Source: Dimorphilus gyrociliatus
Lineage: Eukaryota; Animalia; Annelida
Assembly: GCA_904063045.1 (NCBI GenBank)
Contig: CAJFCJ010000043.1
Span: forward strand, 1-59,362
DNA length: 59,362 nucleotides
Reading direction: 5' to 3'
This document shows, in pieces, positions 1-59,362 of this stretch. A program made the translations under genes and the position numbers. Positions within the stretch are counted from its first letter, which is position 1. The number at the start of each line of letters is the position of its first letter. The notes under the pieces are model-generated. The model made no database searches, was not told where the DNA came from, and saw nothing but the letters and a program-made list of their open reading frames with translations.

Positions 1-337
1 CTTTTAAAACCTCTGATTTGTAAAATAGATGAAAGCTTTTACTTTGATTGCTTCAATGTAAAAAATTGAGTTTCAGTGATATATATGATTATAATTTTCA
101 AATATAGAAAAAGGAAGCATAAAGGAAATTATATTTTATTACATAAAAAAATTTTCACACCCACTCCAATGAAGGAATGAACCTGGAACAGGCTATTACA
201 GCAAGACTCAATTTAAAGAAACTCACTTTGGAAACTCATGATAAGTCTGGAAAGAGATTGGCTGAAGATGTTTCAATAAAGTTTAGAAACCATGTTAAAG
301 ACTTACCTCAATTAGAATCTATGAAATGCACAGCCAA

Positions 338-2969
338 GGGTCAGGGAAAACTCGTCCCTGGGAAAAGCTGTCCCCTTTTTGTAAAAGCAAGTTTTATCAT
401 TTTTAAAAGAAATAATAGGAAAAGTGTATATAATATATTTAATGAAAAATAAGAAATTTATCAGAGTTAACAATCTAAACACAACATAAAAATGTTGAAT
501 ATATGAAAATCACAAATTAAAGATGTTAATCAGAATAAATGTTTGCTGTTTTTTCCAATAGATCAAATGCTGTTATTTGACCAAATTTATATTCATCCCA
601 TATGTCAAAAATTTTCTTTTGTTTTGTTTTTTGTCATTTACCTTTGATATTTTCTTAATTTCTTTTCAGTTAGAAGTTTTTGAAAAACTGGAATCAAAGA
701 AGCTTCATGTTTCAAGCAATCTACTAATAAGTAGAAGCAAGAATTAGGCAAAGTTTTTTCATTAAGTCTCCTATGCCATGCTTCAACATCATTATTTGTG
801 CGAATACTCATTCCAAAAACAGACCAGCTTTCTGGTGTCCAAATAGAATTTCTAATTCAGGTATTTTCTATATATTCATACAAATCTTTATATACATTTT
901 TCTCAAAACCTTCTTCTTTGAAAGATGAAAAAATATGGGGTATTACTTTAGAAGGAAGAAAAGGAAGAGCCAATAAATTTCTCATCATATTTTTACAGGT
1001 CAGCCTAGTTTTATATTCAGTTGCATATCCCAAATTCTAAAAACATGAAATGATTATATAATAAAACTATGTAATATAATATATTACTTGGATTTTTCTG
1101 AAAACTGCTTGTGTCCAATGGAAAACACATCCTTGAATTGGTACATTAGGATAAACAGATGATAAAGCAGTCCATAATCCTAACTTATAATCAGCAAATA
1201 ACTTTTTTTGTTTGGAATAATTTGTAATTGTTTGAATTTCCTAGAGAATATGATGAAATTTAGAGGTTAGACGAAATGTTTATCAACTTACCCTTAATAC
1301 TTGTTTATATGCTTTCTTCTTCTTTGATGTCATGAAAAAAAATGCCAAAGGAATCTGCTTTGTTTCTTCATCTTTTTTGATAAAAGAATGGATGGTTGAA
1401 CAAATGGTTCTCTGACAACCTTAAATGTACCATCCAGATACCAAACTTTGCTTTTGGATAAAAGGTCACACTGTTGCTTGGAAGCAAATATGATTATTCT
1501 CTGATTTCCAAATGAAACATCTCTTTGCAGGAAATCATCAGGAAGAAAATCAATATTTATCTCAAAAAATGGATCATTTGATGTTATAGGTCTTTTCTTC
1601 TGTCTGGTTATATTAGCTTATCTTCACAAATTTTCCATATTTGGCAAACTATTCTCCTTAGCTGAACATTTTAATAAAATATCTTCAGCAATTTTTCTGC
1701 CTGATGACCTGACATCATTATTACAAATACTTCTTAGTTCTCTCCTTGCCTTTATACTTGATATTAGACTCTTCCTTTTTTCATGGTTATGATTTATATG
1801 ACTTGAGACAAATATATTTCCTCTTTGTTTGATTGTTGCAGGACAAATGTTTTTTTTTATTTCTGACAGTGCATCTCCAAATTATCATATTCTCACTTCT
1901 TTTCTTTATATTAAAAGCTAATCCATCATGTGATAGAATGTCTTTACCTCTCTGGCTTTGTCCATGAAGAAGTGTGAATTTTTCATTTTGATCTGCTTTT
2001 TCTTCCTCATTCACTTCAAAAGAATCCTCTATAAAATTATTACAATCCATACTATTTACAATAGTCAGATCAGCTTCCACTTGTTGATTTTCAGAAATAT
2101 TATCATTATTTGTGGCATCAAAAATGACATTTTCATCCAATCTCTTTAGTCTAATAAGACATGTTTTCTTAGTAATCATATTACAAGATTAACACAAGCC
2201 TCCACTCATTTCTGCTTCAATTAAATAAATAAATGAAATATCTTAAAATCAATTGAATAATTACCTATACACATATGATTGCAATATATGCATTTCAATG
2301 TCAATTTGGGGAATGGTTCACAAAGATTGCAAATCTACTGAGTTGGATCTTTAAAAAAGAGCTTATTAAATATAAATAGATATATCTATATATTAATGAA
2401 AAGACATCTACCTTTGAGACACTCTTGGTGGAGAAATTTTTTGAATTCAACACATTTTATCTTCTTTTGTCTACCATAAAATCGAATATTACATTATTGT
2501 TTGGACAAAGTGAAGCATCTTTGAGTTTAAGATTTCACTGGAAAAAAATGTAACAATCTATATATGAAATAAACATTTTTTTAACATTAAAATTATACTC
2601 ACATAATTGTGTCTCTATAGGCTAAGCAAATATAACAATATTAAATTTTACCTTCACACTTTCAAATCATGTAAACAGGAAGTAAGGGACTACTTTCTTT
2701 GTCATGAAATACACCTGGTAATGCAGAGTTTGATATCTACCAGTTTTCTCAAAAGCAGAGTTTTAGTTTGCTAACTACTGTAACTACAATAAAAGGTTTC
2801 TCATTTTACAGTATATAAATTTCTTATACTTTCGTTTACAAATGATAAAACTTGCTGTTACCAAAAGGGGATGAGTTTTCCCAAAAAAGAGGACGACTTT
2901 TCCCAAAAAAGGGGATGAGTTTTCCCAAAAAGGGGACGACTTTTCCCAGGGATGAGTTTTCCCACTCCC
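338..2969 (-). mobile_element. Mutator (MULE/Phantom-like) DNA transposon with TIRs, subterminal repeats and 9-bp TSD
   Basis: TSD CACAGCCAA at 329-337 and 2970-2978. Left end GGGTCAGGGAAAACTCGTCCCTGGGAAAAG vs right end (rc) GGGAGTGGGAAAACTCATCCCTGGGAAAAG. Tandem subterminal GGGAAAA(C/G)TC(A/G)TCCCC repeats at 2866-2965. Confidence 0.9.
755..2179 (-). pseudogene. Degenerate FLYWCH + MULE transposase of the 338-2969 element (intron-containing)
   Basis: FLYWCH-like SQRGKDILSHDGLAFNIKKRSENMIIWRC (ORF 1787-2179); W.DGTFKVV near 1420-1450; ADYKLGLWTALSSVYPNVPIQGCVFHWTQAVFRKIQ near 1090-1200; WTPESWSVFGMSIRTNNDVEAWHRRLN near 765-850. Frameshifts and stops throughout. Confidence 0.85.
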
Positions 2970-3993
2970 CACAGCCAATAGATATAAGGAAAACCATAGA
3001 CCAAAACATACAACAGATATATTTCTTGAACTAAACATGAATGAAATCCCAAAAGGATTTTTACTAAAGGATATTAAAGGAAAAAACCATAGAAATATAG
3101 TTATCAGTACAAAGCACCAGCTTGAATTGTTAGCAAAGTGAAAATATGGTTTGTTGATGGAACAACCTCCATTCTACCAACTGTTTCCTATTCATGGTTT
3201 TAAAAGGAAAACTTGTGAATATCATCAAATTCACTTGGTATTTGTTTTGATGAGTGGCAAAAAATGAAAATATTACTATTTAATGTCCAATTTAAGATGC
3301 TGTCAAATGTTTTCAAAAGAATTATTTACATGTCAATTATATAATTGCAGATGGTATAAAAAAATCTACAAAAGTTTTGCCTCATAATTTGCATTCAAAC
3401 TCTTGACAGAAAAAATGGCTAAAAACTTATGGAATAAATTGTGGAATCTAGAAAACAGCATCAACTCTTATGATAAGAAAGCTGAAGATTATGAAAGGAA
3501 GCTAGAAGAATTTGAAAATGAATATTTAGATAAATACAGCAATGAGTTATGGTACCATTATTACTTGTGATATTTGCTGTTCTTTTAACAACTAACATAT
3601 TTAAGGTTCCCCAACCCTTATAAATATCCAAAATTTCAAATATTTTCCTCTCTATATCACCATATTTTTTTCTCTGATACATTGATAATCTTTGATTCTG
3701 GATGCTGACCTACTTCTATCCAAACTCTGTGTCCTATACACAGATGGAATGAAGCATTATTATCCATGCATTACTAGCATATTTGAAGTGCATTGAGTAG
3801 AAGTTGCTAATGAAAGTGTCAAGCCTCCTTCCTAAAGAGTGTTATCAATCAAAATGGAACATGGTTATAATTATTCAATAACCACGTGGTAATGGTTATA
3901 ATTCTATTTTGAATAACATTGTTGTCAGTCCAGATAAATTGTAGGTATTTTACAAAAGTGTTGTCAAATAGAACTAAGTTTTAGTAAATATTT

Positions 3994-5630
3994 TTATTTA
4001 CCTAATACTGTACAATTACTCAATAAATTATCTCTTGATTTAAACTGTTCTGAATGCAAGAAACACCATCTATCAGATAATTTCCTTAATGTCTTTGATG
4101 ATGGAAAAAGTCCATTACAAATATCAGCATACCCATCTCCCATAGATGGATTTGCCCTTAAATCTACTTCTTCAATTCTAGAGCATCTTTGCAACAGCTT
4201 TCCTATTGATCTACATTGATTTTCATCTAGATTACACCATCCAATATAAAGATATTTTAAAGTATTTGATGATCTTATAAGATTTTCACAAATATTTTCC
4301 AATCCATTGCCCATATATTCATTTTTTCCCAAGTCAATTGTTTCAATTTGAGAGCATTTTCTCAATAAATTTCCTATTGATTCACATTGATTCTCTTCCA
4401 AATGGCATAATCTAAAATGGAGATGCTTTAAATTATTTGAAGATAGAATAAGGCCTTCACAAATATATTGCAATCCATTTCCCATTTGCTTATTACCATT
4501 TAGATTGAGTATTTCTATTTTAAAACAATTTTTCAACAAATTTCCAATTGATTTGCATAAGTCTAAATCTAAAATACAATTACCAAAATAGAGATGTTTT
4601 AAACTGTACGATGATTGAAATAGAACTTTATTAATATTGGATAATCCATTTTTCAGCTGAATAATTCCTTCTAGGTGTAATGTTTCAATTTTGGTGAATT
4701 TCAACAGATTTCCCAAAGATTTACACTGATTTTCATTTAAATAACACCATCCAAAAAACAAATGTCTTAATTTATTTGTTGATTGAATAAGTCCTTTACA
4801 AACATTATGGATTCCATCACCAATTCCATGATTTTCTTCAAGATGTAATGTTTCAATGTTTGAGCAGTTTTTCAGTAATTCTCCAAGCAATTCACACTGT
4901 TCCTCATCTAACGAACACGACTTAAAATTGAGATATTTTAAAGTCTTCGACGATTGACATAGTCCTCTAAAAATATTTGATAATCCTATTCCCATTACAA
5001 AATTCTCAGTTAGACTTATTGTTTCAAGTTTACAACAATTGTTCAAAAGATTTCCTATAGATTCGCATTGTTTTTCATTTAACTGACAACAATTGCAATA
5101 GATATGTTTCAAATTTTTTGATGATTGTAAAAGTCCTACACAAATATTTTCTACTCCTTTTCCCATCTCTCTATTCCCTTGAAGATTAATTGTTTCTATT
5201 TTGTAACTATTCTTTAAGAAATTTCCTATAATTTTGCAATTTTCTTCCTTTATTGAACATTTTATAAATTTGATTTCTTTCAAAGTATTTAAAGATTTTG
5301 ATAGACTTTTACAGATATCTTCCATTGAAATTTTCTGCAAACTATATGATTTCTTCTATCACCTATTTATTTAGTTTGTCGGCCATTTAAAAAATTTTCA
5401 AATACACTTCAAATGATTTTACGATGTCCGGAAACTTTTTGCCTATATTTCTAAAACATGTTGTAACAACCTTTGACTGGTCTTTTTCAATCAGAAAATA
5501 ACTATTCCAATAATTTTCAATTGTTTTTAGGCCAAGTGTAGATTCCTTCAAAACAGTTTGACAATTTTCCAAAGATTTTCAACAGTTGAAAATTGTACAT
5601 GCAAGTGGACAATTTTGGCTCCATCTACTG
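3994..5630 (-). pseudogene. Ribonuclease-inhibitor-like LRR protein (NLR-type LRR region) with disrupted 5' part
   Basis: 448-aa ORF of about 7 57-aa double-LRR units (IETINLQGNREMGKGVENIC..LKHIYCNCCQLNEKQCESIGNLL). Upstream pieces (5387-5572 and an exon after a cag acceptor near 5630) are out of frame with it. Confidence 0.75.
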
Positions 5631-5920
5631 TGAAGAAAGTGAGTATTTTTTTTGTTTATGTTTCTACAAAAGAAACATTGATGACAAATTCAGCAAATCA
5701 AATTAAAAAGATTAAAAGGATGCTATTCTCTGAATAAGGAAAAATGTTTAACCAGAGTTGATAATTTAAGAGGATTTCTCTTCCAGTACAAATATATTAT
5801 TTAAATTTGAATCCTAAAATCATAGAGTAAATAACCAAAAATGCCAGCCTATATTTGTTATAGATATTTTTAAAGAGTTGTATTAAAATAATACTACAAC
5901 ATCCTTATAGAGAAGTCTGT

Positions 5921-6401
5921 TTATACTACTAGATGTAATGTTGCCATAAGACATGCAAAAGAAACAATTAAGCCTCCTACTATAGCTATAAAAGAACAAA
6001 CAATTGCATATCTTGCCCTTCTAATACCTTCTTCAGTATTACCAATTCATTTTGCTTCTCTACTTTTTAAACTGTTGTATATTGATAAAATTCCAAAGCA
6101 GATGCAGCAGAAACATCATATTGCCAAAGTTATACTCAATCTCTATAAAGAAAGAAAGAAAAAAAAAGCATAATTAGAAACATTAATATGATTAAAAAAA
6201 AATTCTATTCACATGTACCATAGTATCACCAACAGCTTTAAATTTAATATTTGCATTATTTCTACCTTGAAGCAATATCTTTATAATTTTATGTTCATTC
6301 AATAATGGTTGATCAACTACAACTGTTGTTGAATTAGTTGAATTTAAAACTTGATTACTACTAGGCATATTTCCACAATTTTTTACCAAACGTTGGATCA
6401 T
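5921..6401 (-). pseudogene. CD225/dispanin (IFITM/PRRT-family) membrane protein with two in-frame TGA
   Basis: Exon 1 6401-6219 (GT at 6218), exon 2 6142-5921 (AG at 6144-6143) reads RLSITLAI*CFCCICFGILSIYNSLKSREAK*IGNTEEGIRRARYAIVCSFIAIVGGLIVSFACLMATLHLVV*. This is the CD225 pattern: Cys cluster, G-I-(V/L)-(A/S)-I, helix, G-(D/N)-x-E-x-A, second hydrophobic segment. Confidence 0.75.
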
Positions 6402-7469
6402 TAAGATAAATCTTTAAGAAAATTTTTTTCAGTTGAGAAATTTCTATAGTCACTTTAATAAATCAAATGATTTTGAAAGAAAAACACTATAGTTTACTAT
6501 ATGTAAATATTTAATATTAAAGGCTTATCAAAATTAATCCAAAAAATATTGTTTGCATATTAAAGAGGATGAAGTAAATTCTATTTATAGAACAGTAACT
6601 GTTGGGATGAATTCATTTAGTAGAGAAATATGTTGTGTCACAGGATCAACATGAAGTGGATTTAATGAAATATATGTTGATTTTATATATTTATATATAC
6701 AAGTTAATATTTTAGTAGAAAAAATTTGGTTGAGTTTCCAGTTAAAATTCGTGTTCTTTCAAGCCATTACTTTACTCTAATGTTAACTTTTTCAAGTTTC
6801 AAGCTGTTTTTCATAAGATTTACTAAACTTTTAACATTTTCATTATTCAAATTATAACTCTTTAATGTTAATTTTTCTTATAGTCTGAAATGAATTTAAG
6901 ATTCATTGACAAATATTTGATAATCTATTTTCACATTTTCTAATTTTCTGATAAATTTAAAATTTTAATTTCAGCACATTTTCTCAATAGAGCTTTTTCA
7001 ATTATTTTACTTTGATATAAATGTCCTAAATCTAGTTGAAAAGGAAATTTTGTCTTTGATCATACACTAGTTTGCTTACTTGACAATCTGCTATTAAAAA
7101 TTACCTAATCTGCTATTCAACTTTTATATTGTAATATTCCAATAAAAATATTATATTATATTGTAACTATTCCAATAAAAACAATTGTTCAAAGTCTAGT
7201 AACAATACTTACTTTCTATTATAAAGTTGTACATTTTTTATAGGTTTAATTTTAGGCTTTTACAGTGTTTTGAATAATATGTGTACAATTTTTTAGCCTA
7301 TTAATAACAAATCTGCATTTTGACAAATGAAAAATAAGGATTTCAAACCAAAATATGAATAGCTTTGGCTTCTTTTCAGTTATATTAAATATGAATATGT
7401 CATTTGACAGGTGCAGCAATTATTATGAAGTTGATTAGAGAGGAGAACAAATAGGCAATAGCAGGAGGC

Positions 7470-9095
7470 ATGATGAAAAATTTTGAATTTTTTTACATTA
7501 CTACTATTCTTCTATTTGATGGAATAAATTTAATAAAAAGCAGTAGACAATGTAAGTAATAATATCCTTCAAAAAAACACTCTCTTTCTATGTTTACAAA
7601 ATCATTTATTTGAGTATGTAATCACTTTTTTTCTTACCTTTGTATGCTTTACTGAACATATGCTTTTGAAAGAAATTCAAGGACATAATATAGATACTAT
7701 AACCAATATCAATGTTGAAGAATGTAAATTAAAGTGTATTGAAAATCTTAATTGCAAGTAAAATAATTTTTTTAAATCAATATTTAAAAATTTAGATTTT
7801 TATTTACTAATTTCTAAAACAAATATTTGTCAACTATTGTTCTAATTTTAGGAAAGATTATTTTTGGTTTAAGAAAGGAGAATTTAAAAGTGAAATATTA
7901 TGAAATTTATATAAATCTATTCTCATCACATTTTTTTATGTTTTTTTTAAATAGATCAATTGACTACAAAATTACAGAAAACAAATGTTTTCTAAATTCA
8001 TTTAATCACCACAAACGTCCTGACCTATTTAGACAGGATAATAGCTTTGAATACTATGGTCCAAAAGATGGGCAATGCGATAATATCAATGTCCCCACTA
8101 GATGTTCTGCAGTCTCCAATAGAAAATGTGGATCAGATTCTACTAGTCAGGCACATTGCATAACATTTGGGTGTTGTTATTCAAACAATAAATGTCACTA
8201 TGACAACACATTTGTACCTGGTTTTGTACAAATATTAAGAAAAGCACAATTTACAACTTATTTAAAAGTTGATATTTCTGTAAGCTTAGAACAATGTTCT
8301 ATGAAATGTTTATCATTGTCAAATTGTAGATGTTTCACCTATAATTTTCAAACTACTGCTTGTATTTTAAGTTCTGAAGTATGTAGGGCTCAAGTTGATT
8401 TTTTAGGTGAAACTGCCTCCTATGATAGAATTTCATTCAAATCAATAAGTTGTTTTTTATCAAATTGTAATCTTCTTGATCAATTTGCTGTACAACATCT
8501 TTATGGTTGTAGAGATATATGCAAATCTGATAGTAAATGTGAATTCTTTGTCTATAAAAATGATTTTCGTCCTAATTGTTGTTCAACTGTAGAAAATTTT
8601 AATTGCAATTTGCTTTCTGATTTACACAAATATGATAATTATGTAACCAGCTGCTTTGATGGACCAATACTTAAAGATACCAATCAGCAAAAGGATGAAA
8701 AATTGATAAAAATTACTGATAGTATAAATCCTGAAACTTGTATTGATATCAACCCAACAAAAGATTTTACCTTGAGAATACCATGGCCTTCTGTTGATCA
8801 TTTAAATCCCGATTTTGAAATTGAAATTTCAGGATATCATTTCAAAAAATGTATAAATAAAGCAGAAGAATTACCTTTAGCTGGAATTTTGGCATAAGTT
8901 CCAGCAGATCATCAAGTTGACCCAAAATTTAATGAAAAATTTATTAGTTGGTCATTATTATCTGGTGATAATATATCAAATTGTAAATATTTCTGTAGTT
9001 GTAGATTACAATACTGTGAAGCAGTTTATATCAAAGCATTTCATGATTCAAGTGAAAATATGAAAGTTTGCCATTATCAAATAATCAATTTTTAA
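7470..9095 (+). pseudogene. Secreted multi-PAN/Apple + trefoil-like Cys-rich protein with premature TAA
   Basis: Leader exon 7470-7551 (gtaagt). PAN motif IQGHNIDTITNINVEECKLKCIENLNCK|SIDYKITENKCFLNS spans an intron. Trefoil-like RKCGSDSTSQAHCITFGCCYSNNKCHY, then two more PAN-like units. TAA at 8895-8897, but the same frame continues 65 codons to TAA 9093-9095. The exon-2 acceptor is not identifiable. Confidence 0.7.
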
Positions 9096-9719
9096 AGAAA
9101 AAGAGAAAAAAAACTCCCTGTTTCTTGTCTAATTAATGTTTCTCTGTAGTGTTAAATGATTAGACAAATAGTCTAACAATTAACATTGTTGTCTTTGAAA
9201 TATTTTACCACTATTGAATATATTCTAATAAGTAAATATTGAGTGACTTTAATACACTTTCAAACAATTATATTATTTATGAATTATTATAGCTCTATCT
9301 AGCAGGTACACAAGGGTTTTACTCCTCCAGAAGTACTGATTTTGCTGATTCACTACTTTCCATACCAAGTCAGTCTGCTAGACAAATCAATTCACAGTAC
9401 TGAAGAGCCTCCCTTAACCAGTGGCCAAATTGATTTACCTATTGGTCATAATCTAGGACAGGACCTTCTACATGCATATCTTAGTCCTATCAAGTGATAT
9501 TCAACAAAAAATTACACTTTTGTTAAATACACTCTTGGATGGATTTGAACTACTTCCACCTATAATGAAACTACCCAATCAAATGTAACAAACTAGTTGT
9601 TTATAAATAATCAATACACAATTTATTTCATAAACCCAAAGTTGCATATTATAAAATGTTTTCTGCTAATAATATTAATATGAGTTTTTTGGTTGCCACC
9701 TACCTCTCAAGTTGTGTTT

Positions 9720-9896
9720 TCTTTTACCCTAACCCTAACCAAGCCCTTAGCTGTACCTAACCTTTTGCATTAGCCCTAACCCTTAGGGAAGACCCTCCTA
9801 AGTACAAATCAGTTGCTCTCTTCTTCTTCCTAACCATTTCTCAATCCAAATTTTTGTCTTGAAATTTCTCATTTATGGACGTTTTCTGTCGACCCC
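9720..9896 (-). mobile_element. Non-autonomous Mutator-type MITE carrying TTAGGG-like repeats
   Basis: Terminus GGGGTCGACAGAAAACGTCC (rc of 9877-9896) and internal CCCTAACCCTAACC module match copies at 29798-30083, 57650-57813 and 58087-58255. Confidence 0.75.
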
Positions 9897-10339
9897 ATTT
9901 GTCAGCTATACTCTACATTCATATCTACAGCAGTATTGCATACACAATACTGTTCTACATAATATGCATTAATCAGGTGTGCTTTCTCCTTATATACTGA
10001 TGCTAAAGTTATTAACTCAATATTATTATTAAAGTAGAAAACAACAACAGTCAAATATGTATAATACTTATGTTTTCTTGATTGTTTAACTTGTCCTCTA
10101 AAAATTGTTACATTTTATGCAACTCTCCAACCTTCAAAATTCAACTATTACTTGGAAGAGAAAAACAAAAAAACATGACCATATTTAGAACTTTTCTTTG
10201 TCTTAAAATGTTACTTTTCCTTTTGTGAATATTGAAATTTGTAAACTATCAATCCTTAAAAATACAAATCTTTGACAAATATAAAATACTATTCTTACAT
10301 TGTTAAGTAGTGTGCTTTCTAACTGAAGCAGAGTTAAAA

Positions 10340-10480
10340 AAAATAAAGGTAAATAAAAAGTAATGTTTTCCTGAGGGCTTGGAACAATTTTGTCCCATCT
10401 TTTATAAACTTTAAACAAAGTCATGCTGTTACGATAATTTCCTATATGTTTCAGAATCTCTTCCATCAAAAACACAAGAA
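10340..10480 (-). repeat. Interspersed repeat (possible LINE 3' relic); inverted copy at about 13120-13250
   Basis: GAAGAGATTCTGAAA..ATAGGAAA..AGCATGACTTTGTTTAAA.TTTATAAAAG..GGACAAAATTGTTCCA..CTCAGGAAAACATTACT is shared between the two sites in opposite orientation. Confidence 0.75.
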
Positions 10481-10624
10481 GTAATAATAAATATGTCATT
10501 CTTTGTATGTAAAACATTTTGCTTATGTTTTTAAGTAGACAATGAATTTATTTGTATTGAAATATATTTAGTCAGTCATGTTGTCTTCAATCCATTGACA
10601 ATAAAATAATAATACTTAAGCAAG

Positions 10625-10880
10625 TAACAATATGAGAGTTCAATAGCAGAGTAGATAGTTCGTAATAGCAGGTTGCCAAATTAACAAACTGTCTTCCAAC
10701 ATTGAGGAGTAGATGGATGGTTCCAGTGGAGGTTGTTTCCAGGTTATCTTCCCAGGTTGTTGAGTCCAGATAGGAATGCTTAGAATGAAAATAGTGAGGA
10801 TTTATATACTTTGAGGTTTGTCTCTGACATCCAATCATCACTTTACAGTTGGTGAAATGTGTAGTTCATATTTATGTTTA
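10625..10880. repeat. Interspersed repeat with copies at about 15120-15240 (inverted) and 56500-56660 (direct, internally deleted)
   Basis: Shared GTAATAGCAGGTTGCCAAAT and ATCCAATCATCACTTTACA.TTG..GAA.TGT.TAGTT.ATATTTATGTTTA blocks; class unknown. Confidence 0.7.
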
Positions 10881-10909
10881 GTAACAGGATGTTACAAGGT
10901 TGAACATTT

Positions 10910-11030
10910 AGAAGGTTAATTGAATTATAACTTGGCCACACCTTAGGAAAAGTTAATTAAATTAAAACTTGGCCAAACCTTTATTTGTAATTAAAGATGA
11001 GCCTTCAAGCTGATTAATCAAACCTCTTTT
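10910..11030 (+). repeat. Short interspersed repeat; direct copy at about 20355-20440
   Basis: Shared GTTAATTGAATTATA.CTT..CCA..C and GA(T/G)CTGAGCCTTCAAGCTGA.TAATCA.ACCT-like blocks. Confidence 0.65.
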
Positions 11031-11225
11031 TGGCAATATAACCTTCAACAGAATGTCCACCAGGAGCTGTAACTGTTTCATCAATGTAATAGACTCCCTC
11101 TAAACTTGCAACAAAAAAATTCCTCTGTTTATCCCAAGCATTTCTTATATCAAATCTAAGATATTCAAACTTAATTGTTGACAAACTATTAAGTGAGCAG
11201 TTAAACACTGGTTTTCATCCAACAT
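11014..11225 (-). pseudogene. C1q globular-domain fragment
   Basis: KPVFNCSL..TIKFEYLRFDIRNAWDKQRNFFVASLEGVYYIDETVTAPGGHSVEGYI fits the C1q pattern (AFSA..I.FD...N.GNAY....G.F.AP..GVYYF..TV). Truncated, with an upstream stop. Confidence 0.6.
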
Positions 11226-11287
11226 CAATACTAACTGCTGGTAGATAAGGATCTAATTTAAAGGCTATTAAATGCTGTTTCTTTTCC

Positions 11288-11510
11288 AATAGTACTACTA
11301 ATAAAGCTATTAAAAGAAAACCACCAACTTACAATATCAGTGATTGGGTACACATAAGAAATGAAAACATTGGTCAAGGAATGAACAGAATAAATGAAAG
11401 CAAATGTAGTGGACCATATCTTGTAACTGCTACTGATACTACAAAATGTTTGTATGAATTAGAAATATTGGCAGATAAAGAAAATTCTATCATGCTAGTA
11501 GACATCCCAA
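11288..11510 (+). mobile_element. Ty3/Gypsy integrase C-terminal (GPY/F) fragment
   Basis: KRKPPTYNISDWVHIRNENIGQGMNRINESKCSGPYLV...CLYEL matches the F.VGD.V.L....K..GPY.V...Y.L motif. Confidence 0.65.
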
Positions 11511-11775
11511 AATAGACCTACATGAGTTGCTACATAACAAGTCTGTACATCAGCACCTGCTAATAAATAAAATATAACAATTTTCACATTCATTTTTTTG
11601 TTCTTTATTAATCTTCTTCTTTGAAAATAATTTTTGTAAATTTTAAACAATAAATTAGAGGTAATGAGGATGTGAATGTCAAATAAAGTCTTTCCTGTGT
11701 TCCTTTCCAAATTGAACACTAACAGCACGAGTAAGTTTCTGATTCCTTGTTCCATTTGAACATTTCCTTATCCTA
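11495..11775 (-). repeat. About 280-bp repeat with an inverted copy at about 14020-14290
   Basis: AAGGAAATGTTCAAATGGAACAAGGAATC.GA...TACTCGT..T.T.A.TGTTCAATTT..AAAGGAACA.AG.AAAGACTTTATTT.ACATTCACATCCTC...ATGTAGCAACTCAT.TAGGTCTAT.TTGGGATGT is shared. Confidence 0.85.
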
Positions 11776-12162
11776 TAATTATACTAAAAACTTTTAATGC
11801 CTTTTATATGTGTGAGATATACCACATGAACTGTATTTTTAACCAATACTTTATCTATATATTTGTTTTCTTTTCCTTGTACCAGAGTTGACACTGATTT
11901 GATACAAAAAAGAATCTTGTTATTGATATAGATTACATCAAGTGAATAAACATAAAATATAAATCATTTTTTATCAAACTTCTAATTGATTTATATACAA
12001 ATTTTGTATGAAAACGAAATTGATGATAATTGACTATATTTGAAATATTTCATTCAAAACATACTAAAGATTGTGGGAAATTATTAAAATCTCGCATCTG
12101 TAAACTTCAAAAATATTATATAAGGTGAAATAATTGTTCATTTAACAGAGAAACTTGCAGAG

Positions 12163-13035
12163 ATGAAAGTTCTAGCTTTACTTGTTGTTGTAGCTGTTGC
12201 CATTGAGGCAAAACCACATGATCCTGTTCGTTTGACCACAGATGTTGGCTACATTGTTGGTGGAGAAAATGCTTCTCCTGGGGAATTTCCATGGCAAGTT
12301 TCTTTGCAAAGATGTTCTGGAGGATCCTGTTCTCACAATTGTGGAGCTGTTGTCATGAATGCAAATTGGGTTTTGACTGCTGCTCACTGTATCCAAAACC
12401 CAGTTCTCTCTTCTCACAGATTGGTCTTTGGTCTTCACACCCGAAGTGATGAAACTGGAACTCAAGCTAGAACTCCATCCATTGTTACACCTCACCCTGA
12501 TTTTGTCAATGATGGAAGTTTAGGATTCCCTAATGATGTTGGTGTCATGAAATTTGATGAGGCTATCAACCTTTCTGGCAATGTTGCTGCTGCTACACTT
12601 GTTCCATCAAATGTTGGAACTTTGGCTGGACAAGCTTGTACTATTTCTGGTTGGGGTCGTACTGCTGGTGGAGCTCCTTTGGCCAACATTCTCCAAAAGG
12701 CAGAAACCCGTGTTCTCTCAACTGCTGAATGCCAAGCACAAGGAATTCCTCAAGCTGATGATGACATGCACATTTGCCTAAACAATGATGATCAAACCAC
12801 TAATTCATGCAATGTAAGTTTTAAATACTAATGTGAACTTTCAACAAATGTACATATACTACTATTACAGGGTGATTCTGGTGGCCCATTGAACTGTCCA
12901 ATTGGACCTAACAACTCTATGCAAATAGCTGGTATCACATCTTTTGGTATCATCTTCTGTCCACCAAGCAGACCAGCTGGATATGCCCGTGTTTCCTTTT
13001 ACCGTCAATGGATTGAAGACAACATGACTGATTAA
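12163..13035 (+). CDS. Secreted S1A serine protease (chymotrypsin/elastase-like), similar to earthworm fibrinolytic enzymes; 2 exons (12163-12813, 12871-13035)
   Basis: Signal peptide, activation site IVGGENASPGEFPWQ, TAAHC, NDVG, SCN|GDSGGP across a 57-nt gtaagt..ttacag intron, stop 13033-13035, AATAAA at about 13047. Confidence 0.95.
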
Positions 13036-14299
13036 ATATATTTCAAAATAAATAAATTCATTGTTGAAATATAAGGAAAAAGTTTTATAAGCAATGAATG
13101 CTATACTTATTATTACTTCTTGTGTTTTTGAGGGAAGAGATTCTGAAAGATATAGGAAAGTATGCTAATAGCATGACTTTGTTTAAAATTTATAAAAAGT
13201 AGGACAAAATTGTTCCATACTCTCAGGAAAACATTACTCTTCATCTATCTCTAATAGTATTACAATTCTGCCCCAGTACACTAATCAGTACACTACTTAA
13301 TAATGTATCAATATTTTTTTATATGTGATTGTACACTTATTGACTAGTAGATATTTGGTGTTTATTGTGTAGTTACATTACAAGTAGATGGTACTAATAT
13401 GACGAAAAAGAAATGTCACTGACAATTATAATGTCAAACTGTATTAGTATCTGCTCTTAATTTAGTAAGAACAAAATCAGAGGATGAAATTAGCAAAATA
13501 TTCCAATCATATAAAACTAGTTTTGAAATCATTAAATTCGTCTATTTAAACAATGTGTTGATATTGATCATATTTTATAATATCTAATTCATTAGCAAAG
13601 TTGATATGCTTGTTTTGCCTTGTTAAAGTGCGTGGTTTATAGTCAAAGACTTGTTGGAACTGTTGGTGTTTTCTGCCAACATCATCTTTTATATCTAATT
13701 GCAGTAACTCAGTGAGCCTTACAACTTCCATTTTTGGTTCTTCAATTTCATTGCTGATTTTCATTCTGATTGACCTGGAAGCAGCTGTTTGGAATTTACA
13801 ACCATTCTTTGTATAATTGATAAAACTTTTCCTTCCTGAAGATATTCAATTTTGAATCCTTTCAGCATCCAAAGGGCTCTTTTTTATTTTAAAGAGATAT
13901 TGTGTTTGGTCACATTCCCCATATCTTATATCTTCTTGTGTTATGTGGTAGGCATGGTGTAGTATTGGATAATTGAAAATACAAGTCCTTTATATATTTG
14001 ATGAGGAATTATTAAAAATATAAGGAAATGTTCAAATGGAACAAGGAATCTGACAAAATACTCGTACTTTTAATGTTCAATTTTAAAAGGAACATAGAAA
14101 AGACTTTATTTAACATTCACATCCTCTTTGTCTCTAATTTATTGTTTAAAGTTTACAAAAAAAATTATTTTTGAAGAAACAGATTAATAAACAACAAAAG
14201 GTGTAAGTGAAAATTGTTATATTATATTTATTAGCAGGTACAGACTTATTATGTAGCAACTCATATAGGTCTATGTTGGGATGTTATTGAAAAGGTCCA

Positions 14300-14470
14300 G
14301 AAATGTTGGCTTTTAACCTAACCTTAGCCCAGCCCTTGGGTTTGCTTAAAAAGTTTCATTAGTCCCAACCCTTGGATGGTATCCTCTTAAGTACAAATCA
14401 TTGGCTATCTTTTCCCTGCAAACCATTTTTAAACCCAAAATTTAACCTTTAAAAATCTGTTTTGTGGATA
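14300..14470 (-). mobile_element. Diverged copy of the TAACC/TTAGGG-module MITE
   Basis: TTTAACCTAACCTTAGCCCAGCCCTT..CCCAACCCTTGGATGG..CCTCTTAAGTACAAATCA..CTAAACCATTTT-like path parallels 9720-9860. Confidence 0.6.
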
Positions 14471-14639
14471 GGGGTATAAGTATATGATAAATCTCATCTA
14501 AAAACTATTAGGGGTACTTTTTTTTTGCCCTTGGGTTGTATAAGCTGTCTTTCTATTGTTAGGTATAAAATCTGAGTTAGGAATGTTGAAATTTAAAAAA
14601 AAATTCATTTTTGTATACTATACACAGGTCATCCTTATA

Positions 14640-14990
14640 TCTTGACATAAATGCCACCATTCACTTTTTACATGTGCCTCATATAGGCTCAATAATGTTG
14701 AGGCCTGGGTGTTAGCTGGACATGGATTCAATGTTTTGATATCCTGTCTTTTTAGGTAGTTCTTTGTCTTTGCTGATCTGGGACAAATAGGCCCACCACC
14801 CTGAAAATTGCCACACTATTATCACTTTGAACAATAGGGGTCCTCAATACTTCAATATAATCCAAATGTGCTTAGCTATGTCCCTATCTCCATTAAATTT
14901 GATGTAGCAAAAAACCATTGTACTAACTCCCTCAGATTTTACTGCTTTTGTTGTGTATTTGGGATCATTCTTTGTAACCAAAAGATACAT
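14640..14990 (-). mobile_element. Tc1/mariner transposase relic
   Basis: DPKYTTKAVKSEGVSTMVFCYIKFNG ... IFQGGGPICPRSAKTKNYLKRQDIKTL ... NTPGLNIIEPI* match Tc1 TVKHGGGSVMVWG, FQQDNAP.H and WP..SPDLNPIE.LW motifs. Confidence 0.75.
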
Positions 14991-15294
14991 TTTCTCTCTA
15001 TATTGATGAGAAGAATATTATTAAATATGATAATGTCCTCATTTTGCTCTTTTAACTATGAAAGAGAACAATTGAAAAAAATATATTAATTTTTGAGGTA
15101 AATCATCATGTATCTTGATGTAATCATCTGGGAGGATCATTTGGAAAGAATCTCCACTGGAACAAGCCTTCTACTCATCAAGGCTGGACACTAGTTTGGT
15201 AATATGAAATATCTAGACTGCTACTGAACTTTCATATTGTTACTTGGTAAGTATTTTATTTGGAATAAACATTTATATTAAATATTTGTTCAAA

Positions 15295-18139
15295 GGTTTG
15301 AGTAGAAACAGTACTGTTGTAACTTGTAAAGGCATAAACTACCCAAGCAGTAGCAGTAAAATAACATAATTGAATTTTATTGAGACACCAAAACAGTTAA
15401 TGGATATAGTAAATAATGATAAAGGCCAAGTTCCAAAATGGAAGGGTTATGTTATAAATGCAACAAATTCTGATCACTATTCTCCTGTAAAGGTAAGACG
15501 AAAAAGAAGACAGTTTGAAATATTGTGAAATGTTTCCTCTTCCTTCTAGATAATATTTAAAGTTTTAGTTTCAATTCAAAAATATTTTGATACATTTGAT
15601 ATCCTTTTTGGTGAAATTGCTGTTTCTAATGGTGAATGTAGCAATATAAAAGCTGGTAAATGTCAATTTCATCCTATTATCTCCAACTATTGCCAGCCAT
15701 TTTTTAAAAAATTCTATTCTTATTTTTTATAGATTCAAAACAGAATGGTTTGGAAAAAAATTTTCCAGGTTTTACAATCAATAATCCCTTGGACCAGTAT
15801 AAATAGAATCTTTTTTTCCATTAAAAACCTAAAAGAAAACTAAAATAACAATTTTTTATTTTTAAAAAGGAAAACTACTCCATATCTTCAAAGCTAATCA
15901 AGATTTATCTGCCAAATCAAATGAAAATTTTGATTTAACCTCACCAATTATTCTTTTTCAAAATAAAACAAACTGTATAGAGTTTTCTTTAAACTATTTT
16001 ATAAATATTAAAATATTAGAAAGAAAAATTGGGGATAATAATTTTAAAGAGTAAAGATAATTTTTTTTATTTAAATTATCTTTTTGTGATATTTCATTTT
16101 TTTTGTAAATAGATTAGATCAAAGTACTTTTTGTCAAACAAATTTTAAATATGAAATTCCTGAAGAAATTGTTCAAGTAAGGTAAAAATTCTATTGATAT
16201 TGATTGATACTGACCATTTTTTATATTTTTAACACAGTTTAAGTTAAGATTTAATGCAACCACATCTCTTGGTGTATTAACAGATATTGAAATTTTTAGT
16301 GGACCCTGTTCAAAAAATGGTTTTTGTTCAATTTTCTTTTCTATTTTTTTCAAAAAACAAAAAAATTAATTCATTTTGAATTCAGATGGTTATAATTGTA
16401 ATTTTCAAAAGGGATTATGTTTATAAAAATATTTTTGTTTTTTAGATTCATTTCAGGTTAGAAAATGGATTTCAATACACAGCTTTTACTCACAAACCAC
16501 GCCCTATTGCATACTTCAATCCAATAAAAGAAACTTTTGAGTACGAGATAAATAAAGAAATTATTATCTACAATCTTCCAAAAGAACCATTCCAGATAAT
16601 CTTCAAGTATACTAATAATATAACATTTTTTATGGTTCCTACTTTTACAACAATTGAGGAAGTTGAAATCATGGATTGTCCAATAAAAAATTACCCAATT
16701 TCCAATTCATTTGATTGTAATTTTGAAGATAATTTATGTGGTTATACAATTACTGGCAGGTTGAAAAGTTCTTTTCAATGGTATCATAATTCAAGAAGTA
16801 ACTATATATTTTTTTCTTAATACTCTTACATTAATAAGAGAACTTTACTATAATTAATCCTCTTATCCCCACTAGTTGGATATCTTCAACTAAGAAGTTT
16901 TTTGGGCAAAAGGGATGATGAAGCTTCAATTACCACTCCAAACTTTACTGAGGACATTATTGATAAATTTAAATATTTAGTATTTAGTTTTTACCTCAAT
17001 CATTAAATTTGCCATCAAACTCATTTAAACAAAATATTACTATAACTATTATCAAGAATTTTATTAATAGTAATAAAGAAAGTCAAAGGTTTTGTTATTT
17101 CTATATTAAAAAAAAAATTCTAATAGATAATTTTTAAAACCATCTTTTTTTTTCAGTTTTATATTTGAACCTTCTACTTATTGTCAACAACAACAATACA
17201 TTAAATTAGAACCTGGTTTAAAGAATGTAAATTATATAGGTCAATTACACTGAAAATGCTTGCCTCTCTTTTGAATATCTGCTATCGAAAAAAGCCAAAA
17301 ATTTTGACGATTATCATTTCTTGTTAAAAAGATTTTGTTCTTTTCTTATCTAAGTTTAATTAATTTTTGCCATTTCAATATAATTTATAGATTTATGATG
17401 ACTTCAAATTGGTTGATTTTCAACAAAAAACAAGTAATTTTCGTATTAGAGAACAAATAGATGTAAAAGGATTAACAATAGTTAGAATTTATTCATTTTA
17501 GTAAAAACATTGTTCCTTTTTTTCAATTTTTTTCATTTAGAAAATAAATTAAATTGTAATTTTGAACATGGACTTTGTGGTTATAAAATAACAACTGGAT
17601 ATAATTCTCAATTAGTACTTTATAAAGATGAAATTAAGGATATTTTCTCTGAAAAGAGTTTAGTAAAAAAATTTATTTTTCTTTCCAGTTCTTTTATTTT
17701 ATGTATTGTAAAACATTTTTTATCACCAAAAGATTCAGTTTTAATTCTCAGAAAACAATATCATAAAAAGGCTAATCAATATTTAAATGAAATAAACATT
17801 TATTCGCCTTTTATTGAAAACAATGTTACTACAAAATGTTTTCAATTTGAATCATATCTTTACACATCAAGGAATGAACTTCCAGTTTTGAAAGGGATCA
17901 AAATTTTTGAAAAAATTAATAATTTTTGGAATTCAAGGTAAAATTGATAGAAAAAATAAAAAGATATTTAGAAAAGCTTTTTCATTTTTATAAACAGTTG
18001 TGAATCAACAATTAAAGAATGTTCCAAGATAGAAGTTTCAAAAGAGACTACTCAAATTAAACTGAACTTGGATGAAATTTCTTTGGATAATGAAAAATTG
18101 ATTTTTGATAATTTTATCTTAAAAAATCATCCATGTTAA
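15295..18139 (+). pseudogene. Multi-exon MAM-domain protein, paralog A (probably disabled)
   Basis: MAM starts SFDCNFEDNLCGY (16710s) and LNCNFEHGLCGY (17540s); LxSP...C..F motifs; end LIFDNFILKNHPC* (TAA 18137-18139); many 50-80 nt introns. In-frame TAA at 15367-15369 in a putative exon. True start not located. Confidence 0.65.
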
Positions 18140-18299
18140 TCCAATGAAAAAAAAGATGATCTGTTTGGCATTTGGAATTCAAATTCAAAATTTTCAATGC
18201 TTTATTCTATCTAGAGAGAAAATATTATTTCACATTTAGACAGCTTAATTAGAAGAAAAAAAAGTTCTTTTCTAATCTAAATTTTACCCTAAAATTTTC

Positions 18300-18372
18300 T
18301 TAAAATAGGCTAAAATGTCTGAAAATGGGCTAATGTGGACCAAATGTCCTGTGCCAAAATGTCACTGCATCA
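18300..18372. repeat. Tandem subterminal-type repeats (GGCCAAAATGTC-like); related copy at about 41010-41065
   Basis: Both sites end in GCCAAAATGTCACTGCATCA after short imperfect tandem units; likely a DNA-transposon end. Confidence 0.5.
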
Positions 18373-18828
18373 TGCAATTCAATTGACAAACTTTTAACAA
18401 CCTTCCAACCTTTGAAAGTTTTTTCCCATATATAAAAAGTTTTCTTTCCTTTTAAAATGTTTTTGTAATACTGCAATAAAAAAATGCTTCAAGCAATCAA
18501 CTAATAAGTAGAAGCAAATAAAAAAAGAGGGTTGTTTTCTTCAGTAACAATTAAAATATTAGTCCAAAAGCCATAAATTATTATGACACTAGGCATCAGA
18601 CTTGTGTTCAAATATATGATGAATCGAAAAGGGTAGTATGGGCATTTTTAGGAATTAGCATATTATGTAATTTTTAGCTGTTCGAGGCAAATAGTCAGAA
18701 TAGGCCTAAAACAATTTTTTCACATACTCCTTATTCAAACCTATTGAACCTGGTGGTTTAAACTTTAGCACCTTTCTTTATACAGTACCCATACCTTATT
18801 TTTGGCCACTGCGCTTATTTCTATAATA

Positions 18829-19482
18829 ATGAAGATTTTTTTTCTTGAACTTTACTTTTTTTTAGTATCTGATATTATAACCTTTATTGTTTTGATTTTA
18901 GTATTCAAAGTTTCAGGTTCCATGAAGAAGAAGTGAGATATGCAGAAAAAATGTTATAATGTTAAACTGCAAACTGTGTTTGTCCAAAATAGCAGATGTG
19001 TTGATGATCATATTAATTATGATAGTAATAGCATTGAGGAAAAGGAATCGGATACTATTTTTAATGTAACTACAATTGAAAAAATATCTGATAGTAAAGA
19101 TGGAACTGCTGGTAGAGGAATATGGACTGATTATTGCAAGAATTAAGCAAGAATTTCCATTTTAAGACTAAATGGAAACTTTAATGCTAAGAAAATGTGC
19201 CAAATTTTTAAAACTCTTTACAATTGTTTAGAGTCAATTAAGAATTCTCGATCATGTAGACATATCAGTTTTTCAGGTTTAAAGAGATTCTTGGACCATA
19301 AAAATCTATTTTCAGAATGCCTATGTGAATTGGTTGCTTGTAGTTGTCAAAAAACAGACACTTGTTCTCATTGGTATTGTATACGAAATGCCTATCTTCA
19401 TTGTGGTATGACCAACATTATCAAGATTGGATACAATATTAATTTAATTAGATCATGTGAGTTTTATCATTTTTTTATATGA
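18829..19482 (+). pseudogene. Orphan Cys-rich secreted or membrane protein, one frame with two stops
   Basis: ATG 18829 opens a hydrophobic leader (MKIFFLELYFFLVSDIITFIVLILVFKVSG). ORFs 18940-19146 and 19195-19482 are in this same frame, broken by TGA 18934-18936 and TAA 19144-19146. The C-terminal half has about 10 Cys. Confidence 0.5.
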
Positions 19483-20859
19483 CATCATATTACATTCGAA
19501 TAGATATGTATTTTAATTACAACTTGTATGGATCCATTCTGCTAAATTCTTTCAATTTTTATTTTATCAACCAATGAAAGCATCTAAAATGTTGACATTG
19601 TGATTTTTTACATTTTTTATCTAAAATATATAGATGGAAAGCATGAGAAAAACCATTGACAGAGTCAATGAAATACCTAGCATAAATATATATTTTCTAG
19701 AAAACCTAACCCTGCAATTACACTACAATAAAGTACAATTGCAAAAGAGATTAGGAAGTCTATTGCTCTTCACAAGTAGTTGAAAGTAATATAATATTTA
19801 ATTTTTTTTTTGTAAAAGATCTAGTTAAGTTTACAATTAGTTCTAAAGGGAAAGTTTTTTAATGAAAACTCCCAAACTATTTTGGATAATGTTCTATCTG
19901 CAAAATAGATGAATCATTACACTAAATGAATAAAGTACATACTCAAATTGTATTTGGTATAGATTAGATTCTTTTCATCTATCTAGTTTTGTTTAGACAC
20001 CAGTTTTTTCTTTGGTATGCCACATTTATAGTTATTTAATGACAGATTATATAGATTTAAATATGAAAAAAATACTTTGAATAATAGATAATCTATTATA
20101 AAGCAACATTTTTTAGCTTATTTAACTTTTAGGAAAATTGATCTAAAAATACATTAATGCAATTAAATAATTCTTTTAAATTGAGCAATCATGACAAATA
20201 ATGTAATACTCATACAGACTGTAATATATTTTCAAGTTTGTTTTGACATTGACAAGTATACAGAAAAAGATGAAGTGGATCATTTATTTCACTTTTCTTT
20301 CTCTTCTCTCTCTTCAAGTAACTTTGAAACGTATGTATTAATATTCCTGTGGTGCTCTAGGAAAGTTAATTGAATTATAGCTTTACCAAACTTTAACTGG
20401 CAATCAAAGCTGAGCCTTCAAGCTGACTAATCAGACCTGTGTTTGACCAATGTTATGGCATTTTCTTGTGTAGGTTTGAAGAGGTAGATGTATATAAGTT
20501 GCATAAAGTAATATAGTTCAAGCATCAAATATAACCAAAGTCGTACATTACATTTTTAATACAGAATTGTAATGATAAATTTCTTGTTTTTTACAGCTAT
20601 GTCAACAACAATAACATGTTCGGAAGTTGCAACTGGATTGCAACATTATAAACTGGATTCAGCATGATATGTCTAATGTCATGTCTAAAAGATCAAATGA
20701 AAGAACAATTGAACAAGTTTCCAATAATCCTTCATTCAAAATAGTAAAAGATCATGATAAACTTACAAAGGCTGTTTGTATGATCTTAAAAGCAAAATCA
20801 ATCAGAGAATTAAGTAAAATAGTCAAATCTTTCATTAGATAATTTAAATTATTTTCAGA

Positions 20860-21160
20860 AAAGATGGTTTCATTCAAATGCAATTCTTCAAGATTCTTTA
20901 AATCTCTCAATTTAGAATCAAGCACTGGAGTCTTTAAGAGAAGAAAGATGACGTAATCCAAAAAATAGGTTGATTGCAACTGAGTTGATCTCTGTGAAAG
21001 AAATATCAAGAATTTTTAAATTTGGGAAAATATCAAAAGAATTACAGAACAGATGATGAAATGGATAACATTTACAGTTGTCTGGGCAGTTTGGAATTTT
21101 ATGACAATAGATTTCATCATTCCCCATTAAACAATCAATATGGAGATTGCAAACATCTTT
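20860..21160 (-). pseudogene. LDLa + LRR fragment (GRL101/relaxin-receptor-type LGR ectodomain relic)
   Basis: KDVCNLHIDCLMGNDEIYC (LDLa end), then CPDNCKC (LRRNT) and FPNLKILDISFTEINSVAINLFFGLRHL; frameshifted LKNLEELHL. Confidence 0.6.
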
Positions 21161-21959
21161 GTTTATCAGTTTTCGTTAATCCTATCTAAAATTTCAACTT
21201 ACTGTATGAATTTGAGTGAAAGCATGTTATCATAAGTGGAAATGATTTCTGGTTAAAGATTTGATACATGTTCCTTTTAAATAGGTTATTAATGAATGGT
21301 TGAAAGGTATTTTTGGAGGTTATAATATCTGAAATTTTTACTTCTTTTCTTGCAAAAGGAAGTAAGGGAATTGTTGTAAATTTAGTTTTTCTTTGTATTT
21401 CAGCATCAGAAATTAATTTTTGCCTTTGTATTAGTCAAATGTAGAGCAAAATTTGAATATCATGACAATGAACCTAGAAAAATTAATGATTTTCACGAAA
21501 TTTTTACAAGTGCAGAGTTTCAGTGAGGATAAAATTTTTCAAAATCATCGGATCGCTTTCAAACTTGAATCCAAGCTTGCCCCTATGTCGGAGAGATAGA
21601 AAAAAATATTTTCATTATTCTACCCTCATTCGGAAAATTTAGGGTTAGGTTTAAGTTTGCAAAAGGTTTTTTTTGACTAAATCAAATAAGAGAAAAAGAA
21701 TTCTCACACTTCAAGAGTCCCAATCGATTTTGGGAAGCAGTCAAAGAAAAAATACACCAAAATCAACATTTAAAACAATTTCCAAAAGAAAAAAGTTTTT
21801 TCTGAATTTTTTAATAATTTCCTACCAACTCGACCTACCAAGGTTTCGTCCTCCTCTCTATGTTAATACAATTTATGGGTAATACTAAATAGATAATGAA
21901 ACAAATATAATTTAACGACCATCTTTCAAATCAAAATTACTTCCAAGTATAGATTGGTA

Positions 21960-22455
21960 AATGGCTAATGCCATTTCCAAGTATGTTCAAGATGTTCAAG
22001 GAGCTATATGGAAATAGGATCACATTCTGGGGAATGCTTATGTAGAAACAAATGTGGGCTAAATGGTATTTGTTTACCAGGAAGGAAAAACAGGGAATGT
22101 GAACAGCCACTTTGTAGACCATTAATAAGTTGTAATGGTCGTGGTGTTTGTATACTAGTCAGTAACTGCCAATTGAAATGTGTATGTTCTAGATTTTGGA
22201 TAGGCAATGTATGTGAAATTTGTAATCTAACAATTGCTTGGGGAGATCCTCATTTAGAAACTGTTGATGGTAGAAAATTTGACTATTTTGGAATTGGCCA
22301 ATTTTGAGAATGTATTTCACCTACTTTTTCATATCAATACCGAGATGACAGAAATAAATATACTTGTGATGTTGTTATGTCAGATGATCAGACAATGGTA
22401 AAACAAGGTGCTTTGACTTTAAGACAATGCAAAAATCAATGCAAGAAGGTTTGAC
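21960..22455 (+). pseudogene. EGF-repeat + von Willebrand D fragment
   Basis: CGLNGIC..., CNGRGVC..CVCSRFWIGNVC, then AWGDPHLETVDGRKFDYFGIGQF* (VWD start). TGA 22305-22307 falls where Trp is expected, and there is an upstream stop. Confidence 0.75.
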
Positions 22456-22619
22456 AAAGGACAGAGAGACTGTTTGGCAATGGAATTTTCACAGAATAGA
22501 CTCTTTTCATAATTCCAGTCCACCATTAGAATCTGGTGGATTATTACATTTCCTTCTATTTCATTCAAGTAAACCTTTGACCATTTGAACCCATTCTTTG
22601 GGAAAGACCAGGCACTTTT

Positions 22620-22850
22620 TCACTTGCTCAATGAAGGGTTAACACACATGAATGATTGTGAGTTTTTAATTGAAGAGATTATTAAAAACAGCAATACAGG
22701 TTCACCTCACCTTTGTGGAGATTTTGTTTAGTACAATTGGAGATGCAGCGATAACTCAGGCCAGGAACTGTAACCTTTGATAGTAGTTCCTAACCAGCTT
22801 ACAGTGTGAGTGCAATTGTAGGATTGCCAGTCTATACTGATTGCGCTATT
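22620..22850 (+). mobile_element. LINE apurinic endonuclease relic
   Basis: FLIEEIIKNSNTGSPHLCGDFV*YNW...QLTV...SILI resembles the IL.GDFN...INW...L.Q.V..PT...ILDL motif. Confidence 0.4.
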
Positions 22851-23596
22851 CCCTAACATTAACTTTTCACAATCAGTCTGTTGGTGACATAACTAAGGCC
22901 TTTAAACTCACCTAAAGGTATGGGAAATACCTCTAAAGTAACAACAAGCTTTTTTCTCCTTATCCATATGCTAAAAAGACTTGTAATGAGCTCTGTTATA
23001 AATTTTTTGTCTATAAGGACAAATACTCTTGTGACAAACCAGAAATTCATAAAATTAATTTACAAAAAAAAGTAGAGTTTTTTAGAGTTTGAATTTCATT
23101 TGCAACAGCATGAAATAACTGACCAAGATGGAGTCTGCTTTTCAAAATATCACATTCAACCATTTGTTACCCTTTCCAAGTTTTTTCCAAAGTTAAATGC
23201 AGCATAAAAAATATTAGAGCAGATAACATATCAAATCTTATCAATGGTGATATATTAAATAATATCATTTAGGTGTATCTCGGTTAGCGTTCCTTTTTAT
23301 TTTTGAATTGTCTGAAACTTTGTTAGGTAGGCCTATATTGGAATTATTTATTATATAGAAGAGAAGGGAAGGAATGATTAAAAGAATGTTTGAATCATTG
23401 TAAAAAAAATTGATATTTTATATTATTCATAAAGAGGAAAGAAGAATAATACAAAGAATACTACTCAATATTTCAAATTTTTCTTCTATAATTACTGAAA
23501 AAAAATTAAAAGTAAGCATTTAATAATTTAAATTTTAGTATTACTATTGTTAGAAGTTGTTCCATTTTGCAGTGTTTTGCTGTTCATTTGTTCAGA

Positions 23597-24943
23597 ATGT
23601 TTAAGTTAATCTGTTGGATTTCTCTACTTTTTTCCAATGTATTACCATTAACAATATATAAACATGTAAATATTGCTTTTGAACAACGCAGCTTCTTATC
23701 TTCAACATATTCTACTAGCTATGATCATTTGGCTGTCAATGGAAAATTTAGTCCCATTTTCGCTAACTTTCAATATTGTAGTCAATCCGAATATGAAAAC
23801 AGGCCTTGGTATATAATTCAATTCGAAAGATCGTATATCATTCGTACAATAAGGATTTTGAATAGAGCAAGTTTTCCGGAAAGACTTAACAATTTAATTG
23901 TTGGAACGAAACTATCCAGAGACCTTTCAACAATAGACATCAATCAATTCCAAATTTTTTCCTCTTTTACTTCTCCACTTGGAAGTTCTGGAACTAAAAC
24001 AATGAAATTCTCCAACAAACCACATTACGCAAGTACAGTTATTTTTTATAAAATAGAAGCTAGTAGTATAACTTTTTGTCAAATTGAAATGTGGAGTTTG
24101 TCAAATATTGCTAAAAATAAATTATCCACCTTAAGTAGTTATTACGAAAGTTCAGATCCAGGAACTGCAGTTGATGGTGAGACTAATTGGCTTCATGGAC
24201 AAAATGGTATTAAATGCGCTCATACCTTCACTAATAGACACCCATGGTGGAAGGTTGATTTAGTAAAACAAAGCCAAATTTTGGCTGTAACAATAATTGG
24301 TAGAGGAGAGCACGCGGATAGATTAGAGAATCTTCGTATAGCCATTTCTAGTGAAGACGTTACTCCAACACCTGAAATTCCTGTAGAATGTGGCTATTAC
24401 AATGGACCATTGCCTCCTTATTTAACAATGAGATGTCCAAAATCAACAATTGGTCGTTATCTATCAGCAGTGATTGTTGCCGAGCATACAGCTCTTATTT
24501 TATGCGAATTGGACATTTTTGGTTATAATTTGGATGAAAATTTAAAAGTGAATACAATCTTTTACAATCAAACTGATTATTTCTATAGAATTAATAATCA
24601 AACTAAAGATTGTAATGGAAATTTAAAATCTACATCAGATATATCAGAATATCAAATATCATCATCATTTGAAATTGTCCTTAAAGGAATTGATATTGAA
24701 AGTAATTGTAGAAAAGGAGTCTTTAACGTTATGTCTACATTCCGAACGGAAATTCAACATGAATATTTAAATGAATGTAAACTTTTGCATACCAATGATG
24801 GATATTTTTCACAGAGTGATATGTATGATAAATGCACTTATCTTTGCAATTGTAATACTCACAATTGTATGTCATTTTCAATTATTCTTTCGTCATATTT
24901 ACAATCTATTTATAATGAGCTATTTATTTATTTCCATTATTAA
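23597..24943 (+). CDS. Secreted tandem F-type lectin (fucolectin / F5-8C fold) protein with C-terminal Cys module; single exon
   Basis: Signal MFKLICWISLLFSNVLP. Domain 1 NIA..S..SS..AVNG..CSQS..PWY; domain 2 NIAKNK.STLSS..AVDG..CAHT..HPWWKVDL..RGEHADRL..CELDIF. No stops. Confidence 0.9.
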   Translation: MFKLICWISLLFSNVLPLTIYKHVNIAFEQRSFLSSTYSTSYDHLAVNGKFSPIFANFQYCSQSEYENRPWYIIQFERSYIIRTIRILNRASFPERLNNLIVGTKLSRDLSTIDINQFQIFSSFTSPLGSSGTKTMKFSNKPHYASTVIFYKIEASSITFCQIEMWSLSNIAKNKLSTLSSYYESSDPGTAVDGETNWLHGQNGIKCAHTFTNRHPWWKVDLVKQSQILAVTIIGRGEHADRLENLRIAISSEDVTPTPEIPVECGYYNGPLPPYLTMRCPKSTIGRYLSAVIVAEHTALILCELDIFGYNLDENLKVNTIFYNQTDYFYRINNQTKDCNGNLKSTSDISEYQISSSFEIVLKGIDIESNCRKGVFNVMSTFRTEIQHEYLNECKLLHTNDGYFSQSDMYDKCTYLCNCNTHNCMSFSIILSSYLQSIYNELFIYFHY

Positions 24944-24964
24944 AAGAGAAAGTAAGATTATCTG

Positions 24965-25292
24965 TTTCAATCCCCTTCTCTGATACAATGTGTCCCAAAA
25001 ATTGAACTTGTTCTTTCAAGAATACACATTTACTTAGCTTAATCTTAAAATTGTACTTTTGAATCTGTTGAAGAATGATCTCCAATGCTTCAAAAATTTT
25101 GTTCAATGACTTGGTAAATATTATTATGTCATCAAGGTAGTTAAGGCAGAAATGCTTTACATCCTTTAGCACAAATGAATTCATTACATAACTAAAGCGA
25201 GGAGGTGCATTAGTCAATCCAAAAGGCATCTTAATAAATTCAAACAAGCCAAAAAAGGTGTAATGAATGCTGTTTAATGCTAATTGGAACAT
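24965..25292 (-). mobile_element. Ty3/Gypsy reverse transcriptase fragment
   Basis: FEFIKMPFGLTNAP..F...M....NYLDDIIIF....KIKLSKCVFLKEQVQFLGHIVSEKGI. Confidence 0.9.
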
Positions 25293-26459
25293 TTATACAG
25301 TTTGTAAACCCTTCACCATAGGAACATGAAAAATGGGGTCATGAGAAATGTCACCTTTGCTGTCATTTGTTTAAAATATACTAGAAATATCTGGAATATA
25401 AAAGTTTGTCACTATCCTTATCTGTCTATATGTTTTACAGATCAATCATTTTATTGCAACATTTGTTGTGACATGTCAATGAAGAAATGCAGGGTCAAAC
25501 TGCAAAGGCTACCTTCTAGTGCAGCTGTTAATGCAGAAATAACTCAAACATCTAATTTCCAATTGTGGCTTACTGAACAAGGCATATCAAATAATATCAA
25601 CAAGGAACAACTATTGGAGTTGATATCACAACTTAATGGAAATCATGAAATTATAAATTTTAACAATACAATGAAAAGCATTAGAAAAAATGATACAAAT
25701 TTTAATGAAATGGTAAGATCTTTTACAGAAATTGGAGTGAATCCTGGAAAGGAAGAAATTATCAATCTTAGAAAATTCAACAACCAGTTGTAAAATTTCC
25801 AGACAATTGCAATTTGATTCTCTTAAGTGATGAAAGTTTGAGTGACTTTGTTTTGCTTCTGATGGAACATGTTAAAAAAATATAAGATTCCACAGTACAA
25901 TTCTAATTATAAACATTTATTTATATCTATCCTTTTCATGGAAGAGTTCAGCCTGGAAAGATATTAGGGTCACCTGAAAAATTCTTGCCGTTTTGCTGTA
26001 TTTTTAAAATGGTACACTGTGGGCCTATATTTTTATCATTAATAGAAAGTGAATTGATTAATGTACTGTCTCTAAAAACTTTCTCAACTTACAAGCCCTG
26101 GTTCAAAAGTTATTGAGACTTCAGTTGTGGTTGAATTATGCAATTTATTTGCCATTCTTTTTAGAATTTTATTCTTTTCCATAGATAAGACATTGACATT
26201 TTTACGTTTCTCTAGATGGAAAATTCAAGAAAAACTCAACATATGAAATAGAATTTTGAATAAATGAATATTGACTTTGATCAATTTTCATTTTGTTATC
26301 ATCAAATGAAAATAATTCAATATTGAATTGGCAAGGTTTAGTTTTGAAAATTTTAAATTCAATTGATTTTCTACATTTTTGAAATGAATGAAAATTATCT
26401 TCAACTCTTAATCCCATTTTTAAAAATAGATTTTGTTTACCAATTGTATATACATCATT

Positions 26460-26620
26460 TTCAGGAAATATTGTTGAATGAATGTACTGAAATTGAAAAG
26501 ACAAGGATAATTGATAATACAGGCCTGGAAAAAGGACTCTCAAATATTTGCAGAGGATTATCTAATTCATCAAAGAAACTAAAAGAAATTAAATTTAAAA
26601 AATGTAATATTGATAACAGT
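26460..26620 (+). pseudogene. Isolated LRR fragment of the 3994-5340 / 58586 family
   Basis: ILLNECTEIEKTRIIDNTGLEKGLSNICRGLSNSSKKLKEIKFKKCNI matches the ..GL.NIC.GL..SS..LK unit. Confidence 0.65.
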
Positions 26621-26645
26621 GTATGTGTATTCTTTTTCTTTCCTG

Positions 26646-27918
26646 TTATTCAGCCCTCTCAACCAATTTGGCAAATGCTTGGTACCTAATTGAAAATAAA
26701 CTTTCAAGCTTCTCTGTACACTTTTTGAGCAGTGGAGAAAGTTCCAGTTCAGTTAGGTGACTTTTATTAAAAACATTTATGTGAACAAAATTTTCATTCT
26801 CCACTAATAAAACTGGTTTCATTTTGTTCACCTTCTTCAGTTCAGTGTAATTGTATTTCGAAACGAACACTTTGTCTAGCAAGTAATTAAATTTATAAAA
26901 AACTGACTGAAGTTCTTCTTCGCATTGAACTAATTGCAAAAGTTAGTCTTTTGATTTTTCATTTATATTAAAATCATTCACCATTAGAGAATTGTAACAA
27001 TGGATGATATTTTTAGAGATATCCCACCCAGATATTGCGTCATTAGCATAACTATTGAAAAGCATATCCAGCTCTTTCATTAGATTGTCTTTGGCCATAA
27101 TAAATTCTAATCCAATATCTTTGGAACAATGCTTTTAATTAGTCAAAAAGAAATTAAAGATAAATGAAAACCTTCATAAATGAATTTATCATCATTTTCT
27201 TTTATGTAAGCAGCTGGATGAGGGAAAGGAGAAAATTCACATTCTCCAAATAATTTTGAAAGTTGAGAAATACTTTCACTCTCCTATTTTGAATATTTAA
27301 TTAAGTGTGATTTTTATCAACATTCTAATACTCACTGTCATTAATGAATCTTTTAATTTTGTATCAAATTTTCCATATGTTGCATTCTTCTGTGGTGCTC
27401 TGTTCCTATAATAGCCTGTAAAAATGAAAAGTAGATGGACAGATAAGAGAATTTAATGAAGATTGAATGAGATAAATGCCTACATTATCTAGAGTTTTTT
27501 CACATCTTTCACAACTCCCAAATAAATGTTAAACTTCAAAAGAAGACATTTTTAAATCATGTATTATTCATCTTTAAGAGCCTCTTTTAAAAATCTTCAA
27601 ACCTTTATACTATCAATAGTATAATATTAAAAAATATCGTCAATTTTTTCGAGAAATTCGAAAGTAGCAATCTTTCTTACCTTTTGTAACAGATTCATCA
27701 CCGAATCCCACTTGAAATATGTTTTCAACATAACTACCTTGATTATCACTCTAATAAAGAAGATTCATGAGAAATGATTTACCTTTTCTAAAAAGACCCA
27801 TAGCTCCAATTGGAAGACATTTTTCATTGCTATAGGATTTTAAGATATCTGCAGCTTCATCTGATATACAGCTGCTACCATCACAATAGCATTTTAGCAA
27901 TTGTATAGATTGAAACAT
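26646..27918 (-). pseudogene. Guanylate-binding protein (GBP/atlastin family) paralog, disabled
   Basis: ATG 27918; IGAMGLFRKGKSFLMNLLY* (TAG 27751-27753 where the other copy has CAG), FQVGFGDESVTKG|gtaag. Helical part SKDIGLEFIMAKDNLMKELDMLFNSY parallels DVGQSFLKAKDNVKTELENIFANY of the + copy. Confidence 0.8.
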
Positions 27919-28535
27919 TCTTCCACCTTTGGTGGAGTGTATAGTGCTCAACCTGTAACTATTTATACAAATTAATGTATGAGTCACTGGTTTTTTTATG
28001 TCAAACATTTTGGAGAAAATGATTTAAAACCAATGAATTTTATAAGAAGGAAGAAATATTTAAAGTATATAAGGAGAACTACTTGAATTGAAGTTCATTT
28101 TGTTTTTTTCTCTGCATGGTATTAGAGAAACAGTTAAAATGTCTGAAAGTGTATTACTGTTGGAACTTTCAAATCCACCTAAAATAACTAAACGTGCTAA
28201 AGATATTCTAGAAAAGTATGGAAAAAGAAAAATGTCTATTTCTCTCTTCAATGAGAAGGTATAGAGAAGGTAAATCATTCTTAATGAGTCTACTATACCA
28301 GAGTGACAACCAAAGTGAAACAATTAAAGATATATTTAAAGTTGGATTTGGAGACAAAAATACCATTGAAAAGGTTCAAATTTTAGGTCAAACTTATAAT
28401 TTCTGTTTTTTTTTATATATTCCATTATCAAACTTTAGAAAAATTAAAGGAGAAACATTAAACATTTTCTTCTTGGATTCTCAAGGACTTTTTGCAACAG
28501 ATGTAAAGAAAACAGATAATCTGATTGTTTCATTT

Positions 28536-30083
28536 GGGGGCAACAGAAAACGTCCACAACAGAAAACGTCCACAATTGACAGAAAACGTCCACAGATGGA
28601 CAGAAAACATCCACAGATTAACAGAAAATGTCCACAAATGAATAGTAAATGTCCATATAGTATTTAAAAAATAATTAAATAAGAATAGAGAAGATGAAAT
28701 GAATTAATATATTTTTCTTAATTGATTAAATACTAATGATCTGAGAAAATGAAAATTATGAAATTGCAAGTAAAAAAGTTTATTTAAGAACATAATTTTT
28801 CAAATGACTTGAACATTTTTGATATTTTTTATACTGTTGAATTAATACTGCACATATTTATTAATATAAAGCAGAACACATCTCAACAAGTTGACTTGCT
28901 GTGATGTCACCAACTTTGAAGTTTTCCCAAATGGAAAACAGTTCCTTTTGAATTTCTGTATAGACTTTTTTTGCATTCTCAATATCTTCTTCTCACTTAA
29001 TAATTTTTCATACACAGAAATTAGCTCAGCCTCTCTCTTTAGTTCATCAATAATTGTGTAAAATGATGAGTTTATTCCCATGTTTTTATTGAGTCTATTA
29101 TGGAATCCTTCCAAATCATTATTAGTGCAGATTGATTGGTTAAACACAGACCAAGTTTCTGGAGGCCAAAAGCTATTTTTTATCCAATTATCCTCCACAT
29201 ATTCTAATAAATCTCCAAGCTTATTTCTTTCAGCCAGCTCACTTTTTATTTTGTAGAATTGATTTGCAATCAAAGTATGAGGGAGGTAGGGCAAAGCCAT
29301 AATCATTTTCATTGATTGCCATTCTCCCCCTCTCTTTTTTCTTTTTAAATTCTGGGCTGTAACCCAGATCCTAAAAGTAGAATAATAAACTTTGATTAAA
29401 TTTTTACATTTATTAGTATTATTTCTAACCTGAATTTTTCTAAAAATGGCTTGTGACCAATGAAAAGAACAACCAGCCATTGTAACATCTGGCCATGTAT
29501 CTCTAATACTTTTCCAAATGGCCTTCTCATAGTCCAAAACAATTTTTTGAACAGAGATGTCACCAGTTAATTCATTTACAGTCTAAATACACAAACTATC
29601 ATTGATTTAAGTATTTAAAAATATAACTTACCTTGAAAAGTAATTTATAAGATTTTTTCTTTTTTGAAGTTAAGAATGAAAAAAGCAATGGCACCTGCTT
29701 CAACTCTCCATTATTCCTGAAGAATCCATGGATTGAGAACATTTGGAGAAATAGATCCTTGGCAATTTTAAAAGTACCATCCACATACCATATTTTAGGG
29801 GCTGACAGAAAATGTCCCCAAATGAGATTTTTGAAAGCAATATTTCAGATTGAAAAATGGTTAGGAGGGGTAAAGTAGCTTTTGATTTATAGTTAGGGGG
29901 GGGTTCCATCTAAGGGTTAGGAGCAATCAAAAAGGTTAAGGAGAGACAAGGGCTAGGTTAGGGTTAGGGTTAAATCATGAATTTGGGGACGTTTTTTTCA
30001 CCTATTTTTTCATTGTTTTAATTTTGTGGACATTTTCTGTCTTTTGTGCACGTTTTCTGTTGTGCACGTTTTCTGTCTTATCC
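28536..30083 (-). mobile_element. Internally deleted Mutator (MULE/Phantom-like) element with 9-bp TSD
   Basis: TSD GTTTCATTT at 28527-28535 and 30084-30092. Ends GGGGGCAACAGAAAACG and (rc) GGATAAGACAGAAAACG, tandem ACAGAAAACGTCCAC repeats at both ends. Transposase pieces WYVDGTFKIAK..QMFSIHGF (29599-29790) and DYEKAIW..GCSFHWSQAI..CTNNDLEGFHNRLN (28842-29537). Confidence 0.92.
29798..30083 (+). mobile_element. Complete MITE forming the right end of the 28536-30083 element
   Basis: Starts GGGGCTGACAGAAAATGTCC exactly where the transposase is truncated; contains GGGCTAGGTTAGGGTTAGGGTT; ends TTTTCTGTCTTATCC. Confidence 0.75.
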
Positions 30084-31799
30084 GTTTCATTTCTATTGAG
30101 TATTTCACCAATTTGTATTTTCAATGTAAATAGTAGATTGACTCAACAGATATTGATACACTAAAGGTAAAAAAATCCTAATCATTTTCCACCTATTTAA
30201 ATATCTAAACAGTAATATTTTAAACCTTGTCTTTTATGTTATCTAGTTTAATGTCTACTTGGGTGTGGTAGATAATGAAAATTGCATAAAGACCAAAGAA
30301 AGTGTAAATATAAATTTTCATAAAAAATATATTATTTAAAAATGATTTTTGTCTTTAAAGATAATGATTATTACATGCTGAGATAGACCAGCAACACATG
30401 ATCTACTTCTTGGGAAATTCAATGAAGCATTTAGAGTAGAACAGAAAGAGGTAAATATAATAAATAAAAAGACCTATAAATTAATTGTCTTTTTCAGAAA
30501 TGTAAAAATTTGTATACACTTTTGGAGAATTTTAAAAGATTGGAATTTTCTCTCTTCCCTGAACCAGATATTTCTGTTATGTGTGAAGATTTTAGCTCAT
30601 ATTATAAAGGTTAGCTATTATTATAATTTTTGTATTAAATTTTCAAAAAATCTTTTCTAATTCATAGATGTTGGACAAAGTTTTCTTAAAGCAAAAGATA
30701 ATGTAAAGACAGAATTAGAGAATATCTTTGCAAATTATATTGATGATGCAACTAGTTGTTCACAAAATTCTATCAATTTGGCAACTGTTCTTCATTCTCT
30801 CAGTCAGAATGATTTTGTTAAAAAAGAAAGGTCATTTCAACAGCTTCAAGAACTCATGGCATTTCAAATTGAATATAACAAACTCTATCAAGATTTTGAT
30901 GATAAAACTGCATCTATATTCAATGTGGATATTGAAAAAGAGAATATTTCAAAAGTAAAGAAAGATGGTGATGTTTTTCTTCAAAAGTTTTCAAATTCTG
31001 CTGATCTTGTCTATAAAGATCAAAGATTAATGGCAATTAATAAAAATGACATCATTCCACTAAAGGAGACGTTCCTGCAGAAGATAACTATTCTACTACA
31101 AAACAGAATTCAAATTTTTGAAGGATTTATAAATAAATTTGAAGAGAATAAAAATAGCCTGGATGAGAAATTGGAAAAGTATATTAAAGAAAGGGATGAA
31201 GCTCTTAATCAACCATAAGCTAACTTTGAGGATGAACTTGAAAAAAAAAAGATTGGAAATGAATGAACTGCAAAGTAAGATAGATAGACAAGAAATTGTA
31301 ATGGATTCTGTGAAGGAACAATTTGAAGAATTGGAGAATGAAATTCAAACTCTAGAAAGAGACAGCAAAGAAATTAATGATAATTATCAAGAAAAGTTAG
31401 TACTTTTGAGCAAAACAAGTGAGGAAAATAGAGAATATCTAGAAAAACTCGAAAATTTAGAAAAACAAATCAAGGAAGATAGAGAGAGATTTGATGAATC
31501 ACAAAAGCAAACTCAGAAAGAGATAGAGGATACGAAGAAGAAAAAATCAGGGATATGTGTGATATCTTAAGGATATTCTTGAATTTCTCATTCAATTCAA
31601 TTCAATTATTAAACAATAAGACTGTGTTTGTATGTCATTGTATAGCCATTAAATATACCCTTGAAGGTATTTTCTCTCCCTACTTCACTTGCAAATGTTA
31701 TTGATCATCTCTTTGATTGGCTAAGCAGTTTATGAGAATAAGTCTAGCGATATGTTTAATTTTATTTTTTTATGACAGTTTGTTCCAAAAACAGTGTTA

Positions 31800-31940
31800 A
31801 AAATGACCTTGACCTTAATGGTACTGTCTTGGTTTTAAAACAAAGAGTATTATCATGTAAATCTGAATATTTTAGTTACATTAAGTCTATGAAAAATATA
31901 TATCTGTTTTCTTCCTCAAATACAGTAAGGTCAAGGTCCC
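31800..31940. repeat. Short inverted-repeat element TGACCTTGACCTT ... AAGGTCAAGGTC
   Basis: TGACCTTGACCTT at about 31804 and AAGGTCAAGGTC at about 31927; related words at about 41880 and 51460. Confidence 0.45.
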
Positions 31941-32509
31941 TTATTTCAATACTTTATGTTAGAAAATTATTTTAGCATTCCTTATTACTAAAATGTATTT
32001 AAACAAATCTTCTTGAGAAAACCTGAAAGATAGTTTAAAAAGGACTTTATCCTAAAAACAAAGCCTCTAAGATAACTAATTGAAGTATAATTGGATTGAA
32101 TGTTATTGTATATTCCTGTGTATGTTACATAGTGTATATTGTTGTATTGTAATTGTCAAGGTTTCTGGCTCTTCACCACAATATTTGTTGTTTGCAATCA
32201 TTTACCAATTAACGAAAGTACTCACACAAATAGAACCTCAAGTTTTTCCACCAAATGCTGACCTTTAATAAAAGATTACATATGTTCTTTTACAAATGAC
32301 AAAACAGATTCACTTAAGATTAAATTTCTCTATATAAACTACATTTTCGGGAAATTATGAAAAGTATATCTATTTTCAATAACTAGGAAGTTGGAATAGT
32401 TTGTCTTTGTTTTGTTTTTTTTTGTATATTTTCTATATTTTGTATTGGTCTAACAGTTATTTTCCAATCCTGTCACCTTTATTGGCAATCACTTGCCAAA
32501 ATCTTCCTC

Positions 32510-32580
32510 CTATTGAGTATGGGAAAAAACGTCCTAAAGGGTGGGAAAAACATCCAAGGAGTGGGAAAAGATAAGACTTT
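32510..32580 (+). repeat. Orphan MULE subterminal repeats
   Basis: GGGAAAAAACGTCC / GGGAAAAACATCC / GGAGTGGGAAAAG resemble the ends of the 338-2969 element. Confidence 0.5.
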
Positions 32581-33149
32581 TTTCCTTTTGTTATGATTGT
32601 GTTCATGTTTACTCTTATGAAAATATTTCCTTTTTGTTGAATAATAGAGGATGAAACAATGACTACCACTCCCAGTATCCTTAACATGACTCAACAAATC
32701 AGCTCTATTTCTATTATTCTATTAATTAAACAAACCGGAAATGACAATAGTAAAATATATTTTCTTAATATTTAAAAATGTTTTCATAATCAAAGTATTG
32801 GAAAGATCAATTGGAAACAAACTCTGCTGGAACTGGCTTTGTACACCTTCAACATTGAACACTAGTTTTCGTAACTTGTCAATGTATACAATGAGCAAAC
32901 ATTTGGTTATTTGAAAATTGTTACTCAATCCAAACACCAAAAAATGTGACGACTGATCATTTTCTATTAAACAACAAATAGACAGAATCATCCAGCACTA
33001 GATTTTTTTTTTCATTAGTAGGAAATGTATTATAATATCTTTAGTATCATTTCTCCTTAGCCAAGACAAATACAAGCAATTTTGACTAATCAAAAAATGT
33101 AATGGTTCTCTATTGATATAGAGATGATGAAATAATGAGTTTGTTTTGA

Positions 33150-36100
33150 TTATCCTAATCTATTCCTAACCAAAATATCTGTAGATAGATGATGATCAAT
33201 TCTATACAAAAATTGATGATTCCAAATATGAAAATATTGCAATTGTTTTTGACAAACAATTGCGTCGTATATGATATTTCCAATTTTTGAGGTAAACCCA
33301 CAATTATTGCATTGAATTTCACAAATATTTTTACAATACTTTTTAATATTTTGAAATAGACATTTTCCAACATCATTTCCAAATTGATTATTTGCAATAT
33401 TCAATACGCTAAGGTAGGTCTGTTGGCCAATTAGATCTCCTAAAAAATCTCCAATATTTGCAGTAAATCCACAATTTTCAAATTTCAATACTGTGATACT
33501 GAAGCAATTTTCCTTGAGTCTATGAAACAGATTAATTCCAACTGTATCCCCTAATTGATTATTGGAGAATGTTAATTCTTGAAGTCTACTTTGTTGGCCA
33601 ATTGCATCTCCTAAAATATACCCAATGTCTGTTGTAAATCCACAATGATCAAATATAAGTTTGGATATATTATAGCAATTTTCTTTCATATTTTCAAATA
33701 TATTCCTTCCAACATCATCTTGTAGAAAATTCTTAGCAATATTGAAATTTTGAAGATACTTTTGTTGTGCAATCGCTTCTCCAATACAATTTCCAATTTG
33801 AAAAGTAAAATTACACAATTCGCAATTAATAACTGAAAGTTGATTACAATTTTGTTTTATACAGTTGAAGATTTCTTCTCCAACATGATCTCCAACTGAA
33901 TTTTCCCACATTACCAAACTTTGTAGATTGTATTGTTGACCTATCATCTCACCAATAACATTTCCCAAATTTGAAGTAAATCCACAATATCCAATATATA
34001 AATTTGTTAAATTATAACAATTTTCTTGAAGATTTTTGAAAATATATTTTCCCAAATCATCTCCAAAATCATTGTTCCAAATGTATAAATTATTAAGATC
34101 TCTTTGTTCACCAATAGCATCACCAATAATGTTACCAATTGCAGATGTAAATTGACAATTTCCAAAATTGAGTACTTTTATATTCCTGCAATATTTATGA
34201 ATATTTGTAAAAATACTTCTACCAACATCATCTCCCAATTGATTGTTCCAGAATGACAGTTCTTTGATATAAGTTTGCTTGCCTATTGCATCACCAACAA
34301 CATTTCCAAGAGCAGAAGTAAAGTTACAAGTATTACAATCAATTTTTTCAATATTTCTACAATTTTCATTGATTTTCTTAAATAGATGTTTTCCAATATA
34401 ATTTCCCAAGTTATTTTCCTGACATATGAATATTTTCAAATTTTTAAGACAACCAATTGCCTTAGCCATTACAAAACCAACATCTGTTGTAAATTCACAA
34501 TTACTAAAATTTAATAATTCAATTCTATTATTGTTCTTTGCTATTGATGAAAAGAGATGTTTCCCTACAATATCCCCTAAAGGGTTGTTTTTTATTGTAA
34601 GCGATATTAGGGAAGTTTGTTGACTGATTGCATCACCTAATATCAATCCAATTGCTGAAGTAAATCCACAATTACTTATATCTAATTTAGTAAGGTTTGT
34701 ACAGCTATCCTCAAGACTTTTCAATAATTCTCTTCCAGCACTGTCTTGTAATTTATTGTTACTTATATCTAATATTTCTAAATTTTTCTGTTGATAAATT
34801 GCTTTTGATAAAATCTTTCCAATTTTAGAAGTAAACTGACAATTTCCAACAGTTAAACATGTGATTTTTTGACAATTTTCATAAATTTTTTTAAAAAGAT
34901 TTTTACCAAAATCATCTCTAAAATCGTTGTTACAAAGCGACAAAGTTTCAAGTTCATTTTGTTGACCAATTGCATTAGAAATGATACTGCCGATTTGAAA
35001 AGAAAATCTACAGTTATCTAGTTTAAGGTCAGAAATTTTTTGACAATTTTTTTCTATCATTTGAAAAATATATTTCCCAATAAAATCTCCAATTTCATTA
35101 TGCCATAAAAGTAAACTTTTAAGGTTAGATTGTTGGCCAATTGCAGTAGCAAGAGAATTATGAATATCTGCCGTAAATCCACATTTACCCAAACCAAATT
35201 TTGAAATTTTGGAACAATTCCATCGAATATTTGTAAATATTGATTTTCCAACAAAATCTCCTAAATAATTTTCAGATATATCAAGAAATTGTAGGCTTGT
35301 TTGTTTGCCTATTGCATCACCAATAATACTACCAATTTGGTGAGTAAATCCACAGTTGAAAACTCTTAAAAGTTTAATAATTTCACAATTATTCTTGATA
35401 TTGTGAAATATATTTCTGCCAACTTTATCTCCAAATAAATTATTAGCTAAATGCAATTCATTAAGATTTTTCTGACAACCAATTGCATTACCAATACTAT
35501 CTCCAATTTTTGAAGTAAATCCACAATTTATACAATCAATATTTGTAAGTTTTCTACAATTTTTCCAAATATTTTCAAAGATATTTTTCCCAACTGTATC
35601 TTCAAGCTGATTATTACCTAACAATAATTCTTTAAGACAATGCTGTTGACCAATAGCATCACCCAAAATATTACCAATATTTGAAGTAAGTCCACAATTA
35701 TCAATATTTAAAAGTGTTATAGTATGATGAGTCTCTTTTATACAATGAAATAAATGTTCTCCAACATCATCTTCAATATAATTATCCCAAAGATATAATT
35801 GTTTCAAAAATTTCTTTTTTTTAATTACATAACCCAAAACATTTCCAATATCTGAAGTAATTCCACTATTAGATAAATCCAAGGTGGATATGTTGGGGCA
35901 GTTATTTTTCAAATTTAATAAAACATATTTCCAGCCTTCATTGCCCAATCTAATTTCCCATAGATATAGTTCTCTTAATCTATCTTGTTTAATGATACCA
36001 TCAGTAAGTATAGCTGTTAATCCTGGATGAAAATAACAATTTCCAAAGCATAGGCTATAAAAATTCTTACCACTATTTCCAATATTTAAGAATATATCTT

Positions 36101-39100
36101 TTGCACAATCAAACTCATAAATGGCATTTTTAATACTGAGTTCTTCTAGGCAATTATCATTATTAATAACGTCTATAACGCTCTGTGAAGTTGTTGTAGT
36201 TGGTGCACAATCTCCAATGTCGATCGCTGAAATATTTTTACAGTTTTCCGCAACAACCTTTAATAAATTGTTAATTACAATATTGCCTAATTGATTATCA
36301 TTGATGACTAGATTTTGAAGATGTTTTTGTTGATAAATTGCATCCCGTAGAATCTCTCCAATTTCAGATGTGAATCCACACGCATCAAAACCAAGTGTTA
36401 ATATATTTGAACACTTTTCTCTTATGTTCAAAAATATATTTTTTCCAACATCATCTCCAAATTCATTGTTGTAAAGTAAAAGATGTTGAATATTAGTTTG
36501 TTGACTGATTGCATCTCCTAGAATATTTCCAATTTCCGGTGTAAATCCACAATTCCAAAAATTAATGGTGAGTAGAAGACTACAATTTTCCTTTATATTA
36601 TAAAAAATATTTTTTCCAACATAATCTCCAAGTTCATTTTCGGATCCATTGATAAAGACTAAATTCTTTTGTTTACCAATAGCATTACCTAATATATTTC
36701 CAATTTTTGATGTGAATTCACAAGATTCGAAATCAAGATGAGAAATATTATTACAATTCTCTTTGATATTGAAAAAAAGATTTTTTCCAATACAATCATC
36801 TAGACAATTATTACATATATACAACTCTCTTAATTCTTTTTGTTTTCCAATTGCATCACCAAAAACAGTACCAATTTTTGATGTAAATCTACAATTTGCA
36901 ACATTCAAAATCATAATATGGCAACAATTTTGTTGAATATTCTCAAATATACATTGTCCAATAGTTGATTTTAAAATATTACTTTTTAAGTTTATTTCTT
37001 TTAAATGATTTTTTTGTTGACCAATTACTTCTCCAATAATATTTCCAATTTCAGATGTAAATCCACAATTTTCTAAATTCAATTTTGATATCCTGTTACA
37101 ATTCTCTTTAATACATTCCAATAATATTTTACCATAAAAATCTCCAACTAAACTATTTCTTAGATTCAATTCCTGAATATTTTCCTTGTTAAAAATTAAT
37201 TGTTGAGTCAGCATTTTAAAGTAATTAAATTCAGAATTCTCTCCAAAAAAATTATATGTTTGAATGAAAAATTTATTTAGATGTATTTTTGTAAAATTTA
37301 ATAAATATTGAATGATTTTTCTCTCATAATTTGTAAACATTTGAATATCAAAAATTTTTAGATCAGAGATACATTTAATAATTTCCAATAATTCTTTCAT
37401 TTTTGATAAATTAAAACACTCTGAATTGACATCAACAACAGCATCTGATACCAGTTTAGCAGCATTTGAATTTGAATTGAAAATTCTTAAAAATTTTAAT
37501 TCCATAATTGAATTCAAATATTCAGATATATCTGTATTTTTCCAATTACAATGATGCATATACAAATTATTAAATTGTTGAAATTTTTCATGTTTAATCA
37601 TCTTTAAAAAATTTAAACTAGTATCCTTTGTAAATTCATTATAACTTATATCCAAAGTTTTTATTGAAGTTAGTTCAGTCCAAATATTTGTCAATGTTGT
37701 TAAAAAATCATCAGATAGTTGACAATTTTTTAGATGAATTTTTCTTATAACATTTAGAGATAGGATCTTATTTGGACAAGTGAAAAGTTCATTAAACTCT
37801 TTCAAATTTAAATTTGAATTTGAATGTACAATTTTCAAATATTTAAAATTAGAATAATTAGAGAAATTAATATCATTCAATAAGTCATTAAAAGTTGAAT
37901 TGTAGCAATTTGTAGCAAGGATTTTTAAACTAATTGAGAAAGAAGTTAGCTTTTTAATAAAATTATATATCAAGATATTATCTAGAGAATTTCCACCAAA
38001 ATCTAGATATATCAAATCCAGTTTTATCATCAAGAAATCATCAATCTTTGTTGCTGTCTTCATTGTTATTTGATTATTTGGGCATTTAATAATTGGTAAT
38101 TTTAATACTTTTAGACAATGTGCTGAAAAAATAGATGTAAAAAAATCCAAAGTATCAACAAATTTATCAATCAAATCAACTTGATTACCATCCATTTCTA
38201 AAGTATTTAAATGATTGTGATTTTTAAGAAAATTAAGTAAATCATTTGATTTTGTAATCATTTCACAATCATTACATTTGAGAGATGATAATGATATTGT
38301 CAAATTATTTAATATTTCAAAGAAATTCTTTCCCAGATCATTTAATAATGAAATTCCAGATATATTTAATTTTTGTAATTTGAAATTGTCTTTAAAAAAT
38401 TGTTTCAAATTTAATTTTCTACAAACTTTTACCAGTTTACATATTTTTAAATTTGGACAATTGATTTCAATCGCTTCTGCCAATCCACAATTTTCAATAT
38501 ATAATTCTTTCAAACTATTTGATTGTATATGTAATGGAGTTGTGTTATTTGAATTTTCAAATTGAATATTTTTCAATTTAAAAACTTTTAAATTCTTAAA
38601 ATTTTTCATAATACTTTCTATCGTTTGCAGAGTAATGATAGAACTCATTACATTGTTATAAGAAAGTTCCATAATAGAAAGGGAATTCTTTAAAAAGTCT
38701 TGTCCAATATGAATGAAGTTGTTTAAATCTACATCTGTGTCATTTATTTGAACTTTTTTGACCTCTTTATTAAGGTCATGAAGGATTAATCTCCAAATAC
38801 CAATTGGTAATCTAAAATCAGATAATTCAATTGTATTGATAATTGATTTTTTTTCAATATATGTACAAAGTCTTTCATTTATATCCAGAAGAGATAGAAT
38901 ATTATTCAATCCTGTAATAGTTATTAATTTTGTAAAGATATTATAGTCAATGTCAAGGACAAATGAGAAAATCTGTTTTACAATAAATAAATTATTTAAA
39001 TTTCTAATTATTGATTCTATTAATTGAATATTATTGTGTAGATTATTCTGGTAGGAATTGATAATGAATTTGGCTGCAAAGTATTCTTTAAATAGTCTAT

Positions 39101-40457
39101 GAACAAATTCAAAATTTACTCCACTCTTCCTTGTTAAAGGATTGAAAAACCATCTAAAATATGAGTATTCTTTTATAGCTTTATTTATAGAATTTTTCTC
39201 TGTCCATGTTAATCCAATTTTGAATAGATCATAAAAAGCAAATAAACTAAGATAATAAATCTTTTCTTCCCCATTTATCGCTCTTCCCTTTCGTAAGCAT
39301 AATGTTAGAATATAGTCAAATATTTCATATTCATTGCGCAACATATTGAAATATTTTTGCTCTGTCCAAATAAATAATATTAAATATGCCATGAATGGAT
39401 TTTTACAAAGTTTGTAAAGATATTGTCTGTTACTGTTACTATTTAAGGTAGTTAAAAGTTGGTTCAACTCTGCCTCAGTTTTTTCTATTGAAATTTGAAA
39501 TAGCAAATCATTTCCAAAATTTGAATCTTTTAAGCATTTTTGGAAATATCTATATATCTGACGATCATCAAAACCTTTTAATTCAAAAATGGAATAATAA
39601 CAATTGTTTGAGGAATTTACTTGAAATAGTCTTTCTCCTCCTCCTCCTCCTCCTCCTCCTCCTCCTCCTGGTCCTCTTCTTGATAAGATAATCATTGGAC
39701 AGTGATAATTAAGAAATTTGTACTTTTCATTTATCATCAAATTATCATCATCAATTTCATCAAGAATTAAAATGATTTTTTCACTGCATTCAATTAGAAA
39801 ATGTGTAAATATTTCAAATGTGATTGTTGAATTATTACTGAAATTATATTTAAATAAAATTTCCTCAAATGAATAATTTCTATTTTCATCTTTAAATATT
39901 TCATTAAATTTGATGTATAAAATTAATCTATCCTGTAGAAATGATTCTCCCATATTCTCTGACCAGAAGTAGAGAATTTTCATTGAAAAGAACGTTTTGC
40001 CAATACCTCCAACGCCATAAATTAATAATTTGTCATCATTTTTTAAAAATTTTAAATAATTTAAAAATTGTTCAACTTTGAAAAATAAGCCAAAATTTTC
40101 TTGATTTTTATTACAATTTCTCAATAAAAGTTGAGTTGGTGTCGATATATCATCAAATTTAATATTAGAAGAATTTTGATTGTTCAATGAAAATTTAGGA
40201 TAGAATTCAAATTCCATTTGAAAAGAATATTTTCTTTCAATAATTACATTTTTCCATGTATTTTTAATCAAATTTTCAATTTCAGTATATTTCTTATCAA
40301 AGAATTGAATACTTTCTAAAATTTTCAACAGTTTGCTGCTATCATCAAAGCAATTTAAATTAATTTTTAACTCATGTAATTTTTTATTAAATAATTTATC
40401 ATTTTCTAGAACAGCTTTAATCTGTTTTGCATGATATTTTAAAAGAGGATTTTTCAT
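33150..40457 (-). CDS. Giant NACHT-LRR (NLR-like) protein, 2435 aa, one uninterrupted ORF
   Basis: Walker A GVGGIGKT, Walker B ILILDEIDD, IILSR sensor-1, LCKNPF, winged-helix FEFVHRLFKEYFAA; irregular LRRs, then 23 units of 57 aa (33243-37178). A small upstream exon cannot be excluded. Confidence 0.93.
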   Translation of the reverse strand: MKNPLLKYHAKQIKAVLENDKLFNKKLHELKINLNCFDDSSKLLKILESIQFFDKKYTEIENLIKNTWKNVIIERKYSFQMEFEFYPKFSLNNQNSSNIKFDDISTPTQLLLRNCNKNQENFGLFFKVEQFLNYLKFLKNDDKLLIYGVGGIGKTFFSMKILYFWSENMGESFLQDRLILYIKFNEIFKDENRNYSFEEILFKYNFSNNSTITFEIFTHFLIECSEKIILILDEIDDDNLMINEKYKFLNYHCPMIILSRRGPGGGGGGGGGGGERLFQVNSSNNCYYSIFELKGFDDRQIYRYFQKCLKDSNFGNDLLFQISIEKTEAELNQLLTTLNSNSNRQYLYKLCKNPFMAYLILFIWTEQKYFNMLRNEYEIFDYILTLCLRKGRAINGEEKIYYLSLFAFYDLFKIGLTWTEKNSINKAIKEYSYFRWFFNPLTRKSGVNFEFVHRLFKEYFAAKFIINSYQNNLHNNIQLIESIIRNLNNLFIVKQIFSFVLDIDYNIFTKLITITGLNNILSLLDINERLCTYIEKKSIINTIELSDFRLPIGIWRLILHDLNKEVKKVQINDTDVDLNNFIHIGQDFLKNSLSIMELSYNNVMSSIITLQTIESIMKNFKNLKVFKLKNIQFENSNNTTPLHIQSNSLKELYIENCGLAEAIEINCPNLKICKLVKVCRKLNLKQFFKDNFKLQKLNISGISLLNDLGKNFFEILNNLTISLSSLKCNDCEMITKSNDLLNFLKNHNHLNTLEMDGNQVDLIDKFVDTLDFFTSIFSAHCLKVLKLPIIKCPNNQITMKTATKIDDFLMIKLDLIYLDFGGNSLDNILIYNFIKKLTSFSISLKILATNCYNSTFNDLLNDINFSNYSNFKYLKIVHSNSNLNLKEFNELFTCPNKILSLNVIRKIHLKNCQLSDDFLTTLTNIWTELTSIKTLDISYNEFTKDTSLNFLKMIKHEKFQQFNNLYMHHCNWKNTDISEYLNSIMELKFLRIFNSNSNAAKLVSDAVVDVNSECFNLSKMKELLEIIKCISDLKIFDIQMFTNYERKIIQYLLNFTKIHLNKFFIQTYNFFGENSEFNYFKMLTQQLIFNKENIQELNLRNSLVGDFYGKILLECIKENCNRISKLNLENCGFTSEIGNIIGEVIGQQKNHLKEINLKSNILKSTIGQCIFENIQQNCCHIMILNVANCRFTSKIGTVFGDAIGKQKELRELYICNNCLDDCIGKNLFFNIKENCNNISHLDFESCEFTSKIGNILGNAIGKQKNLVFINGSENELGDYVGKNIFYNIKENCSLLLTINFWNCGFTPEIGNILGDAISQQTNIQHLLLYNNEFGDDVGKNIFLNIREKCSNILTLGFDACGFTSEIGEILRDAIYQQKHLQNLVINDNQLGNIVINNLLKVVAENCKNISAIDIGDCAPTTTTSQSVIDVINNDNCLEELSIKNAIYEFDCAKDIFLNIGNSGKNFYSLCFGNCYFHPGLTAILTDGIIKQDRLRELYLWEIRLGNEGWKYVLLNLKNNCPNISTLDLSNSGITSDIGNVLGYVIKKKKFLKQLYLWDNYIEDDVGEHLFHCIKETHHTITLLNIDNCGLTSNIGNILGDAIGQQHCLKELLLGNNQLEDTVGKNIFENIWKNCRKLTNIDCINCGFTSKIGDSIGNAIGCQKNLNELHLANNLFGDKVGRNIFHNIKNNCEIIKLLRVFNCGFTHQIGSIIGDAIGKQTSLQFLDISENYLGDFVGKSIFTNIRWNCSKISKFGLGKCGFTADIHNSLATAIGQQSNLKSLLLWHNEIGDFIGKYIFQMIEKNCQKISDLKLDNCRFSFQIGSIISNAIGQQNELETLSLCNNDFRDDFGKNLFKKIYENCQKITCLTVGNCQFTSKIGKILSKAIYQQKNLEILDISNNKLQDSAGRELLKSLEDSCTNLTKLDISNCGFTSAIGLILGDAISQQTSLISLTIKNNPLGDIVGKHLFSSIAKNNNRIELLNFSNCEFTTDVGFVMAKAIGCLKNLKIFICQENNLGNYIGKHLFKKINENCRNIEKIDCNTCNFTSALGNVVGDAIGKQTYIKELSFWNNQLGDDVGRSIFTNIHKYCRNIKVLNFGNCQFTSAIGNIIGDAIGEQRDLNNLYIWNNDFGDDLGKYIFKNLQENCYNLTNLYIGYCGFTSNLGNVIGEMIGQQYNLQSLVMWENSVGDHVGEEIFNCIKQNCNQLSVINCELCNFTFQIGNCIGEAIAQQKYLQNFNIAKNFLQDDVGRNIFENMKENCYNISKLIFDHCGFTTDIGYILGDAIGQQSRLQELTFSNNQLGDTVGINLFHRLKENCFSITVLKFENCGFTANIGDFLGDLIGQQTYLSVLNIANNQFGNDVGKCLFQNIKKYCKNICEIQCNNCGFTSKIGNIIYDAIVCQKQLQYFHIWNHQFLYRIDHHLSTDILVRNRLG
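39636..39668 (-). repeat. Perfect (GGA)11 microsatellite encoding poly-Gly inside the NACHT domain
   Basis: (TCC)11 on the + strand, in frame, giving IILSRRGP-G11-ERLF. Confidence 0.95.
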
Positions 40458-40645
40458 TGTTCACAAATATCTTTTCACATGAAAATCATACCTTTGGAAA
40501 ATATTCATCACATTTCTTTTTAATTTCTGGTTACAGTGTGAAGAGAGCTGATTTTTAAACTCAAAATGGCTTCTATTCTCTGTTCTTTTTAGATTAAGAC
40601 AGTATTTGTCACTTACATAATCAATCTAAAGAATTACCAATACAG

Positions 40646-40673
<28 letters not shown>
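40646..40673. repeat. (AT)14 microsatellite about 190 bp upstream of the NLR ATG
   Basis: Direct reading. Confidence 0.9.
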
Positions 40674-40676
<3 letters not shown>

Positions 40677-42227
40677 CAGGCTAATTTTGCTGAGGTAGAT
40701 AGTTTTTCCAATTGCTTCAATGTCAATACTGAGTCACTCTTGCGAAAAAATATTCCAATTTTTTAATGCGATGTCTCTCCTCTTCAAATTTCTTTCATTT
40801 ATTGATCAACCAATATTGTTCTATTTATCGGAAGTAGTATTGATCAATGTTTTATATTTGACAAATTAGCAGTAGTATTGACTTTGAATACATGGTTTTT
40901 GAAATTGATGATGATATACTAATTCCAGGGCCAAACTCAATTCTCTTTCTTCAAATTTACTCGACAACTGAAATATTTTAAATTCAAAAATCTTAAAGAA
41001 AAATTTTCTTAAAATGGACTAAAATATGAAAAATCCCAAAATGGGCCAAAATGTCACTGCATCAGTAATTTCTTTACATTCTAAAAATTTTGTTGAGTAA
41101 ATTACTTTTGTGGAAGTTGGGATAATTTTTGTCTTTACACTACTTTTTCTTATATTAAAAAATGAATAAATTCTTTTCTTTCCAATCATTTATCAACTCA
41201 CCAAAGTACTGGTCCAAATAGAACCTTCCAAGTTCGTCCACAAGTAGTCTTAACAAATGTAATTTTGGTGGAAATTAATTAACAAAATACCAGTATTTCA
41301 TTTAAAGAATATGTATTGAGTAAATGAGTTTCTACTTCTAAATAAGCAAGTTTAAACAACCAGCTGATGGTTACGGAACTGAACTACCAAAATGGTGAAA
41401 TGTAATTCCTTTTATACATTTCAAAAAGCCTGGGTTCACTTGGTCAAAGTCTAAATATTGTCATGTTATTATTTCTAAGTGCACAAAAATTGTCCATCAA
41501 TCAACTTTCAAATTATAACATTATTATCAAATATTCTTCAATATTCTCTAAAATTCTCAAATATTATCCAGGGTTAATATCAAAGCAATCCACAAGGTGT
41601 CTAATATCAATACCATCCACCAGGTGGCTACTATCAAAAATATTCAAGAGTCAAAATGAATCAATACCTTTATTGAAAACGTAATAAGAACTTTTCCCAA
41701 GTTAAAATTCACACTTGCAAACAATACATAACATTAAAAAAAAGACTCCAGACATTTTATCGAACTTTCGCGAACTGTAACTTTGTTAATACTACTCCAA
41801 TTGTACTCAAATTTTGTATGAGCTTGCATCTCACAAAAACAAACATCATGCATCAATAAAAATTCTTGACCCAAATTATGACCTTGCATGTATAAATTTT
41901 TTAAAAGTTATAAAAAAACAATAGGTAAACTAAAAACACTATTAGGTATATCTTTAGACAAAAAGTTGAATAGGCCTAAGTTACATGTTCATATTAAATA
42001 TCAACTTTAAAAACGCATTGGAAGTTTGTTTTTTTATCTCTATAGAATAATTGTAGTTTTTTTAAACGTTTTTAAAAAACAACAGCCAAAGTAAAAACAT
42101 TTTGAGGTCGATTTTTGCAGATTTATAATCAATAGCCAAAACTGTATAAGTCCATAAGTGATAAACCCAAAATTTTTTTGGGGACCCCTATGCAATCTTA
42201 ACGCTAATCCTGAGAACATTTTCAGAC

Positions 42228-42437
42228 TTGCTGGAATATTTTGAAAATACTTGGATTTTGAATTCTACTTGGAAACCATTGAACTGGTCAGTCTTTGGAT
42301 TATTAATAGGGACTAATAATAGTGTGAAAGGATGGTACAATAGACTGAGTAATAAAGTACAGAAACTATTTGAAATTTGGGATGATTATAGGCTTGGAAG
42401 GATATTAGCTGATGAATCTATTCTTTTCTTGAGTTAG
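42228..42437 (+). mobile_element. MULE transposase C-terminal relic
   Basis: LEYFENTWI..WKPLNWSVFG..TNNSVKGWYNRL. Confidence 0.75.
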
Positions 42438-42896
42438 CATATAGTATAATAGCTCTTCAATAAATATATTATCATATTTTTTTATTTCTATAAATATCAA
42501 CAACAACCGTTTTCCTTGGTCATCGTAAGACATTCACCCCTAATGGGTATGGATTTACCTGTAACCCTAATCTCTGTGGTTATTATATTATAAATATCTA
42601 TATATAATCTAAATGGATTTCCTACTTTCATTTTAATAGTTCATTAAGATTTTAAACAGTTTTCATTACAAAAGTTTCTAGTAGTTTCTCAAATAAACAC
42701 TTAACAAAACTAGAGACAGTTCCTTTGTTGGATTTATTCAAAATCAATGAGTAAATGTGTTAATCTCAAAAGAAAAGAAAGCATGATCAATGATCTTAAT
42801 ATGCAGTCAATACTAGAACAGAAATAAATTGATAAATTTGCATTTATAATTAGATGTAATAACACAAAAAACTGCAAAATTACTGATATTGAATAT

Positions 42897-43751
42897 TTAA
42901 ATTTCAATAGTAGAGTACTGTATATTGTATAGTAAAATTATTAATGAAGAAACAATGATGATAAGCACAGAGAAACTATTCTTATTAGAATGATTACATT
43001 TAGAACCTGAACAAATGCAGTAATTTGTCACAAAATTGTCATAAAAGATGGATCTAAATGATGCTTCAGAACAGTGATCTTCATCGTTACACCACGTTTT
43101 TTTGCAACCTCTGTGAATCTCATAGACTCCATTGTCAACTTTAATTTTCTTTTTAAAACATGCAACACCAACACAAAATTCCACACCATATACTGGTCCT
43201 TTAAATTCATCAAGACAGTTTCTACTCACCAATGAATTACATTGATAACATAGTTGGGCATTCGGATCCAAATTTGAAGTTACCGTTCGACATTTTTCCC
43301 TACTACCAGGTAAACTACCTCTGTTCAAACCACCCAAAGACACTGCTATTTTGATAACTTTTAAAATATTTCTAGCAACCTTAATGATATGGAGTTTTCT
43401 ATTTGTCACATTATAATTCAAATCTATGGAACAAGCCATATTCTGTAACATTAAATCATTAAAAGCAGTTTTTTCAACAGTAACTTCACTATTTCGATGG
43501 CAATAAGTTGACTTTGTTTCTAACTCTTCATTCAATTTTTCCACTTGAACAGAAACTGCTAATTCTTTTCCTTCAGTTGATATAAATCTTAAACAGTGTA
43601 AATTTCCTTCAAGCATCATTAAAACATCTTTATGAAGGTTGATTGAATCCACATGGGAAACAACATAATTGGTTATTACACACTGCGAATTTGTTTGATG
43701 AATGTTGATTATTAAAAATGATAGTAATTGCCAAAATGTATTAGTATTCAT
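42897..43751 (-). CDS. GPI-anchored surface protein: N-terminal (CUB-like?) domain + Ly6/quiver three-finger domain; single exon
   Basis: Signal MNTNTFWQLLSFLIINIHQTNS; CYQCNS...C.DEF...C...CFKK...RGC...C.C....CN; hydrophobic tail FSVLIIIVSSLIILLY. Confidence 0.85.
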   Translation of the reverse strand: MNTNTFWQLLSFLIINIHQTNSQCVITNYVVSHVDSINLHKDVLMMLEGNLHCLRFISTEGKELAVSVQVEKLNEELETKSTYCHRNSEVTVEKTAFNDLMLQNMACSIDLNYNVTNRKLHIIKVARNILKVIKIAVSLGGLNRGSLPGSREKCRTVTSNLDPNAQLCYQCNSLVSRNCLDEFKGPVYGVEFCVGVACFKKKIKVDNGVYEIHRGCKKTWCNDEDHCSEASFRSIFYDNFVTNYCICSGSKCNHSNKNSFSVLIIIVSSLIILLYNIQYSTIEI

Positions 43752-43838
43752 CTTATCAAAATGAAAATGAAAAATTTTGTTCTTTTCTTCTAACTTTAAA
43801 CCAGCCAGGTTATGCTAACCTTTTAATGTAATGCAAAA

Positions 43839-43890
43839 GAACATGTTTGGACATGTTGCCCTGGATAATGAAAGGTTAATGCACATGTTC
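43839..43890. promoter_or_regulatory. Candidate p53/p63-family response element in the bidirectional promoter
   Basis: GAACATGTTT-GGACATGTTG (43839-43858; RRRCWWGYYY x2, zero spacer, one mismatch) plus a third half-site GCACATGTTC (43881-43890). Confidence 0.5.
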
Positions 43891-43994
43891 TATTGCGTTT
43901 TAATTCTCCTCTTTGAGCAAGACTCTTGTCCTACAGATTTGTGTCATAAGAAAAATTGATTCAATGTCATTCTGTAGTAAGATCATTTCAGAAT

Positions 43995-44807
43995 ATGAAG
44001 ATATCTCTCTTCCAAGTATTACTTGGTTTCTTAACCATTCATCATTCTCTGTTGAGTTGTACATTTACAAATATCATTGTAACAAATTCAAAAGAAATGA
44101 ATCTTGATCAATTGAATTTTTTATCAGAAGGTAATCACTGTCTTCTATTTTTGACTAATGGTTTAAGTAAATTGAAAGTGTCTGTAACTACTGACAAAGC
44201 AAATCAACAATTAGAATATATTTGTGAAGAGAATGCCATTGTCAAATTACAGAAAATGGAGAAAGATAAAAATTTAAAATTTGATAGTGTAATTTGTATA
44301 AAGAATACAATTGATTCTACAATAAACAATACATCTATTGGTCAATTTAAGACAAAAGAATATTCTGAATTCTCTTCTCTCTTAAAAGTTACTGTAACAC
44401 TTCATTGGAGAATAAAGAAAGAAAGAGTTAACTCCAGAAATTTGAAAGCTAATTCAACAGCCTACTATAAGTATTGTTACAAATGCAATTCCATTACAAA
44501 CGATCATTGCGCTGATGAGTTTTTTAATGATACTTCACTTGATATATGTGAGAGTAACTCTTGTTATAAAAAGGTACTTGATTGGACTGGAAGTTTAAAA
44601 CATGTATATAGAGGCTGCACGGATACCGTTTTTGAATTTCCAACATGTTTTAGTGATAGACACACTTATAACTATGTACAAAATGTTATTACGAATCATT
44701 GTGTTTGTAAAGGAAGCTACTGCAATAATTCAAATTCATTTCAACCATTTATAATAACTATTGTTTTTATTCAATTTCAACTTTTTTATATTTTATATAA
44801 CATTTAA
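43995..44807 (+). CDS. Paralog of 42897-43751: N-terminal domain + Ly6/quiver three-finger domain, GPI signal
   Basis: Signal MKISLFQVLLGFLTIHHSLLS; EGNHCLLF matches EGNLHCLRF; CYKCNSITNDHCADEF..C...CYKK..RGC..HCVCKGSYCN; hydrophobic tail. Confidence 0.85.
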   Translation: MKISLFQVLLGFLTIHHSLLSCTFTNIIVTNSKEMNLDQLNFLSEGNHCLLFLTNGLSKLKVSVTTDKANQQLEYICEENAIVKLQKMEKDKNLKFDSVICIKNTIDSTINNTSIGQFKTKEYSEFSSLLKVTVTLHWRIKKERVNSRNLKANSTAYYKYCYKCNSITNDHCADEFFNDTSLDICESNSCYKKVLDWTGSLKHVYRGCTDTVFEFPTCFSDRHTYNYVQNVITNHCVCKGSYCNNSNSFQPFIITIVFIQFQLFYILYNI

Positions 44808-45189
44808 AATAATATTTCTTTGTCTTTCAATAATTGACTTTGATCATTTGAATAAAAATTAACATTAATAAGCATTCCCAAAGATTTATTATCTAATTTT
44901 TTTTGTTTTCATAACTTTGTTTTTCTTTCTCTCTTAATTCAAGAAATATAAAATCAATAAAATATGGCCAGTTGAACAATGAATAAAAATTCTTTCATAT
45001 AGAATTTTTCTAGTTTTTGTGAAACTCTAGGTGATTGAACTTGGCTTTGAGCCAAGTTATTTTTTTTTTATTCTTTGTTTGGATAATTTACCAAGATATG
45101 TTTAGTAATTCCAACCCTGAAAACATTTTGGGAAAGAGTTTTTGCTATTCTAGTTGACAGTATATATACTGAGAAACAATATATGGAGA

Positions 45190-45400
45190 AAAAAAAAATG
45201 AAGAGATCTTGGAAAAATTATGTCATTAGGATATGAACTTTTGGAACAACCAAACTTTGCTGATTTGTTGTTATATTTTGAAAATACATGGATATATAAT
45301 TCAAAATGTGGAAACCTAAAAATTGACACATGTTTCGTCTGTTAATTAAAATAAATAAGAGTCTTGGGGGTTGGGACAATGGAATAAATAGCTGAGTAAA
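45190..45400 (+). mobile_element. MULE transposase relic
   Basis: QPNFADLLLYFENTWIYNS.MWKPKN, parallel to 42228-42437. Confidence 0.55.
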
Positions 45401-45909
45401 TTCAAAAGGCTCATTTCACGAAAAGGAATAAAGGAATTTGGGCATCAGGTGGTAATCTTTTAGAGAATTGGTTAAGTTTTTCGAACTATGGATGTCCTTT
45501 GTAATTAGGTAGCTTTAGGAATTTAAGAAGTGTCTTGAACTCGGTTCAAACAGCAATTGTCTGGGGTTGGAATGGACCCGTTTTGTTCAGGATTTGCTGT
45601 ACCTTATTACATCCATGCCAGGATGAATCGCCATAGATAAAATCTAATGTTTGGACAAAGCTTATGAATTTGTCCTTGATATTGTTACTATTTGCCATAT
45701 CATGATATTCGTAGCACACCATCTCCTCTACTGTCCATCTCTTTAAAATCTGACATTTTTGCTGAATCGTTGATATATTTATAGACATTTGAACATTGAC
45801 ATGAATCCTTAAAAGATATATACTGTATAAATCCAATGAAATTAACAGTTAATGGTTCAGTTCTCCATCCGGCTTGTTGGGTAAAAATTTCCATAAATTT
45901 ATCCTCTGA

Positions 45910-46815
45910 CTATTTGCAAGTAATCTTTTCAAAGAGGTTTCTGTAGAATTTTTTGGTTTGAAGCCTAATTGAATATTTAGTATAGCTATGAACAAGGGGA
46001 TTTATTGTTGAATTTGAGACACTAACTGTCAAAAACAAATTAAAGAGTAATCTAAATTCTTCATCTGATAAAGAAAATATTTCTTTCCTCTTATGATAAG
46101 TTGTAAGTGTAATTATGGATGGTACAACCAATATGATGGTATTGTATATTAATAAAATGGTTAAGACCTTAATACTACTTCCTTCAGATTTTGAACTGTC
46201 AACATTTGATAAATCAGAAATTGCTCTTCTGTGTTTTCTTATAGCTCTAAGAATTGGAAAGTATAATAGTAAACTGGTAATAGCATTCGGTATTACAGTA
46301 CTAAATGACCAAAAATAGAGATATCCAAAAGAAACAACATTTGTAGATTCGCAGAAAAGTGTTGTATTTTGTTCCTTAATAATATCATATTTATTCCAAG
46401 TGAAAACTGGAATTGAGCCAATGATAAAACTGATAAACCATATGAGAAAAAGAAGGATAAATGCTCTCTGTAATGTCCATATTTTGTGAAAAGTTAATGG
46501 TCTTTTAATAGCCAAAAAGTTTTCCAACATGATAAATGTCAGTGTAAAAGATGATATAGCAATGATCATGAAAGCAGTTTGAATTAAAATGATACAACTG
46601 TAAAAAGTCATTTCTGTTTTCTTTAAAAGATAAAAGAATAATAGGCTAATTGAATAAAGAATATCAGTAAAAATCAGAGCTGTCACACCAAAATTTTGTA
46701 ATTTCCATAAATCTTTATTGATTGTACGAATTAATATTAAATTACAATTTAGACAAAGTCCAGCAAATTGACTTGAACAGGAAATAAATAGAATAAAATT
46801 TTCAACATAATCCAT
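45910..46815 (-). CDS. Orphan class A (rhodopsin-like) GPCR, single exon, 301 aa
   Basis: Seven hydrophobic segments; TM1 LN, TM2 L.FTD, TM3 C...LENFLAIKRP, TM4 W, TM7 NSTINPLVHSY; very short N-terminus. Confidence 0.9.
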   Translation of the reverse strand: MDYVENFILFISCSSQFAGLCLNCNLILIRTINKDLWKLQNFGVTALIFTDILYSISLLFFYLLKKTEMTFYSCIILIQTAFMIIAISSFTLTFIMLENFLAIKRPLTFHKIWTLQRAFILLFLIWFISFIIGSIPVFTWNKYDIIKEQNTTLFCESTNVVSFGYLYFWSFSTVIPNAITSLLLYFPILRAIRKHRRAISDLSNVDSSKSEGSSIKVLTILLIYNTIILVVPSIITLTTYHKRKEIFSLSDEEFRLLFNLFLTVSVSNSTINPLVHSYTKYSIRLQTKKFYRNLFEKITCK

Positions 46816-47299
46816 CTTTATGTTATTAGAAGCAGCCTTGCAGTAAATGATTAAGTATAGTGTTCTATAGATTTATAAACCTTTTATCCCCTCATCTGTT
46901 ATTTATAAATTGCTTTGTAATTTGCTGTGTTTATAATATATCAGTTTGTAAACTGGCAAAGTCATTCTTGTCAAATATCAGGAATACTTGATAGATGAGC
47001 TAAAATTGTAAACCAAACAATCAGCATAGTTTCATAATTAATGATATCATAATAGAAGCAAACATAGTTAATTAATGTCAAGATAATTTTAACTTTATCT
47101 TTGCACTACAAAATTGAGATGAAAGTTTTCTCTCCAACATAATTTCTATTTCATTACTGAACATAATAATCCTCAGCAGTCAGCTTCAGGTTTATTAATT
47201 TTTAAAATTTGTAATAATCAAATGAATTTATAATTTGGTTAAGCTTGGTTATAGGAGGAAAAACTAAGCTAACAAATTTTAAATTCATATTGTTTATAT

Positions 47300-47505
47300 G
47301 GGTGGGGGTGCGAATGTACAATGGGAGGGTCGAAGCCTACCTTAATATATCTAAGGTTGAGTGTTATATCTGTGTTATTTATATTCCCTAACCCTAAATT
47401 GGAGCCCCTCTAACAATAAATCTAATCAAATTTTCAAACTTACCCTTTCCTAAAATATTTTCAGGGTTGGAAATATTTGCTAACAGGTACATTTGCACCT
47501 GACCC
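47300..47505. mobile_element. 206-bp Mutator-type MITE; partial related copy at about 51255-51330
   Basis: Ends GGGTGGGGGTGCGAATGTAC and (rc) GGGTCAGGTGCAAATGTAC; flanks TGTTTATAT / TGGTTAAAT (7 of 9, decayed TSD); internal CCCTAACCCTAAA. Confidence 0.65.
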
Positions 47506-47720
47506 TGGTTAAATAAATTTAGGTGGTTAAGCATTCATAATAAATTGTATTGAGTAAAGTCTGTACAGTTTTCTAAAGAGCAGCTATACCAAAAAGCTAA
47601 TGAATACTAAAAAGTAGGAGTAAATTAGTCGTTCTTACTAAAGGAAAGTAGAAAAATATGGGGAATTTTTTTCTACTAAAATAACTTGTCTGAGTGGTGT
47701 GCATTTAATCATTTTGGACA

Positions 47721-50487
47721 ATGTCTTCACTGAATCAAGTCAGAAATTGATAATTGATAGAAAAATACTTTAATTGTTCAATTTTTATTATATTTTCAGG
47801 AAAAGGAAAATAATGAAGAAGTGAGAGAAGAGGAAAACACACCAAAAACTGAAGAAAAAAAGAAATATTCCAAGTGTAGGTTTTTTGTAATATTTCTTAT
47901 TACATTTATAGTTTTGGCTGTTATTGGAGCTGGTGTTGCTGTTCTATTTAAATTTATAATAAATAAATCAAAACCAGGTAATCTATTAATCTTAGAAAAA
48001 AATATCATATAACTAATTATTAATTATTTACCCAACAAATTAGATAAGAATGTTGATGAAAATCTGAAAAGCAGTAGCATTGGTACAAAATGTCTTTACA
48101 TATTTAAAAATGGTTTTATTAGGATGGATACAAATGTTATTTTCAAAGTGGATATTGTTTCTATAGGACTATTGATATTGAAGGATCAAGCTATCAATGG
48201 TCTAGAAAAAAAGTTTATCAAAGACAAATGAACAAATTGGAAATATTGCATTAATTGAATCTAAACTATTGAGGAACATTGGTAATAAATGTTTAAGGAT
48301 TCAACATGGAAGTTCTAAGGAGGCTGGGGAAAGTTCTCTCTCAGTTTGACAAATATTCTCTTCCTGAATCTCAATTTTAATCAAAAATTTTTTCAGGTAT
48401 ATTTCAAGCTTGACAATGGGAATCATTACTTTATTATCTCTTTTAATTACATATGGGAAGGTTTTTTTTATTTTTACAAAAGAAGCAACATTATTGACAA
48501 TCTTCCGGAAGAACCATTCAAGGTTTTTATTGAAAACAATCAATTCAATTTTTTAATCATTAATCATCGCTGTTCATTCTTAAAGATAGTTTTCAAGTAC
48601 TATAATCTCAGTTTATCTGAAAATATTGTAAATGTTAGCTGGATTTCTACAAGTATTTAATTACAAAACCAATAATGATGATGTCACAATTACAACACTA
48701 ACTTTCACTAAAGATATTATTGATAACTTCAAATATTTTGTATTCAGTTTTTATAAATCTAAGCCATCAGATTTTGAACAACAACTAACTGTTACAAAGA
48801 ATTTCAATGGTAACAGAATAGGACAAAGGTTTTTCATTCTTTTCTCTTGGTGTTTTTTTTTATTACTAAAATTATTATTAATCTATTCCAGTTCTCTATT
48901 TCAAAGTTCAACAAGTTGTCAACAATGTCAATATTTTGAATTAGAACCAGATTTAAAGAATGTAAAAAAAGTCAACTAATAACTCTTTAGCACTTATTAC
49001 CAAAAAAAAAATATTTTTTTTACCAGTTTATTTTCAAATTAAATGGCAAACATAAATTCAGCAAACTCTATTTTGATGACTTTGAAGTAACCAATTCCAA
49101 ACCAGAATTGATAGATTTGAACAATGGCAATAGTTTTACTTTTTATATATAATTTTTTTTTCTTTTTTTAAAATATTTTCATTTTCATTTTAAAATTTTT
49201 TTCAGATTTAAATAAATATCCATATTGTTTATTTTACAAAGAAGATTGTTATTGGTTTAGTTCTCACAGTTGTACTTGGCGTAGATTGCCTTTTCCTTCC
49301 TGTTTGTTCAAAATTTTTTAATTGATAGTATATCTTTTTTATTAATATACATTTAATCATTTTTTTTTTGTAAAGGTACATTTTTCAAATCCAGCTTGAA
49401 GTATAGGGTTACAACATATTTCAAAGTATTTGTAGAACATCCTGAAGATATTTGTGTCTCTTTTGAATATATGATAAGTGGAAAAACTGAATCTTATGAT
49501 GATCTTTGTCTGCTAGTAAGATATTTTTTTTTCATTATTTCTTTCCTCTGAATTGTTCAAAATAAAAAATGTATATTTAAAATAACTCAGATTCATGAAG
49601 ACAGAAATATTATTGATTTTAAACAAAAAGTTACCAATACACGTTTAAGAGAATCATTTGACATCAAAGGATATAATAATGTTAGAATTCATTTTTAAAT
49701 ATTATTGTGTTTTCATTGTTTTCTACATTTCTTAGATTTATTTTCAAGCTGTCTATTTCAAACCTACACAAAATGCTATTTATTTATATTATATTGAAAT
49801 TAAGAAAGATAAATGCAAAAATCCAACTATATCAATAATAAATGGTATATGATATATCACATGAAATATATATTGTCATTTTTAAATTTTTTTTTTAATT
49901 CATTCAGAACAAGATATAAATTGTAATTTTGAGAATGGACTTTGTGGTGATAAAATAAAAGAAGGACATTCATCAGCATTCGTACTTTATAGAGATGAAA
50001 TGAACAATCTTTATTCTGGAAAAAGTATCTAAATTTCTTTCAAAAGATAATTTTTTTTGTTTATTTTTTGTTTTTATCTAAAGATTCAGCTTTAATTTTG
50101 AGAAAACACTTGTCAAGTCCACAGATAAAATTTGTTAATATTAAACTCCTTTCGCCTAAAATCAATAAAACACTCATTGCAGCATGTTTTCAATTTGAAT
50201 CATAGTTTTTAAAGAATGGAACAGTTCCAAACTTTGTACCCATTCAAGTTCAATCTGAAATTGGACATATTTGGCAAGAAAGGCAAAAATCACTTTTTTT
50301 TATACAATAAAAGAAATGTAATATTTTTTTCACTTTTTCAAACTGTTGTCATTCAACAATCAAAGACTGTTCAGAGACGAAAATTTTGAAACTTGCTACT
50401 CAAATTAAACTAACATTTAATTTCACTTCTTTGAATGATGAAAAAGTGGTTTTTGATAATTTTGTCTTGAAAAATGGTCCTTGTTAA
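47721..50487 (+). pseudogene. Type II membrane MAM-domain protein, paralog B (disabled)
   Basis: MSSLNQ|EKENNEE..KKKYSKCRFFVIFLITFIVLAVIGAGVAVLFK (signal anchor); INCNFENGLCG; end VVFDNFVLKNGPC*. Versus paralog A: TAG 50203-50205 for TAT, GC donor near 50283, last acceptor ACAG changed to ACTG. Confidence 0.75.
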
Positions 50488-52114
50488 TCAAGTGAAAAAG
50501 AAGGGGTTAGATGCGAATGTATCAGAGTGTGAACACACACCTACTCAAAAAAAAGTGTTTTCAATTAAAAGTGACTTTTTTTTTAAAATGAAAAAAAAAA
50601 CTAAATAATTTAAAACTGAACCTTAAGTATGACCAGGCAAGGTCTGAGTTTGACCAAAGGATGATTGTATTTCTGGTTGTAGGTTTTTGAATAAGTGGTA
50701 TATAGTAGGAGAGTATGAGCATAAAAATAAGGAAAGTTGTACAATACTGTAGTACTTTAGGGACTTTTACTGCAATAGAAATATAACAAATTACTGGCTT
50801 TAAACAGAGAGAAAAAATCAGATTTTGAAAATTTTAGTATATGAATATTGCTTAGATATATATATACAATATCCCCAAGATTTAACTTTAAAAAGAAGTT
50901 CTCTTAAAAAAACTATTGGAAATTGTCAGACAATAAGACAAAAAAATTCTACTTGAAATGGATGGACATATTGGTGATATTGGAAAAAAAAATATATAAT
51001 TCACTCAGAACTTTAATCTGATTAGAGTGTTGGATCAAAGCGTGTTAATATAGGAAGAAAAAGTGGAAATGTAATATTCAAATTGTTTTGATTTAAAACT
51101 CATCTTTTGCATATCATCTGTCCAGCTTATTAGTTATCCATTATCAAGAATGATATAATTAGTCAAACAAGTTACTCTACCCAAATGAAATTTTATAGTA
51201 CTTTAGAGGTGTTTCTCCTTCTTCAGATGAGTTGAAAGGACTCAGTTCTAATCAGGTTGTGGGTGCAAATGTATCATTGGAAGGTCAAAGCCTGCCTTAC
51301 TAAATCTGAAATTGACTGTAATATCTGTTTGAGATCTAAAAATTATTTAAAAAGCTTTAAGACTACAGTGTTTATTATCTAAGCCTATATATTTCAGGAC
51401 TAGAAGGTTACTCAACAGCCTATGTGTAAATGTTCTACAGTATTTCTAATTGAAGGTTATTGAAGGTCAAGGGCAAAATATAATGGATCAATATGCTTAT
51501 GATATAATGTACAATGTATAAAAACAATGCAAACTCTACTCAAAAGACAAAATATTTCTTTAAATAGATTTCAAAGTTATTCATTATTTAAATATTAAAG
51601 ATTTCTAAATTTCATGTGTATTGCACATAGCTGCATTCTAGAAAAACAAGATCAAAAGCAAGATTATGTCTTTAGTCACTTTGTCACAGAGATTTCTATT
51701 TGAATGTAAAAAAAGAAACATTTTGATCATCCACAGTATTATTTCATTAATATCATTTTACATTCTGACAAAAGTTTCTTAATAATTTTGAATAAAGCAG
51801 ACTTTGCTTGTAAAGTTACCATGGTTATAGAATTGATACAAAAAAGAAACAGAAAAAAAAGTATTGGGAAATAAATTACTTAATGATTGTGTTATATATA
51901 TATATTCCTGAATAGTTTCCTCTTCTCCTCCATTACTTTAAGTTATCAATAACTCAAGATTAATTCTGATATTGTATTTTGTATTAAAAAAGAAATATGG
52001 ATAATAGTTAAGTAAAAGATATTGAGAATGTGAAAAGGAATTGTAAGTTGCATCTGAAATTTGAGATAAATCTTGAGCTATTTTCACTGCTTTCTTTGGT
52101 GTGATAAAGATAGG

Positions 52115-52849
52115 ATGGAGAAGAAACTTAACAATACTACATTTCTTTTAACAATTGATGAAATAGATTTGAAATTTTTTTCACCATTTTTAATTTATAT
52201 ATCAATTGTTATACTAATTGGAATACCTTTAAATATTCTAATCCTATTTTTTTATGATTCTAAAGAAAAGAAAGTATCATCATCATTCAATCCTGATAAT
52301 ATATTTATAAAGAGTATGGCAATTATTGATATTTTAATTTGTGGAATTTGTGGTCCATATTCAATAATTTTGGAACTGGGTTTTATAAAAAATGTTCTAC
52401 TTTGTAAAATATTTTCATTCATCTATCATTTTCTTTTAGTTTCATCATCATTTACATTTATGTTTGTTGCTATTGAAAGATGGTTTGGTGTTTGTAAACC
52501 ACTTAAAAAACTTAATAGACAACATATTAAAATAATGTTTTTATTAATTGGTTTATTTGCATCCATTGCTGGTCTAATAAATAGTTTATCACATGGAATT
52601 AAAATTGATGAAAGGCACAATACTGGTCATATTTTTAAAACTTGCTTCTCCCAATCTGGAATAATGGATGACATTTATAAATATCTTATTTGTATTGTAT
52701 ATATTGGAGCAGCTATTTTACTATATTCAATTTATGGTCTTATTTATAGAGTTATCTATTTAAGAAGTTTAAAATTAAGAAAAAATAAAGTGAGTGATAA
52801 TAGAGATACTATAAAAGATTTTAAAAATCTTAAAAAAGGATTTCTTTAA
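52115..52849 (+). pseudogene. Class A peptide-receptor-like GPCR truncated after TM5
   Basis: GIPLN (TM1), MAIID..CG..P (TM2), LCK..AIERWFGVCKP (TM3), TM4, TM5 ..YGLIY, then stop in ICL3. No TM6/TM7 can follow before the convergent RNF213 3' end at 52914. Confidence 0.75.
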
Positions 52850-52913
52850 TCCAATTAAAAACACAAAGATTATATAGTGAAAATAAAAGCAGATTAGTTC
52901 AGGTGATTAGTTA

Positions 52914-55900
52914 TCAATCATCATTAGGTAAAGTTTCCTTCATAGTGTCATATATAATTTTCCAAACTTCAATTCCATTTTCCATTATAATTTCCTTTGG
53001 CCATTGTTCTATTGGTTCAAATAGTGGTAGATTTAAATCAGTAAGATAAATGTCAAATATCTGCTCTAGGCTGCAAAAAGGAGAAAGAGAAATTTAGTAA
53101 TGTTATAATCAAAAATCACAAACACTTACGGATATTTCATATTATCTGGATCATCACTATATTCATAAATAATCAGTGAATGAGGATTTCATTAGCTACT
53201 TTTGCCTTTTGTTCAACACTTTTCTTAATTGCTTCTTTACACTTTTGACACAGTTGAGCATCATCAGGAACTATAAATAGTTGATGATCAATTAATAATT
53301 TATTGTGTTCTCTATCCAAAATACTCCAAAGATCTTCAACATGCTCAACATTACAACATTCTTTTACAGCTTTTGGGAAGCAGTCAGTTTTCAGGCTCAA
53401 TTCTTTAAGAAATTTATTTAACTTTTTGTTTGAGGAAACATCTGACAAAGTTGATAAATAGTCAATAGCAGTATTTAGAGTTGACCAACTATTATAAACT
53501 TCATCTATAAGCAGACATTCTTGAGATAATTGATCTGCAATATCTTTATCCAATGTAACTTGCTTAATGTTCAATTTTTTCAATTTAGTTTTCATTAAAA
53601 CATCATTGTTGCAAACAATGTATGGAATATTGTTAAATCTTAGTTCAGGATGATTATTCAACCATAAATAAGATAGTTGATGTCTTAAAAACTTAAAATT
53701 ATAAGTTATAGTCTCTTTTTTTGATCTTAATTCTATTTCATGTGAACTTGCTGAGAGAACTAAAATTTCAACATCCCTTTCAGCGTCAATATTAACAACT
53801 CTTTACATTAGAATCTTGAAATGGAAAAAAAAGAAGAAATCATTTTTTTAAATTTTAAAAACTTGAATTTTTGACACTGTGTCAAATAACTTTTTAAGCC
53901 TAAGGTATTATTGACAATGCTTACCTTTAATTTTCTTTAGACTGTTCCTGCAGCTCTTCCATGCCTTTTCAAATGACTTAAACAATTCTATATACTCTTC
54001 ATAAACTCTTTTATCATCTTGTTTGTAAGAATGTAGGGTTTTTTCTTTGAGTTGTTTTCTGGAGATTTTCCCCCATAAACTCTTAGTAACATTATAAATT
54101 AATTTCATAATGTTTGGAAGGTGTTTTATCAATTCAATCTGTTTTGCTTCTGTTAGAGCCAATAATATCAGCTTTTTATCAGCAGTTTCTTCACCATCTT
54201 TTTTCAATATACTGATAGCCTTATCAACAGTGATAATTTCTATATTTTTCCACATTTTTCTATTTCTTTGAAAAAGTTCATTATTGTCATTCTGTTGTTC
54301 ATCTCTCTGAATAATAGAAAGTCCTAAAGGATTTTATGTGGCACCACTATCTTCTTGTATTATCTGCTGAGTATGTTCTAAATTTTTAAGAGCATTTTCT
54401 ATCAATCTACTAGCAAAGATCTTTTCCCATTTTTCTCTGGATTTTTATTCATAGCAACTAGCATGATTATATAAAAAATTGCTCTTAAAATTGCTATATT
54501 TAATTCAGATAGACGATGGTATTTGACATTTTCATTCCATGCTGCTTCCCCAATAATATGACCACTTTGACTTTTAAAGTCATCTTCAGTCAATCTCGGA
54601 TTTCCTTTAGAATGATTATTCCAAGCACCACCAATCTCAACATTGCCTGCCCATTTTCCCAAGGCCTTCCACAGTCTCCAATTAAATACAAATGACCATT
54701 TGGACAAAAGTTTGCAGTAGTATTCTCAAACTTAAAGAGATTAAAGAGTAGATTAAAGCAACTTCTGCATGAAAAATCAGGTTGGAAAGAGGATTGCCAA
54801 AAATTTCATTATCTTTCTTTTCATTTAGAAATCTAGGAAATTCTCTATTAACTAAACTATTCCATAGTTTTTGATTGCAGAAGATCATCTTAGATCTCAA
54901 TTCATTCTCCTAAATACTAGAAAAGGATGGGGGGATAAAAGTATGGAGACAAAATAAAATTAATAACAATAACATGAAATCTTACCTGATCCAAAAATAT
55001 TTTTGATGTACTAGCAGATATTGCTGTATGGAGAGCAAGGATAGATAAATGTGGTTTTTCTAGTGATATTGTATCTAAGAGTTCATGGTTATTTGAGTTT
55101 TTAGAATAAAACAAACTGCGAATATTTTTATAGTCATTGTTGTTGTTATACAATAAGAATATATCTGAATTTGTTAAATCTGGAAATTTCTGTGAATCAA
55201 TCAGCCATTGAAAGTTTTGACATTTAAGTAAAAAAGATATTCCAGTCATTGGATACTTTTCAAAAATATATGTTAACAAGAAAATTCTTGGATTAGGATT
55301 TGGTCCTTGACACAAAGATTCAGCTGCTTGATTAATTTCTTTATCAACATTATCCAAATTCTCAATAGATATTGAAGCAATTTTCTTAAGACAACATCTT
55401 AAAACATCAATCCTTAAAAGAGTTTAAAAATCTTAAAAGGTCTACAGTTGTTAGTTCAGTTTTCAAACAGTACAGCTTGTTTTTATTAAACTTGCTGTTT
55501 TGGAAGTAGATGCTCCATTTTTTATCCACTACATCTGATTAATTAATTTCTTGTTTAATTACATGTTTTTGAGACTATTTGTAAAAGAATTTCTATTTGT
55601 GTGAGTATGGATTATGGAATGAACTTCCCATAGAATGAACGTCCCATTTTCAAAAGAATACACCTACTTGAAAGAAAAATTTAATATTTAAAAAATGAAT
55701 TATATATTTTAAAAGATATTTATACTTTTCAATGATGTAATGAGTAATCATTGTATCCACCCAAGAAAACTGATCTGATATTGGCAGTCAGATTGAAAGA
55801 TTGTGATAGAATGCTGGAACCACAGAAAATTAATCAGGGGAAAACTGCTCTACTAATGCACTTCTTCAAAAGAGAGCATGTGCCCTCAATGTTTATTTCA

Positions 55901-56130
55901 GATATTTTAGGCTGTGCATTTCAAGAATTTGAGAAAAAATGTTCAGGGTTAGATTTCCCAGTAGTTATCTCATAAAATCGCTTGAAATGTTCAATGAAAT
56001 AGCACCCAACATTGTAATACAGTTTATTTTCTTTTTAAGGCATATTGAATTAAGGAAAAAATGATCCAAACCAGAGTCACGGCATGAATCCACTAAAATT
56101 GATAATCCAAGTAGCATTGCCAATCATCTA
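52914..56130 (-). pseudogene. RNF213: C-terminal half of an RNF213/mysterin-like E3 ligase including RZ finger, multi-exon, disabled
   Basis: CPNGHLYLIGDCGRPWENG..(frameshift)NVEIGG..H..KSQSGHIIG (RZ finger + following motif); LEHTQQIIQED..*NPLGLSII; last exon SLEQIFDIYL..WPKEIIMENGIEVWKII, like the RNF213 C-terminus (SL..TL.SY..FPEEILL...VWK). Stops at 54334-54336 and 53173-53175. The 5' limit is approximate. Confidence 0.8.
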
Positions 56131-57299
56131 GCTCATACAACATGTAGAATCTAGTAACTCATTTACATTACCACTGTATAAAACATCCATCGCAGGACAT
56201 CACGGGGTTCCTCCAGAATAAATTAAGTAGATGATGTTTCTATTTTCCAAAGCCATTATTTACATCAATGGAAGATTCTTGGGAAAGCCTGTTAATACTA
56301 TAATATAGGTATCCTATTCTCCATTACTAGTTAATTTGATTTTTCACAAATACCTGATTTATTAATGCATATAAAATAGAATTGATCCATTATGGAAGAC
56401 TCTCTTCCTTCTTCAATCACAATTGTCTGTCTCATTGATAGACCAAACACAGAGCAATTTTCAGGTTTCCACATACAATGAAGGACAGTGGCACATGTTT
56501 CAAACAAAAGTTCAATGACAGAATAGCTGGTTTGTAATAGCAGGTTGCCAAATCACCAAACTAATGTCCAATGTTGAAGGAGTAGAAGGATTGAAGCTGT
56601 GTCTGTAATATCCAATCATCACTTTACAATTGCAGAACTGTCTAGTTAATATTTATGTTTATATCCTCGGCTACTTCTAAAAAGTTGTTCTTTTGTACAA
56701 TTACCAGATTCCATATTCTCATCTCTCATTATTAGAATTTGAAATAGACTATTACATATAATTGATATGCTTAGCTTTAAGATCTGCTTCCCTTTTCAAT
56801 TAAATCTGATAATCCCTTAATTCTACATCTCTCTTCTAAGTGGCTTACTCCTAATTCGGCTCTATTTGGATCAGTACTACTTACCTATGACCTCAGCAGG
56901 AAAGTACACCAACAAAACGTGATAACTCGTCATGACTGGTATATAGAAGATTTTTGGGAACAGACAACAAATATATACTGGCAACACTGAAAAATTTAAA
57001 ATTAAAGTTGTATGAAAAGGCCACACCAGAAGAGTTCAAAATGAAATACAGTGAAAACAGTTTCAAACCATTACTAAAATTAAAACAAAGAACATGGAAA
57101 AGATGAATATCAAAGTTGTTTTATCTTATTCAATAGCAGACTTGTGTGAGTACTTTGGTAAGTTGATAAATGATTGGACAGGATGAATACTGTTCTCAAG
57201 AAGTAGAAATTACTACAATACCAATACAACAAACTACAATAGTTTAATGACTTTAAATCAGCTTAAGTTCTAAATTTAGCATAATCCAAATGACAAGTC

Positions 57300-57540
57300 C
57301 TAGTGCATTAAGGCGATTGCCAGTCCTTACAGGTTGTGCTAATCCCAAATACTTAAGACATAATTCATAATTTTATAAACTTTTTTTTCAATATGAACAA
57401 AATCTTTATAAAGTTTTAGAAAATCTACAAAGGCACTAGGATTTGTATAAAATATAAAATCTTTCTGCATAGTTAGAAGAATATCCATCTTGGACCAGCC
57501 AACAACACTAGAAATGTCCACAATCTCACTGTAAACTTTA
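57300..57540 (-). mobile_element. CR1/L2-type LINE RT C-terminal relic
   Basis: SAFVDFLKLYKDFVH...IMNYVLSIWD*HN resembles FL.LYK..VRP.LEY.S..W.PH. Confidence 0.5.
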
Positions 57541-57649
57541 GCCTACAGACTCGTTTTGTCCTAACCCTATTAATAAAAGTATATAATATAAATATAGTTA
57601 TTGCAATTATCACAAACATTAAAGTTTATTAATTTTAGATACTGAAAAT

Positions 57650-58255
57650 ACATTTTGGATTGAAAAATGGTTGTAAGGAGTAAAGAAGCTTTTGATTTGT
57701 AGTTAGGGTGGTTCCATCTAAAGGTTATGGGTCATCAAAAAGATGAAAGGGAGATAAGGGCTAGGTAGGGTTAGGGTTAAACTATGCAAATAGGGACATT
57801 TTCTGTCTTTTCCTGGTGTTCACATTCAAAAGTAAAAAAAATACGCACATTAAAGCCCCTGTTCCAATTATTATCATCAAACATGATGTGATGTTGCGTC
57901 AAGTTGAGCAATCCAGAGTTGACCAAACAACCAAACAATAAGGCCCCAGTTAAGGGACACTAAAAAAAAGAATAGTATAAAAGAAGTAAATGTGGCTGAA
58001 AATGTTTTGTGAGAGAAACAATGGCGGTAACAAAATAGAATTGAAACAAGATTTGCAGTAATTCCCGATACAAGTCAAATAAAATCGGATACGACAGAAA
58101 ATTTCCCCAAATGCATGGTTTAACCCTAACCCTAACCTAGCCCTTGTCTCTCCTTAACCTTTTTGATTGCTCCTAACCCTTAGATGGAACCCACCCTCCT
58201 AACTATAAATCTAAAGCTACTTGACTCCTTCTAACCATTTTTCAATCTGAAATGT
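57650..58255. mobile_element. Two TTAGGG-module MITE copies in inverted orientation (57650-57813 and 58087-58255)
   Basis: GATTGAAAAATGGTT..GTTCCATCTAA.GGTTA..AAGGGCTAGGT(T)AGGGTTAGGGTTAAA..GGGACATTTTCTGTC and its reverse complement, separated by a 273-bp spacer. Confidence 0.85.
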
Positions 58256-58585
58256 TGTTAAAATCATATATTGTTAAGCTTTGGTCATTTAACATAGATA
58301 ATTTAAATGGACTACTTATAAAAATTCTAGTATCAACAAATATACAATCATAAAAGAAATTTATTTTCATTACTTTATTGGAAGTCATCAATTAATCATT
58401 GGTTCATTCAAAAAAAAAAAACATTAAACATTTTCAATATAGTCATATATTGTATTAGAATAAGAACCATACTAAAAAAAAATCAATTTCAGGCTGGGAG
58501 CCAATTACTTCAAAAAAAACTTTAACAATAGTTTACATTGGAAGATCATAATAATTGTTGCTTTAAACATAATTATTAGAAATGA

Positions 58586-59362
58586 CTATGACATGCAGAA
58601 CTTACTGTTTGTGTGTAACTGATGTTTAATATTGACATCATTTATTAAATTTTCATTGCCTTTAAGCTTAACAGATTGAAGGTATGGACATTCAATCAAA
58701 AGATTGTTAAAGATATCACAAGCATTCCTCGTTATTTTACAATATTCTAAATTTATCTCTTCCAAATAGCAAGATGACTTTTGAAGTTGTCTAAAAATAT
58801 GTATAATTCCATTTCGCATTTTTACATTTAAACTTAGATCAATTGTTTTAATATTTTCACAGTTTCTTAAAAGATCTGCAAGATGTAAACATGAGCTGTT
58901 TCTTAAATTACAATTTGAAAATATAATTTTATTTAGAATGAAATTTGAGCTTTTAAGTCCATCACAAAGATATACCAAACCATTTTTTATATTAGGATTA
59001 TTAGTAAAATAGGCAGATTCAATAGAACAAGAGCAATTTAAAAGTTCTCCGATACGTTGACACAATCTGTTATTAAGATTACAGGAACTAAAATTAACAC
59101 TGACTAACAAAGATTTCATTTTTCCCAAATGTGAAAGAATATTTGAAAATTCTGAAAAACTTTGAAATGTTTCACCAAGATGTTCTGTACAAATTTTATA
59201 TGACTTTACAATAATATTTCCAATAAATTCTGCCGAATCACAATTTATACAGATTTTACAACTAAATAAAATTTCTTTATCATTGATTTTTCCTTTGAAA
59301 ACAAAAGGTTTGATATTATAATTTGAATTTCCATATAAATGAATAGTTGGAATATTATTGAA
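58586..59362 (-). CDS. 3' part of an NLR-type LRR protein, open to the window edge
   Basis: The frame of ORF 58586-59128 has no stop up to 59362 (FNNIPTIHLYGN..HLGKMKSLL); 57-aa LRR units (IKTIDLSLNVKMRNGIIHIFRQLQKSSCYLEEINLEYC) like 3994-5340. Confidence 0.8.
   Translation of the reverse strand, partial: FNNIPTIHLYGNSNYNIKPFVFKGKINDKEILFSCKICINCDSAEFIGNIIVKSYKICTEHLGETFQSFSEFSNILSHLGKMKSLLVSVNFSSCNLNNRLCQRIGELLNCSCSIESAYFTNNPNIKNGLVYLCDGLKSSNFILNKIIFSNCNLRNSSCLHLADLLRNCENIKTIDLSLNVKMRNGIIHIFRQLQKSSCYLEEINLEYCKITRNACDIFNNLLIECPYLQSVKLKGNENLINDVNIKHQLHTNSKFCMS

Follow-up and report, generated by a model that had tools for sequence, protein, structure and literature searches.

The stretch of DNA analysed here, hereafter called the window, comprises the first 59,362 nucleotides of scaffold C43 (contig CAJFCJ010000043.1) of the annelid Dimorphilus gyrociliatus. 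It carries a mixture of open immune-type genes, gene relics, transposons and other genes, which are collected in Table 1.

Table 1. Features of the window, with positions, strand and the evidence used for each
Feature	Position	Strand	Evidence
NLR-type LRR ORF (28+29 residue repeats), open, 453 aa, without NACHT	3997-5355	-	Pfam LRR_4/LRR_1
CD225/IFITM-like relic, frame break at start	5954-6118	-	PF04505 33.1 bits, 2 in-frame TGA
C1q-like weak trace	11017-11286	-	Pfam C1q 16.2 bits, E 0.013
F-type lectin (fucose-binding) ORF, open, 475 aa, one domain at residues 197-340	23516-24940	+	PF22633
Reverse-transcriptase fragment, YLDD motif, abuts 3' end of lectin ORF	24927-25292	-	RVT_1 3.9e-18
GBP-like gene A, dead	28023->26649	-	six-frame PF02263; comparison with C35:69168-71128
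GBP-like gene B, dead	28212->31567	+	ORFs; comparison with C35-B
MULE-like DNA transposon, 1548 bp, in exon 2 of GBP-like B	28536-30083	.	inverted repeats; empty C35 site
NACHT-LRR gene, intact, single-exon, 2435 aa, uninterrupted	33150-40457	-	Pfam NACHT; PDB phmmer
Young repeat element	41500-42800	.	97-98% identical copies on C35, C40, C105
Ly6/QVR-domain genes, divergent pair, non-immune context	42897-44807	.	Pfam QVR 4.7e-8, 2e-6
Rhodopsin-type GPCR, context	45910-46815	-	Pfam 7tm_1 2e-18
Second rhodopsin-type GPCR, context	52073-52849	+	Pfam 7tm_1 8e-16
RNF213 paralog, 3' relic, C-terminal domain only	53176-55423	-	tblastn with C31 RNF213 ORFs
NLR-type LRR ORF, continues past window end	58589-59362	-	sequence comparison

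The giant NACHT-LRR gene described in an earlier note on this DNA is borne out by an uninterrupted ORF, whose NACHT NTPase with Walker A (GVGGIGKT) and Walker B (LILDEIDD) motifs, followed by C-terminal LRRs, identifies it as an NLR. Pfam NACHT scored 26.3 bits on the whole ORF and 30.5 bits in a six-frame scan, and phmmer searches of the PDB placed the repeats in the ribonuclease-inhibitor/NLRP type (ribonuclease inhibitor, E 5e-25; NLRP3, E 2e-13). A search of residues 1-140 for an N-terminal death-fold effector domain returned no Pfam domain at E <= 0.01. The paralog at C98:70703-78049 shares 81.5% nucleotide and 70% amino-acid identity with the window gene over a single, gene-sized duplicated unit of 7.4 kb, and its ORF (2449 aa) is likewise open. 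The further NLR-type LRR genes of the earlier note are also present, with one ORF at each end of the window; blastp aligned the one at 3997-5355 with other LRR ORFs of C43 and C35 at 38-48% identity and with the window NLR at 22%.

The F-type lectin that had been recognized holds up as an intact ORF (PF22633, E 2e-12, 48 bits), with PDB matches to FBP32 (3CQO, E 2e-21) and eel agglutinin (1K12, E 4e-10). The CD225/IFITM-like gene and the C1q gene of the same note survive in part. The CD225 domain scores above its cut-off of 27.1 bits, yet the frame is not open (two in-frame TGA codons and a frame break), and what remains is a relic, located within the 6.3 kb that duplicate the end of scaffold C168 at 99.7%. 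The C1q trace stays under the Pfam cut-off of 23.7 bits, and the genome-wide C1q scan gave no match in the window; tblastn with five C1q proteins of the same genome did recover the weak trace, with a best E of 7.6e-4.

The two GBP-like genes are arranged head to head and form a 5-kb partial duplicate, 87-90% identical, of an intact pair on scaffold C35. Gene A retains its P-loop exon (GLFRKGKSFLMNLLY), which is followed straight after by a stop; compared with C35, a 261-bp segment carrying the DxxG exon is deleted, and the copy lacks the 3' end with its CaaX box, which lies outside the duplicated segment. Gene B retains G1 (YREGKSFLMSLLY), G3 (LDSQG), the RD motif ((C)RDRP) and a last exon that is predicted to be helical, and its C-terminus reads KKKKSGICVIS*, with the CaaX box CVIS. 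Aligned with C35-B (82% and 71% amino-acid identity), it contains internal stops, a transposon interrupting exon 2 and a frameshift near 31200 in the last exon. The transposon is a MULE-like element with 52-nt terminal inverted repeats, flanked by a 9-bp target duplication (GTTTCATTT) at 28527-28535 and 30084-30092, and C35-B shows the empty site at the same position; an ORF inside the element (28845-29582, minus strand) gives a weak MULE match, and copies of the element, ~70% identical, are found on C98. Because A has lost the DxxG exon and the 3' end and B carries the 1.55-kb transposon, the window pair is dead.

With regard to family assignment, the six-frame search of the window with Pfam GBP (PF02263, curated cut-off 21.1 bits) yielded just 22 bits, with a TAG inside the match. 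Single-exon searches of the intact pair gave collinear matches in order, of 28.5 + 12.1 bits for C35-A and 15.7 + 16.2 bits for C35-B, exon 1 of C35-A being above the cut-off and its exon 2 matching profile positions 71-125. The G1 P-loop motif GxxRxGKS reads GLFRKGKS in window A and RYREGKS in window B, with the same motifs in the C35 copies; C35-B carries the DxxG motif as LDSQG and, replacing N/TKxD, the RD motif as TCRD. CaaX boxes, from which prenylation is predicted, terminate window B and C35-B (CVIS*) and C35-A (CAIQ*). Pfam GBP_C had no match genome-wide, nor in the GBP-like last exon, while the ESM Atlas clusters nearest to this region that carry a name were all GBP_C (0.85-0.77, a lead only) and its AF2 model was all-helical (pLDDT 63). 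Exon 1 used as a phmmer query against the PDB found no match. Unlike the atlastin of the same genome (C19), which has two hydrophobic stretches resembling transmembrane segments, the GBP-like proteins showed none. The two GBP paralogs of the earlier note, one with a CaaX box, are confirmed as GBP-like. GBPs are little known in invertebrates (PMC9005921), and this divergent family of GBP-like genes, in which several members have a terminal CaaX box, is previously undescribed; its intact copies reside on C35, C17 and C29.

The RNF213 piece aligns collinearly with the RNF213 gene on C31, over the ~900 residues at the C-terminal end of that protein (40-47% amino-acid identity, E down to 5e-59). 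Comparison with the PDB shows the C31 gene to be a true RNF213, its AAA part matching at E 1e-261 and its RZ part at 4e-33. The earlier note had taken the piece for an RNF213 C-terminal half with an RZ finger; the homology and a remnant of the finger stand, but the piece amounts to the last ~15% of the protein and the finger has lost its CxxC pair. The remnant at 54650-54712 matches PF20173 at 33.4 bits over profile positions 10-32 only, and a frame change leaves the window with AGNVEIGG in place of the ECNVCKAQIGG of C31. At least three frame changes break the relic around the finger. Some single-base frame breaks in the window could stem from long-read assembly errors. When all C31 RNF213 ORFs were used in tblastn, the window match was limited to 55420-53176, with none for the AAA core or the RING, and no RNF213 similarity was found above position 55423. 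Without AAA core, RING and CxxC pair, and with a broken frame, the piece cannot be a working RNF213. On the other hand, it still contains open stretches of 209, 168 and 141 codons, and such long open pieces at a genome GC of 28% show that the relic was under coding constraint until recently. A second RNF213 relic lies at C60:100129-100825. A second RZ-finger gene, on C2, has the RZ finger as the sole part in common with the C31 gene and is probably ZNFX1.

Non-immune genes, namely PAN, trypsin, the two Ly6/QVR genes and the two rhodopsin-type GPCRs, are interspersed in the block. At least ten paralogs of the GPCR at 45910-46815 were found, every one on small scaffolds, and those of the GPCR at 52073-52849 are on C48, C57 and C145. 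The transposon load of the window includes the reverse-transcriptase fragment, a FLYWCH ORF, the MULE-like element and the young repeat, as well as a repeat of ~210 bp with 15 or more copies; transposable elements make up 4.87% of the genome on average (PMC7854359).

The small scaffolds (C34-C349) account for 20.0% of the assembly and hold 63 of the 98 NACHT matches (64%), 16 of the 29 CD225 matches (55%), about 109 of the 138 C1q matches (~79%) and 28 of the 30 F-lectin matches (93%). The paralogs detected for the two GPCRs of the window all lie there too, while of GPCRs overall the small scaffolds hold 3 among the best-scoring 150 listed. The GBP and RNF213 families are not expanded: GBP-like loci number four in the genome, and RNF213 is represented by one gene and two relics. 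Nine expanded families have been described in this genome, mostly immune genes that are duplicated locally (PMC7854359). We consider it probable that the block belongs to a fast-turnover, birth-and-death compartment of the D. gyrociliatus genome and is not a conserved defence locus. The fallback of the earlier note, a repeat-rich sink for expanded families, is the better fit to these proportions.

Such a compartment would consist of the small unplaced scaffolds together with what seem to be clusters of NACHT genes close to the ends of scaffolds. Families expanded in this lineage may arise there, be copied in gene-sized pieces, be struck by transposons and then decay. Of the immune-type genes in the block, those still open are the NLR, the F-type lectin and some LRR ORFs, whereas the two GBP-like genes, CD225, C1q and the RNF213 piece are partial or broken copies with intact versions elsewhere in the genome. 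The co-location of immune families would then be a by-product of a common compartment, and not a conserved, co-regulated cluster. Directly observed are the lesions and the units of duplication, along with the distributions across the genome and the absence of linkage at the intact loci; we infer that compartment rather than function accounts for the co-location and that the relics are not expressed. Weighing against a compartment are the improbability of the simulated co-occurrence, the adjacency of GBP-like and NACHT genes (both described below), the recent coding constraint on the RNF213 relic, seen in its long open stretches, and the chance that some single-base frame breaks are assembly errors.

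The co-occurrence was simulated by independent placement, each family keeping its share of large and small scaffolds. A GBP-family and an RZ match fell together in some 50-kb window with P ~0.02, and with NACHT added P was 0.002, while all four families including CD225 never coincided in 5000 runs; these values apply to families picked after the window was seen, and relics may pile up together. The earlier note had allowed that family expansion might make the co-occurrence expected by chance; these values and the low copy number of GBP and RNF213 speak against this.

The only linkage that recurs is that between GBP-like and NACHT genes. All four GBP-like loci (C35, C43, C17, C29) are situated 5-27 kb from a NACHT match (Fisher p = 0.015 under a within-contig null, the most conservative; 0.019 without C35), and sequence equally close to a NACHT match makes up 2.8% of the large scaffolds and 15.4% of the small ones. 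This would agree with a narrower functional link, in which lineage-specific GBP-like GTPases work with STAND/NACHT sensors and are kept adjacent to them, with RNF213, CD225 and C1q as bystanders. The adjacency was not simply inherited, since the C35 and window NLRs are just 24-27% identical and lie on opposite sides of the GBP pair. However, the partners are mixed (NACHT-LRR in the window and on C35, a NACHT-TPR of the NWD1/NPHP3 type on C29, a hAT transposase plus LRR ORF on C17), the loci number four, two of them related by duplication, and the window pair and its NLR stand tail to tail, without a common promoter. Moreover, local density may account for the adjacency, because the NACHT matches are clustered and represent a lower bound. 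Overall, we regard this link as unlikely, if still worth pursuing. Its more specific form, in which annelid-specific GBP-like GTPases (several with a CaaX box, often paired) are kept beside STAND/NACHT sensors through joint action and the window holds a decayed copy of the module, appears rather improbable; if true, the module would parallel, in an invertebrate, the mammalian GBP-to-inflammasome axis.

The NLR, GBP, RNF213 and CD225 families all function in mammalian cell-autonomous immunity, which, along with the nominal rarity of their co-occurrence in the simulations, speaks for the main proposal of the earlier note, a true linked intracellular-defence locus whose members are kept together by joint action and whose effectors were lost in this copy or haplotype. 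Its description of an intact NLR beside dead effectors is accurate, as the NLR ORF is open and disruptions are present in both GBP-like genes, in CD225 and in the RNF213 piece. A conserved and functional locus, however, finds no support. The scaffolds of the intact RNF213 (C31) and of the C2 RZ-finger gene contain no NACHT, GBP or CD225 match, and neither NACHT nor CD225 was matched on C60, which carries the second RNF213 relic. CD225 is not enriched in the vicinity of NACHT (4 of 25 clusters within 30 kb), the copied units are separate (5 kb for the GBP pair, 7.4 kb for the NLR) and have no common flanks, and non-immune genes are interspersed in the block. No allelic copy of 41.5-56.5 kb that might carry intact effectors was found. 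Taken together with the choice of the family set after seeing the window, these results make a linked locus quite improbable.

That C43 is instead an artefact of assembly, a chimera or an unresolved join of repeat-rich reads whose genes are not real neighbours, is very improbable: it is an unplaced scaffold of 171.5 kb, its first 6.3 kb repeat the C168 end as an unmerged overlap and the 97-98% identical repeat copies in the window are able to mislead an assembler, but the features are 1.6-15 kb apart, inside long-read length, comparison with the paralogs shows clean boundaries for the GBP pair and for the NLR, and no join is visible in C43.

If functional, the co-location would constitute a rare invertebrate case of physically linked cell-autonomous defence genes. 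The evidence favours a more ordinary, still useful reading, according to which a very compact animal genome confines its few expanded families (among them NLR, C1q, CD225, F-lectin and some GPCRs) to one fifth of its assembly, a fraction that is transposon-invaded and hard to assemble. The block illustrates how low-copy immune genes may leave partial relics in such a turnover compartment, and it provides a lead in the location of GBP-like genes near NACHT genes.

Among known systems, the window NLR resembles mammalian NLRP-type NLRs in having a NACHT domain with Walker A/B motifs followed by ribonuclease-inhibitor-type LRRs. It differs in that PYD, CARD and DEATH were undetected in its first 140 residues, in its much longer LRR region and in a (GGA)12 poly-glycine run within the NACHT region. 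The GBP-like proteins share with vertebrate GBP1/2/5 the large GTPase domain with G1 GxxRxGKS, G3 DxxG and an RD motif replacing N/TKxD, as well as a long C-terminal part, predicted to be helical, that leads to a polybasic stretch and a CaaX box (CVIS, CAIQ). Unlike GBP1/2/5, they are very divergent, with GBP_C undetected, and their genes occur in head-to-head or convergent pairs, of which the window copies are dead. Compared with RNF213 (mysterin), a giant AAA/E3 ligase, the window piece is homologous, via C31, to the RZ-containing C-terminal domain, whereas the AAA core, the RING, the CxxC pair and an unbroken frame are missing. As a whole, the block differs from the invertebrate birth-and-death clusters formed by NLR, C1q and lectin expansions in containing relics of two low-copy families (GBP-like and RNF213), which is unusual under simple nulls. 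It resembles these clusters in its tandem and dispersed gene-sized duplicates, its mixture of intact genes with pseudogenes, its transposon insertions, its position in poorly assembled, repeat-rich DNA and the strong divergence of its paralogs, exemplified by the NLR of the window and its copy on C98.

The contig whose first 59,362 bases form the window measures 171.5 kb, in an assembly of 77.9 Mb, 349 contigs and ∼28% G+C; contig number and size agree with the published D. gyrociliatus assembly, which has ∼350 scaffolds for a genome of a compact 73.8 Mb (PMC7854359). An earlier note had proposed that the NLR, two GBP, RNF213 and CD225 genes found here, along with F-type lectin, C1q and LRR genes, form a linked intracellular-defence locus. 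The observed co-location is largely right, except that RNF213 and C1q were overstated (see below) and that genes outside immunity and transposons lie in between. The whole is probably best explained by a birth-and-death compartment, with an intact NLR and lectin standing amid partial, broken duplicates.

Features of the window, read from long ORFs and Pfam or from genome-wide family scans in six frames
Feature	Position	Strand	Basis and remarks
ORF with FLYWCH zinc finger	1790-2188	-	26 bits
LRR ORF	3997-5355	-	long ORF, Pfam
CD225	5954-6118	-	genome scan, 33 bits, 2 TGA
PAN	7818-8894	+	long ORF, Pfam
C1q trace	11017-11286	-	sub-threshold
Trypsin	12124-12828	+	long ORF, Pfam
Lectin	23516-24940	+	long ORF, Pfam call F5/8-C/NedA type
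Segment shared with C35:69551-73519	26626-31762		87-90% identity
GBP match	27679-27867	-	genome scan, 22 bits, internal TAG
NACHT-LRR, 2435 aa	33150-40457	-	long ORF, Pfam; uninterrupted
∼1.3-kb element	41500-42800		97-98% identical copies
Two Ly6/QVR genes	42897-44807		long ORF, Pfam
Rhodopsin GPCR	45910-46815	-	long ORF, Pfam
∼210-bp repeat	47286-47505		at least 15 copies, 86-90% identity
Rhodopsin GPCR	52073-52849	+	long ORF, Pfam
RNF213 relic	55420 to 53176	-	collinear with RNF213 ORFs of C31, 40-47% amino-acid identity
RZ-finger match	54650-54712	-	genome scan, 33 bits, first half of profile only

The lectin ORF encodes a true F-type lectin, as had been claimed (PDB 3CQO match, E 2e-21), and the giant NACHT-LRR gene is upheld as an open ORF with legible Walker A and Walker B motifs and LRRs of the ribonuclease-inhibitor/NLRP type. 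Tandem Repeats Finder detected no array in this gene, the LRR units of which share only ∼65% DNA identity with one another. This gene was duplicated by itself: the copy on C98 spans 7.4 kb, is identical to it at 81.5% of nucleotides and 70% of amino acids, and has no flanks in common with it. A (GGA)12 microsatellite (∼39630-39670, minus strand), odd for a 28% GC genome, encodes a 13-glycine run inside the NACHT region. A further LRR ORF leaves the window at its right end. Three ORFs of the window have no exact match in a protein collection.

Translation resolves the two claimed GBP paralogs into a head-to-head pair, in which gene A (minus strand) retains its P-loop exon, GLFRKGKSFLMNLLY, and gene B (plus strand) carries YREGKSFLMSLLY, LDSQG and an RD motif, its long last exon being helical and terminating in KKKKSGICVIS and a stop. 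Their counterparts on another small scaffold (C35:69168-73325) form a head-to-head pair of several exons each, both intact-looking, with CaaX boxes (CAIQ and CVIS, each followed by a stop) after polybasic stretches. The spliced gene models of this family were judged one exon at a time; on the C35 exons the Pfam GBP matches are collinear (profile positions 6-60, then 70-126). The GBP_C domain was not detected by Pfam in the genome or in the C35 last exon. As a lead only, the nearest named ESM Atlas clusters of the last exon are all GBP_C (scores 0.85-0.77). An AlphaFold2 model for that of C35-B, made from a 5-sequence alignment, was all-helical but too low in confidence for a fold search (pLDDT 63, pTM 0.25) and was set aside; a phmmer search of PDB with exon 1 of C35-B as query gave nothing relevant. 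Compared with C35, gene A has lost its DxxG exon to a 261-bp deletion, has a stop immediately past the P-loop, and lacks its 3' end because the duplicated segment terminates inside the gene. A 1548-bp element, bounded by 52-nt terminal inverted repeats and flanked by the 9-bp target duplication GTTTCATTT, interrupts exon 2 of gene B, the last exon of which is frameshifted. The internal ORF of this element weakly matches MULE transposase, and ∼70%-identical copies occur on C98. The pair was duplicated alone, as a 5-kb unit.

The divergent GBP-like family is represented elsewhere by a convergent pair on C17 and a single gene on C29. The C17 pair (C17:306939-311694) adjoins a hAT transposase ORF, and a small ORF after one of its genes terminates in CTCM, possibly a further CaaX box. 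A separate, more canonical GBP-like gene (C4:1606708) is far from every NACHT match, and a strong GBP match near NACHT on C19 proved to be an atlastin (FRKGKSFLLDF, LVRDW, two TM-like hydrophobic stretches) and was removed from the linkage test.

The RNF213 homology was established through the genome's own RNF213 and Pfam, since a phmmer search of PDB with two window pieces found nothing relevant. C31:78000-89159 codes for the true RNF213, with PDB matches at E 1e-261 in the AAA part and 4e-33 in the RZ part. Within the window its ORFs match nothing but the relic, from which the RING and AAA core are absent; what had been read as a C-terminal half is a short 3' relic. At least three frame changes surround its RZ finger, where the loss of a CxxC pair had been correctly noted (ECNVCKAQIGG in C31 vs AGNVEIGG in the window). 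With regard to a possible retrocopy, the relic runs through the C31 intron position 88047/88107, and a break is apparently kept at the 86699/86857 intron position. A second C-terminal relic with two TAA codons (C60:100129-100825) is 69% identical to the window piece in amino acids. C2 carries the genome's third RZ finger, in a gene that has nothing beyond this finger in common with RNF213 and is probably ZNFX1.

For CD225 a family match stands, as a relic and not an intact gene: its minus-strand reading is CFCCICFGILSIYNSLKSREAK, a stop and IGNTEEGIRRARYAIV, and it opens with a further stop or frame break. It sits within 6.3 kb that repeat the end of C168. Window 1-6316 equals C168:6310-1 reversed at 99.7% identity; this is an unmerged end-to-end overlap of two contigs, so that C168 prolongs the sequence leftward. 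A haplotig origin of 41.5-56.5 kb was rejected, as the genome holds no long near-identical copy. The claimed C1q is marginal, with a sub-threshold trace and zero window matches in the genome-wide six-frame scan.

The small scaffolds (C34-C349) make up 20.0% of the assembly, given that C1-C33 sum to 62.3 Mb (scaffold sizes were sampled for 70 contigs). With all match counts being lower bounds, they hold 63 of 98 NACHT (64%), about 109 of 138 C1q (79%, our own count), 16 of 29 CD225 (55%) and 28 of 30 F-lectin matches (93%), one of three RZ fingers, and two of about six GBP-family loci, four of these six being of the divergent GBP-like kind. All detected paralogs of both window GPCRs (68-85% nucleotide identity) are on small scaffolds, as are only 3 of the 150 best-scoring (conserved) GPCRs listed. 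This distribution indicates that small scaffolds gather lineage-specific expansions of several kinds, immune and non-immune. NACHT matches on large scaffolds seem concentrated toward scaffold ends (e.g. C16, 0.99-1.03 of 1.04 Mb; C10, 1.59-1.63 of 1.76 Mb; C5, first 0.6 Mb). The ∼1.3-kb element, whose copies lie at C35:124395-125803, C40:137088-138468 and C105:562-1939, has the look of a repeat that was active recently, and the ∼210-bp repeat, MITE- or SINE-like, has all its copies on small scaffolds. FLYWCH zinc fingers, such as that near the left end, are often of transposon origin.

Could expanded families have met here by chance, as the earlier note allowed? Family clusters were placed randomly, either uniformly or preserving each family's large/small split. 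The probability of GBP and RZ within some 50.2-kb window was about 0.02, that of GBP, RZ and NACHT about 0.002, and adding CD225 gave none in 5000 runs. Chance meeting through family expansion is thus to be expected for the NLR, C1q, CD225, lectin and LRR genes but not for GBP and RNF213. These values should be read with caution, as we infer that the family set was picked after viewing the window, itself one of about 1300 scanned in the genome; that one co-located pair is expected somewhere once a dozen or more low-copy immune families are considered; and that the two-compartment null is coarse. Moreover, each of the three low-copy items is a relic, and relics may build up in the same DNA.

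The paralogous loci do not support a defence locus of four families that is both conserved and functional: genome-wide scans found no NACHT, GBP or CD225 match on either C31, the scaffold of RNF213, or C2, that of the remaining RZ-finger gene, and the NLR and the GBP pair were copied singly. Of 25 CD225 clusters, 4 have a NACHT match no more than 30 kb away, near expectation. The GBP-like loci, on the other hand, are 5-27 kb from a NACHT match in all four cases (Fisher p = 0.015 with loci randomised within their own contig; 0.019 without C35), a modest but real signal. The partners differ: the NACHT-LRR genes of the window and C35 are only 24-27% identical and stand on opposite sides of the pair, the C17 locus has the hAT transposase and an LRR ORF, and on C29 consecutive NACHT/nSTAND1 and TPR ORFs (C29:140832-143502), of the NWD1/NPHP3 type, lie 10 kb from the GBP-like gene. 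The adjacency could reflect functional pairing or merely the presence of both families in the same islands; it is this adjacency, and the GBP-like family itself, that merit follow-up.
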